Position numbers and translations under genes: made by a program. The notes beneath the pieces were generated by a model. The model had not been told where the DNA came from and did not search any database. It was given only the letters and a program-made list of their open reading frames with translations. Below are positions 1-64,000 of a stretch of DNA of 64,000 bases, piece by piece. Source of the DNA: Gammaproteobacteria bacterium. GTDB taxonomy: Bacteria; Pseudomonadota; Gammaproteobacteria; SKWO01. Numbering within the stretch: the first letter of the stretch is position 1; every line of letters begins with the position of its first letter. The stretch lies in assembly GCA_007128895.1 (NCBI GenBank), contig SKWO01000001.1, positions 4,477-68,476 on the forward strand, in the 5' to 3' direction.

Positions 1-334
1 CCTCGAACTCACGGTTGGCCAGCACGACAGAGACCGGTCGATGGGGCACGAGTGCCTGTGCGCGCTTCAGTATGTTCGCGCCCAAGGTGGCCGGGCAATC
101 ATCGTCGGCATCCAGCAGCACCAGGATCCATCCATTTTCACCGCATTTTGCGGCCGCCAGCAGCAGGTGGCGTCGGAACTCTTCGTCACGGTTCAAGAAG
201 CGGTCCCGGTGTACGCGAATTGGCGGGGGGACGTCAGGATAGGTCTGGGACGGTCGCCATTGTGTCATTCGCCGCAGCAGAACCGGCAATGCCGCGACCT
301 CGCCATCACCTTCGACAATGCATGCGATCCTCAT
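1..334 (-). CDS. DUF4276-like small protein with Toprim-like motifs (partial; C-terminus lies outside the window)
   Basis: Minus-strand frame is open from the ATG at 334-332 to the window edge. It translates as MRIACIVEGDGEVAALPVLL...ENGWILVLLDADDDCP..., i.e. a conserved Glu in 'IVEGDGE' and a DxD in 'LLDADDD', as in Toprim/OLD-type nuclease folds. Its start overlaps the stop of the upstream ATPase gene by 4 nt (ATGA). About 63% GC. Confidence 0.5.
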   Translation of the reverse strand, partial: MRIACIVEGDGEVAALPVLLRRMTQWRPSQTYPDVPPPIRVHRDRFLNRDEEFRRHLLLAAAKCGENGWILVLLDADDDCPATLGANILKRAQALVPHRPVSVVLANREFE

Positions 335-1581
335 GCTTCGCTATCCCCGAACAAATCGGTCTGACGCCGCTCCTGCTCGGCAAGGAATTGACGATCCGGT
401 GCGAGCTGATTGAGTCGCAACAGCTCTCCAGCAGAGAATAGGTGTTGGCGGATGGCCTCGCGCGAGGCTTCATCGAGCGGCGCGATACGGGTCTCTCCTC
501 CCTCCGAAACAACGGACATGACGACATCGGTTGGTATGTCGCGATCATCAAGCAAGTCCGGGCTGTGGCTGGTCACGATGACTTGCGTATGCCCGGCGGC
601 ACGTGCGAGCGCCTCGCGCAAGGCGGCACTTGCGGCCGGATGCAGTGCGGTCTCGGGCTCCTCGATACCCACCATGGTAGGTGAATAGTCTTGGTTGCCC
701 TGGAATAGAGCGACCAGAATACCCAAGGCGCGCAGGGTGCCATCCGACATATTTTGCGCAAGAAAGCGCCATGGGTGTTTGGAGCCGGCCATGTCCTGCC
801 GAAACTCCAGACTTTCCATGGGGCCGACCTGCTTGCGTTCGACACCATGCACCATCGGTACCACGGTTTGCAGATAGTCCTGGATGAGGCTCAGCTGCTC
901 GATGCCGACCCGCTCCAGATGGCCGAGCACGCTGGCAATGTTTTCCCCAGCCGGCTTGAGTAAGCGACCCTCCTGCGGTTTTTGCAGCTCACGCATCAGC
1001 TTCGGATTGAGGTTGTAGAAGCTCATCGATGACAATGCATCGAATACGGGCCGAAAGGCGGTGAGGCCCGAGGCGGCCACCAGTGCCAAGCGGTCAGATG
1101 TGACAGATGGAAACGTGGCTTCACTGGTGTCCCGCACTTTGCCACGATCAATCCGAAAAAAAGGGCCTTTTCCAATACCTGCAATGACGCACTCTTCTGT
1201 CTGGACCTCGTACCCTCCCCCTTTGAGGGCACCCACGTTGAAAGCAAAATGCCCTTGCCGACCATCCGGCAAGGTAAATTCAAGGCGTATGCCGAAGTGC
1301 GTGGGATGGCCACTGGAGCGTCGGCGCACCTCGTTCAACCCCCCACGTTCGTTCAGCGCGTTATCCAGGGAGCCATTGAGTGCATCGCGCACTAAGTGCA
1401 GCGCATCGATAAAGTTGCTCTTGCCTGCGCCGTTTGGCCCCACCAAATAGGTCAACGCGCCGAGGCGCACATCGCAAAAGCCAATGCTCTTGTAATTTCG
1501 GAGAATAACGCGGTGAACGAAAAGTGGATGACTCACAAGACCTCCCCTGTGGGTGTGTACTTGAGGATAGCGTACCGCCAC
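331..1581 (-). CDS. AAA15/ABC-type (SMC-like) ATPase, OLD/PARIS-AriA-like
   Basis: 416-aa ORF with a Walker A (LVGPNGAGKSNFIDAL) near the N-terminus and a long insert. Near the C-terminus there is an ABC-signature/Walker B-like region (MVGIEEPETALHP) and a D-loop/H-motif (VIVTSHSPDLL). GC is about 52-55%, against about 72% in the neighbouring ubi genes. Confidence 0.75.
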   Translation of the reverse strand: MAVRYPQVHTHRGGLVSHPLFVHRVILRNYKSIGFCDVRLGALTYLVGPNGAGKSNFIDALHLVRDALNGSLDNALNERGGLNEVRRRSSGHPTHFGIRLEFTLPDGRQGHFAFNVGALKGGGYEVQTEECVIAGIGKGPFFRIDRGKVRDTSEATFPSVTSDRLALVAASGLTAFRPVFDALSSMSFYNLNPKLMRELQKPQEGRLLKPAGENIASVLGHLERVGIEQLSLIQDYLQTVVPMVHGVERKQVGPMESLEFRQDMAGSKHPWRFLAQNMSDGTLRALGILVALFQGNQDYSPTMVGIEEPETALHPAASAALREALARAAGHTQVIVTSHSPDLLDDRDIPTDVVMSVVSEGGETRIAPLDEASREAIRQHLFSAGELLRLNQLAPDRQFLAEQERRQTDLFGDSEA

Positions 1582-1661
1582 AGCGCCGAACCATTGCGTT
1601 CACTGTTCATGTGTTACTTCCAGTAATAGCATCGATTAGCTTGGCTGGTTCCACATCAACT

Positions 1662-2891
1662 CTACCCGCCGGATGACTTGACCACCCTCGGCAGGTCGCC
1701 GCTCAGCCCCATGGCGCGGCGGATCATCGGCTTCTTGATCGGTTCGGCGCGGTCGAGCAGGCGCAGGCCGGTGCCGCGCAGGGCGGTGAAGGGGGTGGCG
1801 TCGACGGCGAAGAGGCGCTTGATCGCCTCCATGGCGAGCTGCACGGTGAGGTTGTCGCCCTTGCGCCAGCGTTCGTAGCGGCGCAGGACGGCGTGGTCGC
1901 CGATCTCGCGGCCGCTGCGGTGGGCCTCGCCGATCACCTCGGCCAGTGCGGCGGCGTCGAGCAGGCCGATGTTGACGCCCTGCCCGGCGAGCGGATGGAT
2001 GCGGTGGGCGGCGTCGCCGACCAGGGCGAGGCGGGGCCGGGTGTAGTGGTGCGCGTGGTGCGGCACAAGCGGCCAGACGGCGCGTTCGCCGCACGCCTCG
2101 ACGGCGCCGAAGCGGTGCTCCAGTGCGGCGCCCAGTTCGGCGCAGAAGACGGCCTCGTCCATCGCGGCGAGCGCTTCGGCGCGCTCGGGGGTGGTCGACC
2201 AGACGATCGAGGCGTGGTGCGGGTCGAAACCGAGAAAGCCGACCGGCCCGTCGGGGAGGAAGCGCTGGTAGCAGCTGTTCTGGTGCGACTCGGCGCAGCG
2301 TACCCAGGTGACCACGGCGTGGTGGTCGCCGTGCCAGCCCCAGGTGGTCAGGCCGGCCAGCTCGCGGATGCGTGAGCGGCCGCCGTCGGCAGCGACCAGC
2401 AGCGGCGCGGCGAGGTGGCGGCCGTCGTCCAGGCGCAGCCGCGCGGCGTCGCTGTCGAGGTGGAGGGCGGCCGGCTCGGCCGGGGCGATCAGGTGGATGT
2501 TGCGGTGTTCGGCCAGCCGTTCGCGCAGGGCGGCGAGGATCACGCGGTTTTCGACGATGTGGCCGAGGTCGGGGGTACCGGCGTCGGCGCTGTCGAAGTG
2601 GAGCCGCGCGCCGCTGCCGGCATCGCGCACCTCCATGGTGCGGTAGGGGAAGACGCGCCGTGCCTGCATGCCGCGCCAGGCGCCGATGGCGACAAAGAGG
2701 CGTCGCGTCGCCTCGGTAATCGCGCTGGTGCGGGTCGCGTAGGTCGCCGGGAAGGGCTCGAGGGGTGCGCCGTCGCGGTCGATCACGGCGACCTCGAGGC
2801 CGTGGCCGGAGAGCAGGCAGGCGAGCGCACTGCCGACCATGCCGCCACCGGCAATGATGACGTCGTAACGCTGCTCGTGCAGCGGGCTCAC
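1662..2891 (-). CDS. ubiI: FAD-dependent ubiquinone-biosynthesis hydroxylase, UbiH/UbiF/VisC(UbiI) family
   Basis: 409 aa with the N-terminal Rossmann motif DVIIAGGGMVGSALA. It is the second of two tandem paralogs downstream of pepP-ubiH, matching the E. coli pepP-ubiH-visC order. Confidence 0.75.
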   Translation of the reverse strand: MSPLHEQRYDVIIAGGGMVGSALACLLSGHGLEVAVIDRDGAPLEPFPATYATRTSAITEATRRLFVAIGAWRGMQARRVFPYRTMEVRDAGSGARLHFDSADAGTPDLGHIVENRVILAALRERLAEHRNIHLIAPAEPAALHLDSDAARLRLDDGRHLAAPLLVAADGGRSRIRELAGLTTWGWHGDHHAVVTWVRCAESHQNSCYQRFLPDGPVGFLGFDPHHASIVWSTTPERAEALAAMDEAVFCAELGAALEHRFGAVEACGERAVWPLVPHHAHHYTRPRLALVGDAAHRIHPLAGQGVNIGLLDAAALAEVIGEAHRSGREIGDHAVLRRYERWRKGDNLTVQLAMEAIKRLFAVDATPFTALRGTGLRLLDRAEPIKKPMIRRAMGLSGDLPRVVKSSGG

Positions 2892-4129
2892 AGCGGCAGC
2901 CCCCGTGCCGGTCGCGTCTGCCGCCCGGCCAGCCCCATGGCGTGCTCCATCAGCAGCCGCTTGAGCGGCGGCAGCAGGTCGAGGCCGAAGAGGCCAGCGT
3001 TGCGCAGCGCCGCCAGCGGCGGCAGGTTGTTGGAGAAGAGGCCGACCATGGTGTCGGTAAAGCGCACGGTGCGCCGGTAGTCGGCGCTACGCCCGGCCGC
3101 GTAGCGCTCAAGCAGGTCGGGGGCGCCGGGGTCGTGGCCGGCGCGCAGGCCGTCGATGACCGCTTCGGCCAGTGCGGCGGCGTCGCGCAGGCCGAGGTTG
3201 TAGCCCTGACCGCCGACCGGGTGGACGGCGTGGGCAGCGTTTCCGACCAGTGCCAGACGCGGGCCGACCGGCTGTTCGACGAGCTGCAGCGCAAGCGGGT
3301 AGGCGTGGCGGCCGTGGAGTTCGAGCGCCTCGCCGAGCAGACGGCCGGAGCGGCGCGTCAGGCGGGCAAGGAAGTCGGCCTCGTCCAGCGCCAGCAGCCC
3401 CTCGACCTCGTCGCTGCGCGCACTCCAGACCAGCGAGCAGCGATCGCGACCGTCGAGCGGCAGCAGCGCCAGCGGGCCGGTCTCGGTAAAGCGCTCGAAG
3501 GCGCAGCCGCGGTGGGGGCGCGCCATGCGCACCTCGGCGATCACCGCGCTCTGGCCGTAGTCGCGGCTCTGCGGCTCGATCCCGGCTAACGCGCGCACGG
3601 CGGAGCGGCCGCCGTCGGCGGCGACGAGCAGGCGGGCGCTCACCCGGCGTGCCTCGCCGGCGTGCTGCAGGGTAACCACGGCGCGCTCGTCCTCGATGGC
3701 TAGCGCCTGCGGCTGCGCCGGGGTGATCACCTCGACCGTCGGCAGTGTCTGCAGGCGCTGCGCCAGTGCGTTGCCGAGGGTGCGGTTGCGCACCACGTAG
3801 CCGAGCGCCGGCACCCCGGCCTCGCGGGCGCTCAGCCGAGTGACGCCGAAGTGGCCGCGATCGGAGACGTGGATCGCGCCGATCGGCTCGGCGCCGCCGG
3901 CCTCGACCCCCGGCCAGACACCGATGCCGTCGAGGATGCAGCGCGACCCCCACGCCAGCGCACTGGCGCGGCCGTCGTAGCTCGGCTGGTCGCTGGCGTC
4001 GAACGGCACCGCCTCGACCAGGCCGATGCGTGGCGCATCGGCACAGCCGCCCAGGGCGCAGGCGAGGCTGGCGCCGACCAGGCCGCCGCCGACGATGAGC
4101 AGATCAAACTCGCACTCAGCGCCCTTCAC
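2888..4129 (-). CDS. ubiH: 2-octaprenyl-6-methoxyphenol hydroxylase, UbiH family
   Basis: 413 aa with the FAD-binding motif DLLIVGGGLVGASLA. It overlaps pepP by 14 nt and sits in the UbiH position of the conserved operon. Confidence 0.75.
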   Translation of the reverse strand: MKGAECEFDLLIVGGGLVGASLACALGGCADAPRIGLVEAVPFDASDQPSYDGRASALAWGSRCILDGIGVWPGVEAGGAEPIGAIHVSDRGHFGVTRLSAREAGVPALGYVVRNRTLGNALAQRLQTLPTVEVITPAQPQALAIEDERAVVTLQHAGEARRVSARLLVAADGGRSAVRALAGIEPQSRDYGQSAVIAEVRMARPHRGCAFERFTETGPLALLPLDGRDRCSLVWSARSDEVEGLLALDEADFLARLTRRSGRLLGEALELHGRHAYPLALQLVEQPVGPRLALVGNAAHAVHPVGGQGYNLGLRDAAALAEAVIDGLRAGHDPGAPDLLERYAAGRSADYRRTVRFTDTMVGLFSNNLPPLAALRNAGLFGLDLLPPLKRLLMEHAMGLAGRQTRPARGLPL

Positions 4130-5438
4130 CCATCAGCTCCTCGATCGCATCGGGCGCCTTCGGCGCCTCCTCGGTCAGCACCTCGCAGCCGTCGCGGGTG
4201 ACCACCACGTCGTCCTCGATACGCACACCGATGTGGTGCCAGCGGGGGTCAAGCCCCTCGATATCGGCCGGGAAGTAAAGCGCCGGCTCGACCGTGAGCG
4301 CCATGCCGGGGCGCAGTTCGCGCCACTGGCCCGCCTGCTGGTACTCGCCGACGTCGTGGACATCGAGGCCGAGCCAGTGGCCGGTGCGGTGCATGTAGTA
4401 CGGCTTGTACGCCGCCTGCTCGATCAGGTCATCGACGCTGCCGCGCAGGATCTTCAGCTCGACCAGCCCCTCGGTGAGGACACGCACCGCCGCCTCGTGC
4501 GGCCGGTTCCAGTCGTGGCCGGGGCGGACCGCCTCGATCGCCGCCTGCTGCGCCGCCAGGACCAGCTCGGTAATGGCGCGCTGCGGGCCGCTGAAGCGGC
4601 CATTGACCGGGAAGGTGCGGGTGATGTCGGCGGCGTAGTGGTCGTACTCGCCGCCGGCATCGATCAGCAGCAGGTCACCGTCGGCGAGCACGGCGCGGTT
4701 GTCGTGGTAGTGGAGCACGCAGGCATTGGCGCCGCCGGCGACGATCGACGGGTAGGCCGGGGCGCGGCAGCCGTGGCGCACGAACTCGTGCAGCAGCTCG
4801 GCCTCGATCTGGTACTCGGCCATGCCGGGGCGGGTGGTGCGCATGGCGCGCACATGGGCGGCGGCGGAGATCCGCGCCGCATGCCGCATGCGCTGCAGCT
4901 CGTCACGCCCCTTGATCAGCCGCATCTCGTGCAGCAGCGCCTGCGGCGCGATGATCGCCTCCGGGGCGTGGACGCCGGCACGGCTGCGCGCCCGCACCGC
5001 ATCCAGGGCGTCGAGCACGGTGCGGTCGAGCGCGGCATCGACATTCAGCGCATGGTAGACGGCGTGGCGCCCGGCGAGCAGCTCCGGCAGCCGTTCGGCG
5101 AAGGTCTCGATCGGCTCGGCGGCGTCGAGGCCGTAGTCGGCCACCGCCCCCTCGGGGCCGCTGCGCACCCCCTCCCAGCGCTCGCGCTCGGGGTCACGCG
5201 GGCGGCAGAAGAGCAGCGCCTCGCCCTCGTCACGCCCCGGCGCCAGCACCAGAATCGCCTCCGGCTCGACAAAGCCGGTCAGGTACCAGAAGTCGCTGGC
5301 CTGGCGGTAGGGGTAGCTGGTGGTGCCGTTGCGCGGCCGCTCCGGGGCCGCCGGCAGGATGGCGATGGCGTCACGCCCCATGCGCCGCATCAGGCGGCGG
5401 CGGCGGGTGGCGAACGCCTTGTGGGCGTTCGTGCTCAA
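4116..5438 (-). CDS. pepP: Xaa-Pro aminopeptidase
   Basis: 440 aa M24B family with a creatinase N-terminal domain and metal ligands in the HxxGHxxGLDVHD and E...E pattern. Synteny is ygfB-pepP-ubiH. Confidence 0.85.
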   Translation of the reverse strand: MSTNAHKAFATRRRRLMRRMGRDAIAILPAAPERPRNGTTSYPYRQASDFWYLTGFVEPEAILVLAPGRDEGEALLFCRPRDPERERWEGVRSGPEGAVADYGLDAAEPIETFAERLPELLAGRHAVYHALNVDAALDRTVLDALDAVRARSRAGVHAPEAIIAPQALLHEMRLIKGRDELQRMRHAARISAAAHVRAMRTTRPGMAEYQIEAELLHEFVRHGCRAPAYPSIVAGGANACVLHYHDNRAVLADGDLLLIDAGGEYDHYAADITRTFPVNGRFSGPQRAITELVLAAQQAAIEAVRPGHDWNRPHEAAVRVLTEGLVELKILRGSVDDLIEQAAYKPYYMHRTGHWLGLDVHDVGEYQQAGQWRELRPGMALTVEPALYFPADIEGLDPRWHHIGVRIEDDVVVTRDGCEVLTEEAPKAPDAIEELMGEGR

Positions 5439-6031
5439 TGCAGGGTCACGTCCGCCGGCCGCGGCGCCGCGCGGGTCGGGTTGAGCTCTTCGTTGATCAG
5501 CAGGATACCGACACGCAGGTACTCGACAATCTCGGCAAAGGCCTGCTCATCCTCCTCGCTGCCGTCGATCGTGTAGTCGTCCCCGAGACTGGCCATGCCG
5601 GCCAGATCGCGCACCAGCTCGCCGGCATCGCCCGGCAGCGTCATCGGATCGCGCCGCCCCTCGTGGCCGAGGCCGACCAGAAAGCCGCGACACCAGTCGC
5701 CCAGCGCCGAGGCACGCTCGACCAGCGGGCGCGCCTCGTGCGGCAGCAGCGGTTCGAAGCCGAGCGCACTGTCGGTGAGCTGGTGGCGAGTGGCGGCGGC
5801 CAGTTGCACCATCTGCTGCAGCGACTCGCGCGCCAGCGCATCGGCCGGGTCGGGGCGAGGCCCGAGCAGATCGAGCCAGTGTGCATCGGCCACCTCGCCG
5901 CGGCCGCAGAGCAGACCGCACAGGGTGCCGTGCGATTCGGCAGGGCCGACCTCGGCCGCCAGCCGCGTCAACGCCTCGTCGATCTGCTGCCAGTCGGGCA
6001 GGGGGGTACTCGCGGAATCGGACACATTCAT
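5435..6031 (-). CDS. ygfB: UPF0149/YgfB family protein
   Basis: 198 aa. It aligns with E. coli YgfB across the conserved stretches (AESHGTLCG, GFLVGLG, EIVEYLRV, C-terminal TLH) and lies upstream of pepP as in enterics. Confidence 0.75.
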   Translation of the reverse strand: MNVSDSASTPLPDWQQIDEALTRLAAEVGPAESHGTLCGLLCGRGEVADAHWLDLLGPRPDPADALARESLQQMVQLAAATRHQLTDSALGFEPLLPHEARPLVERASALGDWCRGFLVGLGHEGRRDPMTLPGDAGELVRDLAGMASLGDDYTIDGSEEDEQAFAEIVEYLRVGILLINEELNPTRAAPRPADVTLH

Positions 6032-6133
6032 GGCTCCGATAATATAATAAGGTCCGCTTCGCCGCCACCGGCCCCGATTGACCGTGCCCGGTGGCCGTTC
6101 TATAGTGATCGCATCCCCACCCGGAGTGTCGGC

Positions 6134-6367
6134 ATGTCCAGTGATCCCCTCTCTCTCGAACAGGCCGTACGCGACCTGGAGCAGCGCGTCAGTGCGCTCT
6201 TCGAGGTGATCGAGACGCTGACCGTGGAGAACCGCGGCCTGCGCCAGGCCAAGGCGACCCTGGCCGAGGAGCGCACCCAGTTGCAGACGCGCAACGAGGA
6301 GGCACGCGCCCGCCTGAACGCCCTGATCGCACGCCTGGCCGAACTGGAGGAGAGCCCGGAGTCATGA
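6134..6367 (+). CDS. Small coiled-coil protein (TIGR02449/ZapB-like) upstream of zapA
   Basis: 77-aa heptad-rich sequence (LEQRVSALFEVIETLTVENRGLRQAKATLAEER...) ending 4 nt into zapA. The start was trimmed from a long artefactual ORF to the Met at 6134. Confidence 0.5.
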   Translation: MSSDPLSLEQAVRDLEQRVSALFEVIETLTVENRGLRQAKATLAEERTQLQTRNEEARARLNALIARLAELEESPES

Positions 6368-6681
6368 ATCAGCCCGCCGCCACCGTCTCGGTACCGGTCA
6401 CCATCCTGGGCAAGGAGTACATCGTCGCCTGCCCGGAGTCGCAGCGTGCGGCACTGGTCGAGTCGGCCCAACTGCTCGATCGCCAGATGCGCGATATCCG
6501 CGATCGTGGCAAGGTGCTCGGGGTCGATCGCATCGCCGTGATGGCCGCGCTCAACCTCGCCCACCAACTGATCGACCTGCGCGAACGCGCCAGCGAGCAG
6601 GAGAGCCTCTCGGTCCGCCTGCGCAACCTGAACAAGCGCATCGATACCGTCTTGCAAAAGAGCGCGCAACTGGAGCTATAA
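6364..6681 (+). CDS. zapA: Cell division protein ZapA
   Basis: 105 aa with the ZapA-like N-terminus (VTILGKEYIVACP...). It is followed by a 6S RNA and ygfA, the canonical zapA-ssrS-ygfA arrangement. Confidence 0.75.
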   Translation: MNQPAATVSVPVTILGKEYIVACPESQRAALVESAQLLDRQMRDIRDRGKVLGVDRIAVMAALNLAHQLIDLRERASEQESLSVRLRNLNKRIDTVLQKSAQLEL

Positions 6682-6687
6682 TGGTTC

Positions 6688-6888
6688 TCAAGGGGCGCCC
6701 TCTGCGGTGTTCGTGAGCTGACCGGGTATTTTCTTGAGCCTAATTCCATACCCCGGGGTGGCGTGTTCGACTGCTGTGTGCATGTCCGCCGCGTTGCGGA
6801 AAGCCTGACGCAACGACAACCACCCCACTTGAACCCCTGGTTCAAGGACGATGGTCACCACGGCACAGGCGGTCGGCGCCCTCTACCC
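6688..6888 (+). ncRNA. ssrS: 6S RNA (SsrS)
   Basis: Clear primary-sequence similarity to E. coli 6S RNA. Matches include GAGCCUAAUUCCAUACC against GAGCCGAUAUUUCAUACC, GCGGAAAGCCUGACGCAACGACAACCACCCCACUUGAACCCCUGGUUCAAGG against GAGAAGCCUUAAAACUGCGACGACACAUUCACCUUGAACCAAGGGUUCAAGG, and a GGCGGUCGGCGCC 3' tail. It sits between zapA and the 5-formyl-THF cyclo-ligase gene. Ends are approximate. Confidence 0.75.
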
Positions 6889-6911
6889 CTCATCTTCACC
6901 CCCAAACCGCC

Positions 6912-7517
6912 ATGGATGACCGCGCACAACTTCGGCGCCGCATGCGCACCGCCCGGCGCGCACTCACGCCGCACCAGCAGCGTCAGGCAGCCGAGGCGCT
7001 GGTCAAGCGGCTGCTCCGCCTGCCGGCCGTGCGGCGCGCCCGGCGTGTCGCTCTCTACCTGCCCAATGACGGCGAGATCGACCCGACCGGGCTGATCGCA
7101 CCATTGCATGCACGCGGCACCCGGCTCGCCCTGCCGCTGCTCGCCCCGCTCGGCCAGGGGCGGCTCTGGTTTCTGCCGTGGCAGCCGGGTGAACCGCTCT
7201 CGGCCAATCGCTTCGGCATCCCGGAACCGGCCTGCAGCCGCCGTCGGCGGCTGCCCGACTGGCATCTCGATCTGGTCCTCCTGCCGCTGGTCGCCTTCGA
7301 CGCCAATGGCAACCGGCTCGGCATGGGCGGCGGCTTCTACGACCGCACCTTCGCCCGCCTGGCCAGCCGCCGCCACTGGCGCCGCCCACGCCTGATCGGC
7401 ATCGCCCACCACTTCCAGCAGACCGACGCCCTGCCGCAGCAGCCGTGGGACGTCCCGCTCGACGCCGTGGTCACCGACCGCGCCCTGCACCCCATCTCAA
7501 GGAGCCCTCACCCATGA
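6912..7517 (+). CDS. ygfA: 5-formyltetrahydrofolate cyclo-ligase
   Basis: 201-aa 5-FTHF cyclo-ligase family protein (GIPEPA...LDLVLLPLVAFDANGNRLGMGGGFYDRT). It is the conserved partner downstream of ssrS. Confidence 0.8.
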   Translation: MDDRAQLRRRMRTARRALTPHQQRQAAEALVKRLLRLPAVRRARRVALYLPNDGEIDPTGLIAPLHARGTRLALPLLAPLGQGRLWFLPWQPGEPLSANRFGIPEPACSRRRRLPDWHLDLVLLPLVAFDANGNRLGMGGGFYDRTFARLASRRHWRRPRLIGIAHHFQQTDALPQQPWDVPLDAVVTDRALHPISRSPHP

Positions 7518-7984
7518 ACTACTGGCTGATGAAATCGGAGCCCGACACCTTCGGTATCGACGACCTGGCCGCCCGCCCGGAGCAGACCGAGCCGTGGGAC
7601 GGGGTGCGCAACTACCAGGCGCGCAACATGATGCGCGACGCGATGCGCCTGGGTGACCGCGTCCTCTTCTACCACTCCAACTGCAAGCCGCCCGGCATCG
7701 TCGGTACGATGGAGGTGGTGCGCGAAGGCTACCCCGACGACACGGCGTGGGACCCGCAGCACAAGTACTTCGACCCCAAGAGCAGCCCGGACAAGCCGCG
7801 CTGGTATCGCGTCGATGTGCGCCTGCTGGAGCGCTTTCCGCGCCTGGTCTCGCTGGACGAGCTGCGCAGCCGACCGGAGCTGGCCGAGATGCGCATCCTG
7901 CAGCGCGGCAACCGCCTCTCGATCACCCCGGTCAGTGCCGAGGAGTGGCAGATCATCCACGAAATTGCGGCTATCGCGTCGTGA
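7514..7984 (+). CDS. EVE (PUA-like) domain protein
   Basis: 156 aa beginning MNYWLMKSEPDTFGIDDL...WDGVRNYQARNMMRDAMRLGDRVLFYHSN..., the canonical EVE/Thy28-like pattern. Its ATG overlaps the ygfA stop (ATGA), implying translational coupling. Confidence 0.75.
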   Translation: MNYWLMKSEPDTFGIDDLAARPEQTEPWDGVRNYQARNMMRDAMRLGDRVLFYHSNCKPPGIVGTMEVVREGYPDDTAWDPQHKYFDPKSSPDKPRWYRVDVRLLERFPRLVSLDELRSRPELAEMRILQRGNRLSITPVSAEEWQIIHEIAAIAS

Positions 7985-8882
7985 TCTCGTCGACTTCGAG
8001 CGCGAAGTCGCCCTCCTGACGGTCGGCGATCACCAGCCCGATGCTGTGCAGCGCCTGCGGCCTGAACGGCGGGGCGCCCTCGACCGGGCGGCCGTGGTAG
8101 CTGGCCCGAAAGTCGGCCAAGGGGAGTTCGACCGTCTGCCAGCCCCCGGCCACGCTGTCGAAGGCGGCCTGATAGACCAGCCCCTCCGCCGCCGCGTCAC
8201 TGCGCAGCGAGAGGCGGTAGCGCTTGCCGTCACCGCGCAAGCGCAGGTGAAAGGCGCTCGCCGCACCGTGGTCCTGGGCCAGCGGCAGATCGCAGCGCAC
8301 CGAGGCAAAGCCACCCCCCTGCAGCGAGAGATAGCCGTGAAACCGGGCACCTCCCGCCTCGGTCGGCGCCATCGCGCTGTGTGACCGCCCGCCCATGACG
8401 ACATCGTCGATCGCACGCCACGGCAGCGGTCGCACGGCCAGGTCGGTGACCAGCCGCTGCAGACCGATGGCGCGCTGCAGCCCGGCCGCGACCCGCTCCT
8501 GCTCGGCGTCCGACCACGTCTCGCCTTCCGGCAGCCGGCCCCAGACCACCCCGGGCCAGCACGCATCGTCCCGACGACGGGCGATGACGTGGCAGTGCAG
8601 CTGCGGGACCAGGTTGCCGATCGCCGCGACGTTGATCTTGTCGCAGGCAAAGAGCCCCTCGACCGCCTCGGCCAGCGCCGCCATCTCATCCATCAGGTGC
8701 TGACGCTGCTCGCGCGCCATCCGGTGCAGTTCGGTCGCCTCGACCTCCGGCACCAGGATGAACCACGGCACCGTGGCATTGCGCTGCAGCAGGAGCTGAC
8801 TCAGATCGAGGCGCCCCAGACGCAGGCAGTCCTGCTGCAGGCGCGGGTGGAGCCGGAAGTCCAGCGCCCCGGTCACCGGCAA
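7971..8882 (-). CDS. HIT-family hydrolase fused to a CIA30 (complex I intermediate-associated protein 30) domain
   Basis: The N-terminal half has the HIT histidine motif (NLVPQLHCHVIARRRDD, with the first His replaced by Gln). The C-terminal half has CIA30 hallmarks (WRAIDDVVMGGRS...FHGYLSLQGGGFASVR...IGLVIADRQEGDFALEVDEI). The track start is a TTG and the true start may be internal. It is convergent with the EVE gene and overlaps it by 14 nt. Confidence 0.6.
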   Translation of the reverse strand: MPVTGALDFRLHPRLQQDCLRLGRLDLSQLLLQRNATVPWFILVPEVEATELHRMAREQRQHLMDEMAALAEAVEGLFACDKINVAAIGNLVPQLHCHVIARRRDDACWPGVVWGRLPEGETWSDAEQERVAAGLQRAIGLQRLVTDLAVRPLPWRAIDDVVMGGRSHSAMAPTEAGGARFHGYLSLQGGGFASVRCDLPLAQDHGAASAFHLRLRGDGKRYRLSLRSDAAAEGLVYQAAFDSVAGGWQTVELPLADFRASYHGRPVEGAPPFRPQALHSIGLVIADRQEGDFALEVDEITTR

Positions 8883-8993
8883 CCTCCGGCACAGCGCTCG
8901 CCTCGCTGGCCCTGCGTTGCCAGCCTCGGGCCATGGATCAGGTTAGCCATCTCTTCTCCTCACGCATTTTCACGTACCCCATCATACCCGCGC

Positions 8994-9022
8994 TTGACCG
9001 CAAATGCCTTTGCCGATAGTCT
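8994..9022 (+). promoter_or_regulatory. Sigma70-like promoter for the btuB leader
   Basis: TTGACC, a 17-nt spacer, then TAGTCT. It lies about 20-30 nt upstream of the riboswitch aptamer. Confidence 0.4.
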
Positions 9023-9039
9023 GAAAAAAGTTTGGCAAC

Positions 9040-9245
9040 AGGTGTCCCGACGGCGTTCTGCCCGGAGGGATGAAACGGGAAGCCGGTGCGTTCCACGCGA
9101 ACAAGCCCGGCACTGCCCCCGCAACGGTAAATGAGTCAAGGCTGTGCCGCATGCCACTGTGTTTCAGCAACACGGGAAGGCGCACAGCCGGGAGAGCCCC
9201 TCCCGCTCATGAGTCCGGAGACCGGCCTGTCGCCACTGAGCCGAC
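9040..9245 (+). promoter_or_regulatory. Adenosylcobalamin (B12) riboswitch
   Basis: Conserved core GGGAAGCCGGUGCG...AAGCCCGGCACUGCCCCCGCAACGGUAAA plus a B12 box GAGUCCGGAGACCGGCCUG at about 9210-9228. It sits in the 5' leader of a TonB-dependent BtuB gene. Confidence 0.85.
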
Positions 9246-9364
9246 ACTGCGGAGGGCGGTGCGGCGAGGTCGCAGCGCCCGTCTGCCCACTCGCCGCCTC
9301 ATCTCCCGGTGTCTTGATACGTCACTGCACGGCGCACGGGTGTGTGCGCCCGGAGAACCTGACC

Positions 9365-11140
9365 ATGAAGACCCGCCACCTGCTGCCGACAGCCCTGCTG
9401 CTCGGTACCTCACCCGTTGCTGCCGAGATGATCGCCGAGCCGATCGTCGTCACCGCCACCCGCATCGCCCAGACGGTCGACGCCAGCCTCGCCTCGGTCA
9501 CCGTCATCACCCGCGAGGAGATCGAGCGGCTGCAGCCGGCCCAATTCAGCGACCTGCTGCGCAGCCGCGCCGGCATCAGCGTGGCCGACAACGGCCCGTT
9601 CGGCAAGACCAGCAGCGTCTTCATGCGCGGTACCAACTCCAACCATACCCTGTTGCTGGTCGACGGTGTACGCATGGGGCCGGCCACCGCAGGTGGCCCG
9701 TCGTGGCACTACCTCCCGGTCAGCGAGATTGAACGCATCGAGATCGTGCGCGGGCCGCGCGCCAGCATCTACGGCGCCGACGCCATTGGCGGCGTGGTAC
9801 AGGTCTTCACCCGCCAGGGCAGCGAAGGGCCAGTCCGCTTCAACGCCCATACCCGCATCGGCGAGTTCAACACCCGCGAGGTCGGCGCCGGTGTGCGCGG
9901 TGGCACGGCACAGACCCACTACAGCCTCTCGGCCAGCCATCTGGAGAGTGACGGCATCAATGTGCGCCCGGTCGGCGACGACGCTCGCGACGGCTACCGT
10001 AACCGCTCCCTCTCGGGTCGACTGGTCCATCGCACGGGCCAGGGCCTGGAGCTCTTCCTCTCCGGCCTGCATTCGCAGGGGCGCAGTGACTACGACGACC
10101 CCTGGTTCGACTTTGCCTACAACGACTTCACCCACAGCGCCTTGACCGCCGGCGTACGCAGCCCGCTCTGGAGCCGTGGTTGGACCGAGCTCTCCTACAG
10201 CCACGCCACCGACCAGTTTGACGGCACCGACTCCTGGCCCGTACGCAACGAGACCTATCGCGACCAGCTCAACTGGCGCAACGAGTTCTCGCTCAGCCCC
10301 AGCACCGTGCTCAGTGCCGGTCTGGAGTGGCAGCGCGAGCGCGTCAGCAGCTCGACCGATTTCGATGAGAGCCGGCGCAGCCACCGGGCCGGTTACGGCC
10401 TGATCCAGACGGTGCATGACCGTCACAACCTGCTGCTGGCACTCCGCCACGACGACAATCAGGCCTACGGCCACCACACCACCGGGCAGATGGCGTGGGG
10501 CTTTGACCTGACCGAGCGGCTGACCTCGCGCCTCTCCTGGGGCAGCGCGTTTCGGGCGCCCAACTTTGTCGACCGTTATGTCGCCTGGGGGGGCAACCCC
10601 GACCTGAAGCCGGAACGCTCGTCGACACTGGAGGCGGGGCTGCGCCTGACCGCTGACCACTACCACCTCGATGCCACGCTCTATGAGACGCGCGTCAACG
10701 ACCTGATCGCCTGGGATGGGGCACAGATGAACAATGTCCACCGCGCCCGGATGCGCGGCGTCGAGGTCGAGGGCAGTCTCCAGTCGGGACCCTGGCAACT
10801 GCGCAGCTCGATCACGCTGCTCGAGGCCCGCAATCGGGTGACCGGCAACGAGCTGGCCCGCCGCCCCCGCGAGCAGCTCCGCCTCGACCTCGACCGCCAG
10901 TTGGGCGCATTCAGCCTGGGCTCCACCGTCACCTCGCAAGGCCGCAGCTTTGATGATGCCGGCAACGCTACCCGCCTGGCCGGCTTCACCCTGGTCGACC
11001 TGCGTGCCACGTGGCAGCCGGCTCCGCAGTGGCGCGTGCGCGCAACGATCAACAACCTCTTCGACAGACAGTACGAGACCGCAGGCGGCTTCAACCAGCC
11101 GGGTCGGGCCGCCTACCTCTCACTCCATTATCAGCAGTAA
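9365..11140 (+). CDS. btuB: TonB-dependent vitamin B12 outer-membrane receptor
   Basis: 591 aa with a signal peptide, a TonB box (EPIVVTATR), and plug and barrel motifs with a C-terminal aromatic residue. It is preceded by the cobalamin riboswitch. The start was trimmed to the Met at 9365. Confidence 0.85.
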   Translation: MKTRHLLPTALLLGTSPVAAEMIAEPIVVTATRIAQTVDASLASVTVITREEIERLQPAQFSDLLRSRAGISVADNGPFGKTSSVFMRGTNSNHTLLLVDGVRMGPATAGGPSWHYLPVSEIERIEIVRGPRASIYGADAIGGVVQVFTRQGSEGPVRFNAHTRIGEFNTREVGAGVRGGTAQTHYSLSASHLESDGINVRPVGDDARDGYRNRSLSGRLVHRTGQGLELFLSGLHSQGRSDYDDPWFDFAYNDFTHSALTAGVRSPLWSRGWTELSYSHATDQFDGTDSWPVRNETYRDQLNWRNEFSLSPSTVLSAGLEWQRERVSSSTDFDESRRSHRAGYGLIQTVHDRHNLLLALRHDDNQAYGHHTTGQMAWGFDLTERLTSRLSWGSAFRAPNFVDRYVAWGGNPDLKPERSSTLEAGLRLTADHYHLDATLYETRVNDLIAWDGAQMNNVHRARMRGVEVEGSLQSGPWQLRSSITLLEARNRVTGNELARRPREQLRLDLDRQLGAFSLGSTVTSQGRSFDDAGNATRLAGFTLVDLRATWQPAPQWRVRATINNLFDRQYETAGGFNQPGRAAYLSLHYQQ

Positions 11141-11141
11141 C

Positions 11142-11699
11142 ATGGGCTACCGACTGTCGAAGATCTACACCCGGACCGGCGATGACGGCACCACCGGGCT
11201 GGGCGATGGCCAGCGCGTAGCCAAGGATGCGCCGCGAGTAGAGGCGATCGGCACCGTCGACGAGCTGAACAGCGCGCTCGGCCTGCTGCTGGCCGAGCCG
11301 CTGCCGGAGACGATCGCGCGCTGCCTGACCCAGGTACAGAACGACCTCTTCGATATCGGCGGTGAGTTGAGCGTGCCCGGTCGTGATGTGGTGGATGGCC
11401 GCTACATCGACCGGTTGGAAGCGGTGCTCGATCGGTTGAACGGGGCGCTGCCGCCGCTGGAGAACTTCATCCTGCCCGGTGGCGGACGCGCGGCGGCGTT
11501 GTGCCATGTGGCGCGCAGCCTCTGCCGTCGCGCCGAGCGCACGCTGGTGCGGCTGGCCCGCGAGGCGCCGGTACCGGCACCCTTGACCGCTTACCTGAAC
11601 CGCCTCTCCGACCTGCTTTTCGTCTGTGCCCGCACCCTCGCCCGCGCCGACCGGGGCGAAGTGGTGTGGCGTCCGGGGGCAGGGAAGGCGGATGGCTGA
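11142..11699 (+). CDS. pduO: ATP:cob(I)alamin adenosyltransferase, PduO/MMAB type
   Basis: 185 aa beginning MGYRLSKIYTRTGDDGTTGL, the PduO-type N-terminus. It lies between btuB and btuF. Confidence 0.8.
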   Translation: MGYRLSKIYTRTGDDGTTGLGDGQRVAKDAPRVEAIGTVDELNSALGLLLAEPLPETIARCLTQVQNDLFDIGGELSVPGRDVVDGRYIDRLEAVLDRLNGALPPLENFILPGGGRAAALCHVARSLCRRAERTLVRLAREAPVPAPLTAYLNRLSDLLFVCARTLARADRGEVVWRPGAGKADG

Positions 11700-12576
11700 G
11701 CGCTATCGCCGGGGTGGCTGGCTGGCCGCCCTGCTCTTGCTGCTGCCGCTGGCGGTCGAGGCGCAGGTGCGCGTCCATGACGACCTTGGCCATGAGGTCG
11801 TCCTCGCCCAGCCGGCCAGCCGTGTGGTCAGTCTGGCACCGCACATCACCGAACTGCTCTTCGCCGTCGGTGCCGGCGAGGTCATCGTCGGCACGGCCAG
11901 CCACAGCGACTGGCCGCCGCAGGCACTGGAGCTGCCGGTGGTCAGCCACCAGGGACGGCCCGACCTGGAGCGCATCGTGGCACTGCAGCCCGATCTGGTG
12001 ATTGTCTGGGAGAGCGGCAACGGCCCGCGCACACGTGAGCGGCTGCAGGCACTCGGTCTGACCGTCTACGCCAGCGAGCCGCGGCGGCTGGAGCAGATCG
12101 CCACCTCACTGGCGCGGTTTGGCGCGTTGACCGACCGCGCCCAGGCCGGGGCCGAGGCGGCCGCGGCCTTCCGTGACGGGCTGCAGGCGCTCAAGGCCGA
12201 CCACGCCGGGCGCGCGCCGGTGCGGCTCTTCTATCAGATCTGGCACCAGCCGCTGATGACCGTCGGCGGTGACCATATCATCAATGAGGTGGTCGCCCTG
12301 TGCGGGGGCGAGAACGTCTTTGCCGAGCTGCGTCCGCTGGCACCAACGGTCGATACCGAAGCGGTACTGGCGGCCGATCCCGATGTGATCATCGCCAGCG
12401 GCCTGGGCGAGCCCGACCCGGCGTGGGTTGAAGGCTGGCTACGCTGGCCGCAGCTGCGTGCCGTGCGCCACGCGCGCCTCTTCACCCTCGATCCCGACCT
12501 GCTGCAGCGCTCGACGCCACGCCTGCTGGAGGGTGCCCGCCAGCTCTGTGCGGCGCTCGACAGCGCTCGTTCTTAG
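11692..12576 (+). CDS. btuF: Periplasmic cobalamin-binding protein (ABC substrate-binding, BtuF-like)
   Basis: 294 aa with a signal peptide and the class III substrate-binding protein pattern (RVVSLAPHITELLFAVGAG...PDLERIVALQPDLVIVWE). It overlaps the pduO stop by 8 nt. Confidence 0.75.
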   Translation: MAERYRRGGWLAALLLLLPLAVEAQVRVHDDLGHEVVLAQPASRVVSLAPHITELLFAVGAGEVIVGTASHSDWPPQALELPVVSHQGRPDLERIVALQPDLVIVWESGNGPRTRERLQALGLTVYASEPRRLEQIATSLARFGALTDRAQAGAEAAAAFRDGLQALKADHAGRAPVRLFYQIWHQPLMTVGGDHIINEVVALCGGENVFAELRPLAPTVDTEAVLAADPDVIIASGLGEPDPAWVEGWLRWPQLRAVRHARLFTLDPDLLQRSTPRLLEGARQLCAALDSARS

Positions 12577-12584
12577 CCACCACC

Positions 12585-15500
12585 TCAACCCAGCGACTGC
12601 CACAACGTCTTGAGCCGCTTGGCCGAGACCGGCGCGACGGTCTTGAGCTCCTGGGCAAAGAGCGAGACGCGGAACTCCTCGACCAGCCAGCGGTAGTGCA
12701 TCAGCTCCGGATCGACCCGCCCCTCCTGGCGCTGACGCGCGAGGCGGGCCGGCCACTCGCTGTCCAGTGGTGCCACCTCGAGGCGCAGGCGGCGATCGCG
12801 CGCCGGGTCGCGCTCGAGCTTGTCCAGGCGCAGCTCGATCGCCTTCAGGTAGCGCGGCAGGTGGGGTAACCATTCGGCCGGAGTGGTGGCGAGAAAGTCG
12901 GCCGGCAGCAGGCGGTCGAGCTGGCCGCGCACGTCGTGCAGCGCCTCCAGCCAGACCGGTGACAGGGCGCGCTTGAGCCGCCGCTCGATGGCGTGGCGCA
13001 GGGCCAGCGTCTCGGCCACCGTGGCACAGAGCCGCTCGGCCTCGCTCAACAGCGCCTGACGCGCCCGCGCGCAGGCGTGCTCGAAGCCCTCGGCATCACG
13101 CGGCGCCTCACCATCGCCGAGCAGGGCGCGCTCGATGGTCGCCTTGACCAGTGCCTCACGCAGCGTCTCGCACTTGCCCAGGGTGGCGTAGTGCAGACAC
13201 ATCGCGTTCAGCCCCGGCAGGTGGCGACGCAGGTAGCGCACCCGGTCGTTGGCGACCAGGGCGAAGAGGCGGCAGAGGCCGGCCCGATGGGCCGTCGCGG
13301 CACGCGCCGGCGTATCGAGCAGGCGCAGGGCGACGCTCTCCCCCTCATCGACCAGAGCCGGGTAGCCGCGCAGGGCCACGCCGTGGCGCTCGGTCTCGAT
13401 GCTCTCCGGCAAGGTGCCAACCGTCCATGCGCTCAGCCCGCCGCGCTCATAAGCCGTCTCCGCCTCTGGCGCTGAGCCACCCGGCTCGCTGAAGCTGGCC
13501 CCCGCCGCTTCGTGCAGCTGGCGCTGCAACCGCACCAGATCGCGCCCCTCGGCCAGGGTGGCGCCACCCCCGTCGAGGACGCGAAAGTGCATGCGCAGAT
13601 GGTCGGGCAGCGTCTCGAACGACCACGCCGCCTCGGGCACCTCGACCCCGGTAACCCGGTGCAGACGCCGCGAAAGGACCTGCGGCAACGGCCCCTCCTC
13701 CGGCCCGACACTCTCGGCGAGCAGCCGGGCAAACTCGGGCACCGGCACGAAGTTGCGCCGCAGCGCCTTGGGTAGCCCGCGCAGCAGGGCGGCAAAGAGC
13801 TCCTGACGCAGCCCCGGCACCAGCCAGGCGCAGCGGGTCGGGTCGATCTGACCCAGAGCCGGCAGCGGGACCAGGGCGGTCACGCCGTCATCGGCCTCGC
13901 CGGGCTCGAACCGATAGTGCAGCGGCAGGCGCACAGCCCCGAGCGCGAGGCTGTCGGGGAAGGCGTCGGCCGCCACGGCGCCGTCGTCGCCGCGCAGCAG
14001 CTGTTCACGACTCAGAAAGAGGCGGTTCGGGTCGTCGCGCTCGACCTGCTTGCGCCAGCGCTCGAAAGTGGCGGCGTTGTGGATTCCGGCCGGGATGCGC
14101 GTGTCGTAGAAGGCGAACAGCGCCTCATCGTCGACCAGCAGGTCGCGCCGCCGCCCGCGCGCCTCAAGCGCCTCGATCTCGGCGACCTGCTCGCGGTTGT
14201 GGTGGAAGAAGGCGGCCCGGGTGTTCAACTCGCCGGCCACCAGTGCGTGGCGAATGAAGAGTTCACGCGCCTCATCCGGGGCGATCGGCCCGTAGTGGAT
14301 CTTGCGCCGGGTGGCCAGCGGCAGCCCGTAGAGGGTGACGGTCTCGTAGGCGGCGACCCGTCCGGCGCGCCGCTCCCAGTGGGGCTCGCTGTAGCTGCGC
14401 TTGATCAGGTGGCCGGCCAGCCGCTCGACCCACTCCGGTTGGATCGCGGCGACGTGGCGAGCAAAGAGGCGGCTGGTCTCGACCAGTTCGGCTGCCAGCA
14501 ACCACTTCGGCGGCGACTTCTGCGCCGCCGAGCCGGGGAATAGGGCGAAGCGGCAGCCCCGCGCACCGAGGTACTCGACCTGACGCCGCCCCTTGCGCCG
14601 CGGCGTTGCCTCGCGCGCTCCCTTGGCGGGCCGCTCCTCCTGTTCGATGCGCAGGCCGATCTGGCCGAGCAGGCCGCTGAGCACGGCGCGGTGGATCGCC
14701 TCGTATGACGCCTGCACCCCGCTGGCGCCCTCGGCCCGTGGGGCACGGCGGAAGAGGCCGGCGTCGCCGGCCTGTCCCTTGAGCTGGCTGTGGACCTCGA
14801 TCCACTCGCGCATGCGCAGCCAGGAGAGGAAGTGGTCACGGCACCAGCGGCGCAGCTTGTTTTGCGACAGGTGGCGGCGCTGTTCATGGAAGGTGTGCCA
14901 CAGCCGCAGCACGGCGAGAAAATCGGAGGGTGGGGCGGGCGGCGGCGCGGGCTCACCCTCGACCTGGGGCTCGCGATGCCAGCGCCGGTGGGCCTCGTCG
15001 GCCTTTTCCCGCTGGTCGTGCGGCCGTTCACGCGGGTCCTGGCTGCCGAGCAGGCTGGCGATCACCAGTACCTCGTCCAGCGCCTGCTCCTCGGCCCCGG
15101 CCAGTACCATCCGGGCCAGACGCGGATCGAGCGGGAAGCGGGCCAGACGCCGGCCGAGCGGGGTCAGCCGCCGCTGCCCATCGACCGCGCCCAGCTCGTG
15201 CAGCAAGCGGTAGCCGTCGCTGACCAGGCGGCCATCGGGCGGCTCGACGAAGGGGAAGGCGTCGACCGCGCCCAACCCCAGACTCTCCATGCGCAGGATG
15301 ACCGCGGCCAGGTGGGTGCGGGCGATCTCGGGGTCGGTAAAGGCGGGCCGGGCGTTGAAGTCGTCTTCGTCGTAGAGTCGGATACAGACCCCGGCGGCGA
15401 CCCGCCCACAGCGCCCCTTGCGCTGCTCGGCCGAGGCCTGCGAGACCTTCTCCACCGGCAGCCGCTGCACCTTGGCGCGGACGCTGTAGCGACTGATCCG

Positions 15501-16412
15501 CGCCAGCCCGGTGTCGACCACGTAGCGAATGCCGGGCACGGTCAGGGAGGTCTCGGCGACATTGGTGGCGAGGACGATGCGCCGGCCGGGGTGGCCCCTG
15601 AAGACCCGCTGCTGCTCCTGTGCCGTCAACCGCGCATAGAGCGGCAGGATCTCGGTCTGCGGCGGGTGGTGCTTGCGCAGCCGCTCGGCGGCCTCGCGAA
15701 TCTCGCGCTCGCCCGGCAGAAAGACCAGCACGTCGCCGGGGCCGCAAGCGGCCAGCTCATCGACCGCATCGAGGATCCCCTGCTGCAGGTCGCGGTCGGC
15801 CTCGTCCGGGTCATCGCTGTGCAGCGGTCGGTAGCGCAGCTCCACCGGCCAGGTACGACCGGAGACCTCGATCACCGGCGCGCCGTCGAAGTGGCGCGAA
15901 AAGCGCTGCGGATCGATCGTCGCCGAGGTGATGATCAGCTTCAGGTCGGGCCGCCGCGGCAGCAGCTGCTTCAGGTAGCCGAGCAGGAAGTCGATGTTGA
16001 GGCTGCGCTCGTGCGCCTCGTCGATGATCAGCGTGTCGTACTGGTGCAGCTCCCGGTCGTGTTCGATCTCGGCCAGCAGGATACCATCGGTCATCACCTT
16101 GATACGGCTCTGCGGGCCGGTGCGATCGTTGAAGCGGACCTTGTAGCCGACCCAGTCGGGTCGCCCCAGCTCCTCGGCGATACGAGCCGCGACGCTGCGC
16201 GCGGCGATGCGGCGTGGCTGGGTGTGGCCGATCAGGCCGTTGCGACCGCGCCCGAGCGCCAGGCAGATCTGCGGCAGCTGGGTCGTCTTGCCCGAGCCGG
16301 TCTCGCCGCACAGGACCACGACCGGGTGGTCGGCAATCGTGCGCGCAATCTCGTCGCGCCGCTGGTTAACCGGCAGCTGCTCTGCACCGGTCTGTTCCAT
16401 CGCCTTGTGCAT
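12585..16412 (-). CDS. hrpA: ATP-dependent RNA helicase HrpA
   Basis: 1275-aa DEAH-box helicase with GETGSGKTTQLPQ, DEAHER, HA2/OB and the HrpA C-terminal extension. Confidence 0.9.
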   Translation of the reverse strand: MHKAMEQTGAEQLPVNQRRDEIARTIADHPVVVLCGETGSGKTTQLPQICLALGRGRNGLIGHTQPRRIAARSVAARIAEELGRPDWVGYKVRFNDRTGPQSRIKVMTDGILLAEIEHDRELHQYDTLIIDEAHERSLNIDFLLGYLKQLLPRRPDLKLIITSATIDPQRFSRHFDGAPVIEVSGRTWPVELRYRPLHSDDPDEADRDLQQGILDAVDELAACGPGDVLVFLPGEREIREAAERLRKHHPPQTEILPLYARLTAQEQQRVFRGHPGRRIVLATNVAETSLTVPGIRYVVDTGLARISRYSVRAKVQRLPVEKVSQASAEQRKGRCGRVAAGVCIRLYDEDDFNARPAFTDPEIARTHLAAVILRMESLGLGAVDAFPFVEPPDGRLVSDGYRLLHELGAVDGQRRLTPLGRRLARFPLDPRLARMVLAGAEEQALDEVLVIASLLGSQDPRERPHDQREKADEAHRRWHREPQVEGEPAPPPAPPSDFLAVLRLWHTFHEQRRHLSQNKLRRWCRDHFLSWLRMREWIEVHSQLKGQAGDAGLFRRAPRAEGASGVQASYEAIHRAVLSGLLGQIGLRIEQEERPAKGAREATPRRKGRRQVEYLGARGCRFALFPGSAAQKSPPKWLLAAELVETSRLFARHVAAIQPEWVERLAGHLIKRSYSEPHWERRAGRVAAYETVTLYGLPLATRRKIHYGPIAPDEARELFIRHALVAGELNTRAAFFHHNREQVAEIEALEARGRRRDLLVDDEALFAFYDTRIPAGIHNAATFERWRKQVERDDPNRLFLSREQLLRGDDGAVAADAFPDSLALGAVRLPLHYRFEPGEADDGVTALVPLPALGQIDPTRCAWLVPGLRQELFAALLRGLPKALRRNFVPVPEFARLLAESVGPEEGPLPQVLSRRLHRVTGVEVPEAAWSFETLPDHLRMHFRVLDGGGATLAEGRDLVRLQRQLHEAAGASFSEPGGSAPEAETAYERGGLSAWTVGTLPESIETERHGVALRGYPALVDEGESVALRLLDTPARAATAHRAGLCRLFALVANDRVRYLRRHLPGLNAMCLHYATLGKCETLREALVKATIERALLGDGEAPRDAEGFEHACARARQALLSEAERLCATVAETLALRHAIERRLKRALSPVWLEALHDVRGQLDRLLPADFLATTPAEWLPHLPRYLKAIELRLDKLERDPARDRRLRLEVAPLDSEWPARLARQRQEGRVDPELMHYRWLVEEFRVSLFAQELKTVAPVSAKRLKTLWQSLG

Positions 16413-16543
16413 TTTGCTCCACTACGGTGCGTGCAGGCGTGTCGCTTGTCCGCCAATGGGCGGCGACCGACACTGCTACCCCGTTATATTTCAATCACCT
16501 GAAAAACAACCCGAGATTGGCACGCCATCTGCAGAATGTCATC

Positions 16544-16637
16544 GTGGCCGGTTCCTTCCCCCCCTGTGTGCCGGCCACCATACTCTCCTGTATGGCTATT
16601 GTGTGGTTTCGGGCGCCCCCGTGGCGCCCGTTTTTTT
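16544..16637 (+). ncRNA. Candidate small RNA 3' module: stem-loop plus intrinsic terminator
   Basis: In the 232-bp gap divergent from hrpA there are two strong + strand hairpins. The first is GUGGCCGG...CCGGCCAC at about 16544-16577. The second is GGGCGCC-CCCGU-GGCGCCC followed by eight U's at about 16609-16637. No + strand CDS lies upstream. The 5' end is undefined. Confidence 0.35.
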
Positions 16638-16644
16638 TGCCCGA

Positions 16645-17763
16645 TCACGCCACCCGGGCCAGACGCGGGTGGCGCGAGATGGCGTAGAAGAGCAGGCCGG
16701 AGAAGATCAGGGTCAGGAAGAAGTGCCAGCCACTCAGCCCCGGCCAGGACTGGTAGTCGTAGACGTGGCCGGCGGCGACAAAGAGGCGCCCCTCGTGGCT
16801 GCTCAGGGCGCTGACCTGGGCGGCCAGACGGGCCGCGTGCTGCCAGTCGTGGCCGTCACCCTCCAGCAGCAGACGGTGCAGGCCGTCGTCACTGCCGGCC
16901 CAGAGCAGCGGCGGCCCCTGATCGCTGCTCAGCGCCAGGGTCAGTACCCGCTTTCCGGCCATCGCCTCGCCCAGCGGCTGCCAGGACGCGTCGCCGGAGC
17001 GCTGGAAGGGGCCGTGCTCGGTGGCGACCACCTGCCGACCGTCCGGCAGCTCGATCAGATCGAAGAGGTTACTGGCCGGCGGCAGACCGTCGCTGTCGCT
17101 CTGCCAGTGCGCCCCCTGCAACCGGTAGAGGCCGTGGCCAATGGTCGCGGCGTAGAGCCGGCCATCGCCGTCCTGATAGAGACGATAGAGGGTGGCCGAC
17201 TCGGGCAGACCCTCATCCGGTAGCCGCTGCCACTGGGTCAGCTCGGCCTCGGAACGGTACAGCCCCTGGTCGGTCGCCAGCAGCACCGCGCCGTCGGCCT
17301 CGGCCAGCAGGGCGCTGACCCGGTACATCTCGGGCAAGCCATCCTCGAGCCGCTGCCACTGTGCCGCTGCCGCGTTCCATCGCCACGCCCCGTCGGCCCC
17401 GCCGGCCACCAACTGCGGCTCGGCGAGCAGGGCGGTAATCCCGGTAGCCGCCTCGTCGTCGCGCTCGCCGACCGTCTCCCACGCCGCCCCGCGCCGCTCC
17501 CAGACGCGCCCTTGGCCACTGCCGGCGAAGAGTCCGCCGGTCGCGCTCTGGGCCAGCGTGAGGACGTGCTCGCCGGGTTGCGGGCCGATCGCTTCGAACA
17601 GCTCGTTGCGCGGCAGGATCGTGCTGAGCAGACTGAGGGTCAGCAGGAAGAAGGCGATCATCACGATCATGCCGGCCGCGAAGGAGAGGCCGGTGGGACG
17701 GATACGGGGGGCAGCTGGACGGTTCATGGGCGGCATTGTCCACGGCACCGGGACAAATGACAA
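16645..17763 (-). CDS. Membrane-anchored seven-bladed beta-propeller repeat protein (Reg_prop/Ycf48/BNR-like)
   Basis: 372 aa with an N-terminal TM (IVMIAFFLLTLSLLSTIL), about seven roughly 42-aa repeats with GL[YH]R[SL]...W..L..GLP, and a C-terminal TM (WHFFLTLIFSGLLFYAI). It lies 12 nt downstream of ybbP. The track start is a TTG and the true start may be an internal Met. Confidence 0.5.
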   Translation of the reverse strand: MSFVPVPWTMPPMNRPAAPRIRPTGLSFAAGMIVMIAFFLLTLSLLSTILPRNELFEAIGPQPGEHVLTLAQSATGGLFAGSGQGRVWERRGAAWETVGERDDEAATGITALLAEPQLVAGGADGAWRWNAAAAQWQRLEDGLPEMYRVSALLAEADGAVLLATDQGLYRSEAELTQWQRLPDEGLPESATLYRLYQDGDGRLYAATIGHGLYRLQGAHWQSDSDGLPPASNLFDLIELPDGRQVVATEHGPFQRSGDASWQPLGEAMAGKRVLTLALSSDQGPPLLWAGSDDGLHRLLLEGDGHDWQHAARLAAQVSALSSHEGRLFVAAGHVYDYQSWPGLSGWHFFLTLIFSGLLFYAISRHPRLARVA

Positions 17764-17775
17764 GTCAACACCGCG

Positions 17776-20265
17776 TCAAATCTGACGCAGTACCTCGACC
17801 GGTGGTGCCGTCACCGCGCGCCGCATGCCGAGCGCCCCGGCCAGCCCGACCCCGACGGCGCCGAGCCCGACCCCGATCAGCCAGAGCCAGGGATTGACCC
17901 GGAACGGCAGGTCGAAGAGCTGGGTGGCGACGGCATAGCCGAGGGCGCTCGCCGCGGCCGCGGCGAGCAGCCCGGAGAGGGCGCCCAGGGCGATGAACTC
18001 GGTCGCCATACCGGCGTAGACGTGACGCTGGCGGGCCCCCAGGGCACGCAGTACCGCCGCCTCGCGCCGGCGCTCGTCGAAGGTGGCCTGGATCGCCGCC
18101 AGCAGTACGGTCACCCCGGCCAGCAGCGTCAGCAGAAAGACCAGCTCGACCGCCCGCACCACCTGGTCGATGACCTCGCGCACCCGGCCCATCAAAGCAT
18201 CGACGTCGATCACCGTGACATTGGGAAAGGCGCGCACCAGCGCCACCACCTCGCCACGCTGCTCGGGCGGCAGATGGAAGGCGGTCAGGAAGCTGGCACT
18301 GGCATGGTCGAGCCGGTCAGGGTGGAGGATGGCAAAGAAGTTGACCCGGAACGAGTCCCAGTCGACCTCGCGCAGGCTGGTGACCTCGGTCTCGACCTCG
18401 CGTCCGGCGACCTGCCAGGTGAGCCGATCACCGAGGCCGATCCCGAGCCGATCGGCCAGTCCGCTCTCGAATGAGACCTGGTCGCTGGCCTCGCCTGCCT
18501 GCCACCACTGGCCCGCCTTGAGCCGGTTGTGCGCCGGACGCTGGTCGCTCCAGCTGAGATTGAACTCGCGCTCGACCAGCCGCTGGGTGCGTGGCTCCTC
18601 CCAGTCGCTCGGCTGGATACGACGGCCATTGATCGCCACCAGACGGCCGCGCACCATCGGCGAGACCTCCGGCGGCTCCAGCCCGGCCTCGGCCAGAAAG
18701 GCACGCAGGGGGTCGATCTGGTCGGCGTTCAGGTCGACCAGGAAGTGGTTCGGGGCGTCCTCCGGGAGCGAGGCGCGCCACTCGTCGAGCAGGTCGCCCC
18801 GCACCAGTGCGAGCAACAGCAGGACGGTGAAGCCGAGGCCAAAGGCGACGATCTGCGCAACACTGGTACGCGCCCGCCGGGCCAGCGCGGCCAGTCCGAA
18901 GCGCCAGGCCACGCCACCGCGCTGGCGCAGCGGGGCCAGGGCGGCGACCAGCACGGCGGCCACCAGGGCAAAGAGTGAAAGCACCAGCAGCGTGCCCCCC
19001 ACCACCCAGAGCAGCAGCTCCAGGTCGCGGACCTGCCAAGCCATCAGCACCACCAGCGCGATCGCTGCGGCGCCGTAAACGGTGAGGCTGCGCAGCGGCA
19101 AGCCGATGGCGTCGCGTCGCAACACCCGCAGCGGCGGCACATCCGCCAGCGCCAGCAAGGGGGGCAGGGCGAAGCCGATCAGGACCAGTAGCCCGGTCAG
19201 CACGCCGCGCAACAGTGGCGTCACGCCGGCAGGCGGCAGGCTGGTGGCGAAGAGCCCCGCCAGCAGCAGGGCGAGCAGCTCGCCCAGCAGCCAGCCGATG
19301 GCCACGCCGAGGACCGCGCCGAGCAGGCCGAGCAGCACCATCTGCACGGCATGCACCGCAACGGTGAAACGCTGCGAGGCGCCCAGGCAGCGCAGCAGGG
19401 CGACATTGTCGAGGTGGCGCTCGGCATGGCGGCGGGCACTCATGCCGATGGCGACACCGGCCAGCAGCACACTGATCAGGGCGGCCAGCCCGAGGAAGCG
19501 CTCACCGCGATCGAGCGCCGCCTCCATCTCCGGCCGCGCCGTGCGCACACCGATCAGCTGCTGATCGGGGCTCAGCTGCGCCTCGACCGTGCGCCGGAAG
19601 CGCTCGACATCGTCGCTCTCGCCAGCCAGCAGCAGGCGGTAGCGCAGGGTACTGCCGCTCTCGGCCAGGCCGCTCGCCGCCAGATCTTCGAGGTGGAACA
19701 TCAGGCGCGGCGCCAGACTGAACAGATCGCCGCCCCGATCGGGTTCGCGCGCCAGAATCGCGCTCACCGTCAGCGTCAGCTCGCCCAACTGGACCCGGTC
19801 ACCGATGCCACGCTCCAACGCCAGCGCCAGCTGCGGGTCGAGCCACGCCTCGCCCGGAGCCGGCAAGCCTGGGGTCGGCCGCTCATCCCCCCATGGCCGG
19901 TCACTCAGCCACAGCTCGCCGCGTAGCGGGTAGCCGGGGCCGACCGCCTTGGCCTCGACCAGCTGGATCGCCTCGTCGGCAACCACCACGCTGCGAAAGT
20001 CGACCGTCAGCGCCTGCCCCAGCCCGGCCTGTTCGGCCTGCGCGCGCAGCGCCGCCGTCGGCTGCTCGGGGCCGACCACGGCCAGATCGGCGGCGAGCAG
20101 CTCGCCGGCCTGGTGCAGCATCGCGCGTTGGATGCGCTCGGTCACCAGACCAACACCGGTCACCGCGGTGACCGCCACGGTGAGCGCCGCCACCAGCACG
20201 CGCAGCTCACCGGCGCGCCAGTCGCGGCGCAGGTTACGCAGAGCAAAGCGGAGCAGGCGCAGCAT
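17776..20265 (-). CDS. ybbP: ABC transporter permease with two FtsX domains, YbbP/MacB-like
   Basis: 829 aa with two four-TM FtsX-type modules, each preceded by a large periplasmic domain. Synteny is tesA/ybbA-ybbP as in E. coli. Confidence 0.8.
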   Translation of the reverse strand: MLRLLRFALRNLRRDWRAGELRVLVAALTVAVTAVTGVGLVTERIQRAMLHQAGELLAADLAVVGPEQPTAALRAQAEQAGLGQALTVDFRSVVVADEAIQLVEAKAVGPGYPLRGELWLSDRPWGDERPTPGLPAPGEAWLDPQLALALERGIGDRVQLGELTLTVSAILAREPDRGGDLFSLAPRLMFHLEDLAASGLAESGSTLRYRLLLAGESDDVERFRRTVEAQLSPDQQLIGVRTARPEMEAALDRGERFLGLAALISVLLAGVAIGMSARRHAERHLDNVALLRCLGASQRFTVAVHAVQMVLLGLLGAVLGVAIGWLLGELLALLLAGLFATSLPPAGVTPLLRGVLTGLLVLIGFALPPLLALADVPPLRVLRRDAIGLPLRSLTVYGAAAIALVVLMAWQVRDLELLLWVVGGTLLVLSLFALVAAVLVAALAPLRQRGGVAWRFGLAALARRARTSVAQIVAFGLGFTVLLLLALVRGDLLDEWRASLPEDAPNHFLVDLNADQIDPLRAFLAEAGLEPPEVSPMVRGRLVAINGRRIQPSDWEEPRTQRLVEREFNLSWSDQRPAHNRLKAGQWWQAGEASDQVSFESGLADRLGIGLGDRLTWQVAGREVETEVTSLREVDWDSFRVNFFAILHPDRLDHASASFLTAFHLPPEQRGEVVALVRAFPNVTVIDVDALMGRVREVIDQVVRAVELVFLLTLLAGVTVLLAAIQATFDERRREAAVLRALGARQRHVYAGMATEFIALGALSGLLAAAAASALGYAVATQLFDLPFRVNPWLWLIGVGLGAVGVGLAGALGMRRAVTAPPVEVLRQI

Positions 20266-20270
20266 GATTA

Positions 20271-20963
20271 TTAACCCGGCCCTATAATGGGCGACATTCG
20301 GCCGCCCTCGATCTCGATGCGACGGCCACAGCGCTCGGCCAGCACACTGTCGTGCGTGACCAGGATCAGGGTGGTGCCGGACTCGGCATTGAGCGCAAAG
20401 AGCAGGTCGATGACGTGTGCTCCGGTGCGGCGGTCGAGGTTGCCGGTCGGCTCATCGGCGAAGAGCAGGCGCGGCTCGCCGGCAAAGGCACGGGCGATGG
20501 CAACCCGCTGCTGCTCCCCCCCGGAGAGCTGGTTCGGATAGTGGTGCAGACGCCGCGACAGGCCGACTCGCTCGAGCAGCCGGGCCGCCTCGCTGCGGGC
20601 CTGATCGCGCCCGGCCAGTTCCAACGGCAGCAGAACGTTCTCCAGTGCGGTAAAGCTGGGCAGCAACTGGAACGACTGGAAGACGAAGCCGACCAGACCG
20701 GCGCGCAGGGCAGCACGGCCGTCCTCGTCCAGCGCATTCAGGTCGTGGCCATTCAGACTGACCCGACCATGGCTGGGACGGTCGAGGCCGGCGAGCAGGC
20801 CGAGCAGGGTCGACTTGCCTGAGCCGGAGGCGCCGACGATAGCGACCGTCTCGCCCGAGGCGATGGAAAAGCTGATATCATCGAGTATCGTCAGCTCACC
20901 GCCGGGACTCGCCACCCGCTTGCCCAACGCCTCGGCCACCACCATGTCACTGCGTACTTCCAT
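20271..20963 (-). CDS. ybbA: ABC transporter ATP-binding protein YbbA (LolD/MacB-type)
   Basis: 230 aa with Walker A (GASGSGKSTLL), the signature LSGGEQQRVAIARA, Walker B (LLFADEPTGNLD) and the H-loop. Confidence 0.85.
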   Translation of the reverse strand: MEVRSDMVVAEALGKRVASPGGELTILDDISFSIASGETVAIVGASGSGKSTLLGLLAGLDRPSHGRVSLNGHDLNALDEDGRAALRAGLVGFVFQSFQLLPSFTALENVLLPLELAGRDQARSEAARLLERVGLSRRLHHYPNQLSGGEQQRVAIARAFAGEPRLLFADEPTGNLDRRTGAHVIDLLFALNAESGTTLILVTHDSVLAERCGRRIEIEGGRMSPIIGPG

Positions 20964-21567
20964 CTTCGCGATCCTTCTCCTCTGGCTCCATGCTGCCGCT
21001 GTTATAGCACAGGACGAACCGGTCGTGCTGGTCCTCGGGGACAGCCTCAGCGCCGCTTACGGCCTCCCGGTCGAGGCCGGTTGGGTCGCACTGCTGCAAA
21101 CGCGCATCGAGGCGAACGGCCTGCCCCACCGGGTGGTCAATGCCAGTGTCAGCGGCATGACCACCGAGGGCGGTCTGCGTCTGCTGCCCGAGCTGCTGGC
21201 CAGCCACCGTCCGGCGCTGCTGCTGCTACAGCTCGGTGCCAACGACGGCCTGCGCGGCCGTCAGCCGGAGGCGATCCGGGCCAACCTGAAGCGTTTGACT
21301 CAGGCCGCTCTGGAGGCCGACGTCGAGGTGGTACTGCTCGGCATCCACCTCCCTCCCAACTATGGCCCGCTCTACCAGAGAAGGTTCCACGCCATCTACC
21401 ACGAGGTGGCCGAGCGGCTCGAGCTGCCCCTGCTGCCCTTTCTGCTCGAGCGGGTGGCGCTTGAGCCCGGCCTGATGCAGAGTGACGGCCTGCACCCCAC
21501 CGCCGAGGCGCAGCCGCTGATCCTTGATAACGTCTGGCCGCTGATCGAACCCCGGCTGGAAATGTGA
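20944..21567 (+). CDS. tesA: SGNH/GDSL multifunctional acyl-CoA thioesterase I / protease I / lysophospholipase L1
   Basis: 207 aa with a signal peptide, a GDSLS block (LVLGDSLSAAYG), GANDGLRG, and a DGLHP catalytic His block. It aligns well with E. coli TesA and is divergent from ybbA. Confidence 0.85.
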   Translation: MSLRTSIFAILLLWLHAAAVIAQDEPVVLVLGDSLSAAYGLPVEAGWVALLQTRIEANGLPHRVVNASVSGMTTEGGLRLLPELLASHRPALLLLQLGANDGLRGRQPEAIRANLKRLTQAALEADVEVVLLGIHLPPNYGPLYQRRFHAIYHEVAERLELPLLPFLLERVALEPGLMQSDGLHPTAEAQPLILDNVWPLIEPRLEM

Positions 21568-21591
21568 GGCAGGCATGACCATAATGGCCGC

Positions 21592-22665
21592 ATGGCCAAG
21601 CGCAACGTCGACGTACTGATCATCGGGCAGGGGCTCGCCGGCAGCTTGCTGGCCTGGGAGCTGCAGCGCCGTGGCCGCAGCGTGGTGGTGGTCGACGACG
21701 ACCACGCCTCCTCCTCCTCTCGGGCCGCCGCCGGGCTGGTCAACGCCATCGTCGGCACGCGCCTGGTCAAGACCGAGGATGCCGAGCTGCTGGTACCGGC
21801 GGCGCGTGCGCTCTATCGCAAGCTGGAAGCGGCCTTTGACCGCCGCTTCTTCCACGAGCGACCGATGCTGCGCCTCTTTCGCACCGATCAGGAGCGCGCG
21901 CGCTGGGAAGAACGGCGCCAGGACCCCGAGTACCGCGCCTGGATCAACGAGAGCTGGCCGATAGGCGAGCCACCGGCAGCCGTGCACGCCCCGCTGGGCG
22001 GCTTTGTCCAGCACCGCACCGGCTTCCTCGATACCAATGCCCTGCTCGACACCCTGCGCGACCACCTCGATCAGCAGCAAAACCGCATTGTGGCGCGGAT
22101 CGACCCGGCCGCGGTCACGCCGGTCGGCGACGAGGTTCAATGGCAGGCGATCACTGCCCGCTGCGCCATCTTCTGCGAAGGCTACCGCCTGCGTGACAAC
22201 CCGTGGTTCGACTGGCTGCCGATGAAGCCGATCAAGGGCGAGATACTGACCCTGCACAGCCGCAAGCCGTTGCCGCGCGCGATCATCAACGCCGGCAAGT
22301 GGATCGTGCCGTTCGAGGACGAACTCTTCCGCCTCGGCGCCACCTACGACCACGACCGCCTCGACACCCTGCCGACCCACGAGGCGCGCGAGCAGCTGCT
22401 CGCCGCCCTGCCGGCACTGCTGCAACAGCCGCCGGCCTGCGAAGTCGTCGCCCATCGCGTCGGCATCCGGCCGCGCAGTGGCGATCGACGCCCGCTGCTT
22501 GGCTTCCACCCACACCACGCCGGGCTCGGCGTCTTCAACGGCTTCGGCTCGCACGGCGCCCTGCTGATCCCGTGGTACGCCTCGCGCATGGCCGACCGCA
22601 TCGATGGCATCAACACTATCCCCGCGAGCGCCGACATCCGCCGCTTTGCGCTGCCCGGCGCGTAG
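21592..22665 (+). CDS. FAD-dependent oxidoreductase (DAO family; ThiO/MnmC C-terminal domain-like)
   Basis: 357 aa with an N-terminal dinucleotide-binding motif (DVLIIGQGLAGSLLAWEL). The C-terminal half resembles glycine/D-amino-acid oxidase folds. Confidence 0.55.
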   Translation: MAKRNVDVLIIGQGLAGSLLAWELQRRGRSVVVVDDDHASSSSRAAAGLVNAIVGTRLVKTEDAELLVPAARALYRKLEAAFDRRFFHERPMLRLFRTDQERARWEERRQDPEYRAWINESWPIGEPPAAVHAPLGGFVQHRTGFLDTNALLDTLRDHLDQQQNRIVARIDPAAVTPVGDEVQWQAITARCAIFCEGYRLRDNPWFDWLPMKPIKGEILTLHSRKPLPRAIINAGKWIVPFEDELFRLGATYDHDRLDTLPTHEAREQLLAALPALLQQPPACEVVAHRVGIRPRSGDRRPLLGFHPHHAGLGVFNGFGSHGALLIPWYASRMADRIDGINTIPASADIRRFALPGA

Positions 22666-22733
22666 TATTGGCGCCATTGCGCGCACGGTGCTAATGTAAA
22701 TACTTGACTCTTCATCTACGGAGACAGGATGTC

Positions 22734-23528
22734 ATGAAGCGCTTGCTGACCCTCTTTGCCGCCCTTCTGTTCAGTGCCCCACTCCTGGCCGATGCGCATG
22801 GCCTCGTCGGCGAGTCGATCGTCTACCACGACGGCGAGGTCGAGCTGCACGGCTATCTGGCCTACGACCCGAGCCTTGCCGGCGAACGCCCGGCGGTGCT
22901 GGTGGTGCACGAGTGGTGGGGCCACAACGAGCACGCCCGTGAGCAGGCGCGCCGGCTGGCACGCCTCGGCTATACCGCGCTGGCGGTCGACATGTTCGGT
23001 GACGGACGCCAGGCCGATCATCCCAACGAGGCAGGTGCCTTCGCCGGCCAGGTGCGACGCAACCGCGACCTGATGATGAGCCGCTTCAATGCCGCCCTCG
23101 ACTGGCTGCATGCGCGTGATGACATCGACGCGGCACGCATCGCCGCGATCGGCTACTGCTTTGGCGGCAGCGTGGTGCTGGAGATGGCTCGCGCCGGCGC
23201 CGAGCTGCTCGGGGTGGCCAGCTTCCACGGCGCACTGGCGACCGACCACCCGGCGCAGGCCGGGACCACCACCGCCCGCGTGCTGGTCCTGCACGGCGCC
23301 GAGGACCCGCTGGTGCCGCAGGAGCAGGTGCTCGCCTTCATCGACGAGATGGAGGGCGCCGGCGTCGACTACCGCTTCATCGCCTATCCCGGCGCCACCC
23401 ACAGCTTCACCAACCCGGCCGCCGACCAGCTGGCCGAGCGGTTCGACATGCCGGTCGGCTACCATGCCGAGGCCGACGCCGCCTCGTGGGAAGAGCTCGA
23501 GCGCTTCCTCGAAGCGCTCTTCCAGTAA
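22734..23528 (+). CDS. Dienelactone hydrolase family protein (secreted)
   Basis: 264 aa with a signal peptide, then the DLH pattern (VLVVHEWWG...GYCFGG nucleophile elbow...H near the C-terminus). GGAGA ribosome-binding site upstream. Confidence 0.8.
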   Translation: MKRLLTLFAALLFSAPLLADAHGLVGESIVYHDGEVELHGYLAYDPSLAGERPAVLVVHEWWGHNEHAREQARRLARLGYTALAVDMFGDGRQADHPNEAGAFAGQVRRNRDLMMSRFNAALDWLHARDDIDAARIAAIGYCFGGSVVLEMARAGAELLGVASFHGALATDHPAQAGTTTARVLVLHGAEDPLVPQEQVLAFIDEMEGAGVDYRFIAYPGATHSFTNPAADQLAERFDMPVGYHAEADAASWEELERFLEALFQ

Positions 23529-23539
23529 GGCGCCGACCC

Positions 23540-25120
23540 ATGCTGCCGCGTCGCCTGCTGCCACTGTTACTACTGCTGGCAGCCCCGGCTGCACTGGCCG
23601 AGCGTATCAGCACGGTCACCCTCTTTCCCGACCGCGCTGCCGTGACGCGCGAGCAGAGCGCCACCCTCGAGGCGGGTGAAGGGGTCATCCGCCTCGAGGG
23701 GCTGCCGGCCGGCCTTGACCGCCAGAGCCTGCGTGTCGCCGCCTACGGGGTCGAAGGGCTCACCCTCGGTGCCGTGGAGAGCCGCATCGTGCAGACCCGC
23801 GAGGCGGCTGCGGCGCAGTTGCAACAGCTCAACCGGGAGCTCGAGCGGCTCAGTGACCTGCAGCGCGAGACGACCGACCAGGAACGCGCCCTAGCCCTCC
23901 AGCTCGGCTTCATCGAACGGCTCGGTCAGCGACCGGCCGAGGCGGCCGGCGGGCCACGGCTTGAACCGGGGCAGTGGCAAGAGGCCTGGGAGCTGGTCGG
24001 GCGCGGTGCCCAGGAGACCCTGACTGCCCTGCGCGAACAGGAGCGCTCCCGCCGCGAGCTGGACCGGGAGATCGACCGGCTGCGCCGCGAGATCGAGGCA
24101 CTCGGTCGCGAGCGCCGTCAGCAGCTCGAGGTCACCGTCCACTACACGGCGCAGTCGCCCGGTCAGGCCACGATCACACTCGACTATATCGTCCCTCAGG
24201 CCGGCTGGACGCCGCACTACGAGGCGCGCCTCGACAGCCACAGCGGTGAGCTGATCCTGGTGCAGCGGGCCGAGGTGCGTCAGGCGACCGGTGAGGCGTG
24301 GGAGGCCACCACCCTGTGGCTCTCCACCGCGCGCCCTGCCCTCGGTGGCCGACTGCCCGAGCCGTCGCCCTGGTACATCGACGCGCGCCCGCCCCAGCCG
24401 GTCGCCCGTACCCAGCGGCTCGAGTCGGCCGATCTGGCCGCTGCCCCACCACTCGCCGAGGCCGAGCACGCCAGCGCCAGCATCGAGGCGACCGACTTCA
24501 CCGCCCGTTACCGGGTCCCGGGTCGTGTCAGCGTTCCCGGGGACAACAGCCGCCACCGCTTCCTGCTCGCCGAACAGCGGCTGCCGGTCGAGCTGAGCAG
24601 CCGCGTGGTGCCCAAGGCATCACCCCACGCCTACCTTTACGCCCGCGGCGACTACCCCGGCGAGATCGCCCTGCCGGCCGGGCCGCTCACCCTGTTTCAG
24701 GATGGTGTCTTTGCCGGCAACAGCCGACTGCCGACGCTGGCCCCGGGCAGCGAACTGCGCCTGGCCTTCGGCGTGGATGACAAGATTGAGGTGCAGTACG
24801 TGCTCGAGCGCGATGTGATCGGGCAGGAGGGGCTGCTGCGTCGCCAGCAGCGGCTCACGCGAGACCACCGCATCGAACTGGAGAGCCGCCACAGTCGACC
24901 GATCCGGGTCACCGTGCTCGACCAGCTGCCGGTGGCACGTGACGAGCGTATCCGGGTCGAACTGAGTCGGGAGAGCACCGCGCCGGACGAGCGGGATCAC
25001 GAGGGTCGCGCCGGCGTGGTCGCGTGGCACCGCGAGCTGCCGGCCGAAGGCCGCGTGGCGCTGCGTTTCGGCTACACCGTCAGCTGGCCGGAAGAGCTGG
25101 AACGCCCCTGGGGATTGTGA
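23540..25120 (+). CDS. DUF4139 (MuiA mucoidy-inhibitor-like) protein with a coiled-coil segment
   Basis: 526 aa with a signal peptide, an N-terminal DUF4140-like segment, a long Q/R/E-rich coiled coil, and a C-terminal DUF4139 region (GQATITLDYIVPQAGWTPHYEARLD...). Confidence 0.6.
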   Translation: MLPRRLLPLLLLLAAPAALAERISTVTLFPDRAAVTREQSATLEAGEGVIRLEGLPAGLDRQSLRVAAYGVEGLTLGAVESRIVQTREAAAAQLQQLNRELERLSDLQRETTDQERALALQLGFIERLGQRPAEAAGGPRLEPGQWQEAWELVGRGAQETLTALREQERSRRELDREIDRLRREIEALGRERRQQLEVTVHYTAQSPGQATITLDYIVPQAGWTPHYEARLDSHSGELILVQRAEVRQATGEAWEATTLWLSTARPALGGRLPEPSPWYIDARPPQPVARTQRLESADLAAAPPLAEAEHASASIEATDFTARYRVPGRVSVPGDNSRHRFLLAEQRLPVELSSRVVPKASPHAYLYARGDYPGEIALPAGPLTLFQDGVFAGNSRLPTLAPGSELRLAFGVDDKIEVQYVLERDVIGQEGLLRRQQRLTRDHRIELESRHSRPIRVTVLDQLPVARDERIRVELSRESTAPDERDHEGRAGVVAWHRELPAEGRVALRFGYTVSWPEELERPWGL

Positions 25121-25390
25121 TCAGCCGAAGCGGTAGTGCTTGCGCACCGCCGCATGGATCGCCCAGGTACAAGCCATTCCGGCTGGAAAGGTGACCAGAT
25201 CGCCGGCACCGAAGGTGACCGAATCGCCCTCCTCAGGGGTGACCGTCACCTCCCCCTCCAGCAGGTAGCAGATCTCTCGCTCGGCGTAGTGCCAGGGGAA
25301 GGTCGAGACCTCCTTCTCCCACACCGGCCAGTCGAAAACGCCGAGCTGTTGCAGGCGTTCGGCACCGGGTTGGTGTTCTATTTCGATCAT
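25121..25390 (-). CDS. Small cupin-fold protein (cupin_3/DUF861-like)
   Basis: 89 aa with a conserved cupin core (WEKEVSTFPWHYAEREICYLLEGEVTV...GDLVTFPAG). Confidence 0.55.
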   Translation of the reverse strand: MIEIEHQPGAERLQQLGVFDWPVWEKEVSTFPWHYAEREICYLLEGEVTVTPEEGDSVTFGAGDLVTFPAGMACTWAIHAAVRKHYRFG

Positions 25391-25602
25391 GCGTCCTCTT
25401 TCAGCACATACTCGGTGCCGCAGTAGGGGCAGGTGGCGTGGCCGCTGGTGCTCAAGTCGATGTAGATGCGCGGGTGGCTATTCCACAGGCTCATCGTCGG
25501 CATCGGGCAGTGCAGCGGCAGTTGGTCGCGGCCGACCTCAATGCGGCGCGCAGCATGCGGCGTGGCTTCACCGTGCGCGTGGGGGGTGGTGGTCGCGGGC
25601 AT
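25387..25602 (-). CDS. zf-CHCC zinc-finger domain protein
   Basis: 71 aa with a C-terminal HPRIYIDL...CPYCGTEYVLK, the NDUFS6-type CHCC zinc finger. It overlaps the cupin gene by 4 nt. Confidence 0.5.
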   Translation of the reverse strand: MPATTTPHAHGEATPHAARRIEVGRDQLPLHCPMPTMSLWNSHPRIYIDLSTSGHATCPYCGTEYVLKEDA

Positions 25603-25626
25603 GGCGCTCTCCTGTTGGATGCGTGA

Positions 25627-26550
25627 TTACTTGACCGGGGTCAGCCAGTCTTCGTAGCCCGGCAGCTTGCCCTTGACCAGATCGAAGTAGAGCGACTGCA
25701 GGCGGGTGGTGATCGGGCCACGACCGCCGTCGCCAATGGTGCGGGCATCGAATTCACGGATCGGCGTGACTTCGGCGGCGGTGCCGGTGAAGAAGGCCTC
25801 GTCGGCCACGTAGACCTCGTCACGGGTAATGCGCTTCTCGCGCACCTCGATCCCCTCCTTGCGCGCCAGCCGAATGACGGTGTCGCGGGTGATGCCGTCC
25901 AGTGCCGAGGTCAGTTCCGGGGTGTAGATCACGCCGTCACGTACCATGAAGAAGTTCTCGCCCGAGCCCTCGGCCACAAAGCCGTCGACGTCGAGCAGCA
26001 GCGCCTCGTCGTAGCCGTCACGCACCGCCTCCTGCAGCGCCATCATCGAATTCATGTAGTTGCCGTTGGCCTTCGCCTTGCACATGGTGATGTTGACGTG
26101 GTGGCGAGTAAAGGACGAGGTGCGAATGCGGATCCCCTTCTCCAGCCCCTCGGCACCCAGGTAACTGCCCCATGACCAGGCGGCGACCATGACGTGGACC
26201 TTCAGATTGTCGGCACGCAGCCCCATGCCCTCGGAGCCGTAGAAGCACATCGGGCGCAGATAGGCGGCATCGAGCCCGTTCTCGCGCACGGCGGCAATCT
26301 GCGCCTGATTCAGCGTCTCGATGTCGTACGGCATCTTCATGTTGAGGATCTTGGCCGAACGGAACAGGCGCTCGGTGTGGGCCTGCAGACGAAAGATCGC
26401 CGGACCGCTGTCGGTGGCGTAGGCGCGCACCCCTTCGAAGACCCCCATGCCGTAGTGCAGGGTGTGGGTGAGAACGTGGGTCTTGGCCTCGCGCCACGGC
26501 ACCAGTTGGCCGTCGAGCCAGATCACGCCATCGCGGTCATCCATCGACAT
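25627..26550 (-). CDS. ilvE: Branched-chain amino acid aminotransferase
   Basis: 307-aa class IV aminotransferase with the conserved IlvE N-terminus (WLDGQLVPWREAKTHVLTHTLHYGMGVFEGVRAY) and the PLP Lys region. Confidence 0.9.
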   Translation of the reverse strand: MSMDDRDGVIWLDGQLVPWREAKTHVLTHTLHYGMGVFEGVRAYATDSGPAIFRLQAHTERLFRSAKILNMKMPYDIETLNQAQIAAVRENGLDAAYLRPMCFYGSEGMGLRADNLKVHVMVAAWSWGSYLGAEGLEKGIRIRTSSFTRHHVNITMCKAKANGNYMNSMMALQEAVRDGYDEALLLDVDGFVAEGSGENFFMVRDGVIYTPELTSALDGITRDTVIRLARKEGIEVREKRITRDEVYVADEAFFTGTAAEVTPIREFDARTIGDGGRGPITTRLQSLYFDLVKGKLPGYEDWLTPVK

Positions 26551-26613
26551 CGGTCATTGCTCCTTGAAGGGTCGGTTGCGAACCGTGAGTTATAGAACAT
26601 CCGGCAGCACGGT

Positions 26614-29484
26614 TCAACCGAAAAGTTGTTGCCAGACGGCGCTGACGTGGGCGCGCTCCTCGGCGAAGTGGGGCTCGGGAAGGCGGGCCGGCTGCTGCTG
26701 CAGGGTCAGGCGGTGGATCGCCCGGCGGTAGTTGCGGTAGGCGTCGGCCAGTTGGTCGCAGCGCTCACGTGGCAGCAGGCCGCTGCCGGCGATGGTGTGC
26801 AGGATGCGGATGTTGTCGGTCCAGTCGAGCAGCGCGTCGACCTCCCCAGCATGGCGCAGAACCAGGTACTGGACGATGAATTCGATGTCGGCGATGCCGC
26901 CGGCATCCTGCTTGATGTCGAACTCGCCGGCCTTCGGGCTGCCCAGGCTGGTGCGCATCTTCTCGCGCATCTGGCGCACCTCGTCGCGCAGCTGCTCCGG
27001 GTCGCGTGGGCGGGTCAGCACGGCGCGCCGGATCTCGGCGAAACGCTCGGCGATGACCGGATCACCGGCCACGGCACGGGCGCGCACCAGGGCCTGGTGC
27101 TCCCAAGTCCACGCCTCGTCGTTCTGGTACTCGGCAAAGGCGTCGATCCCGGAGACGAGTAGACCGGAGGCGCCGCTCGGACGCAGTCGTGTGTCGACCT
27201 CGTAGAGGGTGCCGGCGGCGGTGCGCGAGGTCAGGATATGGATGATGCGCTGGCCCAACCGGGCGAAGAAGACCGCACTCTCGATCGGGCGCTCGCCGTG
27301 GGTGGGGCTGTCTTCGCTGCTGCTGCCGTGGAGGAAGACCAGATCGAGGTCGGAGCCGTAGCCCAGCTCCCAGCCGCCCATCTTGCCGTAGGCGATCACC
27401 GCGAAGCCCTTGTCGCAGGCCGTTCCGCTGGCGTCACAACTGGGCCGGCCGTGGCGCTCGACCAGGTGGCCCCAAGCGATCTCGAGCACCTCGTCGACGA
27501 GTACCTCGGCCAGCCAGGTCAGGTGGTCGCTGACCACCATCAGCGGCATCGCCTCGCTGACATCGGCGGCGGCCACCCGCAGGGTGGTCGCCTGCTGGAA
27601 ATGGCGCAGGCTGTCCATCTGCTGCTCGAGATCGGCGCGATCGACACGGGCCAGCTGTTGGCGCAGTTCGCCGGCCATCTCGTCGCGGTCGGGCGGGGCA
27701 TAGAGGGTACGCGGATCGAGCAGCTCGTCCAGCAGCAGCGGGTGGCGGGTCAGCAGCCGGGCGATCCAGGGACTGGCGCCACACAGACGGGCCAGCTGGG
27801 AGAGGGCCATCGGGTTCTCGACCAGCAGGGCGAGATAGGCGGTACGCCGGGCGATTGTCTCGACCAGACCGAGCAGCCGCTGCAGGCTGTCGCCGCTCGC
27901 CTCCATGCCGGCACAGACGCCGATGGCCAGCGGTACCAAGCGGTCCATACGCTCCCTGCCACGCTTGGAGAGGGCGCGCACGGCGTGGCTCTCACGCAGG
28001 GCCGTGAGCTGCTCATAGGCCGGCTGCGGCTGCTCGTAGCCCAGCGCGCTCAGTGTGGCGAGTGCCGCTTCGTCATCGGCCAGGCCGTTCCAGAGGGCGA
28101 CCAGGTCGTGCTCATCACTCTCGGCATGGCGCGTCTGCGGGGCCTCGAAGACCTGTTCGAAGTGGCGCTGAACCCGGCTGCGGTGGCGGTCGAGGTCACG
28201 CAGGAAGTGGGCGCTGTCGGCATAGCCCATGGCACAGGCCAGGCGCTCGATGCCCTCCTGGTCGTGCTCGGCCGGCAGGTCGTGGGTCTGGCGATCCTCA
28301 TACGCCTGCAAGCGGTGTTCGGCCCGACGCAGAAAATCGTACGCCTCGCTCAGCTCTTGCACGACGAAGTCGGGCAGGTAGCCTGCCAACTGCAGCCGCT
28401 GCAGCACCGTGAGCACTCGCCGCTCCTGCAGTTCGGGCTCGCGCCCGCCCCTGATCAGCTGAAAGGCCTGGGCGATGAACTCGATCTCGCGGATGCCGCC
28501 GGGGCCCAGCTTGAGGTTGGCCTGTCGCCCCTTGCGCCGGACTTCGCTGGCGATCATTGCCTTCATCTCGCGCAGCGACTCGAAGGCGCCGTAGTCGAGA
28601 TAGCGGCGGTAGACGAAGGGGCGCAGCCGCGCCATCAGCTGCTCCCCTGCGGTCGGGTCGCCGGCAATCGGGCGCGCCTTGATCATGGCGTAGCGCTCCC
28701 ATTCGCGCCCTTGCGATTCGTAGTACTCCTCCATCGCGTCGAAGCTGGTGGCCAACGGGCTGGTCGAGCCGAACGGGCGCAGGCGCATGTCGACGCGGAA
28801 GACAAAGCCGTCGGCCGTGGCCCGGTCGAGGGCATCGATCAGGCGCCGGCCAAGTCGGGTGAAGTACTCCTCGTGGCTGACCGAACGTGGGCCGCCCTGG
28901 GTCTCACCCTCTTCAGCAAAGGCGAAGATCAGATCGATGTCGGAGGAGAAGTTGAGTTCACGCGCACCGAGCTTGCCCATGCCGAGCACCACCAGGCCGA
29001 TCGGCCGGCCGTCGCTGCCGGTCGGGGTGCCGTACTCGGCACGCTGCCAGCCATCCAGCAGGGCCAGTGCCCGATCGGTCAGGCACTCGGCCAGGGTAGA
29101 GAGGTCGCCGGTGGTCTCGGCCAGATCAGCCAGTCCGGCCAGGTCACGCCAGGCAATGCGCACCATCTCGCGCCGCCTGAGCGCGCGCAGACGGCGTGAC
29201 AGGGTGGCCTCGTCCTCGATCCCCGCCAGGGCCTCGGTCAAATGGCGGCGGTAGTCGTCATCCTCCCAGGCGCGCCACAGTTCGCCACTGGCGCTGAGGT
29301 CGAGTAGCAGCTCGGGATGGCGGATGCAGTTGCGCGCGACAAACTCACTGGCCCCCCAGACCCGTTCCCGGCTCTCGGCCAGCCGCGTATCCTGGGGTGG
29401 CTCGACCCCGGCCTGCTGCGCGGCCTCGAGCCAGCTCTGCCACAAACGTTCAGCCCGGCGGCGACAGACGGTGGCCAGCTCCAT
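26614..29484 (-). CDS. glnE: Bifunctional glutamine synthetase adenylyltransferase / adenylyl-removing enzyme
   Basis: 956 aa with two nucleotidyltransferase domains (two GSSDIDL/GSDLDL motifs) and GlnE linker regions. Confidence 0.9.
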   Translation of the reverse strand: MELATVCRRRAERLWQSWLEAAQQAGVEPPQDTRLAESRERVWGASEFVARNCIRHPELLLDLSASGELWRAWEDDDYRRHLTEALAGIEDEATLSRRLRALRRREMVRIAWRDLAGLADLAETTGDLSTLAECLTDRALALLDGWQRAEYGTPTGSDGRPIGLVVLGMGKLGARELNFSSDIDLIFAFAEEGETQGGPRSVSHEEYFTRLGRRLIDALDRATADGFVFRVDMRLRPFGSTSPLATSFDAMEEYYESQGREWERYAMIKARPIAGDPTAGEQLMARLRPFVYRRYLDYGAFESLREMKAMIASEVRRKGRQANLKLGPGGIREIEFIAQAFQLIRGGREPELQERRVLTVLQRLQLAGYLPDFVVQELSEAYDFLRRAEHRLQAYEDRQTHDLPAEHDQEGIERLACAMGYADSAHFLRDLDRHRSRVQRHFEQVFEAPQTRHAESDEHDLVALWNGLADDEAALATLSALGYEQPQPAYEQLTALRESHAVRALSKRGRERMDRLVPLAIGVCAGMEASGDSLQRLLGLVETIARRTAYLALLVENPMALSQLARLCGASPWIARLLTRHPLLLDELLDPRTLYAPPDRDEMAGELRQQLARVDRADLEQQMDSLRHFQQATTLRVAAADVSEAMPLMVVSDHLTWLAEVLVDEVLEIAWGHLVERHGRPSCDASGTACDKGFAVIAYGKMGGWELGYGSDLDLVFLHGSSSEDSPTHGERPIESAVFFARLGQRIIHILTSRTAAGTLYEVDTRLRPSGASGLLVSGIDAFAEYQNDEAWTWEHQALVRARAVAGDPVIAERFAEIRRAVLTRPRDPEQLRDEVRQMREKMRTSLGSPKAGEFDIKQDAGGIADIEFIVQYLVLRHAGEVDALLDWTDNIRILHTIAGSGLLPRERCDQLADAYRNYRRAIHRLTLQQQPARLPEPHFAEERAHVSAVWQQLFG

Positions 29485-29549
29485 GGTGACGGCTCCTCAA
29501 GGTGAAGAAGGCTTCATATTGCCTGACTCGCGCCGCCGCTGCCAACGCC

Positions 29550-30389
29550 TTACGGCTTCTTCAACTGCAGGATGCCCCAGCAGAGGTAACCGCTGCGACC
29601 GGCATCGACCCAGTGCTGCAGCCCGGCCTTCATACGCTCGATATACGCCTCGCTGCAGACGGTACGCAGTTCGTCGTGTCGTTGGATAATCTCATCCCGC
29701 ACACGGCTGTAGTGGGTTGTCAGCTGCTGGCTGTGGTCGTCCCAGCCGATCGGTTCGAGCCCATGGCGCTGCGCCGATTGGCGGTAGAAGCCGGGTGAGC
29801 CCATCGAGTCGAGGTGGATGCGGGCCAGCACCGGGCCGAGCACCCCCTCCGGGCAGTCGTCGCTCTGCATCGGATCGGTGAAGATGGCCTGTCCGCCCGG
29901 CTTGAGCAGGCGGGCGATCTCGCCGATGATGGTATCGCGGCGACCGCTGTGGAGAAAGGCGTCCTGCGACCAGATGATGTCGAAGCTGGCGTCGGGCTCA
30001 TCGACCTGTTCGAAGTTGCCATCGACCACCCGGATCTTCTCATCCAGCCCCTGCTCCCGGTTCATCCGTCGGTTGCGCTCGTTCTGCACCTCGCTCAGAT
30101 TGAGGCAGGTGACGTGGCAGCCGAAACGCTCGGCCAGATAGCGGGCGGTGCCGCCGTAGCCGGCACCCAGATCGAGCACGCGCATGGCCGGGGTGATCTG
30201 GCCCAGCCGCTCAGCCATTTGCTCGACGGTGCGACGGCTAGCCGTTGCGATGCTCTCCTGCTCATCCCGGTAGAGGCCGATGTGGATGTCCTCGCCGCCC
30301 CAGACGGTGGCGTAGAAGCTGTCGGCGTCGTCACTGTTGTAGTAGTCGCGGGCCACCCCGACGACATCATTGCTTTCGCTCTGGCTCAT
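29550..30389 (-). CDS. sdmt: Sarcosine/dimethylglycine N-methyltransferase
   Basis: 279-aa class I SAM methyltransferase (VLDLGAGYGGTARYLA). Its N-terminus and length match the halophile SDMT of the glycine-methylation betaine pathway. It lies immediately downstream of the GSMT gene. Confidence 0.75.
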   Translation of the reverse strand: MSQSESNDVVGVARDYYNSDDADSFYATVWGGEDIHIGLYRDEQESIATASRRTVEQMAERLGQITPAMRVLDLGAGYGGTARYLAERFGCHVTCLNLSEVQNERNRRMNREQGLDEKIRVVDGNFEQVDEPDASFDIIWSQDAFLHSGRRDTIIGEIARLLKPGGQAIFTDPMQSDDCPEGVLGPVLARIHLDSMGSPGFYRQSAQRHGLEPIGWDDHSQQLTTHYSRVRDEIIQRHDELRTVCSEAYIERMKAGLQHWVDAGRSGYLCWGILQLKKP

Positions 30390-30392
30390 CGC

Positions 30393-31220
30393 TCACTCCT
30401 CTTCCGTCTGCAGGTACTTCTTCTCGGCAACGTGGATGTAGAAGTCAGGATCGGCCTGGTGGTGGGTCTCCTGGAAGTCGGCATAGGTCTTGACCTGCTG
30501 GAAGCCGACTTCGCGCATCAGCTTGGTCGTGTACTCCCGGCGCAGCGGGAACATGTTGAGGTGGAAGACCGACTTGTCGGGAAACTCATAGCGGAAGCGG
30601 GCCAGCCCCTCGTCGACGTACTCCGGCTCGGCCTTGACGTTGTCGCCGCAGTAGTAATAGGTGTGCTTGGACGAGAAACCGTCATCCAGGATGCTGTCGT
30701 AGTTGCGCTGGTCGAGGATCAGGATGCCGTCGTGGTAGAGGGCGGCGTAGAACTCGGCCAGCGCCTTGCGCCGGTCACGCTCGTCGTGCAAGTGGGTAAA
30801 GGAGTTGCCGAGGCAGATAACGGCGTCGAACTTGCCGTGGATGTCCCGGTTGAGCCAGCGCCAGTCGGCCTGGATCGTGCGCAGGATCAGGTCGTGCTTG
30901 CGTCCGTTGGCGAAGGCGCGGGCCAGCATCTCCGGGCTGCCATCGGCGCTGACCACATCGAAACCGGCCTGCATCAGGCGCACCGAATGGAAGCCAGTGC
31001 CGGTGGCCACATCAAGAACCTTGCGTACCCCGCGCGCCTTGAGCTCGCGGATGAAAAAGTCCCCTTCGCTCTCGGCCCGCGCCTTCCAGTCGATCAACTG
31101 GTCCCACTTGCCGACGAAGTCGTGGACATACTCCTCCTGATACTTGCCGGTGTCACGGACTTCGGTGGGGTCCTCGCCGTAGTTCTGCACCGGATTGGCG
31201 CTGATGATCTCGTTGCTCAT
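30393..31220 (-). CDS. gsmt: Glycine/sarcosine N-methyltransferase
   Basis: 275 aa with strong collinear similarity to the Ectothiorhodospira/Halorhodospira GSMT as I recall it (KVRDTGKYQEEYVHDFVGKWDQLIDW...DFFIRELKARG...VLDVATGTGFHSVRLMQAGFDVVSADGSPEML...ILRTIQADWRWLNRDIHGKFDAVICLGNSFTHL...). Confidence 0.85.
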   Translation of the reverse strand: MSNEIISANPVQNYGEDPTEVRDTGKYQEEYVHDFVGKWDQLIDWKARAESEGDFFIRELKARGVRKVLDVATGTGFHSVRLMQAGFDVVSADGSPEMLARAFANGRKHDLILRTIQADWRWLNRDIHGKFDAVICLGNSFTHLHDERDRRKALAEFYAALYHDGILILDQRNYDSILDDGFSSKHTYYYCGDNVKAEPEYVDEGLARFRYEFPDKSVFHLNMFPLRREYTTKLMREVGFQQVKTYADFQETHHQADPDFYIHVAEKKYLQTEEE

Positions 31221-31596
31221 GCAGATCTTACCTCCCTCTTTCTGGTCAGTTGGCGGCAGACGCAGACGAACCTGCGCGAACGATCACGCTATCGTGATGC
31301 CGGTCGGCCCGATTCGAGTCCGCCTGCTGCTCTGTTGTGTGCTGGCTTTCCGGTTCCCGGGGCCGTTGGAGCGGGCTCCGACCCTGTTTCCGGTGCTGTC
31401 GTCGCTGGGCGACTCGTGGGTCATTGGACCCGAACGGCCCATGGCCGCGTTGATGACCCTTGCCGGCCGGTGTGGTCGGCCGCTGGCGGGCGCCTGCCCG
31501 CGGGTCGTTTGGATGCACGCGCTGATCGCGGTGCTTTATGATTCGAGTCGGTTACCTTAACATGCCTTGGCCGACCAATACAGGGAGAGAGGCCGG

Positions 31597-33402
31597 ATGT
31601 GCGGATTTTGTGGTGAGTTGCGTCTTGATGGCGGTGCCGGACGGATCGATCTGGTCCGCCGCATGCTGCCATCCCTGGCGCGGCGGGGACCCGATGGCGA
31701 AGGGGTCTGGCATGATGGGCCGGTCGCCCTAGGTCACCGTCGTCTGGCGATCATTGATCTGTCCGATCATGCTGCCCAGCCGATGGTCGATGCCACCCTC
31801 GGTCTGACGCTGGTCTTTAACGGCACGATCTATAACTACCGTGAGCTGCGTACCGAGTTGGCCGAACTCGGCTACCACTTCTTCTCACGTGGCGACAGTG
31901 AGGTCATCCTGAAGGCGTATCACGCCTGGGGTGAGCACTGCGTCGAACGGCTGCACGGCATGTTTGCCTTCGCCATCTGGGACCGGCACCAGCAGCAACT
32001 CTTCCTGGCACGTGATCGACTTGGCATCAAACCGCTCTACTATGCCCCGGGCAGCGATGGTTTTCGGTTTGCCTCCAACACCATGGCACTGCTCGCCGGC
32101 GGCGGTATCGATACCGATATCGACCCGATCGCCCTGCACCATCAACTGACCCTGCACGCCGTCATCCCTGCGCCACGCACCCTGCTGCAGGGCATCCGCA
32201 AACTGGAACCGGCCACCACCCTGACGCTCACCGCCGACGGCTCGAGCCACCACCGCCGTTACTGGCAACTCGATGCCGTACGCAGTCAAACGGGATGGGA
32301 CGAGGCCGAGTGGACCGAGGCAATCCACGTGTCCTTGCGTGAGGCCGTGCGCAAACGCATGGTCGTAGCGGATGTCCCCGTGGGGGTCCTGCTCTCCGGC
32401 GGGCTCGACTCGAGCCTGCTGGTGGCCCTGCTCGCCGAGGCCGGTGTCGACCAGCTGAACACCTTCTCCATCGGCTTCGAGGATGCTGCCCAGGAAAGCG
32501 GCTCCGAGTTCGAGTTCTCCGATCCTGTCGCCGCCCGTTACGACACGCGCCACCACCGTTTTCTGATTCCCAACGACGAGGTCCTGCAGCGTCTGCCTGA
32601 GGCCGTCGAGCAGATGGCCGAACCGATGGTCGGACAGGATGCGGTGGCTTTCTACCTGCTCGCTGAGCAGGTCTCGCGCGAGGTCAAGGTGGTGCAAAGT
32701 GGCCAGGGAGCTGACGAAGTCTTTGCCGGCTACTTCTGGTATCCGCGCATGGCTGCGGCTGAAGGTGACCTTGTGCGCCGCTTCGCCGACCACTATTTTG
32801 ATCGTGACCATGACGAGCTGCTGGCGACCGTCACCGCACCCTGGCGTGGCGATGACTACACCTCTGGCCTGGTAGCTCAACGTCTCGCGATGCCCGAAGC
32901 CGATACCTTCATCGACCGGGTACTGCACTTCGATGTCACTACGCTGATCGTCGATGATCCGGTCAAGCGGGTCGACAACATGACCATGGCGTGGGGGCTC
33001 GAGGCGCGCGTGCCCTTCCTGGACCACCACTTGGTCGAGCTCGCTGCCGCGATGCCGCCTGAGCTCAAGCTCGCCTCCGGAGGCAAACACGTGCTGCGCT
33101 CCATCGCCCGTGGCCGTCTGCCCGATGCCGTCATTGACCGCCCCAAGGGTTACTTTCCCATGCCGGCCCTGAAGTACGTCCGCGGCCCCTTCCTCGACTT
33201 CATGCGCGACATCCTGCTCTCACAGCCGGCACGTGAACGCGGCCTCTTCGATAGCCAGTATGTCGAGCGTCTCCTTGCCGCGCCAGAAGCGTCGGCCCAC
33301 TACACCCGGCTCCAGGGTAGTAAGCTGTGGCATCTGGCGCTGCTCGAACTCTGGTTACAACGTCATGTCGACGGTCATCTGCTCTGTAGCCGTGCCCCCT
33401 GA
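31597..33402 (+). CDS. asnB: Asparagine synthetase (glutamine-hydrolysing) family amidotransferase
   Basis: 601 aa with an N-terminal Met-Cys (Ntn glutaminase), a PP-loop SGGLDSS, and AsnB C-terminal motifs. It is divergent from the betaine operon. The start was trimmed to the Met at 31597, which has a GGGAGAGAGG ribosome-binding site. Confidence 0.85.
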   Translation: MCGFCGELRLDGGAGRIDLVRRMLPSLARRGPDGEGVWHDGPVALGHRRLAIIDLSDHAAQPMVDATLGLTLVFNGTIYNYRELRTELAELGYHFFSRGDSEVILKAYHAWGEHCVERLHGMFAFAIWDRHQQQLFLARDRLGIKPLYYAPGSDGFRFASNTMALLAGGGIDTDIDPIALHHQLTLHAVIPAPRTLLQGIRKLEPATTLTLTADGSSHHRRYWQLDAVRSQTGWDEAEWTEAIHVSLREAVRKRMVVADVPVGVLLSGGLDSSLLVALLAEAGVDQLNTFSIGFEDAAQESGSEFEFSDPVAARYDTRHHRFLIPNDEVLQRLPEAVEQMAEPMVGQDAVAFYLLAEQVSREVKVVQSGQGADEVFAGYFWYPRMAAAEGDLVRRFADHYFDRDHDELLATVTAPWRGDDYTSGLVAQRLAMPEADTFIDRVLHFDVTTLIVDDPVKRVDNMTMAWGLEARVPFLDHHLVELAAAMPPELKLASGGKHVLRSIARGRLPDAVIDRPKGYFPMPALKYVRGPFLDFMRDILLSQPARERGLFDSQYVERLLAAPEASAHYTRLQGSKLWHLALLELWLQRHVDGHLLCSRAP

Positions 33403-33470
33403 GCGTTGAACCATCTGGCTGGCTGAGCGATACTGGCGACCGGTACCGACTTAACTAGGAGAACCACCGC

Positions 33471-33785
33471 ATGGACGTACTTGAGCGCATTGACCAGATT
33501 GTCAAGGAACACCCCATTGTCCTCTTCATGAAGGGCACCCCTCAGCTTCCCTCATGCGGCTTCTCCAGCCGCGCCGCCCAGGCACTGCAGCAGTGCGGTG
33601 TCGAGTTCGCCTATGTGAATGTACTGGCCGATCCCGAGATCTTCGAGAACCTGCCTCGCTACGCCGACTGGCCGACCTTCCCTCAGCTTTACATCAAGGG
33701 TGAGCTGATCGGCGGCTGTGATATCACCCTGGAGCTCTACCAGCAGGGTGAATTGGAGCGTCTGGCCAAGGAAGCGACCGCCTGA
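33471..33785 (+). CDS. grxD: Grx4-family monothiol glutaredoxin
   Basis: 104 aa with the CGFS active site ([11 protein letters not shown]) and the conserved [18 protein letters not shown]. Confidence 0.9.
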
Positions 33786-33798
33786 CGTTGATGACTCG

Positions 33799-35139
33799 AT
33801 GACACTCTGGAACCGCTGTCTGCAACGGCTGGAAGGGCTGCTCCCTGCTCAGGAGTATGCCACATGGATACTGCCGCTCCAGGCTGTTGAGCAGCCCGGA
33901 TTACTGCAAATATTGGCACCCAACCCGTTTGTTCTTGAGCATGTGCGTGATCAGCACATGGCGTTGATCCAGCAGGCCGCTACCGAGCTGCACGGCACAG
34001 AACCCTTGAAGGTCATCTTCGAGGTTGGTAGCCGTCCCGTTGCTGCAGCATCGCCTTCTTCAGTTTCATCCCCGCCCAATTCAACTGGCAGTAGTCAGGT
34101 GGCCAGCCTGCGCTATGCTCGCAGCAACTCGCTCAATACCAAGCTTACCTTTGATCTCTTTGTCGAAGGCAAGTCGAATCAGATGGCCAAGGCAGCAGCC
34201 AGTCAGGTTGCCACCAATCCCGGCACGGCGTATAACCCGCTTTTTCTCTATGGTGGAGTAGGTCTGGGCAAAACCCACTTGATGCATGCCATCGGCAACG
34301 CAATTCTGGCTCGAAACCCGGGTGGTAAAGTCGTCTTTCTCTCCTCTGAGCGTTTTGTTGCGGACATGGTCAAGGCGCTCCAACACAACGCTATCGATGA
34401 GTTCAAGAACTTCTATCGTTCTGTCGATGCCTTGTTGATCGATGACATTCAGTTCTTTGCCAACAAAGACCGTTCACAGGAGGAGTTCTTCCACACCTTC
34501 AATACCCTGCTAGAAGGTCAGCGTCAGGTGGTGCTTACCTGCGATCGCTACCCCAAGGATGTCAACGGACTGGAGGAGCGGCTCAAGTCACGCTTCGGCT
34601 GGGGGCTGACCGTTGCCATCGAGCCCCCTGAGCTGGAGACACGTGTCGCTATTCTCCTCAGCAAGGCTGAGCAAGGCGGTGTCGATCTGCCGCATGATGT
34701 CGCGTTTTACATTGCCAAACGGATTCGCTCCAACGTACGTGAACTTGAGGGTGCGTTGCGTCGTGTCATCGCCAACTCGCGTTTCAGCGGCCGTCCCGTG
34801 ACGCTCGATTTCGCACGTGAGGCTCTGCGCGATGTCTTCTCCTTCCAGGAAAAGTTGATCACGATCGAGAATATCCAGCGCACGGTGGCCGATTACTATG
34901 GTCTGCGCCTCAACGATCTGCTCTCGCAGCGCCGCTCTCGCTCGATCGCCCGTCCTCGTCAGATTGCCATGTTCCTGGCCAAGGAATTGACCAGCCACAG
35001 TCTGCCTGAGATTGGCGCCAGCTTTGGACGAGACCACACCACCGTGATGCATGCTTGTCGAAAAGTCATTGAACTCAAAGAAGAAGACAACAGAGTTGAG
35101 GAAGATCTCCGCCACCTGATCCGAAAGCTGACGACATGA
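33799..35139 (+). CDS. dnaA: Chromosomal replication initiator protein DnaA
   Basis: 446 aa with domain I, the AAA+ domain ([16 protein letters not shown]) and the domain IV HTH ([31 protein letters not shown]). The start was trimmed to the Met at 33799. Confidence 0.95.
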
Positions 35140-35384
35140 TGTGGACAACTTGTGTGCACGTGGGGTGGATTCAAAATGACGTGAAGTTATGCACAGATGA
35201 TCCACCGGTGATACCCACAGTCTCCCCGCGTCCTTCACCGGTTCTTGCTCGCGGTTTATTGCTTTAAGCGTTTGATGTACAATGAGCTGTCAGGTTTTCC
35301 ACAGGGCTTGGCAGTGCTAATAACAACAACAGTTTTTCTTCTTTATTCATCTATTTTTTAGATAACGGTCAGGGGCAACAAGCG
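35140..35384. other. Candidate oriC: DnaA-box cluster plus AT-rich unwinding element between dnaA and dnaN
   Basis: There are 9-mers within 1 mismatch of TTATCCACA/TGTGGATAA: TGTGGACAA at 35140-48, TTATGCACA at 35187-95, TTTTCCACA at 35295-303, plus weaker ATACCCACA and GATCCACC. A 45-nt A+T-rich tract (TAACAACAACAGTTTTTCTTCTTTATTCATCTATTTTTTAGATAAC) sits at about 35320-35365. There is no intergenic space upstream of dnaA, because grxD ends 13 nt before it. Confidence 0.5.
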
Positions 35385-36485
35385 ATGAACTTTACCATCA
35401 GGCGTGACGAGCTCTTCCGTCCCTTGCAAATGGTCGCCAATGTCGTTGAGCGGCGTCAGACGCTCCCGATACTCTCCAATATTCTGCTGCATCTCGAGAA
35501 CAATCGCTTGACGCTGACCGGGACGGATCTAGAAGTCCAGATGATTGCTTCGGTCCAAGTTGAGGATGGAGTCGATGGTTCGGTTACGGTCTCGGCGCGC
35601 AAGTTCATGGATATCTGTCGTGCGCTACCGGATGAAAGCACGGTCTCCGTGCAACTGACGGATGACCGTTTTCTGGTCCGATCCGGATCGAGTCGTTACA
35701 CGTTGGCTACCTTGCCGTCGTCCGAGTTTCCTTCCCTCGATGAACTGACGGAGCCTTATGAGCTCACCGTGCCCGGCAGCGCCTTACGCTCACTCATTCA
35801 GCGAACCAGCTTCTCCATGGCCCAGCAGGACGTCCGTTACTATCTGAACGGATTGCTCGTTGAGCTGGATAATCGCAATCTTCGGGCGGTCGCTACTGAC
35901 GGGCATCGGTTAGCCTACAGTGAAGCCGTCCTCGAACATGACACGGCAGAGCATCGCCAAGTCATCGTACCGCGCAAAGGCGTCATCGAATTGCAACGGC
36001 TACTGGACGACAGTCAGGAACCGGTCACGCTGCAGATTGGCAACAGCCACTTGCGCGCCTCCTTCGGTTCTCTGGTCTTTACCACCAAACTGGTTGACGG
36101 TCGCTTCCCTGATTATCGACGGGTGATTCCTACCGGTGGAGACAAGGTGCTCGCACTTGATCGCGATTCAGTCCGTCAGGCTTTTCTACGAGCATCAGTA
36201 CTCTCGAATGAAAAGTTTCGTGGCGTACGGATCGATTTGTCCGATCAGGGTATGCGGATCTCTATGCATAATCCTGAGCATGAAGAGGCCGAGGAGCGTG
36301 TCAGTTGTGCCTATACCGCCGAGCCATTCCATATCGGTTTCAATGTCCAGTACATCCTCGATGCACTCGGGGTGATCGAGAGCCCAGAGGTTCACATGAT
36401 CTTTTCGGATCCAAACAGCAGCTGCTTGATCGAACCGGCGGGAGATGTTCATTCGCGCTACGTCGTCATGCCCATGCGACTTTGA
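35385..36485 (+). CDS. dnaN: DNA polymerase III beta sliding clamp
   Basis: 366 aa with the canonical N-terminus (MNFTIRRDELFRPLQMVANVVERRQTLPILSNILL) and three clamp domains. Confidence 0.95.
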   Translation: MNFTIRRDELFRPLQMVANVVERRQTLPILSNILLHLENNRLTLTGTDLEVQMIASVQVEDGVDGSVTVSARKFMDICRALPDESTVSVQLTDDRFLVRSGSSRYTLATLPSSEFPSLDELTEPYELTVPGSALRSLIQRTSFSMAQQDVRYYLNGLLVELDNRNLRAVATDGHRLAYSEAVLEHDTAEHRQVIVPRKGVIELQRLLDDSQEPVTLQIGNSHLRASFGSLVFTTKLVDGRFPDYRRVIPTGGDKVLALDRDSVRQAFLRASVLSNEKFRGVRIDLSDQGMRISMHNPEHEEAEERVSCAYTAEPFHIGFNVQYILDALGVIESPEVHMIFSDPNSSCLIEPAGDVHSRYVVMPMRL

Positions 36486-36494
36486 TCCGAGTGA

Positions 36495-39981
<3,487 letters not shown>

Positions 39982-40815
39982 TCAGCGCGGCGATCGGTAA
40001 CCACGGCAAGGCAAGCGAATGAAGGTCGGCTCACAGCTGTCCAGTCGCGCAGCTGTGAGCGAACCTCCCCATAGACAGCCGGTATCAAGGGCGATCAAAT
40101 CGGCTCGGTGAAGCAGGCCAAGCGTCGACCAGTGGCCAAAGACGATACGCTGATGGCGGTTTGCCCGTGTGGTTAGATCAAACCATGGCAACAGCCCGGA
40201 CGGCTGAGAGCCGGGCTGACCTTTGAACTTGAGTGCCAACGACCCGTCAGAATGGCAGTATCGCATCCGTGTCAGGGCATTGATGGTAAAACGAATCAAT
40301 GCTTCCTGAGACATCTGTGCCTCCCAGCGCACCGGCTCATTGCCATACATGACACGCAGTAACTCAACCCAGCCTTCCCCGCGCAAGCCACTGTGCACTA
40401 CGGCGGCATGGCTAAGCGCATCATCGATGGACCACTGAGGCGGAAGCCCGGCATGTACCAGTGTCGTGGCAATGGCCGCATCGTAATGGATCAAGGGACG
40501 ATGGCGCAGCCAGTCAATGAGCTCCGCCGCATCAGCTGCTGCAAGGACATCGTCGAAGGTGTCACTGCGTCGCTTGAGTGGGCGAATGCCTTGTGAAACG
40601 GCTAGCAGATGGAGGTCATGGTTGCCTAATACAGCAACGGCGGCAGTACCGAGATCACGCACCAGACGGAGCACCTCAAGCGATGCCGGGCCACGGTTGA
40701 CCAGATCACCGCAGAGCCAAAGTGTGTCATGTTCAGGCTGGAAGTCGATACGGTCGATCAGACGACAGAGTTCATCGTAACAACCTTGAACATCGCCAAC
40801 GGCGTAGATGGCCAT
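39982..40815 (-). CDS. apaH: Bis(5'-nucleosyl)-tetraphosphatase (symmetrical)
   Basis: 277 aa with the metallophosphatase motifs (GDVQGC...GDLVNRG...GNHD). Its stop abuts the gyrB stop (TGATCA), with no intergenic space. Confidence 0.9.
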   Translation of the reverse strand: MAIYAVGDVQGCYDELCRLIDRIDFQPEHDTLWLCGDLVNRGPASLEVLRLVRDLGTAAVAVLGNHDLHLLAVSQGIRPLKRRSDTFDDVLAAADAAELIDWLRHRPLIHYDAAIATTLVHAGLPPQWSIDDALSHAAVVHSGLRGEGWVELLRVMYGNEPVRWEAQMSQEALIRFTINALTRMRYCHSDGSLALKFKGQPGSQPSGLLPWFDLTTRANRHQRIVFGHWSTLGLLHRADLIALDTGCLWGGSLTAARLDSCEPTFIRLPCRGYRSPR

Positions 40816-40817
40816 GA

Positions 40818-41210
40818 TTAGTGGAGTATGTGAGGAATGGAGAGTCGGAAAGGGGCGATCGGCGCTGAAAAATCGACGCCGTCACCGGTACGCAACTGAT
40901 ATTCACCGTGCATGCTGCCGACCGGGGTCTCGATGACGGCGCCACTGGTGTATTGAAAGCGCTCACCAGGGCGCAGATACGGCTGAACACCAACCACCCC
41001 GTCACCCCGCACTTCCTGTACATGACCATTGGAATCCGTGATGACCCAGTGGCGAGACAAGAGTTGAGCGGTCACAGGACCGCGGTTTTCGATGGTGATG
41101 GAATAGCTGAAAACATAGCGGCGCTGCTCGGGTGCAGACTGTGCAGCGATGTATTGGGTAACGACGTGGATCGCGATCGGGCGCTCAACGTCTGAATGTA
41201 ATTCGGTCAT
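40818..41210 (-). CDS. apaG: ApaG (DUF525) protein
   Basis: 130 aa with the ApaG pattern (VFSYSITIENRG...QLLSRHWVITDSNGHVQEVRGDGVVGVQP). Trimmed to the Met at 41210; the track ORF extends further 5'. Confidence 0.85.
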   Translation of the reverse strand: MTELHSDVERPIAIHVVTQYIAAQSAPEQRRYVFSYSITIENRGPVTAQLLSRHWVITDSNGHVQEVRGDGVVGVQPYLRPGERFQYTSGAVIETPVGSMHGEYQLRTGDGVDFSAPIAPFRLSIPHILH

Positions 41211-41298
41211 CTCCACCTCCCTGTATGAGACATCCAACAGCTCTATTGTAGCGAAGACCGGAAAAATTGATCCGACCTGGCAATAGCGAAGCTCAGGA

Positions 41299-42369
41299 TC
41301 AGTGCTGTGCCAACTTGGCAGCTCGCTGCGTGCAACCAAGCAGACCTGCAGAGGGATCCATGATCAGATAGACAGGGAGGCGAGCCATCAGCGGGGCCAT
41401 GCGGCCTTTGGCATTGAAGGCAGTGAGAAAGGGCCCGGAACGGAGCAGACTGGGGATACGTGCAGCGATACCACCAGCAATGTAGACACCGCCGGCAGGG
41501 AGGGTAAAGAGAGCGGCATTACCGGCATAGGCACCGTAGATACGTAGAAAGAGTTCAACGGCTCGGCTACAGACCGGATCATGACCATCAAGCGCCAGGC
41601 CAGTCGCAACAGCCGCTGGATCCTGATCGGCTTGCAGCGCGTCGAGTAAGGCAGGGCTGTCGGAGCCAGCCTGCTGTCGACAGAATGCAAGGATGGCAGC
41701 GAGTCCAGCGCCGGATAGGAGACGCTCACTGGAGACACGATCATGACGTTGCCACATGTACTGGAGCAGCGCGATCTCATCAGCGGAAGTAGGTGCAAAA
41801 TCGACATGGCCGCCCTCACCGGAGAGAATACGCCAATTCCCATGCCCGCCAGTGACGGCGTGCGCGAGGCCAAGGCCGGTACCGGCACCAACGATGAGGC
41901 GTGTGCCGCGGTCAGAGGGTGTACCTGGCTGCAGCGTCAACAGTTGATCAGCCGTGAGGTGGTCAATGGCGTAGGCTACGGCGGCAAAGTCATTGATCAG
42001 CTCAACACGAGGGATGGCCAAGGCCTTCGAAAGCTGGTCACTGTCTAGCCGCCAGCTGAGGTTGGTCAGTGAGGAGTGCTGGACATCGCCACAGTGTTCA
42101 ATCGGACCAGCGATCCCGAAACAGGCTGCCGTGATGGAGGGCGAGTGACACGACTGCAGAAAGTGACGAACCAAGGGCTCCAAGCCGGGCCAATCGGCAC
42201 TGGCGTAACGTTTGGAATAAACCGTTTCGAGTGTCACACCGTGAGCAGTACGAACGAGCCGCGATAAGGCCAGCAAGCACTTGGTGCCACCGATATCACC
42301 AGAGAGCAGATGTACCGGACGACTCAAGACGGGAGCTCCGAGGCTGCAGGTTGATCGAGATACCAGCAA
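41299..42369 (-). CDS. glk: Glucokinase
   Basis: The Glk family N-terminus LSGDIGGTKCLLAL resembles E. coli LVGDVGGTNARLAL, followed by ROK-like sugar kinase motifs. The annotated 5' end overlaps pgl by 46 nt, so the true start is probably an internal GTG near 42318. Confidence 0.7.
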   Translation of the reverse strand: MLVSRSTCSLGAPVLSRPVHLLSGDIGGTKCLLALSRLVRTAHGVTLETVYSKRYASADWPGLEPLVRHFLQSCHSPSITAACFGIAGPIEHCGDVQHSSLTNLSWRLDSDQLSKALAIPRVELINDFAAVAYAIDHLTADQLLTLQPGTPSDRGTRLIVGAGTGLGLAHAVTGGHGNWRILSGEGGHVDFAPTSADEIALLQYMWQRHDRVSSERLLSGAGLAAILAFCRQQAGSDSPALLDALQADQDPAAVATGLALDGHDPVCSRAVELFLRIYGAYAGNAALFTLPAGGVYIAGGIAARIPSLLRSGPFLTAFNAKGRMAPLMARLPVYLIMDPSAGLLGCTQRAAKLAQH

Positions 42370-43055
42370 AGCTCACCTGCCGGCGCAATGTGGGCAGCAG
42401 GAAAGCGTGTATTGATAGCCGAAGGGCCCAGCAATTGAGCGACGACCGGAGCCTTCTCAGCCCCTGTGACCAAAAAGTAGACCGCCCGACCGGCATTGAT
42501 GAGAGGGTAGGTAAAGGTGATGCGTGCACGTGCAAGCTGAGGGCTAGCAACAGCACTGACCAGCCGTTCGCGCTCATGTAGGACAGCGGTGTCAGGAAAG
42601 AGGGAAGCCGTGTGGCCATCCATACCCAAACCGAGCAAGATGATGTCGAAGCGGGGTATATGCTGCGAAGCAGGCAGATGCGCGAGCAGGCGTCGTTGAT
42701 AATCGACAGCTGCCGCTTCGGCGCCGAGCTCAGTGCGCACTCGATGGAGCGGCGGGGCGTTGCTGCCCATCCGATCGATCAGGCTGGACTGAACCATACG
42801 GTAATTGCTTTCGGCATGATCAGCAGGCACACAACGCTCATCACCTAGCCAGAGCTGTATGGCTGGCCACTGGAAGCGGACGGACCACTCGGTACTGGCT
42901 AGAAGGCGATACAGTTGCTCAGGGGTGCTGCCACCGGAGAGGGCGATGTGACAGACACCGCGTTGCTGGACCGCATCAGCCGCACGAGCTACCAGTACAT
43001 CGGCGAGGGCGGCGACGGTTCCGGCAGGATCGGTCTGGATGACATGCGCAGCCAT
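42324..43055 (-). CDS. pgl: 6-phosphogluconolactonase
   Basis: 243 aa of the DevB/Pgl family (CHIALSGGSTPEQLYRLLAS...ILLGLGMDGHTASLFP). Confidence 0.75.
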   Translation of the reverse strand: MAAHVIQTDPAGTVAALADVLVARAADAVQQRGVCHIALSGGSTPEQLYRLLASTEWSVRFQWPAIQLWLGDERCVPADHAESNYRMVQSSLIDRMGSNAPPLHRVRTELGAEAAAVDYQRRLLAHLPASQHIPRFDIILLGLGMDGHTASLFPDTAVLHERERLVSAVASPQLARARITFTYPLINAGRAVYFLVTGAEKAPVVAQLLGPSAINTRFPAAHIAPAGELCWYLDQPAASELPS

Positions 43056-43056
43056 G

Positions 43057-43353
43057 CTAGTCAGTTTGAGAATAGGTATCGGGACGCTTGTCTCGATGGC
43101 GGGTCAGGTGGTCAAAGGCGTGACGAACAGCCTGTTCAATGGCCTGATCCATTTCATCACGCTCCTGTACCGTCAGGTAAAAACTGGTGTCGACGTGGTG
43201 ACGGACATAGCGGGATGGGAGCTGGTTGAGTGCCAGACAGGCGGCGTCTTCCAAAAGCTCGTGATCGGGCATCTGCTGAAATCGATCGTGCGCATGACGG
43301 CGAATTGCACTGAAGACCAGCGGTTCATAGTAATTGGAGATCTCGTAGGCCAT
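43057..43353 (-). CDS. ComFB-family small protein (cysteine-less variant)
   Basis: 98 aa whose central AACLALNQLPSRYV resembles the ComFB 'ALNrLPPkYV' signature, but it lacks the Cys cluster of Bacillus ComFB. Confidence 0.45.
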   Translation of the reverse strand: MAYEISNYYEPLVFSAIRRHAHDRFQQMPDHELLEDAACLALNQLPSRYVRHHVDTSFYLTVQERDEMDQAIEQAVRHAFDHLTRHRDKRPDTYSQTD

Positions 43354-43362
43354 GATCGTGTC

Positions 43363-43875
43363 CTATGGGCGCAGGCGCCAAAGCGGTCTGTCGGATGTAT
43401 CGATCAGCCCCTCACGCAGTAACCAGTCACGTGCGTCAGCGGCGTCGTGGAGAAACCACTCGCGGGCGGACCCCAGTCTGAAAGTGTAACCCCAGCAATC
43501 CATATCTGCCAGCATGCGATCACGTCCCATGTCTGGGATGTACTCGGAGAGGAGTATCTGCAGGTAGCACACGGCGTCTTCCTCGGCGTAGTCACCACCC
43601 GAATCGGTATCGAGCGCATGGCGGCGACCACTATCCATACAGATGACGTGACAGAGCTCATGCAACATCGAGTGAACCGGCGTGTCAGCGCGAACAAAGA
43701 GCGCCAAACCGATGATACCGGCCTCGGCATCGCCCCAATAGCTGCCGGGAATAGCGGCCTCATCAGCCACCCACTGTAGCGTGAGACCATAACGTGTGAC
43801 CAGCTCGGCCGTAGAGCTGACCTCAAGGTCGCGACAGCGCAGGACGGGAAGGGTGGCACCAAAAGGAGCAGTCAT
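43363..43875 (-). CDS. Hypothetical HExxH protein (putative zinc metallopeptidase-like; SprT/Wss1-like or unassigned)
   Basis: 170 aa. A single HELCH motif (SMLHELCHVICMDSG) is followed by acidic EED. Its start overlaps the rsmA stop by 4 nt (ATGA). No other recognisable family signatures. Confidence 0.35.
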   Translation of the reverse strand: MTAPFGATLPVLRCRDLEVSSTAELVTRYGLTLQWVADEAAIPGSYWGDAEAGIIGLALFVRADTPVHSMLHELCHVICMDSGRRHALDTDSGGDYAEEDAVCYLQILLSEYIPDMGRDRMLADMDCWGYTFRLGSAREWFLHDAADARDWLLREGLIDTSDRPLWRLRP

Positions 43876-44648
43876 GGGAGTTGTCGCGTCAGTTGAACAA
43901 AGTCGTCTAGCGAGAGACGCTCAACCCGCGCCAGCGGATCGACGCCGGCCGCACGAATCGCCGCTTCATCGAGCAGGTTGCGCAAACTGTTGCGCAGCGT
44001 TTTTCTGCGCTGGGAAAAGGCGGCGGTCACAACGCGCGCCAGGGCTTCTGACGTGACGGCATCCGAGGGCGGGTGAGCATGCGGAATCAGGCGTACCACG
44101 GCAGAATCGACCTTGGGAGCCGGGCGGAAGGCGCCCGGCCCGACGTCAAGCAGGTAGGTCGCAGAGACGTACCAGGCTGCCATCACTGAGAGTCGGCTCC
44201 AGCCTCGCTGACCAGGGCGCGCCACAAGGCGGTCGACCACCTCGCGCTGGAGCATGAAGTGCATGTCATCAATGACATCGTGCTGGGCAAAGAGGTGAAA
44301 GAGCAGCGGTGTCGAGATGTTGTAAGGTAGGTTTCCAACGACACGGAGGCGCCCACCACCGGCCAGCCGGGAGAAATCGAAACGCAGTGCGTCGGCCTGA
44401 TGGACGACCAGCTCACCTTGACCAGCCAGCGCAACAGGGAGATGGGCGGCCAGATCACGATCCAGCTCGATCACATCGAGCCGACCCGACGCCGCCAGTA
44501 GTGGGGCAGTCAGCGCGCCGAGCCCAGGTCCAATCTCGACCAGATGGTCGCCGGGCTGTGGTGCAATGGCGCGGACGATGCGCTGGATGACAGCCGGATC
44601 ATGCAGAAAATTCTGCCCGAAACGCTTACGTGCTCGATGCTCGATCAT
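43872..44648 (-). CDS. rsmA: 16S rRNA (adenine1518/1519-N6)-dimethyltransferase
   Basis: 258 aa beginning KRFGQNFLHD, with VEIGPGLGALT and the NLPYNIS motif. Confidence 0.9.
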   Translation of the reverse strand: MIEHRARKRFGQNFLHDPAVIQRIVRAIAPQPGDHLVEIGPGLGALTAPLLAASGRLDVIELDRDLAAHLPVALAGQGELVVHQADALRFDFSRLAGGGRLRVVGNLPYNISTPLLFHLFAQHDVIDDMHFMLQREVVDRLVARPGQRGWSRLSVMAAWYVSATYLLDVGPGAFRPAPKVDSAVVRLIPHAHPPSDAVTSEALARVVTAAFSQRRKTLRNSLRNLLDEAAIRAAGVDPLARVERLSLDDFVQLTRQLP

Positions 44649-45625
44649 GGCAGCAACACCAGAGCTTGGTCGACGGCGTATGCCAGGCTGGTGATTGAGG
44701 CACGGCCCGTGGCCGCCAGTGGCAGTGCGGTACCGTGGTCGACTGAAGTACGCAGGAAGGGAAGACCCAGCGTGATATTGGCAGCTTGGCCGAAGCAGCG
44801 GTGCTTGAGTACAGGAAGACCCTGGTCATGGTACATGGCTAGCACGGCGTCGTGCGCCTCGAGGCTGGCAGGGACAAAAGCGGTGTCGGCCGGTACTGGG
44901 CCGGTGAGGTGCAATCCTTCATGACGCAACTGTTCAAGGACCGGTGTGATGATCGTCAGCTCCTCGTGACCGAGGTGACCTGCCTCGCCGGCATGAGGGT
45001 TGAGGCCACAGACTAGGATGCGCGGTGCCATGAGAGCAAAGTGGCGACGCAGGGCCGAGTCGAGGATACGCAGGGTCGTTGTGAGGCGTTCGACGGTGAT
45101 CTGGCTGGCCACGGCACTCAGCGGGAGATGTGTCGTGACCAGCGCGACACGCAAAGTATGGCAGGCTAGCATCATGACCACCGATGCGACGTTACTGCGG
45201 GCGGCCAGATACTCAGTGTGGCCACTGAAAGGGATGCCGGCGTCGTTGATGACGCCCTTATGCAGAGGGCCGGTCACCAGGCCGCAAAAATCCCCACGGA
45301 GACAGCCATCCACGGCACGGTCGAGCGTGTTGAGGAGGTAGCCAGCGTTGGCTGGATCGGGTTGGCCCGGGGTGACCGGGTGCGGACAGGAAACGGGCTG
45401 TACCCAAAGCTGGCCGGGTCGGAAAGCGACCGTGGCCTCTGGGCCTGGCCATTCGCGCAGATTGACCGTCAGTCCAAGCTGGTTGGCGCGTGCTTCTAGC
45501 AGGCAAGGATCGGCAATGGCGACCAACGGTCGTGGCGAGTGGCTCGCCGTCAGTTGAAGCAGCAAATCCGGTCCGATACCGGCGGGTTCACCCGGGGTGA
45601 TGGCAAGAGGACGGGTGGCACTCAC
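44645..45625 (-). CDS. pdxA: 4-hydroxythreonine-4-phosphate dehydrogenase
   Basis: 326-aa PdxA family (ITPGEPAGIGPDL...GLNPHAGE...). It overlaps rsmA by 4 nt. Confidence 0.9.
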   Translation of the reverse strand: MSATRPLAITPGEPAGIGPDLLLQLTASHSPRPLVAIADPCLLEARANQLGLTVNLREWPGPEATVAFRPGQLWVQPVSCPHPVTPGQPDPANAGYLLNTLDRAVDGCLRGDFCGLVTGPLHKGVINDAGIPFSGHTEYLAARSNVASVVMMLACHTLRVALVTTHLPLSAVASQITVERLTTTLRILDSALRRHFALMAPRILVCGLNPHAGEAGHLGHEELTIITPVLEQLRHEGLHLTGPVPADTAFVPASLEAHDAVLAMYHDQGLPVLKHRCFGQAANITLGLPFLRTSVDHGTALPLAATGRASITSLAYAVDQALVLLP

Positions 45626-45631
45626 CGGCCA

Positions 45632-46948
45632 TCAAGACCCTTCGAGACGAAATTCGACAAAGGCTTCGTCACGCAGTCGGCGCAGCCACTGTTCCAGGGT
45701 CTCCTCCATCTTGCGCTGACGAACGGCACGGCGTGCCTCGTTGCGCAGAAAGGCCGTGCTGTCGTCGCGCGTACGACGGTCGATGACCTGCACGATGTGC
45801 CAACCGAAACCGGTGGCAAAGGGCTCACTGATTTCACCGGGTTGGAGCTGGTTCATCTGTTCTTCGAACTGGGGTACCAGCTCACCCGGGTTGACCCAGC
45901 CAAGGTCACCCCCCTCGGCGGCTGAACCGCGGTCATCGGAGTGGACGCGGGCCAGTGCGGCGAAGTCATCACCCAGAAGGATGCGCTGACGCAGATCACT
46001 CAGGCGCCGCGCGATCTCCGACTCATCGGTCAGTGACCCCTCACGCAACAAGATGTGACGGGCGCGGGTCTGGGTCACCCGATAGGTGGGTTGGTCTGGG
46101 CGACGAACTTCAGCCAGATGGATGATATGGATACCGCCATCGGTCGTGATCAGCTCACTGACTTCACCCGCCTGCATGGTGCGAACCCGGTCAGCAAAGA
46201 GGGTTGGCAGTTGGCCAGCCTCGCGCCAGCCGAGATCACCGCCTTGCACAGCCTGAGGCCCGTCCGAGTGCTCCCGTGCGAGCTGTGCGAAATCGGCGCC
46301 CTCACGCAGCGCTGCCAAGAGTCCGGCAGCACGTTCACGCACCTGACGGCGCTCGGCGGCAGAGGCCCCTTCCGGGATGGCGATGACGATGTGCTCGACC
46401 CGGTATTCACCGGCTTCATCCAGCACGCCGGAGAGCCCTTCGATGTAGTTGGCGATCTCGCGTTCAGTGACCTGGATCTGGCTCTCGACCTCGCTCTGAC
46501 GCAGCCGGTTCATCAGGATTTCGTCACGGATCTGCTCACGGAAGCGGCCGAAATCGATCCCGTCACGCTCCAGGACCGAACGAAACTCGACCAGGGTGAG
46601 GTTGTTCTGCTGCGCCAGGTCGGCCAGCACCTCGTTGAGCAGTGCGTCATCAACGCGCAGGCCGATCTGGGCCGCCCGTTGCAGCTGAATGCGTTCCAGC
46701 GCCATGCGTTCGAGGATTTGGCGGCGGACCAGATCGGCCGGCGGCAGCGAGCCGCCCTGCTGGCGCAGCTGGTCGACCACTTCACGGACCCGCTCGTCGA
46801 GTTCGCTCTGCATGATGATGTCGTCATTGACGATCGCGACGATGCGATCGACATCGACAATACGCTCGGCGATGGCCGGGGTAGCAGCACCGAGCAGCCA
46901 CAGGGCAGCCAGCAGCGAGGGTAGCAGGAGTCGTTTCAGTATCGGCAT
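45632..46948 (-). CDS. surA: Periplasmic chaperone / peptidyl-prolyl isomerase SurA
   Basis: 438 aa with a signal peptide, the SurA N-domain (IVAIVNDDIIMQSELDERV) and two parvulin-like domains. Confidence 0.85.
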   Translation of the reverse strand: MPILKRLLLPSLLAALWLLGAATPAIAERIVDVDRIVAIVNDDIIMQSELDERVREVVDQLRQQGGSLPPADLVRRQILERMALERIQLQRAAQIGLRVDDALLNEVLADLAQQNNLTLVEFRSVLERDGIDFGRFREQIRDEILMNRLRQSEVESQIQVTEREIANYIEGLSGVLDEAGEYRVEHIVIAIPEGASAAERRQVRERAAGLLAALREGADFAQLAREHSDGPQAVQGGDLGWREAGQLPTLFADRVRTMQAGEVSELITTDGGIHIIHLAEVRRPDQPTYRVTQTRARHILLREGSLTDESEIARRLSDLRQRILLGDDFAALARVHSDDRGSAAEGGDLGWVNPGELVPQFEEQMNQLQPGEISEPFATGFGWHIVQVIDRRTRDDSTAFLRNEARRAVRQRKMEETLEQWLRRLRDEAFVEFRLEGS

Positions 46949-46950
46949 GG

Positions 46951-49272
46951 CTAGCGTCCAACCAGATCAAGCAGTTCGTCTATGTTACTACGTTGCCCGA
47001 TCGATGACAGTCCCTTGAGCTCAAAGACCAGCATGACGGCGTTGTCGTAGCGCGTCGAGTCACGACCGGGGAGGTAGCGCCGCAGGGCTGCCTGTACGCC
47101 CCAGCAGCAGCTGTCATAACGTACACCGGCGAAGCTGTCGAGCGTCCGGTTGTCGTGGAAGGAGTAGTTCCAGCGGGCAAAGAGAGCCGTCTGATGGCTG
47201 ACCGGCCAGGTGAAGCCGATGTCGCCCTGCTCGCGCGCGTCACGGGTGTAGCGCCAGGTGGCGTAGATACGGCGCATGCCGTCCGCACGGTAGCGCAGGC
47301 GCATCGCCGCTTCATTGAAACGGCTCTCGTCCGGGTCATAGCGGCCGAAGAGGCTGCCGTCGACGGTCTCGCTGAACTGAGCGTCGGTCTGGCCCAGGAC
47401 GTCCGACCAGCGACGCCGATCACGAACCACGCCATCCAGCCGAACGCGACGGTCGGAGAAGTGACGGATCTGGCCAACCGTCGCAGAGAGGCGCTGAACA
47501 CCGGTCTCCGGTTCCAGCAGGCGTGTCGTGACAGCGAGGGTTACCTGGTTGGCGTCACCGACCCGGTCGCGGCCAATGAAACGGTTCTCGCTGAAGAGGG
47601 CACCGGTGCCGAAGCTGCGCTCGCCGGTATCGAAGTTGGGCAGGTCATGCTGAGCACGATACGGGGCGTGCAGGTAGAAGAGGCGCGGCTCGAGGGTGTG
47701 CAGGTAATCGCGACCGGCCAATCGGGTATCGCGCTCGAAGAAGAGACCGCTGTCGAGGCTGGCCACTGGAACGGTACGGTTGGGGCTTGAGCCGAGACCG
47801 GCTGCCTGGTTGTTCAGCTGGTAGCGGCTGTGGTAGACCGTCAGGCGTGGCACGATGAAGCCGGAGACGCCGCGCACCGGCCACGAGATCCCGGCGCGCA
47901 GGTCGAGACGATCGCCATCGATGCGGCCACCCTCGCTGTGCTCGAAACGGGTGAACTCGCTGTCTAGGTGGTAGTTGAGTTCGCGATTACGCTCCGGGTG
48001 GCGATTGCGGACCCGAAGCTGGGGTAGCCGCCGGTACGGCTCCTCGGCGTTGTGCACGGTCTGATGGCGCTGCACCAGACCGGTGACCGACCAATCGCTC
48101 AGACCGCTCCAGGCCAGGGTGGCCTGCTGAGGCAGGTGGCGGCTGCTACCGCGCTGGCCTCCGCCGAAATCGTCGAGGTGGTCGTCGTCCCGTACCCGGT
48201 TATAGAGCAGGCTGTAGCGCAGATCGTCGCCCAAGTGGCCGCGGTGATCGACCATGCCGCGCTCGCGACGGCTGCCATGCTGGCGGTCGTGGGGCAGTAG
48301 GTCGTACTCGACGATGCCGTGGCTGCTCGGGTTGAGATAGCGAAACTCGTTGCGCAGCATCAACCCGCGTCGCCCATAAAGGTGGGGGGTGATGGTGGCA
48401 TCACGGTGCGGGGCGATGTTCCAGTAATAGGGGGTGGCCAGCTCGAAGCCGTGGCGATCGGAGCTGCCCCAGCTCGGGGCGAGAAAACCGGAGAGCCGCT
48501 CGCTGCCCAGTGGGAAACGCAGATAGGGGGTCCAGGCCACCGGCGTATCCTTGATGCGCAGGGTCGCATTGCGCGCCACGCCTTGGCGGCGTTCGTGGTC
48601 GAGATCGATGCGCGAGGCGTGGATCGACCAGGTGCGGCTATGCGGCTGGCAGGTCGAGTAACCGGCCTGCTCCAGCGATTGGCGGTCGGCGTCGTGGAAG
48701 ACGACACGCTCGGCGCGACCGAAGGCGTGGGCGTCGCGCAGATGCCAGTTGGCCGGGCTGATCTCACCACGGTTTTCCGGCAAGACCAGTACGGCGCGTT
48801 GGCCATCGATATGGAGGGGTCCCGACTGGTAGTGGACTGTGCCGGTAGCGATGGCCGTTTCGCTGCGTCGGTCGTAGTCGATCCGGTCGGCCGCGACATA
48901 GCGGCCATCGCGATGCATCCGAACGTTGCCTTCGAGCCGCACCGTCGCTTCATCGGCCAGCGCCGTCTCACTCTCACCGGTCAGCTCACCCCGTGCGATC
49001 GGCAGCGGCGGGTCAGGCTCAATGAAGTAGAAGCTATAGGCTGGACAGGCGGCCCAGGCCCCCTCCGGGGCCACCTCGACCCAGCGGCCGGGCTGGAGAT
49101 CGGCCGCGGCCGAGAGCGGTGAGAGCAGCCCGGCACAGCACAGTGCGAGCAGACGAGGCCGAAAGGGCGGGCGCTTGCCAGGTAGCAGACACGGCTGCTC
49201 GGAGTCTCTGGGGTGAAAACAGCCGCGGGCAGAGGAGGACATGGCGTTATCGCTCGAGCTGGCTGACGTCAC
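46951..49272 (-). CDS. lptD: LPS-assembly outer membrane protein LptD
   Basis: About 773 aa with a long signal peptide, a beta-jellyroll N-domain and a large C-terminal barrel ending in aromatic-rich strands. The 5' end may be the Met at 49242 rather than 49272, which overlaps ilvD. Confidence 0.85.
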
Positions 49273-51094
49273 GGACGGCGCCGTTGGCGGCGGAGGTGGT
49301 CATGGCCGCGTAGGCACGCAGGGCGGCCGAGACCGGCCGGTTCCGGTCGAGCGGCTTCCAGGCCGCATCGCCCCGCGCTGCCATCACCTCACGGCGTGTG
49401 GCAAGCACAGCGTCGTCAACGGCGATGCGGATGGTACGCGCAGGGATGTCGATCTCGATACGGTCGCCCTCCTCGACCAGGCCGATGGCGCCGCCCTCGG
49501 CCGCTTCCGGCGAGACGTGGCCGATGGAGAGGCCGGAGGTGCCGCCGGAGAAGCGGCCGTCGGTGATCAGCGCGCACGCCTTGCCGAGCCCCTTCGATTT
49601 CAGGTAGCTGGTCGGGTAGAGCATCTCCTGCATGCCCGGTCCGCCGCGCGGTCCTTCGTAACGGATGATGACGACATCGCCGGCCTGGATGCGGTCGGCG
49701 AGGATCGCCTCGACCGCCGCTTCCTGACTCTCGAAGAGCCGCGCCGGACCGGCAAAGCGCAGGATCGAGGCATCGACCCCGGCGGTCTTGACAATGCAGC
49801 CCTCCTCGGCGAGGTTGCCGTAGAGTACGGCGAGGCCGCCATCACGGCTGTAGGCGTGGTCAAGGTCACGGATACAGCCGTTGGTGCGGTCGCGGTCCGG
49901 CTCCCAGCTGCGCTCCTGGCTGAAGGCCTGCTGGGTCGGCACCCCGCCGGGGGCCGCGCTATAGAGAGCCTGAGCGGCTTCGTTGGCCGGGTTGGTCAGG
50001 TCCCAGCGGTCGATCGCTTCGCCCAGAGTCGGGCTGTGTACGGTCGGCACGTCGCGGTGAAGCAGGCCGGCACGGTCGAGTTCGGCGAGGATGCCGACCA
50101 CGCCGCCGGCGCGGTGGACGTCCTCCATGTGGTAGTCAGGGGTCGACGGCGCTACCTTGCACAGGTGCGGCACCTTGCGCGACATGCGGTCGATGTCGGC
50201 CATGCTGAAGTCGACCCCGGCCTCGCGCGCCGCGGCAAGCAGGTGGAGCACGGTGTTGGTCGAGCCGCCCATGGCGATGTCGAGCGCCATCGCGTTCTCG
50301 AACGCCTCGAAGGTGGCGATCGAACGTGGCAGGGCCGTGGCATCGTCCTGCTCGTACCAGCGCCGGGCCAGCTCGACCACCTTGCGCCCGGCCTCTAGGA
50401 AGAGTTCACGGCGGCGAGCGTGGGTGGCCAGCAGTGAGCCGTTGCCAGGCAGCGAGAGGCCGAGCGCCTCGGTCAGGCAGTTCATCGAGTTGGCGGTGAA
50501 CATGCCGGAGCAGGAGCCGCAAGTCGGGCAGGCCGAGCGCTCCAGGGTGGCGACCTCATCGTCGCTGCGCTGGCTGTCGGCGGCAGCGACCATGGCATCG
50601 ACCAGGTCGAGATGGTGGACCTTGCCGGCGATGGTCGCCTTGCCGGCCTCCATCGGCCCGCCGGAGACGAAGACCGCCGGGATGTTGAGGCGCAGCGCGG
50701 CATTCAGCATACCGGGGGTGATCTTGTCGCAGTTGGAGATGCAGACCAGGGCGTCGGCGCAGTGGGCGTTGACCATGTACTCGACGCTGTCGGCGATCAG
50801 CTCGCGCGATGGCAGCGAGTAGAGCATGCCGCCGTGGCCCATGGCAATGCCGTCGTCGATGGCGATGGTATTGAACTCCTTGGCCACGCCACCAGCGGCC
50901 TCGATCTCGCGTGCGACCATCTGGCCCAGATCCTTCAGGTGGACGTGGCCAGGGACGAACTGGGTGAAGGAGTTGACCACGGCGATGATCGGCTTGCCGA
51001 AATCGTCGTCTTTCATGCCGGTGGCGCGCCACAGCGAACGGGCGCCAGCCATGTTGCGGCCGTGGGTCGAGGTGCGGGAGCGGTAGTCTGGCAT
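49247..51094 (-). CDS. ilvD: Dihydroxy-acid dehydratase
   Basis: 615 aa of the ILVD/EDD family (CDKITPGM...SGGTSG). Confidence 0.95.
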
Positions 51095-51138
51095 CGTTAT
51101 GGACTCGTTAGTGTTGTTGGATGGGGTTCAGGGGCGCA

Positions 51139-52059
51139 TCAGGCCCATTCTGCCATACCCATGAGCAGTTCAAGGAGTGCCTTCTGGGCGTGCAGGCGGT
51201 TCTCCGCCTCTTCCCAGACCACGCTCTGTGGACCGTCGAGTACCTCGGCGCTGACCTCTTCGCCGCGGTGGGCCGGCAGGCAGTGCATGAAGAGGGCATC
51301 GGGGGCGGCGCGCGCCATCATGGCGCCGGTTACCTGGAAGTCGGCAAAGGCCAGTGCGCGCAGGGTCTGCTCCTCCTCCTGCCCCATGCTGGCCCAGACG
51401 TCGGTGACGACCAGATCGACATCGTCGACGGCGGCCAGCGGGTCGCGGAAGAGGGCGACGCGGTCACCCGCTGCGGCCATGACGTCGGGCAGCGGATCGT
51501 ACCCCTCGGGACAGGCGATATGCAGCTTGAAGTCGAACTGGCGGGCGGCATTGATGTAGGAGTGGCACATGTTGTTGCCGTCGCCGACCCAGGCCACCGT
51601 CTTGCCGGCCATGGGGCCGCGCAGCTCATACCAGGTCTGCATGTCGGCCAGCAGTTGGCAGGGGTGGTAGAGGTCGGTCAGGGCATTGATCACCGGTACC
51701 CGCGAGTGGGCGGCGAAGGCCTCCACCTTGTCGTGCTCGTAGGTACGGATCATCACCGCATCGACCATGCGCGACAGCACCCGGGCGCTGTCTTCGATCG
51801 GCTCGCCGCGCCCGAGCTGGGTGTCGCGCGGCGAGAGGAAGATGGCATGGCCACCGAACTGGGCCATGCCGGCTTCGAAGGAGACCCGGGTGCGGGTCGA
51901 CGACTTCTCGAAGATCATCCCCAGTACGCGGTTCTTGAGCGGCTCGTAGATAACCCCGTCGCGCACCATCTGCTTGAGTTCGATGGCGCGCAGGATCAGC
52001 CGATTGAGTGTCTCGGGCGGGAGATCCAGCAGGGTCAGGAAGTGGCGCGGCGTGGTCAT
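51139..52059 (-). CDS. argF: Ornithine carbamoyltransferase
   Basis: 306 aa with STRTR and HCLP motifs. Confidence 0.9.
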
Positions 52060-53243
52060 GCCGCCTCCTTCTCGGTGAGAAAGTCGTGCAGCAGCGAGGC
52101 AACCTGATCGGCCAGGAAATCGGCCTCGGCATCGCTCATGACCAGCGGCGGCAGCAGCCGCACCACCCGTTCCGCGGTGACATTGAGCAGCAGGCCGCGC
52201 TTCAGGGCTCGGCCAACCAGCTCACCGCACGGACGGTCGAGGACAATGCCGACCATCAAGCCGTGGCCGCGAACCGTCTCGACACCGGCGGTCTGGCCAA
52301 GGCGGTCGACCAGTCCTTCGAGCAGGCGGCTGCCGAGGTGGGCGGCCCGCTCGGTCAACTGATCGTGCTCGATCGTCCGCAGCACCGCCAGTGCCGCGCT
52401 GCACGCCAGCGGCGAGCCGCCGAAGGTGGTGGCGTGGTTGCCGGGGGTGAAAACATCGGCGGCGATGCCGCTGGCCAGGCAGGCGCCGATCGGGAAGCCG
52501 TTGCCCAGCCCTTTGGCCAGGGTCATCACGTCCGGTACGACTCCTTCGTGCTGGCAGGCGAACCAGCGACCGGTGCGGCCGATTCCGGTCTGCACCTCAT
52601 CGACCATCATCAGCCAGCCCATCTGGTTGCAGAGTTGACGCAGAGCGCCCAGATAGCCCGGTTCCGGCACGCGAACCCCACCTTCGCCCTGAACCGGCTC
52701 GACCAGTACGGCGACCACGTTGGGATCGGCGGCTGCGATCCGCTCCAGCGTCTCCAGGTCGTTGTAGGGGACGCGGATAAAGCCCTGCACCAGGGGTTCG
52801 AAGCCCTGCTGGACCCGGGCGTTGCCGGTGGCGGTGAGGGTGGCCATGGTGCGGCCGTGGAAGGCGCCTTGGGCGACCACGATGGTCGGCTGATGGATGC
52901 CGTTGCGATGGCCGTGCAGCCGGGCCAGCTTGATCGCGGCCTCGTTGGCCTCGGCACCCGAGTTGCAAAAGAAGGCCCGATCCATACCGGCCAGGCGCAC
53001 CAGCTCGGCGGCCAATTGCTCCTGCAGCGGGATACGGTAGAGGTTGGAGGTGTGTACCAGGGTGGCGGCCTGTTCGGCCACCGCCTTGGCGACGGCCGGG
53101 TGGGCGTGGCCAAGGTTGCACACGGCAACGCCGCTGATGGCATCGAAGTAGCGCTGGCCGTCTTCATCCCACAGCCAGCAGCCCTCGCCCTTGGCAAAAG
53201 CGACCGGCAGGCGGCCATAGGTGTGCATGATCGGGTCGGTCAT
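52056..53243 (-). CDS. argD: Acetylornithine aminotransferase
   Basis: 395 aa class III PLP aminotransferase ([15 protein letters not shown]). Trimmed to the Met at 53243. It overlaps argF by 4 nt. Confidence 0.85.
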
Positions 53244-53252
53244 GGCGTCTCT

Positions 53253-53291
53253 CTGAAAAGAAAACGGCAGCCCTGCTGGGCAGGGCCGCCG
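53253..53291 (-). terminator. Rho-independent terminator after sodB
   Basis: On the minus strand, CGGCGGCCCUGC-(CCA)-GCAGGGCUGCCG is a 12-bp stem with one G.U pair, followed by UUUUCUUUUC. Confidence 0.5.
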
Positions 53292-53313
53292 GCTTAGGAT
53301 TGTATTGGGGTGC

Positions 53314-53895
53314 TCAGCCGAGGTTGGCCGCGACGAACTCCCAGTTGACCAGCTGCCAGAACGCCTCGAGGAACTTCGGGCGGGCATTGCGGTGGTCGAT
53401 GTAGTAGGCGTGTTCCCAGACATCGACGGTCAGCAGCGGTGTGTCGCCATCCGTCAATGGGGTAGCGGCGTTGCTGGTATTGACGATAGCCAGCGAACCG
53501 TCGGCCTTCTTCACCAACCAGGTCCAGCCGGAGCCGAAGTTGTTCACCGCCTTGTCGGTGAACTGCTCGCGGAAGGCCGCCACCGAGCCGAAGGCACCGT
53601 TGATGGCGTCCAGCAGCTTGCCGTTCGGCTCACCGCCGCCGTTCGGGCTCAGGCAGTTCCAGAAGAAGGTGTGGTTCCAGACCTGGGCAGCGTTGTTGAA
53701 GATCGGACCGGCCGGGGCCTTGCAGACGATCTCCTCCAGCGACAGGTTCTCGAATTCGGTGCCGGGGATCAGCCCATTGAGCTTGGTCACATAGGTGGCG
53801 TGGTGCTTGCCATGGTGAAAGTCGAGGGTCTCGGCAGACATGTGCGGTGCCAGTGCATCCTTGGCATACGGCAGTTCGGGCAGCGTGTGTTCCAT
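53314..53895 (-). CDS. sodB: Fe/Mn superoxide dismutase
   Basis: 193 aa with an N-terminal H...H, a C-terminal DVWEHAYY and the metal-ligand pattern. Confidence 0.9.
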
Positions 53896-54210
53896 GCTTC
53901 TATCTCCTTGTATCTTCGAAAATGAAGAGCCTTTTCACCGAATCATCATAACCGATAGTGAGCTCGTCAATCCACCCGTGCCGTGGTCATCATTTTCGTG
54001 CAGCCATGTACATCGGGGCGTCAATTCTTTAAAATTGAACAAATCCGCTGTCACTATCTGCTGCTGATCGTGCATACGGCACGGCCTCCATACACCAGCC
54101 CCCTCCGTTTGTCCGGGAGGGGCCGGGCTCGGTCGGGAAATGTTTCCGGCACCTTCGCCCATCGGCGAAAACCAACCTTATCCACAAGCAACTGCAAGGG
54201 GAACCAAGCT

Positions 54211-55371
54211 ATGGCCAATCGACACCTGTTTACCTCCGAATCGGTCTCCGAGGGACATCCGGACAAGGTCGCCGACCAGATCTCCGACGCCATCCTCGAT
54301 GCCATGCTCGAGCAGGACCCGAAGTCACGGGTCGCCTGCGAGACCCTGGTCAAGACCGGCATGGTGCTGGTCGCCGGTGAGGTCACCACCCAGGCGAGCA
54401 TCGACCTGCAGTCGGTGATCCGGGCCACGGTCAAGGAGATCGGCTACAACAGCTCGCACATGGGCTTCGACTGGGAGTCGTGCGCGGTGCTGACGGCGCT
54501 GGACAAGCAGTCGCCCGACATCGCCATGGGGGTCGATGAGTCGGAGGACCACGAGCAGGGCGCCGGTGACCAGGGATTGATGTTCGGCTACGCCAGCAAT
54601 GAGACCGATGTCCTGATGCCGGCTCCGATCATCTACTCGCATCGTCTGGTCAAGCGCCAGGCCGAGGTGCGCAAGAACGGCTCGCTGCCGTGGCTGCGCC
54701 CGGACGCCAAGAGCCAGGTCACCTTTGTCTACGAGGACGACAAGCCGGTCGCGATCGATGCCGTGGTCCTCTCCACCCAGCATGACGAGTCGATCAGCCA
54801 GAAGGTGCTGCGTGAGGCGGTGATGGACGACATCATCCTGCCGACCCTGCCGGCCGAGTGGATCAGCAAGGAGACCAAGTTCTACATCAACCCGACCGGT
54901 CGCTTCGTCATCGGCGGCCCGGTCGGCGACTGCGGTCTGACCGGGCGCAAGATCATCGTCGATACCTACGGCGGCATGGCCCGTCACGGCGGTGGCGCCT
55001 TCTCCGGCAAGGATCCGTCCAAGGTCGACCGCTCCGCCGCCTACGCGGCTCGCTACGTGGCCAAGAACATCGTCGCCGCCGGTCTGGCCGAGCGCTGCGA
55101 GATCCAGGTCTCCTACGCCATCGGTGTCGCCGAGCCGACCTCGATCAGTGTCGAGACCTTCGGCACCGCCAAGCTGCCGGAGGAGAAGCTGACCGCGCTG
55201 GTGCGTGACCACTTCGACCTGCGTCCGCGCGGCCTGATCGCGATGCTCGACCTGCTCAAGCCGCGTTACGCCAACACCGCTGCCTACGGCCACTTCGGTC
55301 GCACCGAGGAGAACTTCACCTGGGAGCGCACCGACAAGGCCGATGCCCTGCGCGAGGCCGCCGGTCTGTAA
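54211..55371 (+). CDS. metK: S-adenosylmethionine synthetase
   Basis: 386 aa beginning [20 protein letters not shown], with [19 protein letters not shown]. Trimmed to the Met at 54211. Confidence 0.95.
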
Positions 55372-55389
55372 CCACCCCCTTTTCCCTTC

Positions 55390-55465
55390 CCCACCGAGGA
55401 GCGTTGCAACAGGCATGGCCTGCCAGGCTCGGTGAGGAGGCCCTTGATCAACGGCGCTCCCAACG
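55390..55465 (+). promoter_or_regulatory. SAH (S-adenosylhomocysteine) riboswitch
   Basis: CCGAGGAGCGUUGCAAC...CAGGCUCGG...AACGGCGCUCC matches the SAH-riboswitch consensus blocks (GAGGAGCGCUGCRAC / GGCUCGG / AACGGCGCUC). It sits immediately 5' of ahcY. Confidence 0.8.
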
Positions 55466-55482
55466 ACACTCAGGAGAGAACC

Positions 55483-56781
<1,299 letters not shown>

Positions 56782-56850
56782 TCCGCAACAGCAACCGGCG
56801 GGCGCGCAGCGGCAACTGCGCGCCCTTCCCGGTTTCACCGGGAGATAATC

Positions 56851-57694
56851 CATGCACGACAAGACCTTCAGTATCGAATTCTTTCCGCCCAAGACCGACG
56901 AGGGCGCGGCCAAGCTGTGCGCCGTGCGCGGCGAGCTGGCGGCGCTGGGGCCGCGCTATTTTTCGGTCACCTACGGCGCGGGCGGCTCGACCCAGGCCGG
57001 CACCTTCGACACCGTCGCCGCGATCCAGCAGGAGGGGATCGAGGCCGCCCCGCACCTGACCTGCATCGGCTCGACCCGCGACAGTGTCAGTGAGCTGCTG
57101 CAGCGCTATATCGAGCTGGGTGTGCAGCGCATTGTTGCCCTGCGCGGCGACATGCCCTCCGGCATGCGCGACCCGGGGGATTTCCGTTACGCCGTTGACC
57201 TGGTCCGCTTCATCCGCGAGACGACCGGCGACCACTTCGCCATCGAGGTCGCTGCCTATCCGGAGATCCATCCGCAGGCACGCAGTGCCAAGGACGATAT
57301 CGACCGCTTCTGCGACAAGGTGCGCGCCGGTGCCGACAGCGCGATCACCCAGTACTTCTTCAACATCGACGCCTGGCTGCGCTTTCGCGACGAGGTCACC
57401 GCGCGCGGGGTCGAGGTGCCCATCATTCCCGGCATCATGCCGATCAACAACCACAGCCAGCTGGCCCGCTTCTCCGACATGTGCGGCGCCGAGATACCGC
57501 GCTGGCTGCGCAAGCGGCTCGAAGGCTACGGCGACGACGTCGCCTCGATCCGCGCCTACGGTCTCGATGTCGTCCGCGACCTTAGCCGCCGCCTGCTCGA
57601 GGCCGGCGCCCCCGGCCTGCACTTCTACTCAATGAACCAGACCGAGCCGACCGCCACCCTGTGGCGCGATCTGGGGCTGACTTCTGCGACCTAG
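56851..57694 (+). CDS. metF: 5,10-methylenetetrahydrofolate reductase
   Basis: 280 aa beginning SIEFFPPKT, with VTYGAGGST. Confidence 0.9.
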
Positions 57695-57710
57695 CCGATC
57701 GGCGCGCACC

Positions 57711-59060
57711 ATGAACAACGACGAGCTGCTACGGCGTGACCTCGCGGTGCTCTGGCACCCGTGTACGCAGATGAAGGACCACGAGAGCCTGCCGCTGATC
57801 CCGATCCGGCGCGGTGAGGGGGTCTGGCTGGAGGACTTCGACGGCAATCGCTACCTCGACGCGATCAGCTCGTGGTGGGTCAACCTCTTCGGCCACGCCA
57901 ACCCCTCCATCAACCAGGCGATCCGCGACCAGCTCGAACGGCTCGAACACGTCATCCTTGCCGGTTTCGGCCATCAGCCGGCGATTGAGCTGGCCGAGCG
58001 GCTGGTGGCGCTGACGCCGCAGCCGCTGACCCGGTGCTTCTACACCGATAACGGCTCCTCAGCGGTCGAAGTGGCGTTGAAGATGAGCTTTCACTACTGG
58101 CGCAACCACGGCCAGCCTCGGCGCACCCGCTTCATCTCGCTCTCCGGCAGCTACCACGGTGAGACCCTCGGCGCCCTTGCCGTTGGCGATGTCGCCCTCT
58201 ACAAGGAGACCTACGGCCCGCTACTGCTGGAGCCGATCATCGTGCCGTCACCCGATGCCTGGAACCGCGAACCGGGTGAGCGTGCCGCCGACGTGGCCGA
58301 GCGCCGCTTCGCCGCGATGGAGGCGGCGCTGGAGCAGCACAGCGGTGAGGTCTGTGCCGTCATCGTCGAACCGCTGGTGCAGTGCGCCGGCGGCATGCGC
58401 ATGTACGACCCGGTCTACCTGACGCGGCTGCGTGAGGCGTGCGACCGGCACAATGTCCATCTGATCGCCGATGAGATCGCCGTCGGCTTCGGTCGCACCG
58501 GCACCCTCTTCGCCTGCGAGCAGGCCGGGATCAGCCCTGACTTCCTCTGCCTCTCCAAGGGGCTGACCGGCGGCTACCTGCCGCTCGCCGCGGTGCTCAC
58601 CAGCGACGACGTCTACCGGGCCTTCTACGACGACTACACTACGTTGCGCGCCTTTCTCCATTCGCACAGCTACACCGGCAACCCGCTTGGCTGCGCCGCC
58701 GCATTGGCCACCCTCGACCTCTTCGAGCAGCAGCCGGTGCTGGAGCGCAACCGCCAGTTGGCTGCTCACATGGGGCGGGCCTTCGCCCATCTGGCCGACC
58801 ATCCGCACGTTGGCGAGGTGCGCCAGACCGGCATGATCCTCGCTGCCGAGATGGTGCGCGACAAGGCCAGCCGCGAGCCCTACCCGTGGCAGGAGCGTCG
58901 CGGCCTTACCGTCTACCGCCACGCCCTCGAACGCGGTGCCCTGCTGCGCCCGCTCGGCAACGTCGTCTACCTGATGCCGCCCTACGTCATCACCGAGGCG
59001 CAGATCGACCGGCTCGCCGAGGTGGCGAGCGCAGGGATCACGCGCGCCACCACTGACTGA
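57711..59060 (+). CDS. bioA: Adenosylmethionine-8-amino-7-oxononanoate aminotransferase
   Basis: 449 aa with the BioA N-terminus (LWHPCTQMKDHE...) and the PLP motif DEIAVGFGRTG. Confidence 0.9.
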   Translation: MNNDELLRRDLAVLWHPCTQMKDHESLPLIPIRRGEGVWLEDFDGNRYLDAISSWWVNLFGHANPSINQAIRDQLERLEHVILAGFGHQPAIELAERLVALTPQPLTRCFYTDNGSSAVEVALKMSFHYWRNHGQPRRTRFISLSGSYHGETLGALAVGDVALYKETYGPLLLEPIIVPSPDAWNREPGERAADVAERRFAAMEAALEQHSGEVCAVIVEPLVQCAGGMRMYDPVYLTRLREACDRHNVHLIADEIAVGFGRTGTLFACEQAGISPDFLCLSKGLTGGYLPLAAVLTSDDVYRAFYDDYTTLRAFLHSHSYTGNPLGCAAALATLDLFEQQPVLERNRQLAAHMGRAFAHLADHPHVGEVRQTGMILAAEMVRDKASREPYPWQERRGLTVYRHALERGALLRPLGNVVYLMPPYVITEAQIDRLAEVASAGITRATTD

Positions 59061-59089
59061 ACGGCCAGGTCGGCTGGCTCTGCAAATTT

Positions 59090-60187
59090 TTGGGAAAGAG
59101 TATGACAGATGAACAAGCTCCCTCGACCCGGGAGGGGATGGGCTACTTCGGGCGTTACCTGACCCTCTGGGTTGCACTCTGCATCATCGCCGGGGTCGCC
59201 CTGGGTCAGCTCGCCCCGGGGGTGCCGGAGACGCTGGCGCAGTGGGAGTACGCCTCGGTCTCGATCCCGGTGGCGATCCTGGTCTGGGCGATGATCTTCC
59301 CAATGATGGTGCAAATCGACTTCACCGCCATCGTCGGCGTGCGCAAGCAGCCGAAGGGGCTGGTCATCACCACCACGGTCAACTGGCTGATCAAGCCGTT
59401 CAGCATGTTCGTCATCGCCTGGTTCTTCCTGCTGGTCCTCTTCTCACCGTGGATCCCGGAGGAGCTGGGCCGCGAGTACCTGGCCGGGGCGATCCTGCTT
59501 GGCGCGGCACCATGCACGGCCATGGTCTTCGTCTGGAGCTACCTGACCCGCGGCGATGCGGCCTATACGCTGGTTCAGGTGGCGGTCAACGACCTGATCA
59601 TGCTCTTTGCCTTCGCCCCGATCGTCATGCTGCTGCTCGGCCTCTCCAGCATCGTTGTACCGTGGGAGACGGTGGCACTGTCGGTGCTGCTCTATATCGT
59701 CATCCCCTTCGTGGCCGGATACGTCACACGGGTTACGCTGATCCGGCGCAAGGGGATCGACTGGTTCGACAATGTCTTTCTCAAACGACTGGGGCCGGTG
59801 ACACCGACCGGACTGCTGATCACACTGATTCTGCTCTTTGCATTCCAGGGCGAGACGATCCTGGCAAACCCGTTCCACATCGCACTGATCGCCGTGCCAC
59901 TGATCGTGCAGACCGTTCTGGTCTTTGCCATCGCCTACTACTGGGCGCAACGCTGGCGGGTGAGTCATGCCGTGGCGGCGCCGGGAGCGATGATCGGGGC
60001 GAGCAACTTCTTCGAGCTGGCGGTGGCGGCGGCGATCGCGATGTTCGGCTTGCACTCCGGCGCGGCGCTGGCTACCGTGGTCGGCGTGCTGGTCGAGGTG
60101 CCGCTGATGCTGGCGCTGGTGCGCTATGCCAATCGCACCCGGCACCGTTTTCCGATAACAGAGAGTGGAGGCTCTAATCATGGCTGA
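59090..60187 (+). CDS. acr3: ACR3-family arsenite efflux transporter
   Basis: 365 aa with ten TM helices. It has the ACR3 N-terminal pattern (YFGRYLTLWVALCIIAG) and the conserved Cys in TM4 (GAAPCTAMVFVWS). Confidence 0.75.
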   Translation: MGKSMTDEQAPSTREGMGYFGRYLTLWVALCIIAGVALGQLAPGVPETLAQWEYASVSIPVAILVWAMIFPMMVQIDFTAIVGVRKQPKGLVITTTVNWLIKPFSMFVIAWFFLLVLFSPWIPEELGREYLAGAILLGAAPCTAMVFVWSYLTRGDAAYTLVQVAVNDLIMLFAFAPIVMLLLGLSSIVVPWETVALSVLLYIVIPFVAGYVTRVTLIRRKGIDWFDNVFLKRLGPVTPTGLLITLILLFAFQGETILANPFHIALIAVPLIVQTVLVFAIAYYWAQRWRVSHAVAAPGAMIGASNFFELAVAAAIAMFGLHSGAALATVVGVLVEVPLMLALVRYANRTRHRFPITESGGSNHG

Positions 60188-60590
60188 CCACGTCCTGGTG
60201 GCGGTCGACTTCTCGTCACAGTGGCCGGCGCTGCGTGCGGCGATCGAGCGTCTGTGCGAAAAGGGCTACCGCCGGATGACGCTGGTTCACGTCCTCGCCG
60301 AGGGATACGGCCGCATACCCGACACGACCCATCGGGAACACTACGTGCAGGAGCTGGAGGCGGTTGCCGCAACGCTGCGCGGCCAAGGGGCCGAGGTCAA
60401 CGGAGAGGTACGCAGTGGCAGCGTCGTCAATGAGCTACTGCAGGCTGCGGATGAGCATGGCGCCGATCTGATCGCGATCGGCAAGCGCGGGCGCAACCCA
60501 GTGATCGATCTACTGCTCGGCAGTGTCGCTGAGGGGGTCTGCCGGCACAGCCGCCTGCCGGTGCTGCTGATCCCCGTTAAGGAAGCGTAA
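60180..60590 (+). CDS. Universal stress protein (UspA family)
   Basis: 136 aa with the Usp pattern (HVLVAVDFS...ADLIAIGKRGRNPVIDLLLGSVAEGVCRHSRLPVLLIP). It overlaps the acr3 stop by 8 nt. Confidence 0.8.
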   Translation: MADHVLVAVDFSSQWPALRAAIERLCEKGYRRMTLVHVLAEGYGRIPDTTHREHYVQELEAVAATLRGQGAEVNGEVRSGSVVNELLQAADEHGADLIAIGKRGRNPVIDLLLGSVAEGVCRHSRLPVLLIPVKEA

Positions 60591-60594
60591 CGCC

Positions 60595-61323
60595 ATGCGC
60601 ATCCCACGTCTCTTCCATCCACAGCCACTGGCCGGCCTTGAGCGCGTTCTCCTGAGCGACGAGGCGTTCGGCCACGCGGTGCGTGTGCTGCGCTTGCGTG
60701 AGGGCGATCCGCTGCGGCTCTTCGACGGTAGCGGCGGCGAGTATACGGCTGAACTGGAACGGGTCGAGCGGCGCGAGGCGTGGGTACGTATCGGGGCATT
60801 CGACGCCGTCGAGCGCGAGTCGCCCCTGCGAGTCTGGCTGGGGCAGGGGCTGTCACGTGGCGAGCGCATGGAGATCGCGATCCAGAAGGCGGTCGAGCTC
60901 GGCGTGAGCCGGATCACGCCGCTGCAGGTGGCGCGCAGCGTGGTGCGGCTGGATGAGCAGAAGGCGCGCAAGCGGCAGGCGCGCTGGAACGAGGTGGCGG
61001 TCGCGGCCTGCGAGCAGAGTGGGCGCAACCGGCTGCCAACGATCGACCCCCCGCAGCCGCTGGGCAGCTGGCTGACGCCGCACGACGGACCCCGCCTGCT
61101 GCTTGACCCCGCCGACGGGATCAGATTGGCCGATCTGTCCCCTCCGGAATCGGGCCAGGTCAGCGTGCTGGTCGGCCCCGAGGGCGGGCTGGACGAGACG
61201 GAGCGGGCTTTGGCACGCCAGCATGGCTGGCAGCCGGTGCGTCTCGGGCCGCGCGTACTGCGTACGGAGACGGCACCGCTGGCGATCCTGGCGGCGCTGC
61301 AGGTGCTTTGGGGTGACCTATAG
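60595..61323 (+). CDS. rsmE: 16S rRNA (uracil1498-N3)-methyltransferase
   Basis: 242 aa with a PUA-like N-terminus and a SPOUT C-terminus (LVGPEGGLDETE). Confidence 0.85.
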   Translation: MRIPRLFHPQPLAGLERVLLSDEAFGHAVRVLRLREGDPLRLFDGSGGEYTAELERVERREAWVRIGAFDAVERESPLRVWLGQGLSRGERMEIAIQKAVELGVSRITPLQVARSVVRLDEQKARKRQARWNEVAVAACEQSGRNRLPTIDPPQPLGSWLTPHDGPRLLLDPADGIRLADLSPPESGQVSVLVGPEGGLDETERALARQHGWQPVRLGPRVLRTETAPLAILAALQVLWGDL

Positions 61324-62019
61324 CGGTGGGATGCCCTGCTCCGTGGGGTGGTGGGCGGCACGCCACTGCGGGTAGCCATCCTCCAGGCGGCGGACATGGT
61401 AGCCTTCGCGGCGCAGCGTCTCGACCGCCTCGAAGGCCAGCATGCAGTACGGGCCGCGGCAGTAGGCGACGACCTCGCGGTCGCGCGGCAGCTCCGCCAG
61501 GCGCTTGCCCAACTCGTTGAGCGGCACGTTGACCGCCCCCTTGATATGGCCGGCGGCGTACTCCTCGGGGGGGCGCACGTCGATCACCGTGACCTCGCCG
61601 GCATGGGCGAGCCGCAACAGCTCCTCATGGCGCACCGGGGTCAGCTGGTCGCGGCTCTCGAACGACTCTCGCACGATCCGTTCGACCTCGGCCAACTGCT
61701 CCTCGGCGATGTGCTGGATGTCGCCGACGACGCGCAGGATACGCGCCTCGTCACTGAGGCGGTAGAAGACCTGTACGCCGTCACGGCGCGAATGGACCAG
61801 GCCGCCGTCGCGCAGCACCTGCAGGTGGTGCGAGGTGTTGGCTACCGGCAGGTTGGTGGCGCGCGCCAGCTCATCGACGCGGCGCTCGCCCTGGGCCAGT
61901 GCCTCGATCAGGTCGAGGCGCTGTGGGCTGGCAAGCGCCTTGGCCACCCGGGCGAACTGCTCCAGCAGCAGCAGCTTCGGCGATGTCGGGCTTCGTGGCA
62001 TGCGGTCTTCCAATGACAA
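61318..62019 (-). CDS. ArsR/SmtB-family transcriptional regulator fused to a rhodanese domain
   Basis: 233 aa. The N-terminus has a wHTH (VDELARATNLPVANTSHHLQVLRDGGLV). The C-terminus is a rhodanese fold with a Cys loop (VVAYCRGPYCM). Confidence 0.7.
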   Translation of the reverse strand: MSLEDRMPRSPTSPKLLLLEQFARVAKALASPQRLDLIEALAQGERRVDELARATNLPVANTSHHLQVLRDGGLVHSRRDGVQVFYRLSDEARILRVVGDIQHIAEEQLAEVERIVRESFESRDQLTPVRHEELLRLAHAGEVTVIDVRPPEEYAAGHIKGAVNVPLNELGKRLAELPRDREVVAYCRGPYCMLAFEAVETLRREGYHVRRLEDGYPQWRAAHHPTEQGIPPL

Positions 62020-62038
62020 ACAATCTTTTGATTATATC

Positions 62039-62833
62039 TCAACCTGCGAGCAACCAGCCACGCCACGGGTCGAAGAGTGGCGGGTTGCTTGCCGCGATCA
62101 CCGAGCGTGGCTGCAGGTCGCCGACGCCGATCGCCTCCCCTGTCAGGGTGCAGGCGCGCCCGCCGGTCTCGGCCAGGATCAGCGAGCCGGCAGCGTAGTC
62201 CCATAGCCGTTGCCGACCATGCAGATAGAGCTGGCCACGCCCGGCGGCAAGCCAGCACCAGTCGAGTGCGACCGAGCCGTAGCTGCGCTGCGAGGCGTAG
62301 GGTGGTTCACTCGCCAGCCGACACGCCAGCGGGGCCGGCAGGCGCTTGAAGTCGATGATCGCAGCGCAGCGGGCCAGTTCGAGCGGCGCGCTGTCGCACT
62401 GCAGCGGCACCCCGTTGCAGCGGGCACCGTCGCCGCGTACCGCCTCAAAGCACTCGTCGCGCAGCGGGTCGTAGACCACGCCGAGACGGACCCCTGCGCT
62501 GTCGATCAGCGCCAGCGAGACCGAGAAGAAGGGGATGCCGTGGGCGAAGTTGCTGGTGCCGTCGAGTGGATCGAGCACCCATAGTGGGCCACCGGCGTCG
62601 AGCAGCGCCTGTTGTTCGGCCGCCGGCATCTCCTCACCGAGTACCGCGATCCCCGGCCAGGTCTCTTGCAGCCGCGCGGCCAGCCGCTGCTGCATCACGG
62701 AGTCGGCCTCGGTCACGATGCTGCCGTCGGCCTTGACGCGGCGAGCGACACGGGCAAAGCGCGGCAGCAGCACCTCGCGTGCCGTGGCGGTAACCCGTTC
62801 GATGACCCTGGTCGGGTCGATGTCGTTGTTCAT
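62039..62833 (-). CDS. Inositol monophosphatase / CysQ-family phosphatase
   Basis: 264 aa with IMPase motifs (WVLDPLDGT...). Confidence 0.75.
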   Translation of the reverse strand: MNNDIDPTRVIERVTATAREVLLPRFARVARRVKADGSIVTEADSVMQQRLAARLQETWPGIAVLGEEMPAAEQQALLDAGGPLWVLDPLDGTSNFAHGIPFFSVSLALIDSAGVRLGVVYDPLRDECFEAVRGDGARCNGVPLQCDSAPLELARCAAIIDFKRLPAPLACRLASEPPYASQRSYGSVALDWCWLAAGRGQLYLHGRQRLWDYAAGSLILAETGGRACTLTGEAIGVGDLQPRSVIAASNPPLFDPWRGWLLAG

Positions 62834-62858
62834 GGTGGCCTCCTGGAGGCCACACAGT

Positions 62859-63974
62859 CTAACCGATAGGAACGCGACGGTAGTTGCGGCGCATGAGCCA
62901 GAGGGTTGCCAGCGCGGTGAGGAGGACGAAGGGCAGCGCGGCCAGGTTGAGCAGCGCCCAGCCGACCTGGTGCAGCAGCGCCCCTGAGAGGAAGGAGGCG
63001 GTCGCCACCGAGGCGAAGACCAGCAGGTCGTTGGTCCCCTGCACCTTGCCGCGCTCCGACATGTGGTGGGTGGTGGTCAGCAGCGTGCTGCCGCCGATGA
63101 AGAGGAAGTTCCAGCCGATACCGAGCAGGATCAGGGCGGCGAGGAAGTGGCCCAGGCTCTCGCCGCTGACGGCGATGCCGATGGAGGTGGCCAGGATCAG
63201 CGCGCCGGCGAGCAGGATGCGTTCGACCGAAAAGCGGGCGATCAGGCTGCCGGTGAAGAATGACGGCACGAACATGCCGAGGACGTGCCACTGCATGACG
63301 AAGGCCGCCTCGGCGCGGGAGAAGCCGGCCGACTGCATCGCCAGCGGCGTCGCCGTCATCAGCATGATCATCACCGCGTAGCCGACGGCGGCGGCGAGTA
63401 CAGCGACCGGGAAGGCCGGCTGACGGGCGATCTGCGGCAAGGGGCGCTGGGTCTCGGCCAGCGCGGTCTGCTCGCCCGGGATGCGCAGTAGCGCCAGCAG
63501 GCCGAGGGCGAGCAGGGCCAGTAGGGTGATGACCAGATACGGTCCGAGGTCCGGCACCGCGGGGAAGAGCGCGCCGGAGAGGCCGGCATTCCACGGGCCG
63601 AGGAAGGCGGAGATGACCCCGCCGGCCAGCACCAGCGAGATGGCGCGGCTGCGGAAGGCATCGCTGGCCGCATCGGCGGCGGCGAAGCGGTAGTACATCG
63701 CAAAGGCCTGGTAGATGCCGAGCAGCAGGCTGGCAGAGGTGAAGAGCCAGAAGCTGCCCTGCAGGATCGCCACCACACTCAGCGCACCGCCGACCGCCCC
63801 GGCGAGGGCACCAAGCAGGAAACCGGCGCGGCGGCCGATCCGCTTCATCAGCAGTGACGCGGGCAGCGTCGACAGCAGCGTGCCGAGCATCATCGCCGAG
63901 ACCGGCAGGGTGGCCAGCTCCGGCGACGGGGTCAGACGCTGACCGACCAGCCCGCTCAGCGTCATCACCGTCAC
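62859..63974 (-). CDS. MFS transporter
   Basis: 371 aa with about 11-12 TM helices and an MFS motif A-like (MKRIGRRAGF). Confidence 0.7.
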   Translation of the reverse strand: MTVMTLSGLVGQRLTPSPELATLPVSAMMLGTLLSTLPASLLMKRIGRRAGFLLGALAGAVGGALSVVAILQGSFWLFTSASLLLGIYQAFAMYYRFAAADAASDAFRSRAISLVLAGGVISAFLGPWNAGLSGALFPAVPDLGPYLVITLLALLALGLLALLRIPGEQTALAETQRPLPQIARQPAFPVAVLAAAVGYAVMIMLMTATPLAMQSAGFSRAEAAFVMQWHVLGMFVPSFFTGSLIARFSVERILLAGALILATSIGIAVSGESLGHFLAALILLGIGWNFLFIGGSTLLTTTHHMSERGKVQGTNDLLVFASVATASFLSGALLHQVGWALLNLAALPFVLLTALATLWLMRRNYRRVPIG

Positions 63975-64000
63975 CGCCGTGGTCAGAAAGAGCGCTTGGC

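Follow-up and report, generated by a model that had tools for sequence, protein, structure and literature searches.

A two-gene ATPase and DUF4276 cassette

The window analyzed here is a 64,000-nt stretch of Gammaproteobacteria bacterium assembly GCA_007128895.1 (contig SKWO01000001.1, positions 4,477 to 68,476, forward strand). At its low-numbered edge, an ABC-type ATPase gene is followed by the beginning of a small partner gene (Table 1), and ygfB (UPF0149), pepP, ubiH and ubiI precede the pair on that strand, as the first-pass annotation of this DNA had described. The two-gene locus is a genuine, horizontally acquired pair consisting of an ABC ATPase and a small predicted Toprim nuclease, and this pair has already been catalogued: it is HEC-01, a PADLOC candidate anti-phage system in which the partner is a Pfam DUF4276 protein.

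Table 1 Coordinates of the HEC-01 genes, their motifs and the adjoining spacer within the window
Feature	Position	Strand	Basis
HEC-01A, ABC-type (AAA_21/AAA_15) ATPase, 401 aa	331..1536	-	Pfam and PADLOC profile matches
Shine-Dalgarno-like GGGGAGG, 4 nt upstream of GTG 1536	1541..1547	-	read from sequence
Walker A (P-loop), GPNGAGKS, residues 33-40 in 401-aa numbering	1417..1440	-	sequence
ABC signature-like motif MSDGT, residues 263-267	736..750	-	sequence
Walker B / D-loop MVGIEEPE, residues 288-295	652..675	-	sequence
H-loop TSHSP, residues 322-326	559..573	-	sequence
ATGA overlap, ATPase stop TGA / partner start ATG	331..334	-	sequence
HEC-01B (DUF4276 / Toprim-like, 197 aa in full), first 111 codons up to the window edge	1..334	-	translation, profiles
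Glutamate motif of the Toprim domain, EGDGE (E8...E12), immediately following model strand 1	299..313	-	alignment and model
Toprim DxD motif DADDD (D75-D79), end of strand 69-76	98..112	-	alignment and model secondary structure
Second acidic cluster ExE (E109, E111), after strand 101-107	2..10	-	alignment and model
Low-GC spacer, 125 bp, ubiI stop to ATPase start; left edge of inserted island	1537..1661	-	GC 0.527 in 1351-1650

The open frame of the ATPase (331-1581, minus strand) encodes 416 residues when read from its first GTG at 1581, which is the length initially assigned. Translation almost certainly begins at the GTG at 1536 and yields 401 residues, because a Shine-Dalgarno-like site lies just upstream, gene callers on four independent contigs picked this same 401-aa gene, homologues are nearly all 400-401 aa among the matches listed, and the HEC-01A profile alignment begins at residue 19 of the longer frame. 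The motifs assigned along with that length are all present, and Walker A, signature, Walker B and H-loop follow one another in ABC order. Among 42 homologues, the invariant positions include G33, N35, G36, G38, K39 and S40 of Walker A, M263, S264, D265, G266 and T267 of the signature, V289, E292, E293, P294 and E295 of Walker B and the D-loop, and T322, S323, H324, S325 and P326 of the H-loop. Pfam places the protein among ABC-type ATPases, with both AAA_21 (E = 1.1e-28, 101.7 bits) and AAA_15 (E = 4.3e-16, 60 bits) above threshold, and the PADLOC HEC-01A profile PDLC04178 matches over essentially its full length (E = 8.3e-185, 612.5 bits, profile positions 6-396 of 399). An AlphaFold model of the ATPase, built from a 42-sequence alignment of 78-94% identity, was of low confidence (pLDDT 45, pTM 0.26).

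Only 111 codons of the partner (334-2) are visible in the window, including IVEGDGE (E8, E12) and LLDADDD (D75, D77-D79). The full-length protein (197 aa, P0126) was taken from a 99.7%-identical contig, where it is identical across the 111 visible residues. The fragment by itself scores below the DUF4276 gathering threshold (15.5 versus 30.2 bits), whereas the complete protein exceeds it (PF14103, 49.9 bits, E = 5.9e-13, profile positions 1-189 of 192), in keeping with the DUF4276-like assignment made at first sight. The PADLOC HEC-01B profile PDLC04196 recognizes both, with E = 1.4e-50 for the fragment and E = 4.8e-92 (305.4 bits, positions 1-192 of 197) for the whole. In an alignment of 48 homologues, E8, G9, G11 and E12, then D75, A76, D77 and D78, and finally E109 and E111 are invariant, so the key residues of the E and DxD motifs recognized earlier are conserved throughout.

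A structure model of the partner (pLDDT 95.2, pTM 0.90) shows the features expected of a Toprim domain: a three-layer alpha/beta fold, a glutamate after strand 1 (strand 2-7, followed by a helix at 10-27) and a DxD following core strand 3. The closest Toprim-bearing solved structure is the C-terminal region of BpOLD (6nk8); a sequence profile of the partner found no PDB match at E <= 10. DUF4276 has been termed Toprim in two papers besides the description of HEC-01. By analogy with characterized Toprim enzymes, we infer that the partner is a two-metal E/DxD nuclease.

Full-length matches to HEC-01A and HEC-01B refute the novelty that the first-pass annotation had claimed. The 2024 description of HEC-01 presents it as a candidate pairing an ABC ATPase with a TOPRIM and carrying a conserved metal site, and reports that an example placed in E. 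coli MG1655 gave no protection against any phage tried (Payne et al., bioRxiv 10.1101/2024.01.29.577857). A second report, which gives no fold-change for HEC-01 and names only its AAA_21 domain, describes a different representative that made E. coli B resistant to one or more of the phages T4, T5 and T7. In gene order, strand, adjacency and predicted ABC ATPase and Toprim content, the locus here is the same as HEC-01, with no structural difference. Because the pair belongs to this catalogued system, the locus is an ordinary further instance and not a new kind of system.

Genomic setting and horizontal transfer

The pair sits in a 10.5-kb low-GC island, between ubiI and a transporter operon, that also contains the toxin-antitoxin pair HigBA and a complete type I restriction-modification (RM) operon. 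By their scores, the methylase, specificity and restriction genes of this operon are canonical for type I RM. The operon is convergent to the pair, with hsdR about 200 bp away. The system, whose full extent lay outside the first-pass view, gains no further subunits past the window edge: the partner ends at 197 aa and the separate RM operon follows. A search of the ubiI-ATPase spacer for promoter-like and terminator-like sites found none, and the island is bounded by neither a tRNA nor an integrase nor flanking direct repeats.

Composition and comparison with other genomes both bear on how the pair arrived. GC content is 0.53-0.63 across 1-1650 versus 0.71-0.76 in ubiI and ubiH, the contrast drawn earlier. 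In Thiohalomonas, ubiI and the transporter operon are neighbors: ubiI adjoins the orthologous SBP gene without the island, which represents an empty site. More generally, the pair is not found at this position in the nearest relatives examined, which were reached through the nearest UbiI homologues (53-55% identity). Every contig with an identical UbiI also carries the pair, and scans of genome and metagenome contigs with exact UbiI peptides found no relative. Homologues in unrelated taxa are 90-95% identical for HEC-01A and 82-86% for HEC-01B, whereas the host UbiI has none above 55%. Acquisition of the cassette by horizontal transfer, as first proposed, is supported by these sequence comparisons, because the GC content is low (0.53-0.64 versus 0.73), Thiohalomonas has an empty site, and close homologues occur in unrelated taxa against at most 55% for UbiI. 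Plasmids or phages as the transfer vehicle were considered and rejected, as the only matches were 33-35% identical ones on three Streptomyces plasmids and a single 46% match in a gut phage record.

The same observations speak to the idea that the two genes form a housekeeping DNA-repair pair, with an SMC-like ABC ATPase and a Toprim protein corresponding to RecF and RecR and co-expressed with the ubi operon. The pair does lie on the same strand as ubiI, 125 bp downstream, across a spacer lacking a terminator-like site, and the N-terminal part of the ATPase weakly resembles RecF and SMC heads. However, those RecF/SMC matches are limited to the P-loop region and fall far under family cut-offs, and the pair's absence from this position in the nearest relatives, its foreign composition and its patchy distribution all argue against a resident repair function. 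We disfavor this reading, which we consider highly improbable.

Distribution across species

In all 80 other species surveyed, the two genes form a strict cassette, adjacent and on the same strand, at unrelated chromosomal sites. Their junction overlaps by 1-5 nt in 71/80 loci and is within 5 nt in 78/80, which together with the ATGA at 334-331 corroborates the split, translationally coupled arrangement proposed for the window. Identity to the query rises and falls together in the two proteins A and B (r = 0.65). The pair is patchy across Gamma- and Betaproteobacteria (62-95% identity), without a conserved neighborhood, and HEC-01 as a whole is widespread: clustering at 90% identity gives no fewer than 3,500 clusters of the partner and over 7,600 of the ATPase.

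The surroundings vary. HEC candidates were originally found embedded in Hma systems (Payne et al., bioRxiv 10.1101/2024.01.29.577857), whereas the copy here has a type I RM operon next to it and most relatives are solitary, among housekeeping genes and not in defense islands. A defense-gene neighborhood is seen here and at two other loci, one in Rehaibacterium (L009) and the other being the closest species locus (L017), both of which have the two genes inserted between hsdM and hsdS. Across the survey, type I RM genes occur within 10 kb in about 4 of the 80 loci (tblastn) and the nearest upstream neighbor carries N6_Mtase in 4 of 69; on these counts we rejected an obligate link to type I RM and retained an occasional association. 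The survey thus shows a cassette that is strict, translationally coupled and self-contained, and whose ties to type I RM are only occasional.

TA-like pairs lie near the cassette, namely HigBA and a zeta-like kinase (189 aa) with a 60-aa protein. The latter two recur directly after the pair in Allochromatium (74% and 63% identity). The zeta-like kinase was dropped as a third component because it and the 60-aa protein occur in only 1 of the 80 species loci. Neither the partner nor the zeta-like kinase, the 60-aa protein or RhuM is covered by a model in NCBIfam.

A compact, translationally coupled two-gene cassette that turns up by itself at many unrelated places in chromosomes might also be a selfish addiction module of toxin-antitoxin type, in which the ATPase would restrain a Toprim toxin and the cassette would persist and spread through the harm done by its loss, stabilizing its island instead of opposing phages. 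Pfam itself labels AAA_21 ‘putative AbiEii toxin, Type IV TA system’, and both the nearby TA-like pairs and the one negative heterologous defense test fit such a role. By contrast, phage protection has been reported for one HEC-01 representative, and the characterized ATPase and Toprim relatives are all phage-triggered. Moreover, addiction modules are usually enriched on plasmids, yet close homologues are essentially missing from the plasmid collection, which yielded only the 33-35% identical matches. On balance, we judge an addiction module rather improbable.

Relatives of the pair and a proposed mode of action

Several known systems combine an ABC ATPase with a Toprim domain. PARIS resembles this pair in having the ATPase and Toprim in separate genes. 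Its effector AriB, however, is a DUF4435 protein of about 35 kDa, whereas the partner here is a 197-aa DUF4276 protein: DUF4435 gave no match at E <= 1 for the fragment or E <= 0.01 for the full-length partner, for which DUF4276 was the only family, and no AriB model was among the PADLOC matches of either. These results agree with the earlier view of the partner as a Toprim family distinct from AriB. The ATPase scores 95.6 and 64.7 bits on AriA models versus 612.5 bits on HEC-01A, which would place it in a related ATPase clade outside the AriA family. The OLD family, which includes P2 Old, the class 2 OLD of Burkholderia pseudomallei and GajA of Gabija, likewise joins an ABC ATPase to a Toprim with E and DxD metal ligands, and the ATPase head here weakly matches T. 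scotoductus OLD and GajA in sequence. In OLD and GajA, however, both domains are fused in one chain of 500-600 aa, in contrast to the two frames with an intervening stop codon and a 4-nt overlap seen here, and the UvrD-like GajB partner of Gabija is not present in the locus.

Other systems use the same Toprim family or the same layout. Mad4, like the C-terminal domain of some NsnC proteins, is a DUF4276 Toprim domain that acts with an ABC ATPase, and the ATPase here weakly matches mad3 (89 bits) and NsnB (77 bits). MADS was rejected, with the ATPase at 98.6 bits on NCBIfam MAD3 against a cut-off of 420, no mad4 model matching the partner at E <= 1e-5 and neighbors that are canonical type I RM genes; Menshen differs in that the locus has no NsnA. 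AbiL and RloA-RloB are also two-gene systems of an ATPase and a small Toprim-like partner that recur in or beside type I RM loci, and RloB is a Toprim protein linked to RM loci. Assignment to these systems was likewise rejected, as the ATPase reaches only 68.8 bits on the AbiLi model and the partner has no RloB (PF13707) match in Pfam.

These relatives, together with the position of hsdR about 200 bp from the pair, raise the possibility that the pair guards the adjacent type I RM system in the manner of PARIS, sensing phage anti-restriction proteins (DNA mimics of the Ocr/ArdA type) that disable the RM enzyme and responding with tRNA cleavage by the Toprim protein. The placement of two relatives inside hsdM/hsdS is consistent with this idea, as is the triggering of PARIS, which has the same layout, by an anti-restriction protein. 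The scarcity of type I RM genes across the survey, the solitary placement of the pair among housekeeping genes in most genomes and a partner of the DUF4276 and not the DUF4435 family weigh against it, and we regard a guard role as unlikely. A related version would make HEC-01 another class of split, OLD-like sentinel with an evolutionary origin of its own, in which phage anti-restriction proteins that disable the adjacent or embedding type I RM system release the DUF4276 effector from an ATPase scaffold and thereby initiate tRNA cleavage. This proposal is similarly doubtful. If true, HEC-01 would be a functional analogue of PARIS made from a different Toprim family, and the recurrence of ATPase and small-Toprim pairs (RloAB, AbiL, PARIS and HEC-01) in or beside restriction loci would be explained.

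The account that we favor, and consider probable as a whole, is that the locus is a copy of HEC-01, horizontally transferred within a low-GC defense island, in which an ATPase sensor would gate a Toprim nuclease to cause abortive infection. It is supported because the HEC-01 matches are full-length, the ABC and E/DxD motifs are invariant, the partner model has the Toprim fold, synteny holds in 80/80 species, transfer and a defense neighborhood are both in evidence, and one HEC-01 representative protected E. coli B. Weighing against it are the negative MG1655 test, the missing fold-change in the positive report, the failure of the partner profile to match any PDB entry, the low confidence of the ATPase model and the housekeeping surroundings of most of the 80 loci. 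The mode of action is drawn by analogy: AriB and P2 OLD are tRNases gated by their ATPase, and gating of the nuclease by an ATPase sensor, as in PARIS and OLD, is likely here as well. The ATPase could serve as sensor and regulator, holding the Toprim partner inactive in a complex. An infection cue, such as a protein of the phage or a nucleic acid of aberrant structure, combined with ATP binding or hydrolysis, could then free or activate the partner, whose two-metal E/DxD site would cut nucleic acid and halt growth of the infected cell.

Apart from novelty, ATPase length and extent, the initial interpretation of a split, horizontally acquired, defense-type ATPase and Toprim-like pair held in each element tested. 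A standard PADLOC run would tag the pair as HEC-01, with an ordinary DUF4276 protein as partner. HEC-01 nevertheless retains some interest, as it is widespread, functional tests of other representatives contradict one another, and our search of the literature found no published mechanism. Culturable carriers include Stutzerimonas azotifigens, Pandoraea pulmonicola, Neisseria lactamica, Variovorax and Achromobacter. Finally, the locus supplies a clean insertion site that can be set beside its empty counterpart, and offers evidence of very recent transfer of the pair into a deep-branching gammaproteobacterial lineage.

The HEC-01 gene pair

The low-GC pair at the left edge of the window is not the novelty that the first-pass annotation had supposed, but belongs to HEC-01, an already catalogued candidate anti-phage system. 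Its ABC-type ATPase, HEC-01A, matches the HEC-01A profile of PADLOC-DB (PDLC04178) along its whole length (8.3e-185, 612.5 bits), and its partner, HEC-01B, matches the HEC-01B profile (PDLC04196; 4.8e-92, 305.4 bits). Profiles of other ATPase and Toprim families in PADLOC-DB score far lower for the ATPase (AriA 95.6 bits, mad3 89, Old 79, NsnB 77, AbiLi 69, GajA 50), and NCBIfam MAD3 gives 98.6 bits at a cut-off of 420. Payne et al. (bioRxiv 10.1101/2024.01.29.577857) defined HEC-01, a TOPRIM protein paired with an ABC ATPase and embedded in Hma systems, and put it into PADLOC; they observed no protection of E. coli MG1655 against any phage tested. A cold-seep study that gives no HEC-01 details reports protection of E. 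coli B by one representative, effective against one or more of the phages T4, T5 and T7. ATPases associated with DUF4276 appear in the PARIS paper's tree of AAA15/21 defence proteins, and the Menshen paper terms DUF4276 (Mad4) a Toprim domain.

The genes, motifs, ATGA overlap and low GC are as first described, except that the ATPase has 401 rather than 416 aa. The GTG at 1536 is the supported start because GGGGAGG lies four bases 5' of it, because gene callers chose it on four independent contigs (found by exact-protein look-up of the ATPase and sharing 99.6-99.8% identity with the window across as much as 11.5 kb), and because nearly all homologues among the matches listed have 400-401 aa. 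HEC-01A carries the ABC-ATPase motifs GPNGAGKS, MSDGT, VGIEEPE and TSHSP in the correct order, their key residues do not vary in an alignment of 42 homologues, and Pfam assigns AAA_21 (101.7 bits) and AAA_15 (60 bits).

All 111 HEC-01B residues in the window, including IVEGDGE and LLDADDD, are identical to those of a 197-aa protein (P0126) that is also present on a 71-kb NCBI contig. The fragment falls below the Pfam threshold for DUF4276 (15.5 bits), whereas the full-length protein passes it (49.9 versus 30.2 bits), bearing out its proposed DUF4276-like nature; Pfam profile searches with fragment and full length gave no match to DUF4435 or RloB. Among 48 homologues (67-85% identical), E8, G9, G11, E12, D75, A76, D77, D78, E109 and E111 are invariant. 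In a confident AlphaFold model (pLDDT 95.2, pTM 0.90), E8 comes right after strand 1, the DxD is at the end of strand 69-76 and the ExE comes after strand 101-107, and Foldseek against the PDB returned a single clear top match, 6nk8 (E 8e-3, prob 0.96, TM 0.45), in agreement with the Toprim fold suspected from the motifs. 6nk8 comes from the class 2 OLD nuclease of Burkholderia pseudomallei and covers its C-terminal Toprim region. A rival reading of such an ATPase and Toprim-like partner is a RecFR-like repair pair.

Features of the window and of related loci
Feature	Position	Strand	Remarks
HEC-01A ORF, longest frame	1581 to 331	-	416 aa counted from first GTG
HEC-01A supported start	GTG at 1536	-	401 aa
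ATPase TGA / partner ATG overlap (ATGA)	334-331	-	sequence
HEC-01B ORF	from 334	-	translation; 111 codons visible, then past window edge
UbiI	1662-2891
6S RNA (ssrS)	6696-6879	+	Rfam RF00013, 85 bits
Cobalamin riboswitch	9023-9244	+	107.6 bits; upstream of TonB-dependent receptor / cob(I)alamin adenosyltransferase genes
SAH riboswitch	55390-55466	+	65 bits
Type I RM operon with embedded genes (complete), then HigB/HTH_3 pair	L097:10802-19006		beyond window position 1; order hsdM, RhuM (PADLOC PDC-S05), hsdS, zeta-like kinase, 60-aa protein, hsdR
Zeta-toxin/AAA_33-like kinase (189 aa) and 60-aa protein	L097:13836-14587		within RM operon
Zeta-like kinase and small protein, Allochromatium humboldtianum	L005:10749-11536		directly downstream of HEC-01 pair
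Type I RM operon, Rehaibacterium terrae MAG	L009:5970-17741
HEC-01A homologue, human-gut phage contig	MT835995.1:21141-22271		unannotated

A low-GC island after ubiI

The pair has a GC of 0.53-0.63, compared with 0.71-0.76 for the genes upstream of it (ubiI, ubiH, pepP and ygfB). Between the ubiI stop and the SBP gene, ~10.5 kb of DNA has 0.53-0.64; the ubi genes have 0.73. Thiohalomonas denitrificans has ygfB-pepP-ubiH-ubiI, one small ORF and then the orthologous SBP/permease operon (SBP proteins 61% identical), with the island absent; a second relative likewise lacks the pair after ubiI. The best relative of UbiI outside its own species-level cluster is at most 55% identical among 5.8 billion proteins; HEC-01A homologues in other taxa reach 90-95% and those of HEC-01B 82-86%. 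The host is phylogenetically isolated, and scanning GTDB species genomes and JGI metagenomes for exact peptides turned up no close relative. Its nearest named relative by UbiI is T. denitrificans. Together, the Pfam and PADLOC matches, invariant E/DxD, low GC and empty site uphold the reading as a split ABC ATPase with a Toprim-like partner, acquired horizontally here on this genomic evidence. No tRNA, integrase or flanking repeat was found at the borders of the island. Elsewhere, a local GC dip is accounted for by the 6S RNA, which has zapA on one side and the 5-formyltetrahydrofolate cyclo-ligase gene on the other, the canonical arrangement.

A contig 99.7% identical to the window and extending ~10 kb beyond its edge (L001/L097) shows what follows. 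Because HEC-01B ends there at 197 aa, the system holds no further subunits. After a gap of ~200 bp come a convergently oriented type I RM operon, a HigB/HTH_3 toxin-antitoxin pair and the SBP/permease transporter operon. HEC-01, the RM operon and HigB/HTH_3 form one 10.5-kb low-GC defence island between ubiI and the transporter operon. The embedded RhuM is PDC-S05, for which ~1000-fold protection against T7 and T5 has been reported.

The zeta-like kinase and 60-aa protein match no PADLOC or NCBIfam model. We considered and rejected them as a HEC-01 component because the pair occurs in just 1/80 species loci. The copies in A. humboldtianum are 74% and 63% identical. More probably the two form a separate mobile module, perhaps of toxin-antitoxin type.

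Distribution of the cassette

Scanning one genome per species yielded 80 loci encoding HEC-01B, one in a Verrucomicrobiaceae MAG and the others in Gamma- and Betaproteobacteria, Neisseria among them. The ATPase is immediately upstream in all 80, the genes overlap by 1-5 nt in 71 and lie within 5 nt in 78, and the identities of HEC-01A and HEC-01B to the query co-vary (r = 0.65). An addiction module is a rival reading of this two-gene unit. Neighbours differ between taxa and are mostly housekeeping genes, with defence types in a minority (N6_Mtase 4/69; other AAA_21 ATPases 5/69 and 2/65; UvrD-like helicases 3/65; DUF3375 2/65).

HEC-01 could, as a further rival, guard an adjacent RM system: hsdM and hsdS flank the pair both in Rehaibacterium (L009) and in L017, the closest species locus. 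In ~4/80 species loci, type I RM genes are found no more than 10 kb away; in Pandoraea, Stutzerimonas and Thiohalocapsa the pair stands alone. The Rehaibacterium RM operon splits a type II secretion gsp cluster and also carries SLFN/AlbA_2, Peptidase_M78 and DUF4411 genes and a DDE transposase beside the pair, a dense case of defence genes nested in an RM system. Plasmid matches to HEC-01A are confined to three Streptomyces plasmids (33-35% identity). The sole phage match is 46% identical.

Models for HEC-01 function

Most likely, the HEC-01A ATPase would be a sensor that gates HEC-01B, a predicted Toprim nuclease effector, a model drawn from the HEC-01 architecture and characterised relatives. 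In PARIS, AriA holds AriB, which cleaves tRNA once freed; in P2 OLD, the Toprim site opens on tetramer destabilisation and tRNA is cleaved. A PARIS-like hold-and-release scheme would suit a pair whose effector is small and separate and whose genes are tightly coupled in translation. Because class 2 OLD and GajA are nearest to HEC-01B among Toprim-bearing solved structures, its substrate may instead be DNA. The literature searched contained no mechanistic study of HEC-01, and what remains of interest is how this widespread cassette works.

What the first reader, a model, noticed from the sequence alone, without database searches (positions are those of the whole stretch)
31200..47000. Broad GC and codon-usage trough centred on the origin genes, with gyrB/recF at about 45-55% GC against about 72-77% in the flanks
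Sampled 60-nt blocks give 77% GC in hrpA but only 43-57% in gyrB. GC3 in gyrB is visibly mixed, whereas flanking genes end almost every codon in G or C. The depression is graded, not a sharp island: SDMT about 63%, GSMT and asnB about 60%, grxD about 58%, dnaA about 56%, recF and gyrB about 50%, apaH, glk and pgl 56-58%, rsmA and pdxA about 60%, surA and lptD 62-64%, ilvD about 65%. These are universally conserved core genes, so simple horizontal transfer of an accessory island does not fit. Possible explanations are xenologous replacement of the whole origin-proximal block, a locally distinct mutational or repair regime, or an assembly or chimera artefact. Any of these is unusual.
Basis: seen in the sequence. 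Interest (0 to 1): 0.6.

Follow-up and report, generated by a model that had tools for sequence, protein, structure and literature searches.

The report
Graded GC trough at chromosome origin
About 18 kb of ordinary core genes around this bacterium's replication origin and centromere sites drops smoothly from 88% to about 53% G+C at silent codon positions and back; this is real and recurs in some relatives, looks like a position-dependent evolutionary regime rather than imported DNA or an assembly error, and its cause is unknown.

Summary
GC falls from about 0.70 to 0.49-0.53, and GC3 from 0.86-0.90 to 0.53 at recF. Recovery is gene by gene on both sides, across about 31.3-49.3 kb. A graded model beats a sharp-edged block by 85 AIC units. 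The minimum lies at 37-38.5 kb, on two parS centromere sites inside recF and about 2 kb from a DnaA-box cluster in the dnaA-dnaN spacer.

It is not a one-off assembly artefact. Two other ENA assemblies give the same sequence (99.96-99.99% identity) across both shoulders. A simple island is unlikely: the trough has no single pair of sharp edges, no mobile genes, and it grades through the conserved lptD-surA-pdxA-rsmA-apaG-apaH cluster.

Against 50 gammaproteobacterial loci, the four origin genes sit 0.25-0.33 GC3 below expectation (z -3.6 to -6.2). The usual dip is only 2.5 GC points. Deep versions recur in some relatives, including the finished isolate genome of Sulfurivermis fontis, and are absent in others. 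In Enterobacterales, where these genes are away from oriC and lack parS, there is no dip.

Best reading: in-place weakening of the genome's GC-ward pressure near the origin/centromere module. The mechanism is unresolved. A ParB-footprint reading is not excluded.

The parts
31297..49242 (.). Full extent of the synonymous-site GC trough (GC3 below about 0.80), from orf87/asnB-like to the end of lptD
   Evidence: Per-gene and 100-codon GC3. Best single-box limits are 31.25-47.0 kb. The triangular fit has feet at about 30.3 and 51.4 kb. Segmentation breaks fall at 31.6, 33.8, 42.9, 46.4 and 49.5 kb.
33799..43055 (.). Trough floor (GC3 0.53-0.63; GC 0.49-0.60), from dnaA to pgl
   Evidence: Segment levels are 0.59-0.64.
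35140..35384 (.). Candidate oriC: dnaA-dnaN spacer with a cluster of DnaA-box-like 9-mers followed by an A+T-rich tract (GC 0.46)
   Evidence: Three of the five matches to TTATCCACA (at most 1 mismatch) in the 64-kb window lie here, at 35140, 35187 and 35295. The sequence was read directly. Function is inferred, not shown.
36910..36925 (.). parS site 1 inside recF (TGTTCCACGTGGAACC, 1 mismatch to the palindromic consensus)
   Evidence: 0.16 matches expected in the window. The same pair at the same position in recF is present in most gammaproteobacterial loci examined. It is described as parS1/parS2 of P. aeruginosa (PMC5521831).
37525..37540 (.). parS site 2 inside recF (TGTTTCACGTGAAACA, perfect palindrome)
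31597..33402 (+). N-acetylglutaminylglutamine amidotransferase (asnB-like), left shoulder, GC3 0.74
   Evidence: NCBIfam TIGR03104, 975 bits. GC3.
33471..33785 (+). Monothiol glutaredoxin (grxD), GC3 0.75
   Evidence: Pfam Glutaredoxin on the identical ENA gene call. GC3.
33799..35139 (+). dnaA, GC3 0.63
   Evidence: TIGR00362, 579 bits. Gene start taken from the ENA call. GC3.
35385..36485 (+). dnaN, GC3 0.62
   Evidence: TIGR00663. GC3.
36495..37574 (+). recF, trough minimum, GC3 0.53. Four-fold sites are A .27, C .23, G .23, T .27
   Evidence: TIGR00611. Composition.
37582..39981 (+). gyrB, GC3 0.58
   Evidence: NF011501, 1318 bits. GC3.
39982..43055 (-). apaH, apaG, glk, pgl (GC3 0.59-0.62), non-replication genes on the trough floor
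43057..46948 (-). comFB-like, hyp170, rsmA, pdxA, surA: right slope, GC3 0.60 rising to 0.72. surA shows an intragenic rise (p=0.049)
46951..49242 (-). lptD, upper right shoulder, GC3 0.79
49247..51094 (-). ilvD, first gene back at flank composition (GC3 0.88)
30393..31220 (-). GSMT, last gene at flank GC3 (0.88) on the left. Its low total GC comes from GC2 0.34

Best explanation
The trough is a native part of the chromosome that acquired its composition in place.

Elsewhere in this genome some force holds silent sites at about 88% G+C and favours C and T endings on the coding strand. That force could be GC-biased gene conversion linked to recombination, selection for GC, or both, acting against AT-biased mutation. 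It gets progressively weaker, or AT-ward mutation gets stronger, as one approaches the origin/centromere module. That module is the candidate oriC in the dnaA-dnaN spacer plus the two ParB-binding parS sites in recF. At the centre (recF) four-fold sites are essentially unbiased (27/23/23/27%).

What is shown: the trough is real, graded and position-dependent; it affects synonymous sites and first codon positions; and it recurs at this locus in other lineages.

What is inferred: that the cause is a shifted mutation-fixation balance tied to the initiation/partition region. Which of the two sides, less GC-ward fixation or more AT-ward mutation, is responsible was not resolved.
For: 1. Graded and position-dependent.
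- GC3 rises monotonically with distance on both sides (rho 0.96 and 0.94).
- Graded models beat a sharp block by 85 AIC units.
- The gradient runs through the conserved lptD-surA-pdxA-rsmA-...-apaG-apaH cluster and through glk/pgl, genes with no link to replication.

2. Not only codon choice.
- GC1 of all four origin genes is below the cross-genome expectation (z -1.4 to -2.8), while GC2 is normal.
- The two spacers inside the trough have GC 0.46-0.48, against 0.53-0.72 for spacers outside it.

3. Native signature.
- The shoulder genes keep the genome-wide coding-strand C>G and T>A bias at four-fold sites. That bias fades stepwise (dnaA, dnaN, recF; apaG, apaH, gyrB) to parity at recF/gyrB.
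- The dinucleotide distance from trough to flanks (50-68) lies within the range seen between the same parts of other genomes (20-77).

4. Centre.
- The profile likelihood puts the minimum at 37.0-38.5 kb (triangular) or 37.5-39.7 kb (Gaussian), on or beside the parS pair at 36.9-37.5 kb.

5. Recurrence at the same locus.
- L006 (Chromatiaceae MAG, 1-Mb contig): GC3 .70 to .40 to .63, with a significant intragenic gradient in yidC (p=1.5e-5).
- L085 (GCA_026992075.1).94 to .67 to .94.
- Sulfurivermis fontis AP018724.1, a complete isolate genome: dnaN .59 and recF .53 against about .85 in the flanks.
- Core and shoulder deficits correlate across loci (r=0.57).

6. Context, not gene identity.
- In 7 Enterobacterales loci (no parS in recF; oriC about 40 kb from dnaA in E. 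coli, from established knowledge) the four genes are not GC-poor (+0.009). In 44 parS-bearing loci they are (-0.032). Mann-Whitney p=0.0008.

7. Independent assemblies agree.

8. A donor with GC3 near 0.55 would be too divergent at silent sites from a GC3 0.88 recipient for homologous replacement. This is an inference.
Against: - Most origin-linked, parS-bearing loci show only a small dip confined to the four genes. These include high-GC ones (L088, L090, L046, L003). There is no difference in the shoulders between parS-bearing and parS-less loci. Origin or parS context alone is therefore not sufficient, and an unknown lineage-specific factor is needed.
- The centre is not consistently on one landmark. 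In the window the dnaA-dnaN spacer is rejected as the centre (delta logL about -20). In L006 the centre lies at dnaA-3'/dnaN and parS is disfavoured (delta logL -3 to -7).
- A staircase of 5-6 flat levels fits as well as a smooth slope: better by AIC, worse by BIC. Most genes in the window show no internal slope. Nested imports would also produce that pattern.
- recF and gyrB lack the genome's pyrimidine-ending signature. A foreign core would also explain this.
- Published genome-scale estimates put recombination highest near the origin in most species (PMC11879095). That does not favour a recombination-poor origin, although the scale of that study is much coarser.
- No polarised substitution or polymorphism data were available, so no regime has been observed directly.
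Confidence: 0.6

Rival explanations
1. Xenologous replacement. The origin block, or a nested series of blocks centred on gyrB/recF, was imported from lower-GC bacteria. Older and larger imports have since partly ameliorated, which gives a staircase.
For: - The four origin genes have the GC3 expected of a 52-56% GC genome.
- A 5-6 level staircase with roughly symmetric levels (.75/.79.64/.66.57) fits better than a smooth V by AIC.
- Most genes are internally flat.
- recF and gyrB lack the host's coding-strand C/T preference.
- GyrB is the most divergent member among its top 120 hits, while IlvD is average.
Against: - There is no close donor: the best GyrB hit is 73% identical and the similarity profile is star-like, as for IlvD at 85%.
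- The long GyrB branch disappears when the comparison set is the 80 genome loci (rank 40 of 81).
- The shoulders keep the host signature and the dinucleotide signature is not foreign.
- The slope runs through a conserved operon.
- The same kind of trough occurs at the same locus in at least four other lineages with different neighbouring genes.
- Homologous replacement between genomes differing by 0.35 in GC3 is mechanistically implausible (inference).
- Repeated nested imports centred on one spot in several lineages is unparsimonious.
Confidence: 0.15
2. Lagging relic. The lineage's genome GC rose recently. The origin region, evolving more slowly, still shows the ancestral lower GC.
For: - The nearest relatives by GyrB are mostly 50-67% GC.
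- Substitution rates are reported to be lower near origins (my own knowledge, not checked here).
Against: - The trough core is not poor in variation. Seven of the 10 differences between two assemblies of this population lie in 33.4-39.6 kb (scan P=0.03).
- GyrB shows no short branch.
- L006 has a trough at 38% GC in a 55% GC genome, and S. fontis has one in a genome whose locus flanks are about 0.65 GC, so several lineages would all need recent GC rises.
- A graded rate reduction on a 10-kb scale would still be needed.
Confidence: 0.1
3. Gene-specific effect. Replication genes, and weakly expressed genes near them, simply use less GC-rich codons. This has been loosely stated for genes near oriC.
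For: - A small dip of about 2.5-4 GC points over dnaA-gyrB is general in Gammaproteobacteria.
- recF and dnaN are usually the lowest.
- The literature mentions lower-GC replication genes and genes near oriC (PMC8495750).
Against: - The regression already allows for the general dip, and the window still lies at z -3.6 to -6.2.
- Twelve non-replication genes share the trough in order of distance.
- Low-expression genes in the flanks (hrpA, glnE) have GC3 .86-.89.
- The four genes are not GC-poor in Enterobacterales.
Confidence: 0.1
4. Assembly artefact. The metagenomic contig is a chimera or a blended consensus of different organisms.
For: - The source is a metagenome-assembled contig of 71,001 bp.
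- Conserved genes such as gyrB and dnaA are classic places for mis-joins.
Against: - Two other assemblies from other samples reproduce 27.6-55.9 kb and 39.7-55.9 kb at 99.96-99.99% identity with identical gene order.
- There are no Ns, no frameshifts and no internal stops in 28 genes.
- The composition is graded rather than stepped at a single junction.
- A finished isolate genome (S. fontis) and a 1-Mb contig (L006) show the same phenomenon.
Confidence: 0.05

Closest known systems
A+T enrichment of silent sites around the replication terminus (chromosome-scale GC3 structuring; Daubin and Perriere 2003, recalled from memory, not checked here)
   Same: Regional, graded change of GC3 tied to a replication landmark. 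It affects ordinary core genes and is attributed to local mutation or recombination regimes rather than to gene transfer.
   Different: That effect lies at the terminus and spans tens to hundreds of kb with modest amplitude. Here the trough is at the origin/centromere, about 18 kb wide, and very deep (GC3 0.88 to 0.53).
ParB-parS partition complex around the recF parS1/parS2 sites of Pseudomonas aeruginosa, and ParB spreading zones in general
   Same: - Same parS pair at the same place in recF (PMC5521831).
- ParB occupies roughly 10 kb of flanking DNA, asymmetrically (PMC5815017).
- In P. aeruginosa excess ParB affects expression of genes PA0003-PA0015.
- The trough has a similar size, peaked shape and asymmetry, and its minimum is at the parS pair.
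   Different: No compositional imprint of ParB zones has been described in what I could search. Most genomes with the same parS pair have no broad trough. ParB itself is not encoded in the window and its binding was not measured.
Horizontally acquired genomic island
   Same: A multi-kb region with GC and codon usage unlike the rest of the genome.
   Different: There is no single pair of sharp boundaries, no integrase, tRNA or flanking repeats, and no accessory genes. The content is universally conserved core genes in conserved order. A true sharp-edged low-GC block with a defence gene at window 1-1650 provides a contrast.
Recombination-associated GC3 variation (GC-biased gene conversion in bacteria; Lassalle et al. 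2015, PMC4450053; r/m-GC correlation, PMC11879095)
   Same: It offers a force that raises GC3 against AT-biased mutation and varies along the chromosome. A local recombination deficit would give a local trough that also affects non-synonymous positions.
   Different: Published landscapes report recombination highest near the origin at genome scale. No recombination estimate exists for this lineage.
A+T-rich DNA unwinding element of oriC, and the loosely stated 'lower-GC genes near oriC' (PMC8495750)
   Same: Low GC at the origin. The dnaA-dnaN spacer here has such a tract.
   Different: Unwinding elements are tens of bp long. The general dip over dnaA-gyrB is about 2.5 GC points. Here the depression is 17-20 points and extends over 19 genes.

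Membership tests
Horizontally acquired genomic island | Abrupt compositional boundaries (one pair of breakpoints) | tested here: not met
   A single box is worse than graded shapes by 85 AIC units. At least 5 levels are needed in the segmentation.
Horizontally acquired genomic island | Mobility or accessory gene content; tRNA or repeat-flanked insertion site | tested here: not met
   All 19 genes are housekeeping or conserved. There are no tRNA genes in the window and no long flanking direct repeats.
Horizontally acquired genomic island | Foreign oligonucleotide or codon signature | tested here: inconclusive
   Dinucleotide distance to the flanks is 50-68, within the normal intragenomic range of 20-77. 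The shoulders keep the host C>G and T>A signature, but recF and gyrB do not.
Horizontally acquired genomic island | Discordant phylogeny relative to the flanks | tested here: inconclusive
   Best hits of GyrB (73%) and IlvD (85%) are both star-like, to basal sulfur-oxidising Gammaproteobacteria. No relatives were close enough for trees. The branch-length tests conflict.
Bacterial oriC | Cluster of DnaA boxes next to an A+T-rich unwinding tract, adjacent to dnaA/dnaN | tested here: met
   Three of the 5 near-consensus boxes in the window fall within 160 bp of the dnaA-dnaN spacer, followed by an A+T-rich tract. The window-wide box count is not above chance (27 of 100 shuffles reach it), so only the clustering is informative.
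Bacterial oriC | Switch of replication-associated strand skew | tested here: inconclusive
   Raw GC and AT skew change sign at about 36-37 kb. At four-fold sites, however, skew follows the coding strand almost everywhere. A 64-kb window cannot show a chromosome-wide switch.
Bacterial oriC | Autonomous replication or initiation mapped experimentally | not testable with these tools
   Needs marker-frequency analysis or a minichromosome assay.
Chromosomal parS centromere (ParABS) | 16-bp palindrome matching TGTTNCACGTGAAACA | tested here: met
   Sites at 36910 (1 mismatch) and 37525 (perfect). 0.16 matches at up to 3 mismatches are expected in the window.
Chromosomal parS centromere (ParABS) | Origin-proximal and positionally conserved among relatives | tested here: met
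   The same pair, about 615 bp apart in recF, is present in most of the 80 loci and in L085-L087. It is known as parS1/parS2 in P. aeruginosa.
Chromosomal parS centromere (ParABS) | Cognate ParB/ParA encoded, and ParB binding and spreading | not testable with these tools
   parAB is not in the 64-kb window. Binding needs ChIP-seq.
Terminus-type A+T enrichment | Located around the replication terminus | tested here: not met
   The trough contains dnaA, dnaN, DnaA boxes and parS, which are origin markers.
gBGC / recombination-linked GC heterogeneity | GC3 covaries with local recombination rate; AT-to-GC alleles segregate at higher frequency where GC is high | not testable with these tools
   Only 12 differences among three near-identical assemblies are available. 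There are no polarised polymorphisms.
gBGC / recombination-linked GC heterogeneity | Effect on all site classes, not only synonymous sites | tested here: met
   GC1 of the four genes is below expectation (z -1.4 to -2.8). Intergenic GC is .46-.48 in the trough. This is equally expected from a shift in mutation bias.

The most novel reading that the evidence does not exclude
The trough is an evolutionary imprint of the ParB-parS partition complex. DNA that is chronically covered by ParB clamps sliding out from the two recF parS sites would be shielded from recombination-linked GC-biased repair, or exposed to more AT-ward damage. ParB occupancy is peaked, asymmetric and about 10-20 kb wide. Silent-site GC would then decay toward mutational equilibrium in proportion to occupancy, and base composition would report the time-averaged footprint of a bacterial centromere. 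The evidence does not exclude this. The minimum is on the parS pair and the size and shape match published ParB zones. In Grimontia (L025) a second parS cluster sits in its own 3-kb low-GC block. The idea is weakened by two results: most parS-bearing genomes lack a broad trough, and the L006 minimum lies nearer dnaN than parS.
Probability: 0.15. Interest if true: 0.85.

Novelty: new variant of a known kind. Interest (0 to 1): 0.58.

Why it matters
Why bacterial genomes hold the GC content they do is an open question, with mutation bias, selection and biased gene conversion as the candidates. Most tests compare different genomes.

Here one chromosome contains a smooth series, over 18 kb of ordinary and functionally unrelated core genes, from strongly GC-driven sites (GC3 0.88) to essentially unbiased sites (four-fold sites 27/23/23/27% in recF). 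The series is anchored on a defined landmark, oriC plus parS. Closely related lineages either have the trough or lack it, and one that has it is a cultured isolate with a finished genome (Sulfurivermis fontis).

That is a natural dose series. The competing forces can be separated in it with polymorphism spectra, mutation accumulation and ParB or recombination mapping.

There are also practical consequences:
- Such troughs will mislead composition-based detectors of horizontal transfer and metagenome binning or chimera checks.
- gyrB, dnaA and recF are widely used phylogenetic markers, and compositional drift confined to them could bias trees.

Tried and rejected
1. Source and close relatives.
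- The exact-protein look-up of GyrB failed.
- The best non-self hits are 73% for GyrB and 85% for IlvD.
- The contig of the best long IlvD relative (L081) is not syntenic.
- As a result no gene trees and no dN/dS could be made.

2. GC skew as an origin marker. It was rejected, because four-fold-site skew follows the coding strand almost everywhere.

3. Accelerated protein evolution in the trough.
- GyrB has 9.2% private changes at conserved columns against a median of 3.9% among its top hits, while IlvD is ordinary.
- With the 80 genome loci as the comparison set, the window ranks 40/81 for GyrB, 34/73 for RecF, 21/74 for DnaN and 11/67 for DnaA.
- I treat this as inconclusive. The first result probably reflects the composition of the hit set.

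4. Direction of GyrB private changes. There are 22 AT-ward and 14 GC-ward, which is within the null range.

5. ParB or origin context as a general cause of broad troughs. This is not supported. Loci with and without parS do not differ in the shoulders or overall (p=0.43). Only the narrower four-gene dip differs from Enterobacterales, and that contrast rests on one clade.

6. Smooth slope versus staircase. This is undecided, because AIC and BIC disagree.

7. Head-on transcription as the cause. It was rejected. The deepest genes (dnaN, recF, gyrB) are co-directional with the presumed fork, and the head-on genes ilvD, argF and argD are at full GC3.

8. SNP clustering between assemblies. It is only suggestive (scan P=0.03; other tests P about 0.09). 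It could equally be a recombination tract.

9. Look-up of the left-end defence gene, intended to extend the contig. It failed.

10. Literature searches. They found no description of a broad origin- or parS-centred GC trough, only a passing remark on lower-GC genes near oriC. The library is incomplete, so absence is not proven.

Full report

Yes. In 1-kb windows GC is 0.65-0.75 over most of the window. It falls to 0.52-0.53 between 35 and 40 kb and climbs back to 0.67-0.70 by 49-50 kb. In 500-bp windows the lowest values are 0.488, at 35.0-35.5 and 38.0-38.5 kb.

- SDMT, GSMT, an asnB-like N-acetylglutaminylglutamine amidotransferase, dnaA, dnaN, recF, gyrB, apaH and apaG.
- glk, pgl, rsmA, pdxA, surA, lptD, ilvD and argF.
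- hrpA, glnE, ilvE, metK, ahcY and others in the flanks.

With gene coordinates checked against an independent gene call, GC3 changes as follows:
- Left side, from flank to centre: GSMT .88, orf87 .76, asnB-like .74, grxD .75, dnaA .63, dnaN .62, recF .53.
- Right side, from centre to flank: gyrB .58, apaH .59, apaG .62, glk .59, pgl .59, comFB-like .60, hyp170 .65, rsmA .66, pdxA .68, surA .72, lptD .79, ilvD .88.
- Flank genes lie at .84-.91.

GC3 correlates with distance from the centre at rho 0.96 on the left and 0.94 on the right (p=4e-6).

Two details need correcting. SDMT and GSMT are low in total GC only because of their amino-acid composition, since their GC3 is at flank level. And the trough ends at about 49.3 kb, not 47 kb.

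**2. Shape.**

Treating each third codon position as a binomial trial, any trough model gains about 600 log-likelihood units over a constant. Triangular and Gaussian troughs beat a single sharp-edged block by 85 AIC units for GC3 and by 61 for four-fold sites. The fitted values are base .87-.89, depth .33-.38, about 7 kb to the left and about 14 kb to the right.

The profile likelihood puts the minimum at 37.0-38.5 kb (triangular) or 37.5-39.7 kb (Gaussian).

An optimal piecewise-constant segmentation gives breaks at 31.6, 33.8, 42.9, 46.4 and 49.5 kb. Its levels are .87/.75/.59/.66/.79/.88. It is better than the smooth shapes by AIC and worse by BIC. Inside individual genes only surA shows a slope (p=0.049), and the others are flat.

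The trough is therefore certainly not one block. Whether it is a ramp or a staircase cannot be decided from this one sequence.

**3. What lies at the centre.**

The dnaA-dnaN spacer (35140-35384) holds three of the five near-consensus DnaA boxes in the whole window. They are followed by an A+T-rich tract. There is no spacer upstream of dnaA, because grxD ends 13 bp before it. This spacer is the candidate oriC.

Inside recF there are two parS sites: 36910-36925 (one mismatch) and 37525-37540 (a perfect TGTTTCACGTGAAACA). Only 0.16 such matches are expected in the window. The same pair, about 615 bp apart and ending about 80 bp before gyrB, is present in most of the 80 gammaproteobacterial loci I fetched. 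It is absent in Enterobacterales and Pasteurellales. In Pseudomonas aeruginosa it corresponds to parS1/parS2 'within the recF gene' (PMC5521831).

The fitted minimum coincides with the parS pair. The dnaA-dnaN spacer as centre is worse by about 20 log-likelihood units. Gene-level effects could shift the apparent minimum, so this is not proof.

GC skew does not help here. At four-fold sites nearly every gene in the window has C>G and T>A on its coding strand, whatever its position.

**4. Artefact?**

The source is an NCBI metagenome-assembled contig of 71,001 bp. The GyrB cluster held a second, non-identical member from ENA.

Fetching it gave a 59,133-bp contig from assembly ERZ27301262. Another look-up gave a 16,569-bp contig from ERZ27301261. 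The first matches window 27582-55947 and the second 39743-55890, at 99.96-99.99% identity without gaps and with identical gene order.

Both shoulders are thus reproduced in other assemblies. All 28 genes checked are intact and there are no Ns. A chimera is very unlikely.

**5. How unusual is it?**

In 50 full-length loci centred on gyrB, the dnaA-gyrB segment is on average 2.5-4 GC points below its flanks. The dip does not extend beyond the four genes. In the same measure the window is at -10.6 points, or about -17 against its far flanks.

I regressed each gene's GC3 on flank GC across the 50 genomes. The window's dnaA, dnaN, recF and gyrB are then 0.26, 0.26, 0.30 and 0.33 below expectation for a 70% GC genome (z -4.1, -3.6, -4.2, -6.2). 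They look like genes of a 52-56% GC genome. GC1 is also low in all four (z -1.4 to -2.8) and GC2 is normal. The two spacers inside the trough have GC .46-.48. The depression is therefore not confined to codon choice.

**6. Recurrence elsewhere.**

- L006, a Chromatiaceae MAG on a 1-Mb contig, has a V-shaped trough. GC goes .59 to .38 to .56 and GC3 goes .70 to .40 to .63. There is a significant gradient inside yidC (p=1.5e-5) and inside dnaA (p=0.036).
- L085 (GCA_026992075.1, 66% GC flanks) is among the closest GyrB relatives. Its GC3 goes .94.88.81, dnaA .78, dnaN .67, gyrB .75.76.82, glyS .88, glyQ .94.
- Sulfurivermis fontis (AP018724.1, a complete genome of an isolate) has dnaA .70, dnaN .59, recF .53 and gyrB .70, against .84-.88 further out.
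- Thiohalomonas denitrificans (L086) and L087 have shallower versions.
- L088 (Thiohalobacter) and L090, both 66-68% GC, have almost none.
- Across loci, deeper cores go with lower shoulders (r=0.57).
- In seven Enterobacterales loci the four genes are not GC-poor (+0.009 ± 0.018), against -0.032 ± 0.032 in 44 parS-bearing loci (p=0.0008). In that order recF has no parS. In E. coli dnaA lies about 40 kb from oriC (established knowledge). This contrast rests on one clade, so it is suggestive only.

Taken together, the depression depends on chromosomal context rather than on what the genes are. Its size is a variable, lineage-specific trait, and this window is the most extreme case I found.

**7. 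Import or in-place evolution?**

The following argue against import:
- GyrB and IlvD have the same kind of similarity profile. There is nothing closer than 73% and 85% respectively, and the hits are spread over basal sulfur-oxidising Gammaproteobacteria.
- The dinucleotide signature of the trough differs from the flanks by 50-68. That lies within the 20-77 seen between the equivalent parts of other genomes and well below the median of 116 to other genomes.
- The shoulder genes keep the host's C>G and T>A bias at four-fold sites. That bias fades stepwise into recF, where it reaches exact parity (27/23/23/27%), and into gyrB.
- The slope runs through the conserved lptD-surA-pdxA-rsmA...apaG-apaH cluster.
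- L087 shares the gyrB/glk-pgl adjacency, which hints that this neighbourhood is old.
- A donor with GC3 near .55 would be saturated at silent sites relative to a .88 recipient, so homologous replacement is hard to picture (inference).

The following favour import:
- The staircase fit.
- The loss of the host signature in recF and gyrB.
- An apparently long GyrB branch among its top hits. That result did not hold with a different comparison set.

I rate replacement at 0.15.

**8. Mechanism.**

Published work supports two background points. Mutation in bacteria is generally AT-biased and is opposed by a GC-favouring force (PMC2936529, abstract seen). GC3 correlates positively with recombination (PMC4450053; PMC11879095).

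If recF's four-fold sites (GC .46, with equal complementary bases) approximate the mutational equilibrium, the flanks need a population-scaled GC-ward bias of roughly 2. That bias would fall to about 0.5 at apaH-pgl and to 0 at recF. This is my own arithmetic and assumes the standard mutation-fixation balance.

Either the GC-ward force is locally weakened or the mutation spectrum is locally more AT-ward. I could not separate the two. The only population data are 10 differences between two assemblies. Seven of them fall in 33.4-39.6 kb (scan P=0.03; other tests P about 0.09). That could mean a higher local mutation input, or a recombination tract.

The most interesting specific idea is a ParB footprint. 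The supporting points are these:
- The minimum is on the parS pair.
- ParB complexes cover about 10 kb, asymmetrically (PMC5815017).
- In P. aeruginosa the complex around the recF sites influences genes PA0003-PA0015.

Against it:
- Most genomes with the same parS pair lack a broad trough.
- In L006 the minimum lies nearer dnaN.
- Published genome-scale estimates put recombination highest near origins.

I give the ParB reading 0.15. I give the general statement, in-place and position-dependent relaxation of GC pressure around the origin/centromere module, 0.6.

**9. Comparison with what is known, and novelty.**

The trough is not a genomic island: the boundary and gene-content tests are not met. 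It is not the terminus A+T enrichment either, since the landmark is wrong.

It goes far beyond the tens-of-bp unwinding element and beyond the small general dip over dnaA-gyrB. [quoted passage not shown]

Five literature searches found no description of a broad graded trough centred on oriC or parS. The library is incomplete.

I class it as a new variant of a known kind, namely regional GC3 structuring tied to replication landmarks. Interest is moderate to high. The phenomenon is real and reproducible, it is present in a culturable relative, and it gives a within-chromosome gradient on which the competing explanations of bacterial GC content could be tested. Its cause is not established here.

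Noticed in passing
window 1-1650: A second low-GC stretch (GC about 0.60, GC3 .64-.70) has a sharp edge at about 1650 against GC3 .93 in ubiH next door. It encodes a 416-aa protein with a weak match to the MAD3 anti-phage AAA ATPase (98.6 bits, below the cutoff of 420). It looks like an ordinary accessory or defence island at the window edge, and is a useful contrast to the graded trough.
   Followed up: partly
window 6696-6879 (+), 9023-9244 (+), 55390-55466 (+): Rfam matches above gathering score: 6S RNA (85 bits), a cobalamin riboswitch upstream of the 669-aa ORF at 9131-11140 (107.6 bits), and an SAH riboswitch directly upstream of ahcY (65 bits).
   Followed up: no
window 54178-54186: The only perfect DnaA box (TTATCCACA) in the window lies in the 330-bp, GC 0.53 spacer between sodB and metK, about 19 kb from dnaA. 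It could be a regulatory DnaA site, or chance.
   Followed up: no
window 29550-33402: Osmoprotectant genes sit right beside the origin genes. Glycine betaine synthesis (SDMT, GSMT) is on one strand, and an N-acetylglutaminylglutamine amidotransferase diverges from it. This suggests a halophilic or halotolerant organism. rpmH-rnpA-yidC-mnmE, the usual upstream neighbours of dnaA in the relatives, are absent here.
   Followed up: partly
window 39982-53895: About 14 kb of genes immediately right of gyrB (apaH to sodB) are all on the minus strand. That is head-on to a fork leaving the candidate origin. Relatives show the same habit with different genes (plsC, gmhB, glyS, glyQ in L085-L090).
   Followed up: partly
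window 41299-43875: The conserved lptD-surA-pdxA-rsmA-apaG-apaH cluster is interrupted between rsmA and apaG. The inserted genes are glk, pgl, a 98-aa ComFB-domain protein and a 170-aa protein with no family match. L087 also has glk-pgl directly after gyrB (41% and 38% identity).
   Followed up: partly
window 33388-39629 versus ENA contig k141_473740 (L082): Seven of the ten differences between two assemblies of this population cluster in the trough core. Three of them are amino-acid changes in gyrB (D to E, Q to E, H to R). ilvD is identical at the protein level.
   Followed up: partly
L085 8381-10000: In the GCA_026992075.1 relative no recF gene is called between dnaN and gyrB, although both parS sites are present (9043, 9655). 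recF may be disrupted there, or the gene call may have failed.
   Followed up: no
L025 12500-15500: Grimontia sedimenti has three extra parS sites (13425, 13554, 15003) downstream of gyrB. They lie inside a 3-kb block of GC .40-.47, against about .51 around it.
   Followed up: partly
L027, L055, L056 at about 12.3-16 kb: Three loci that lack the recF parS pair (Plasticicumulans, Photorhabdus, Pasteurella) have sharp, deep low-GC blocks (depth .21-.26) starting right after gyrB. They look like islands inserted at a common spot.
   Followed up: no
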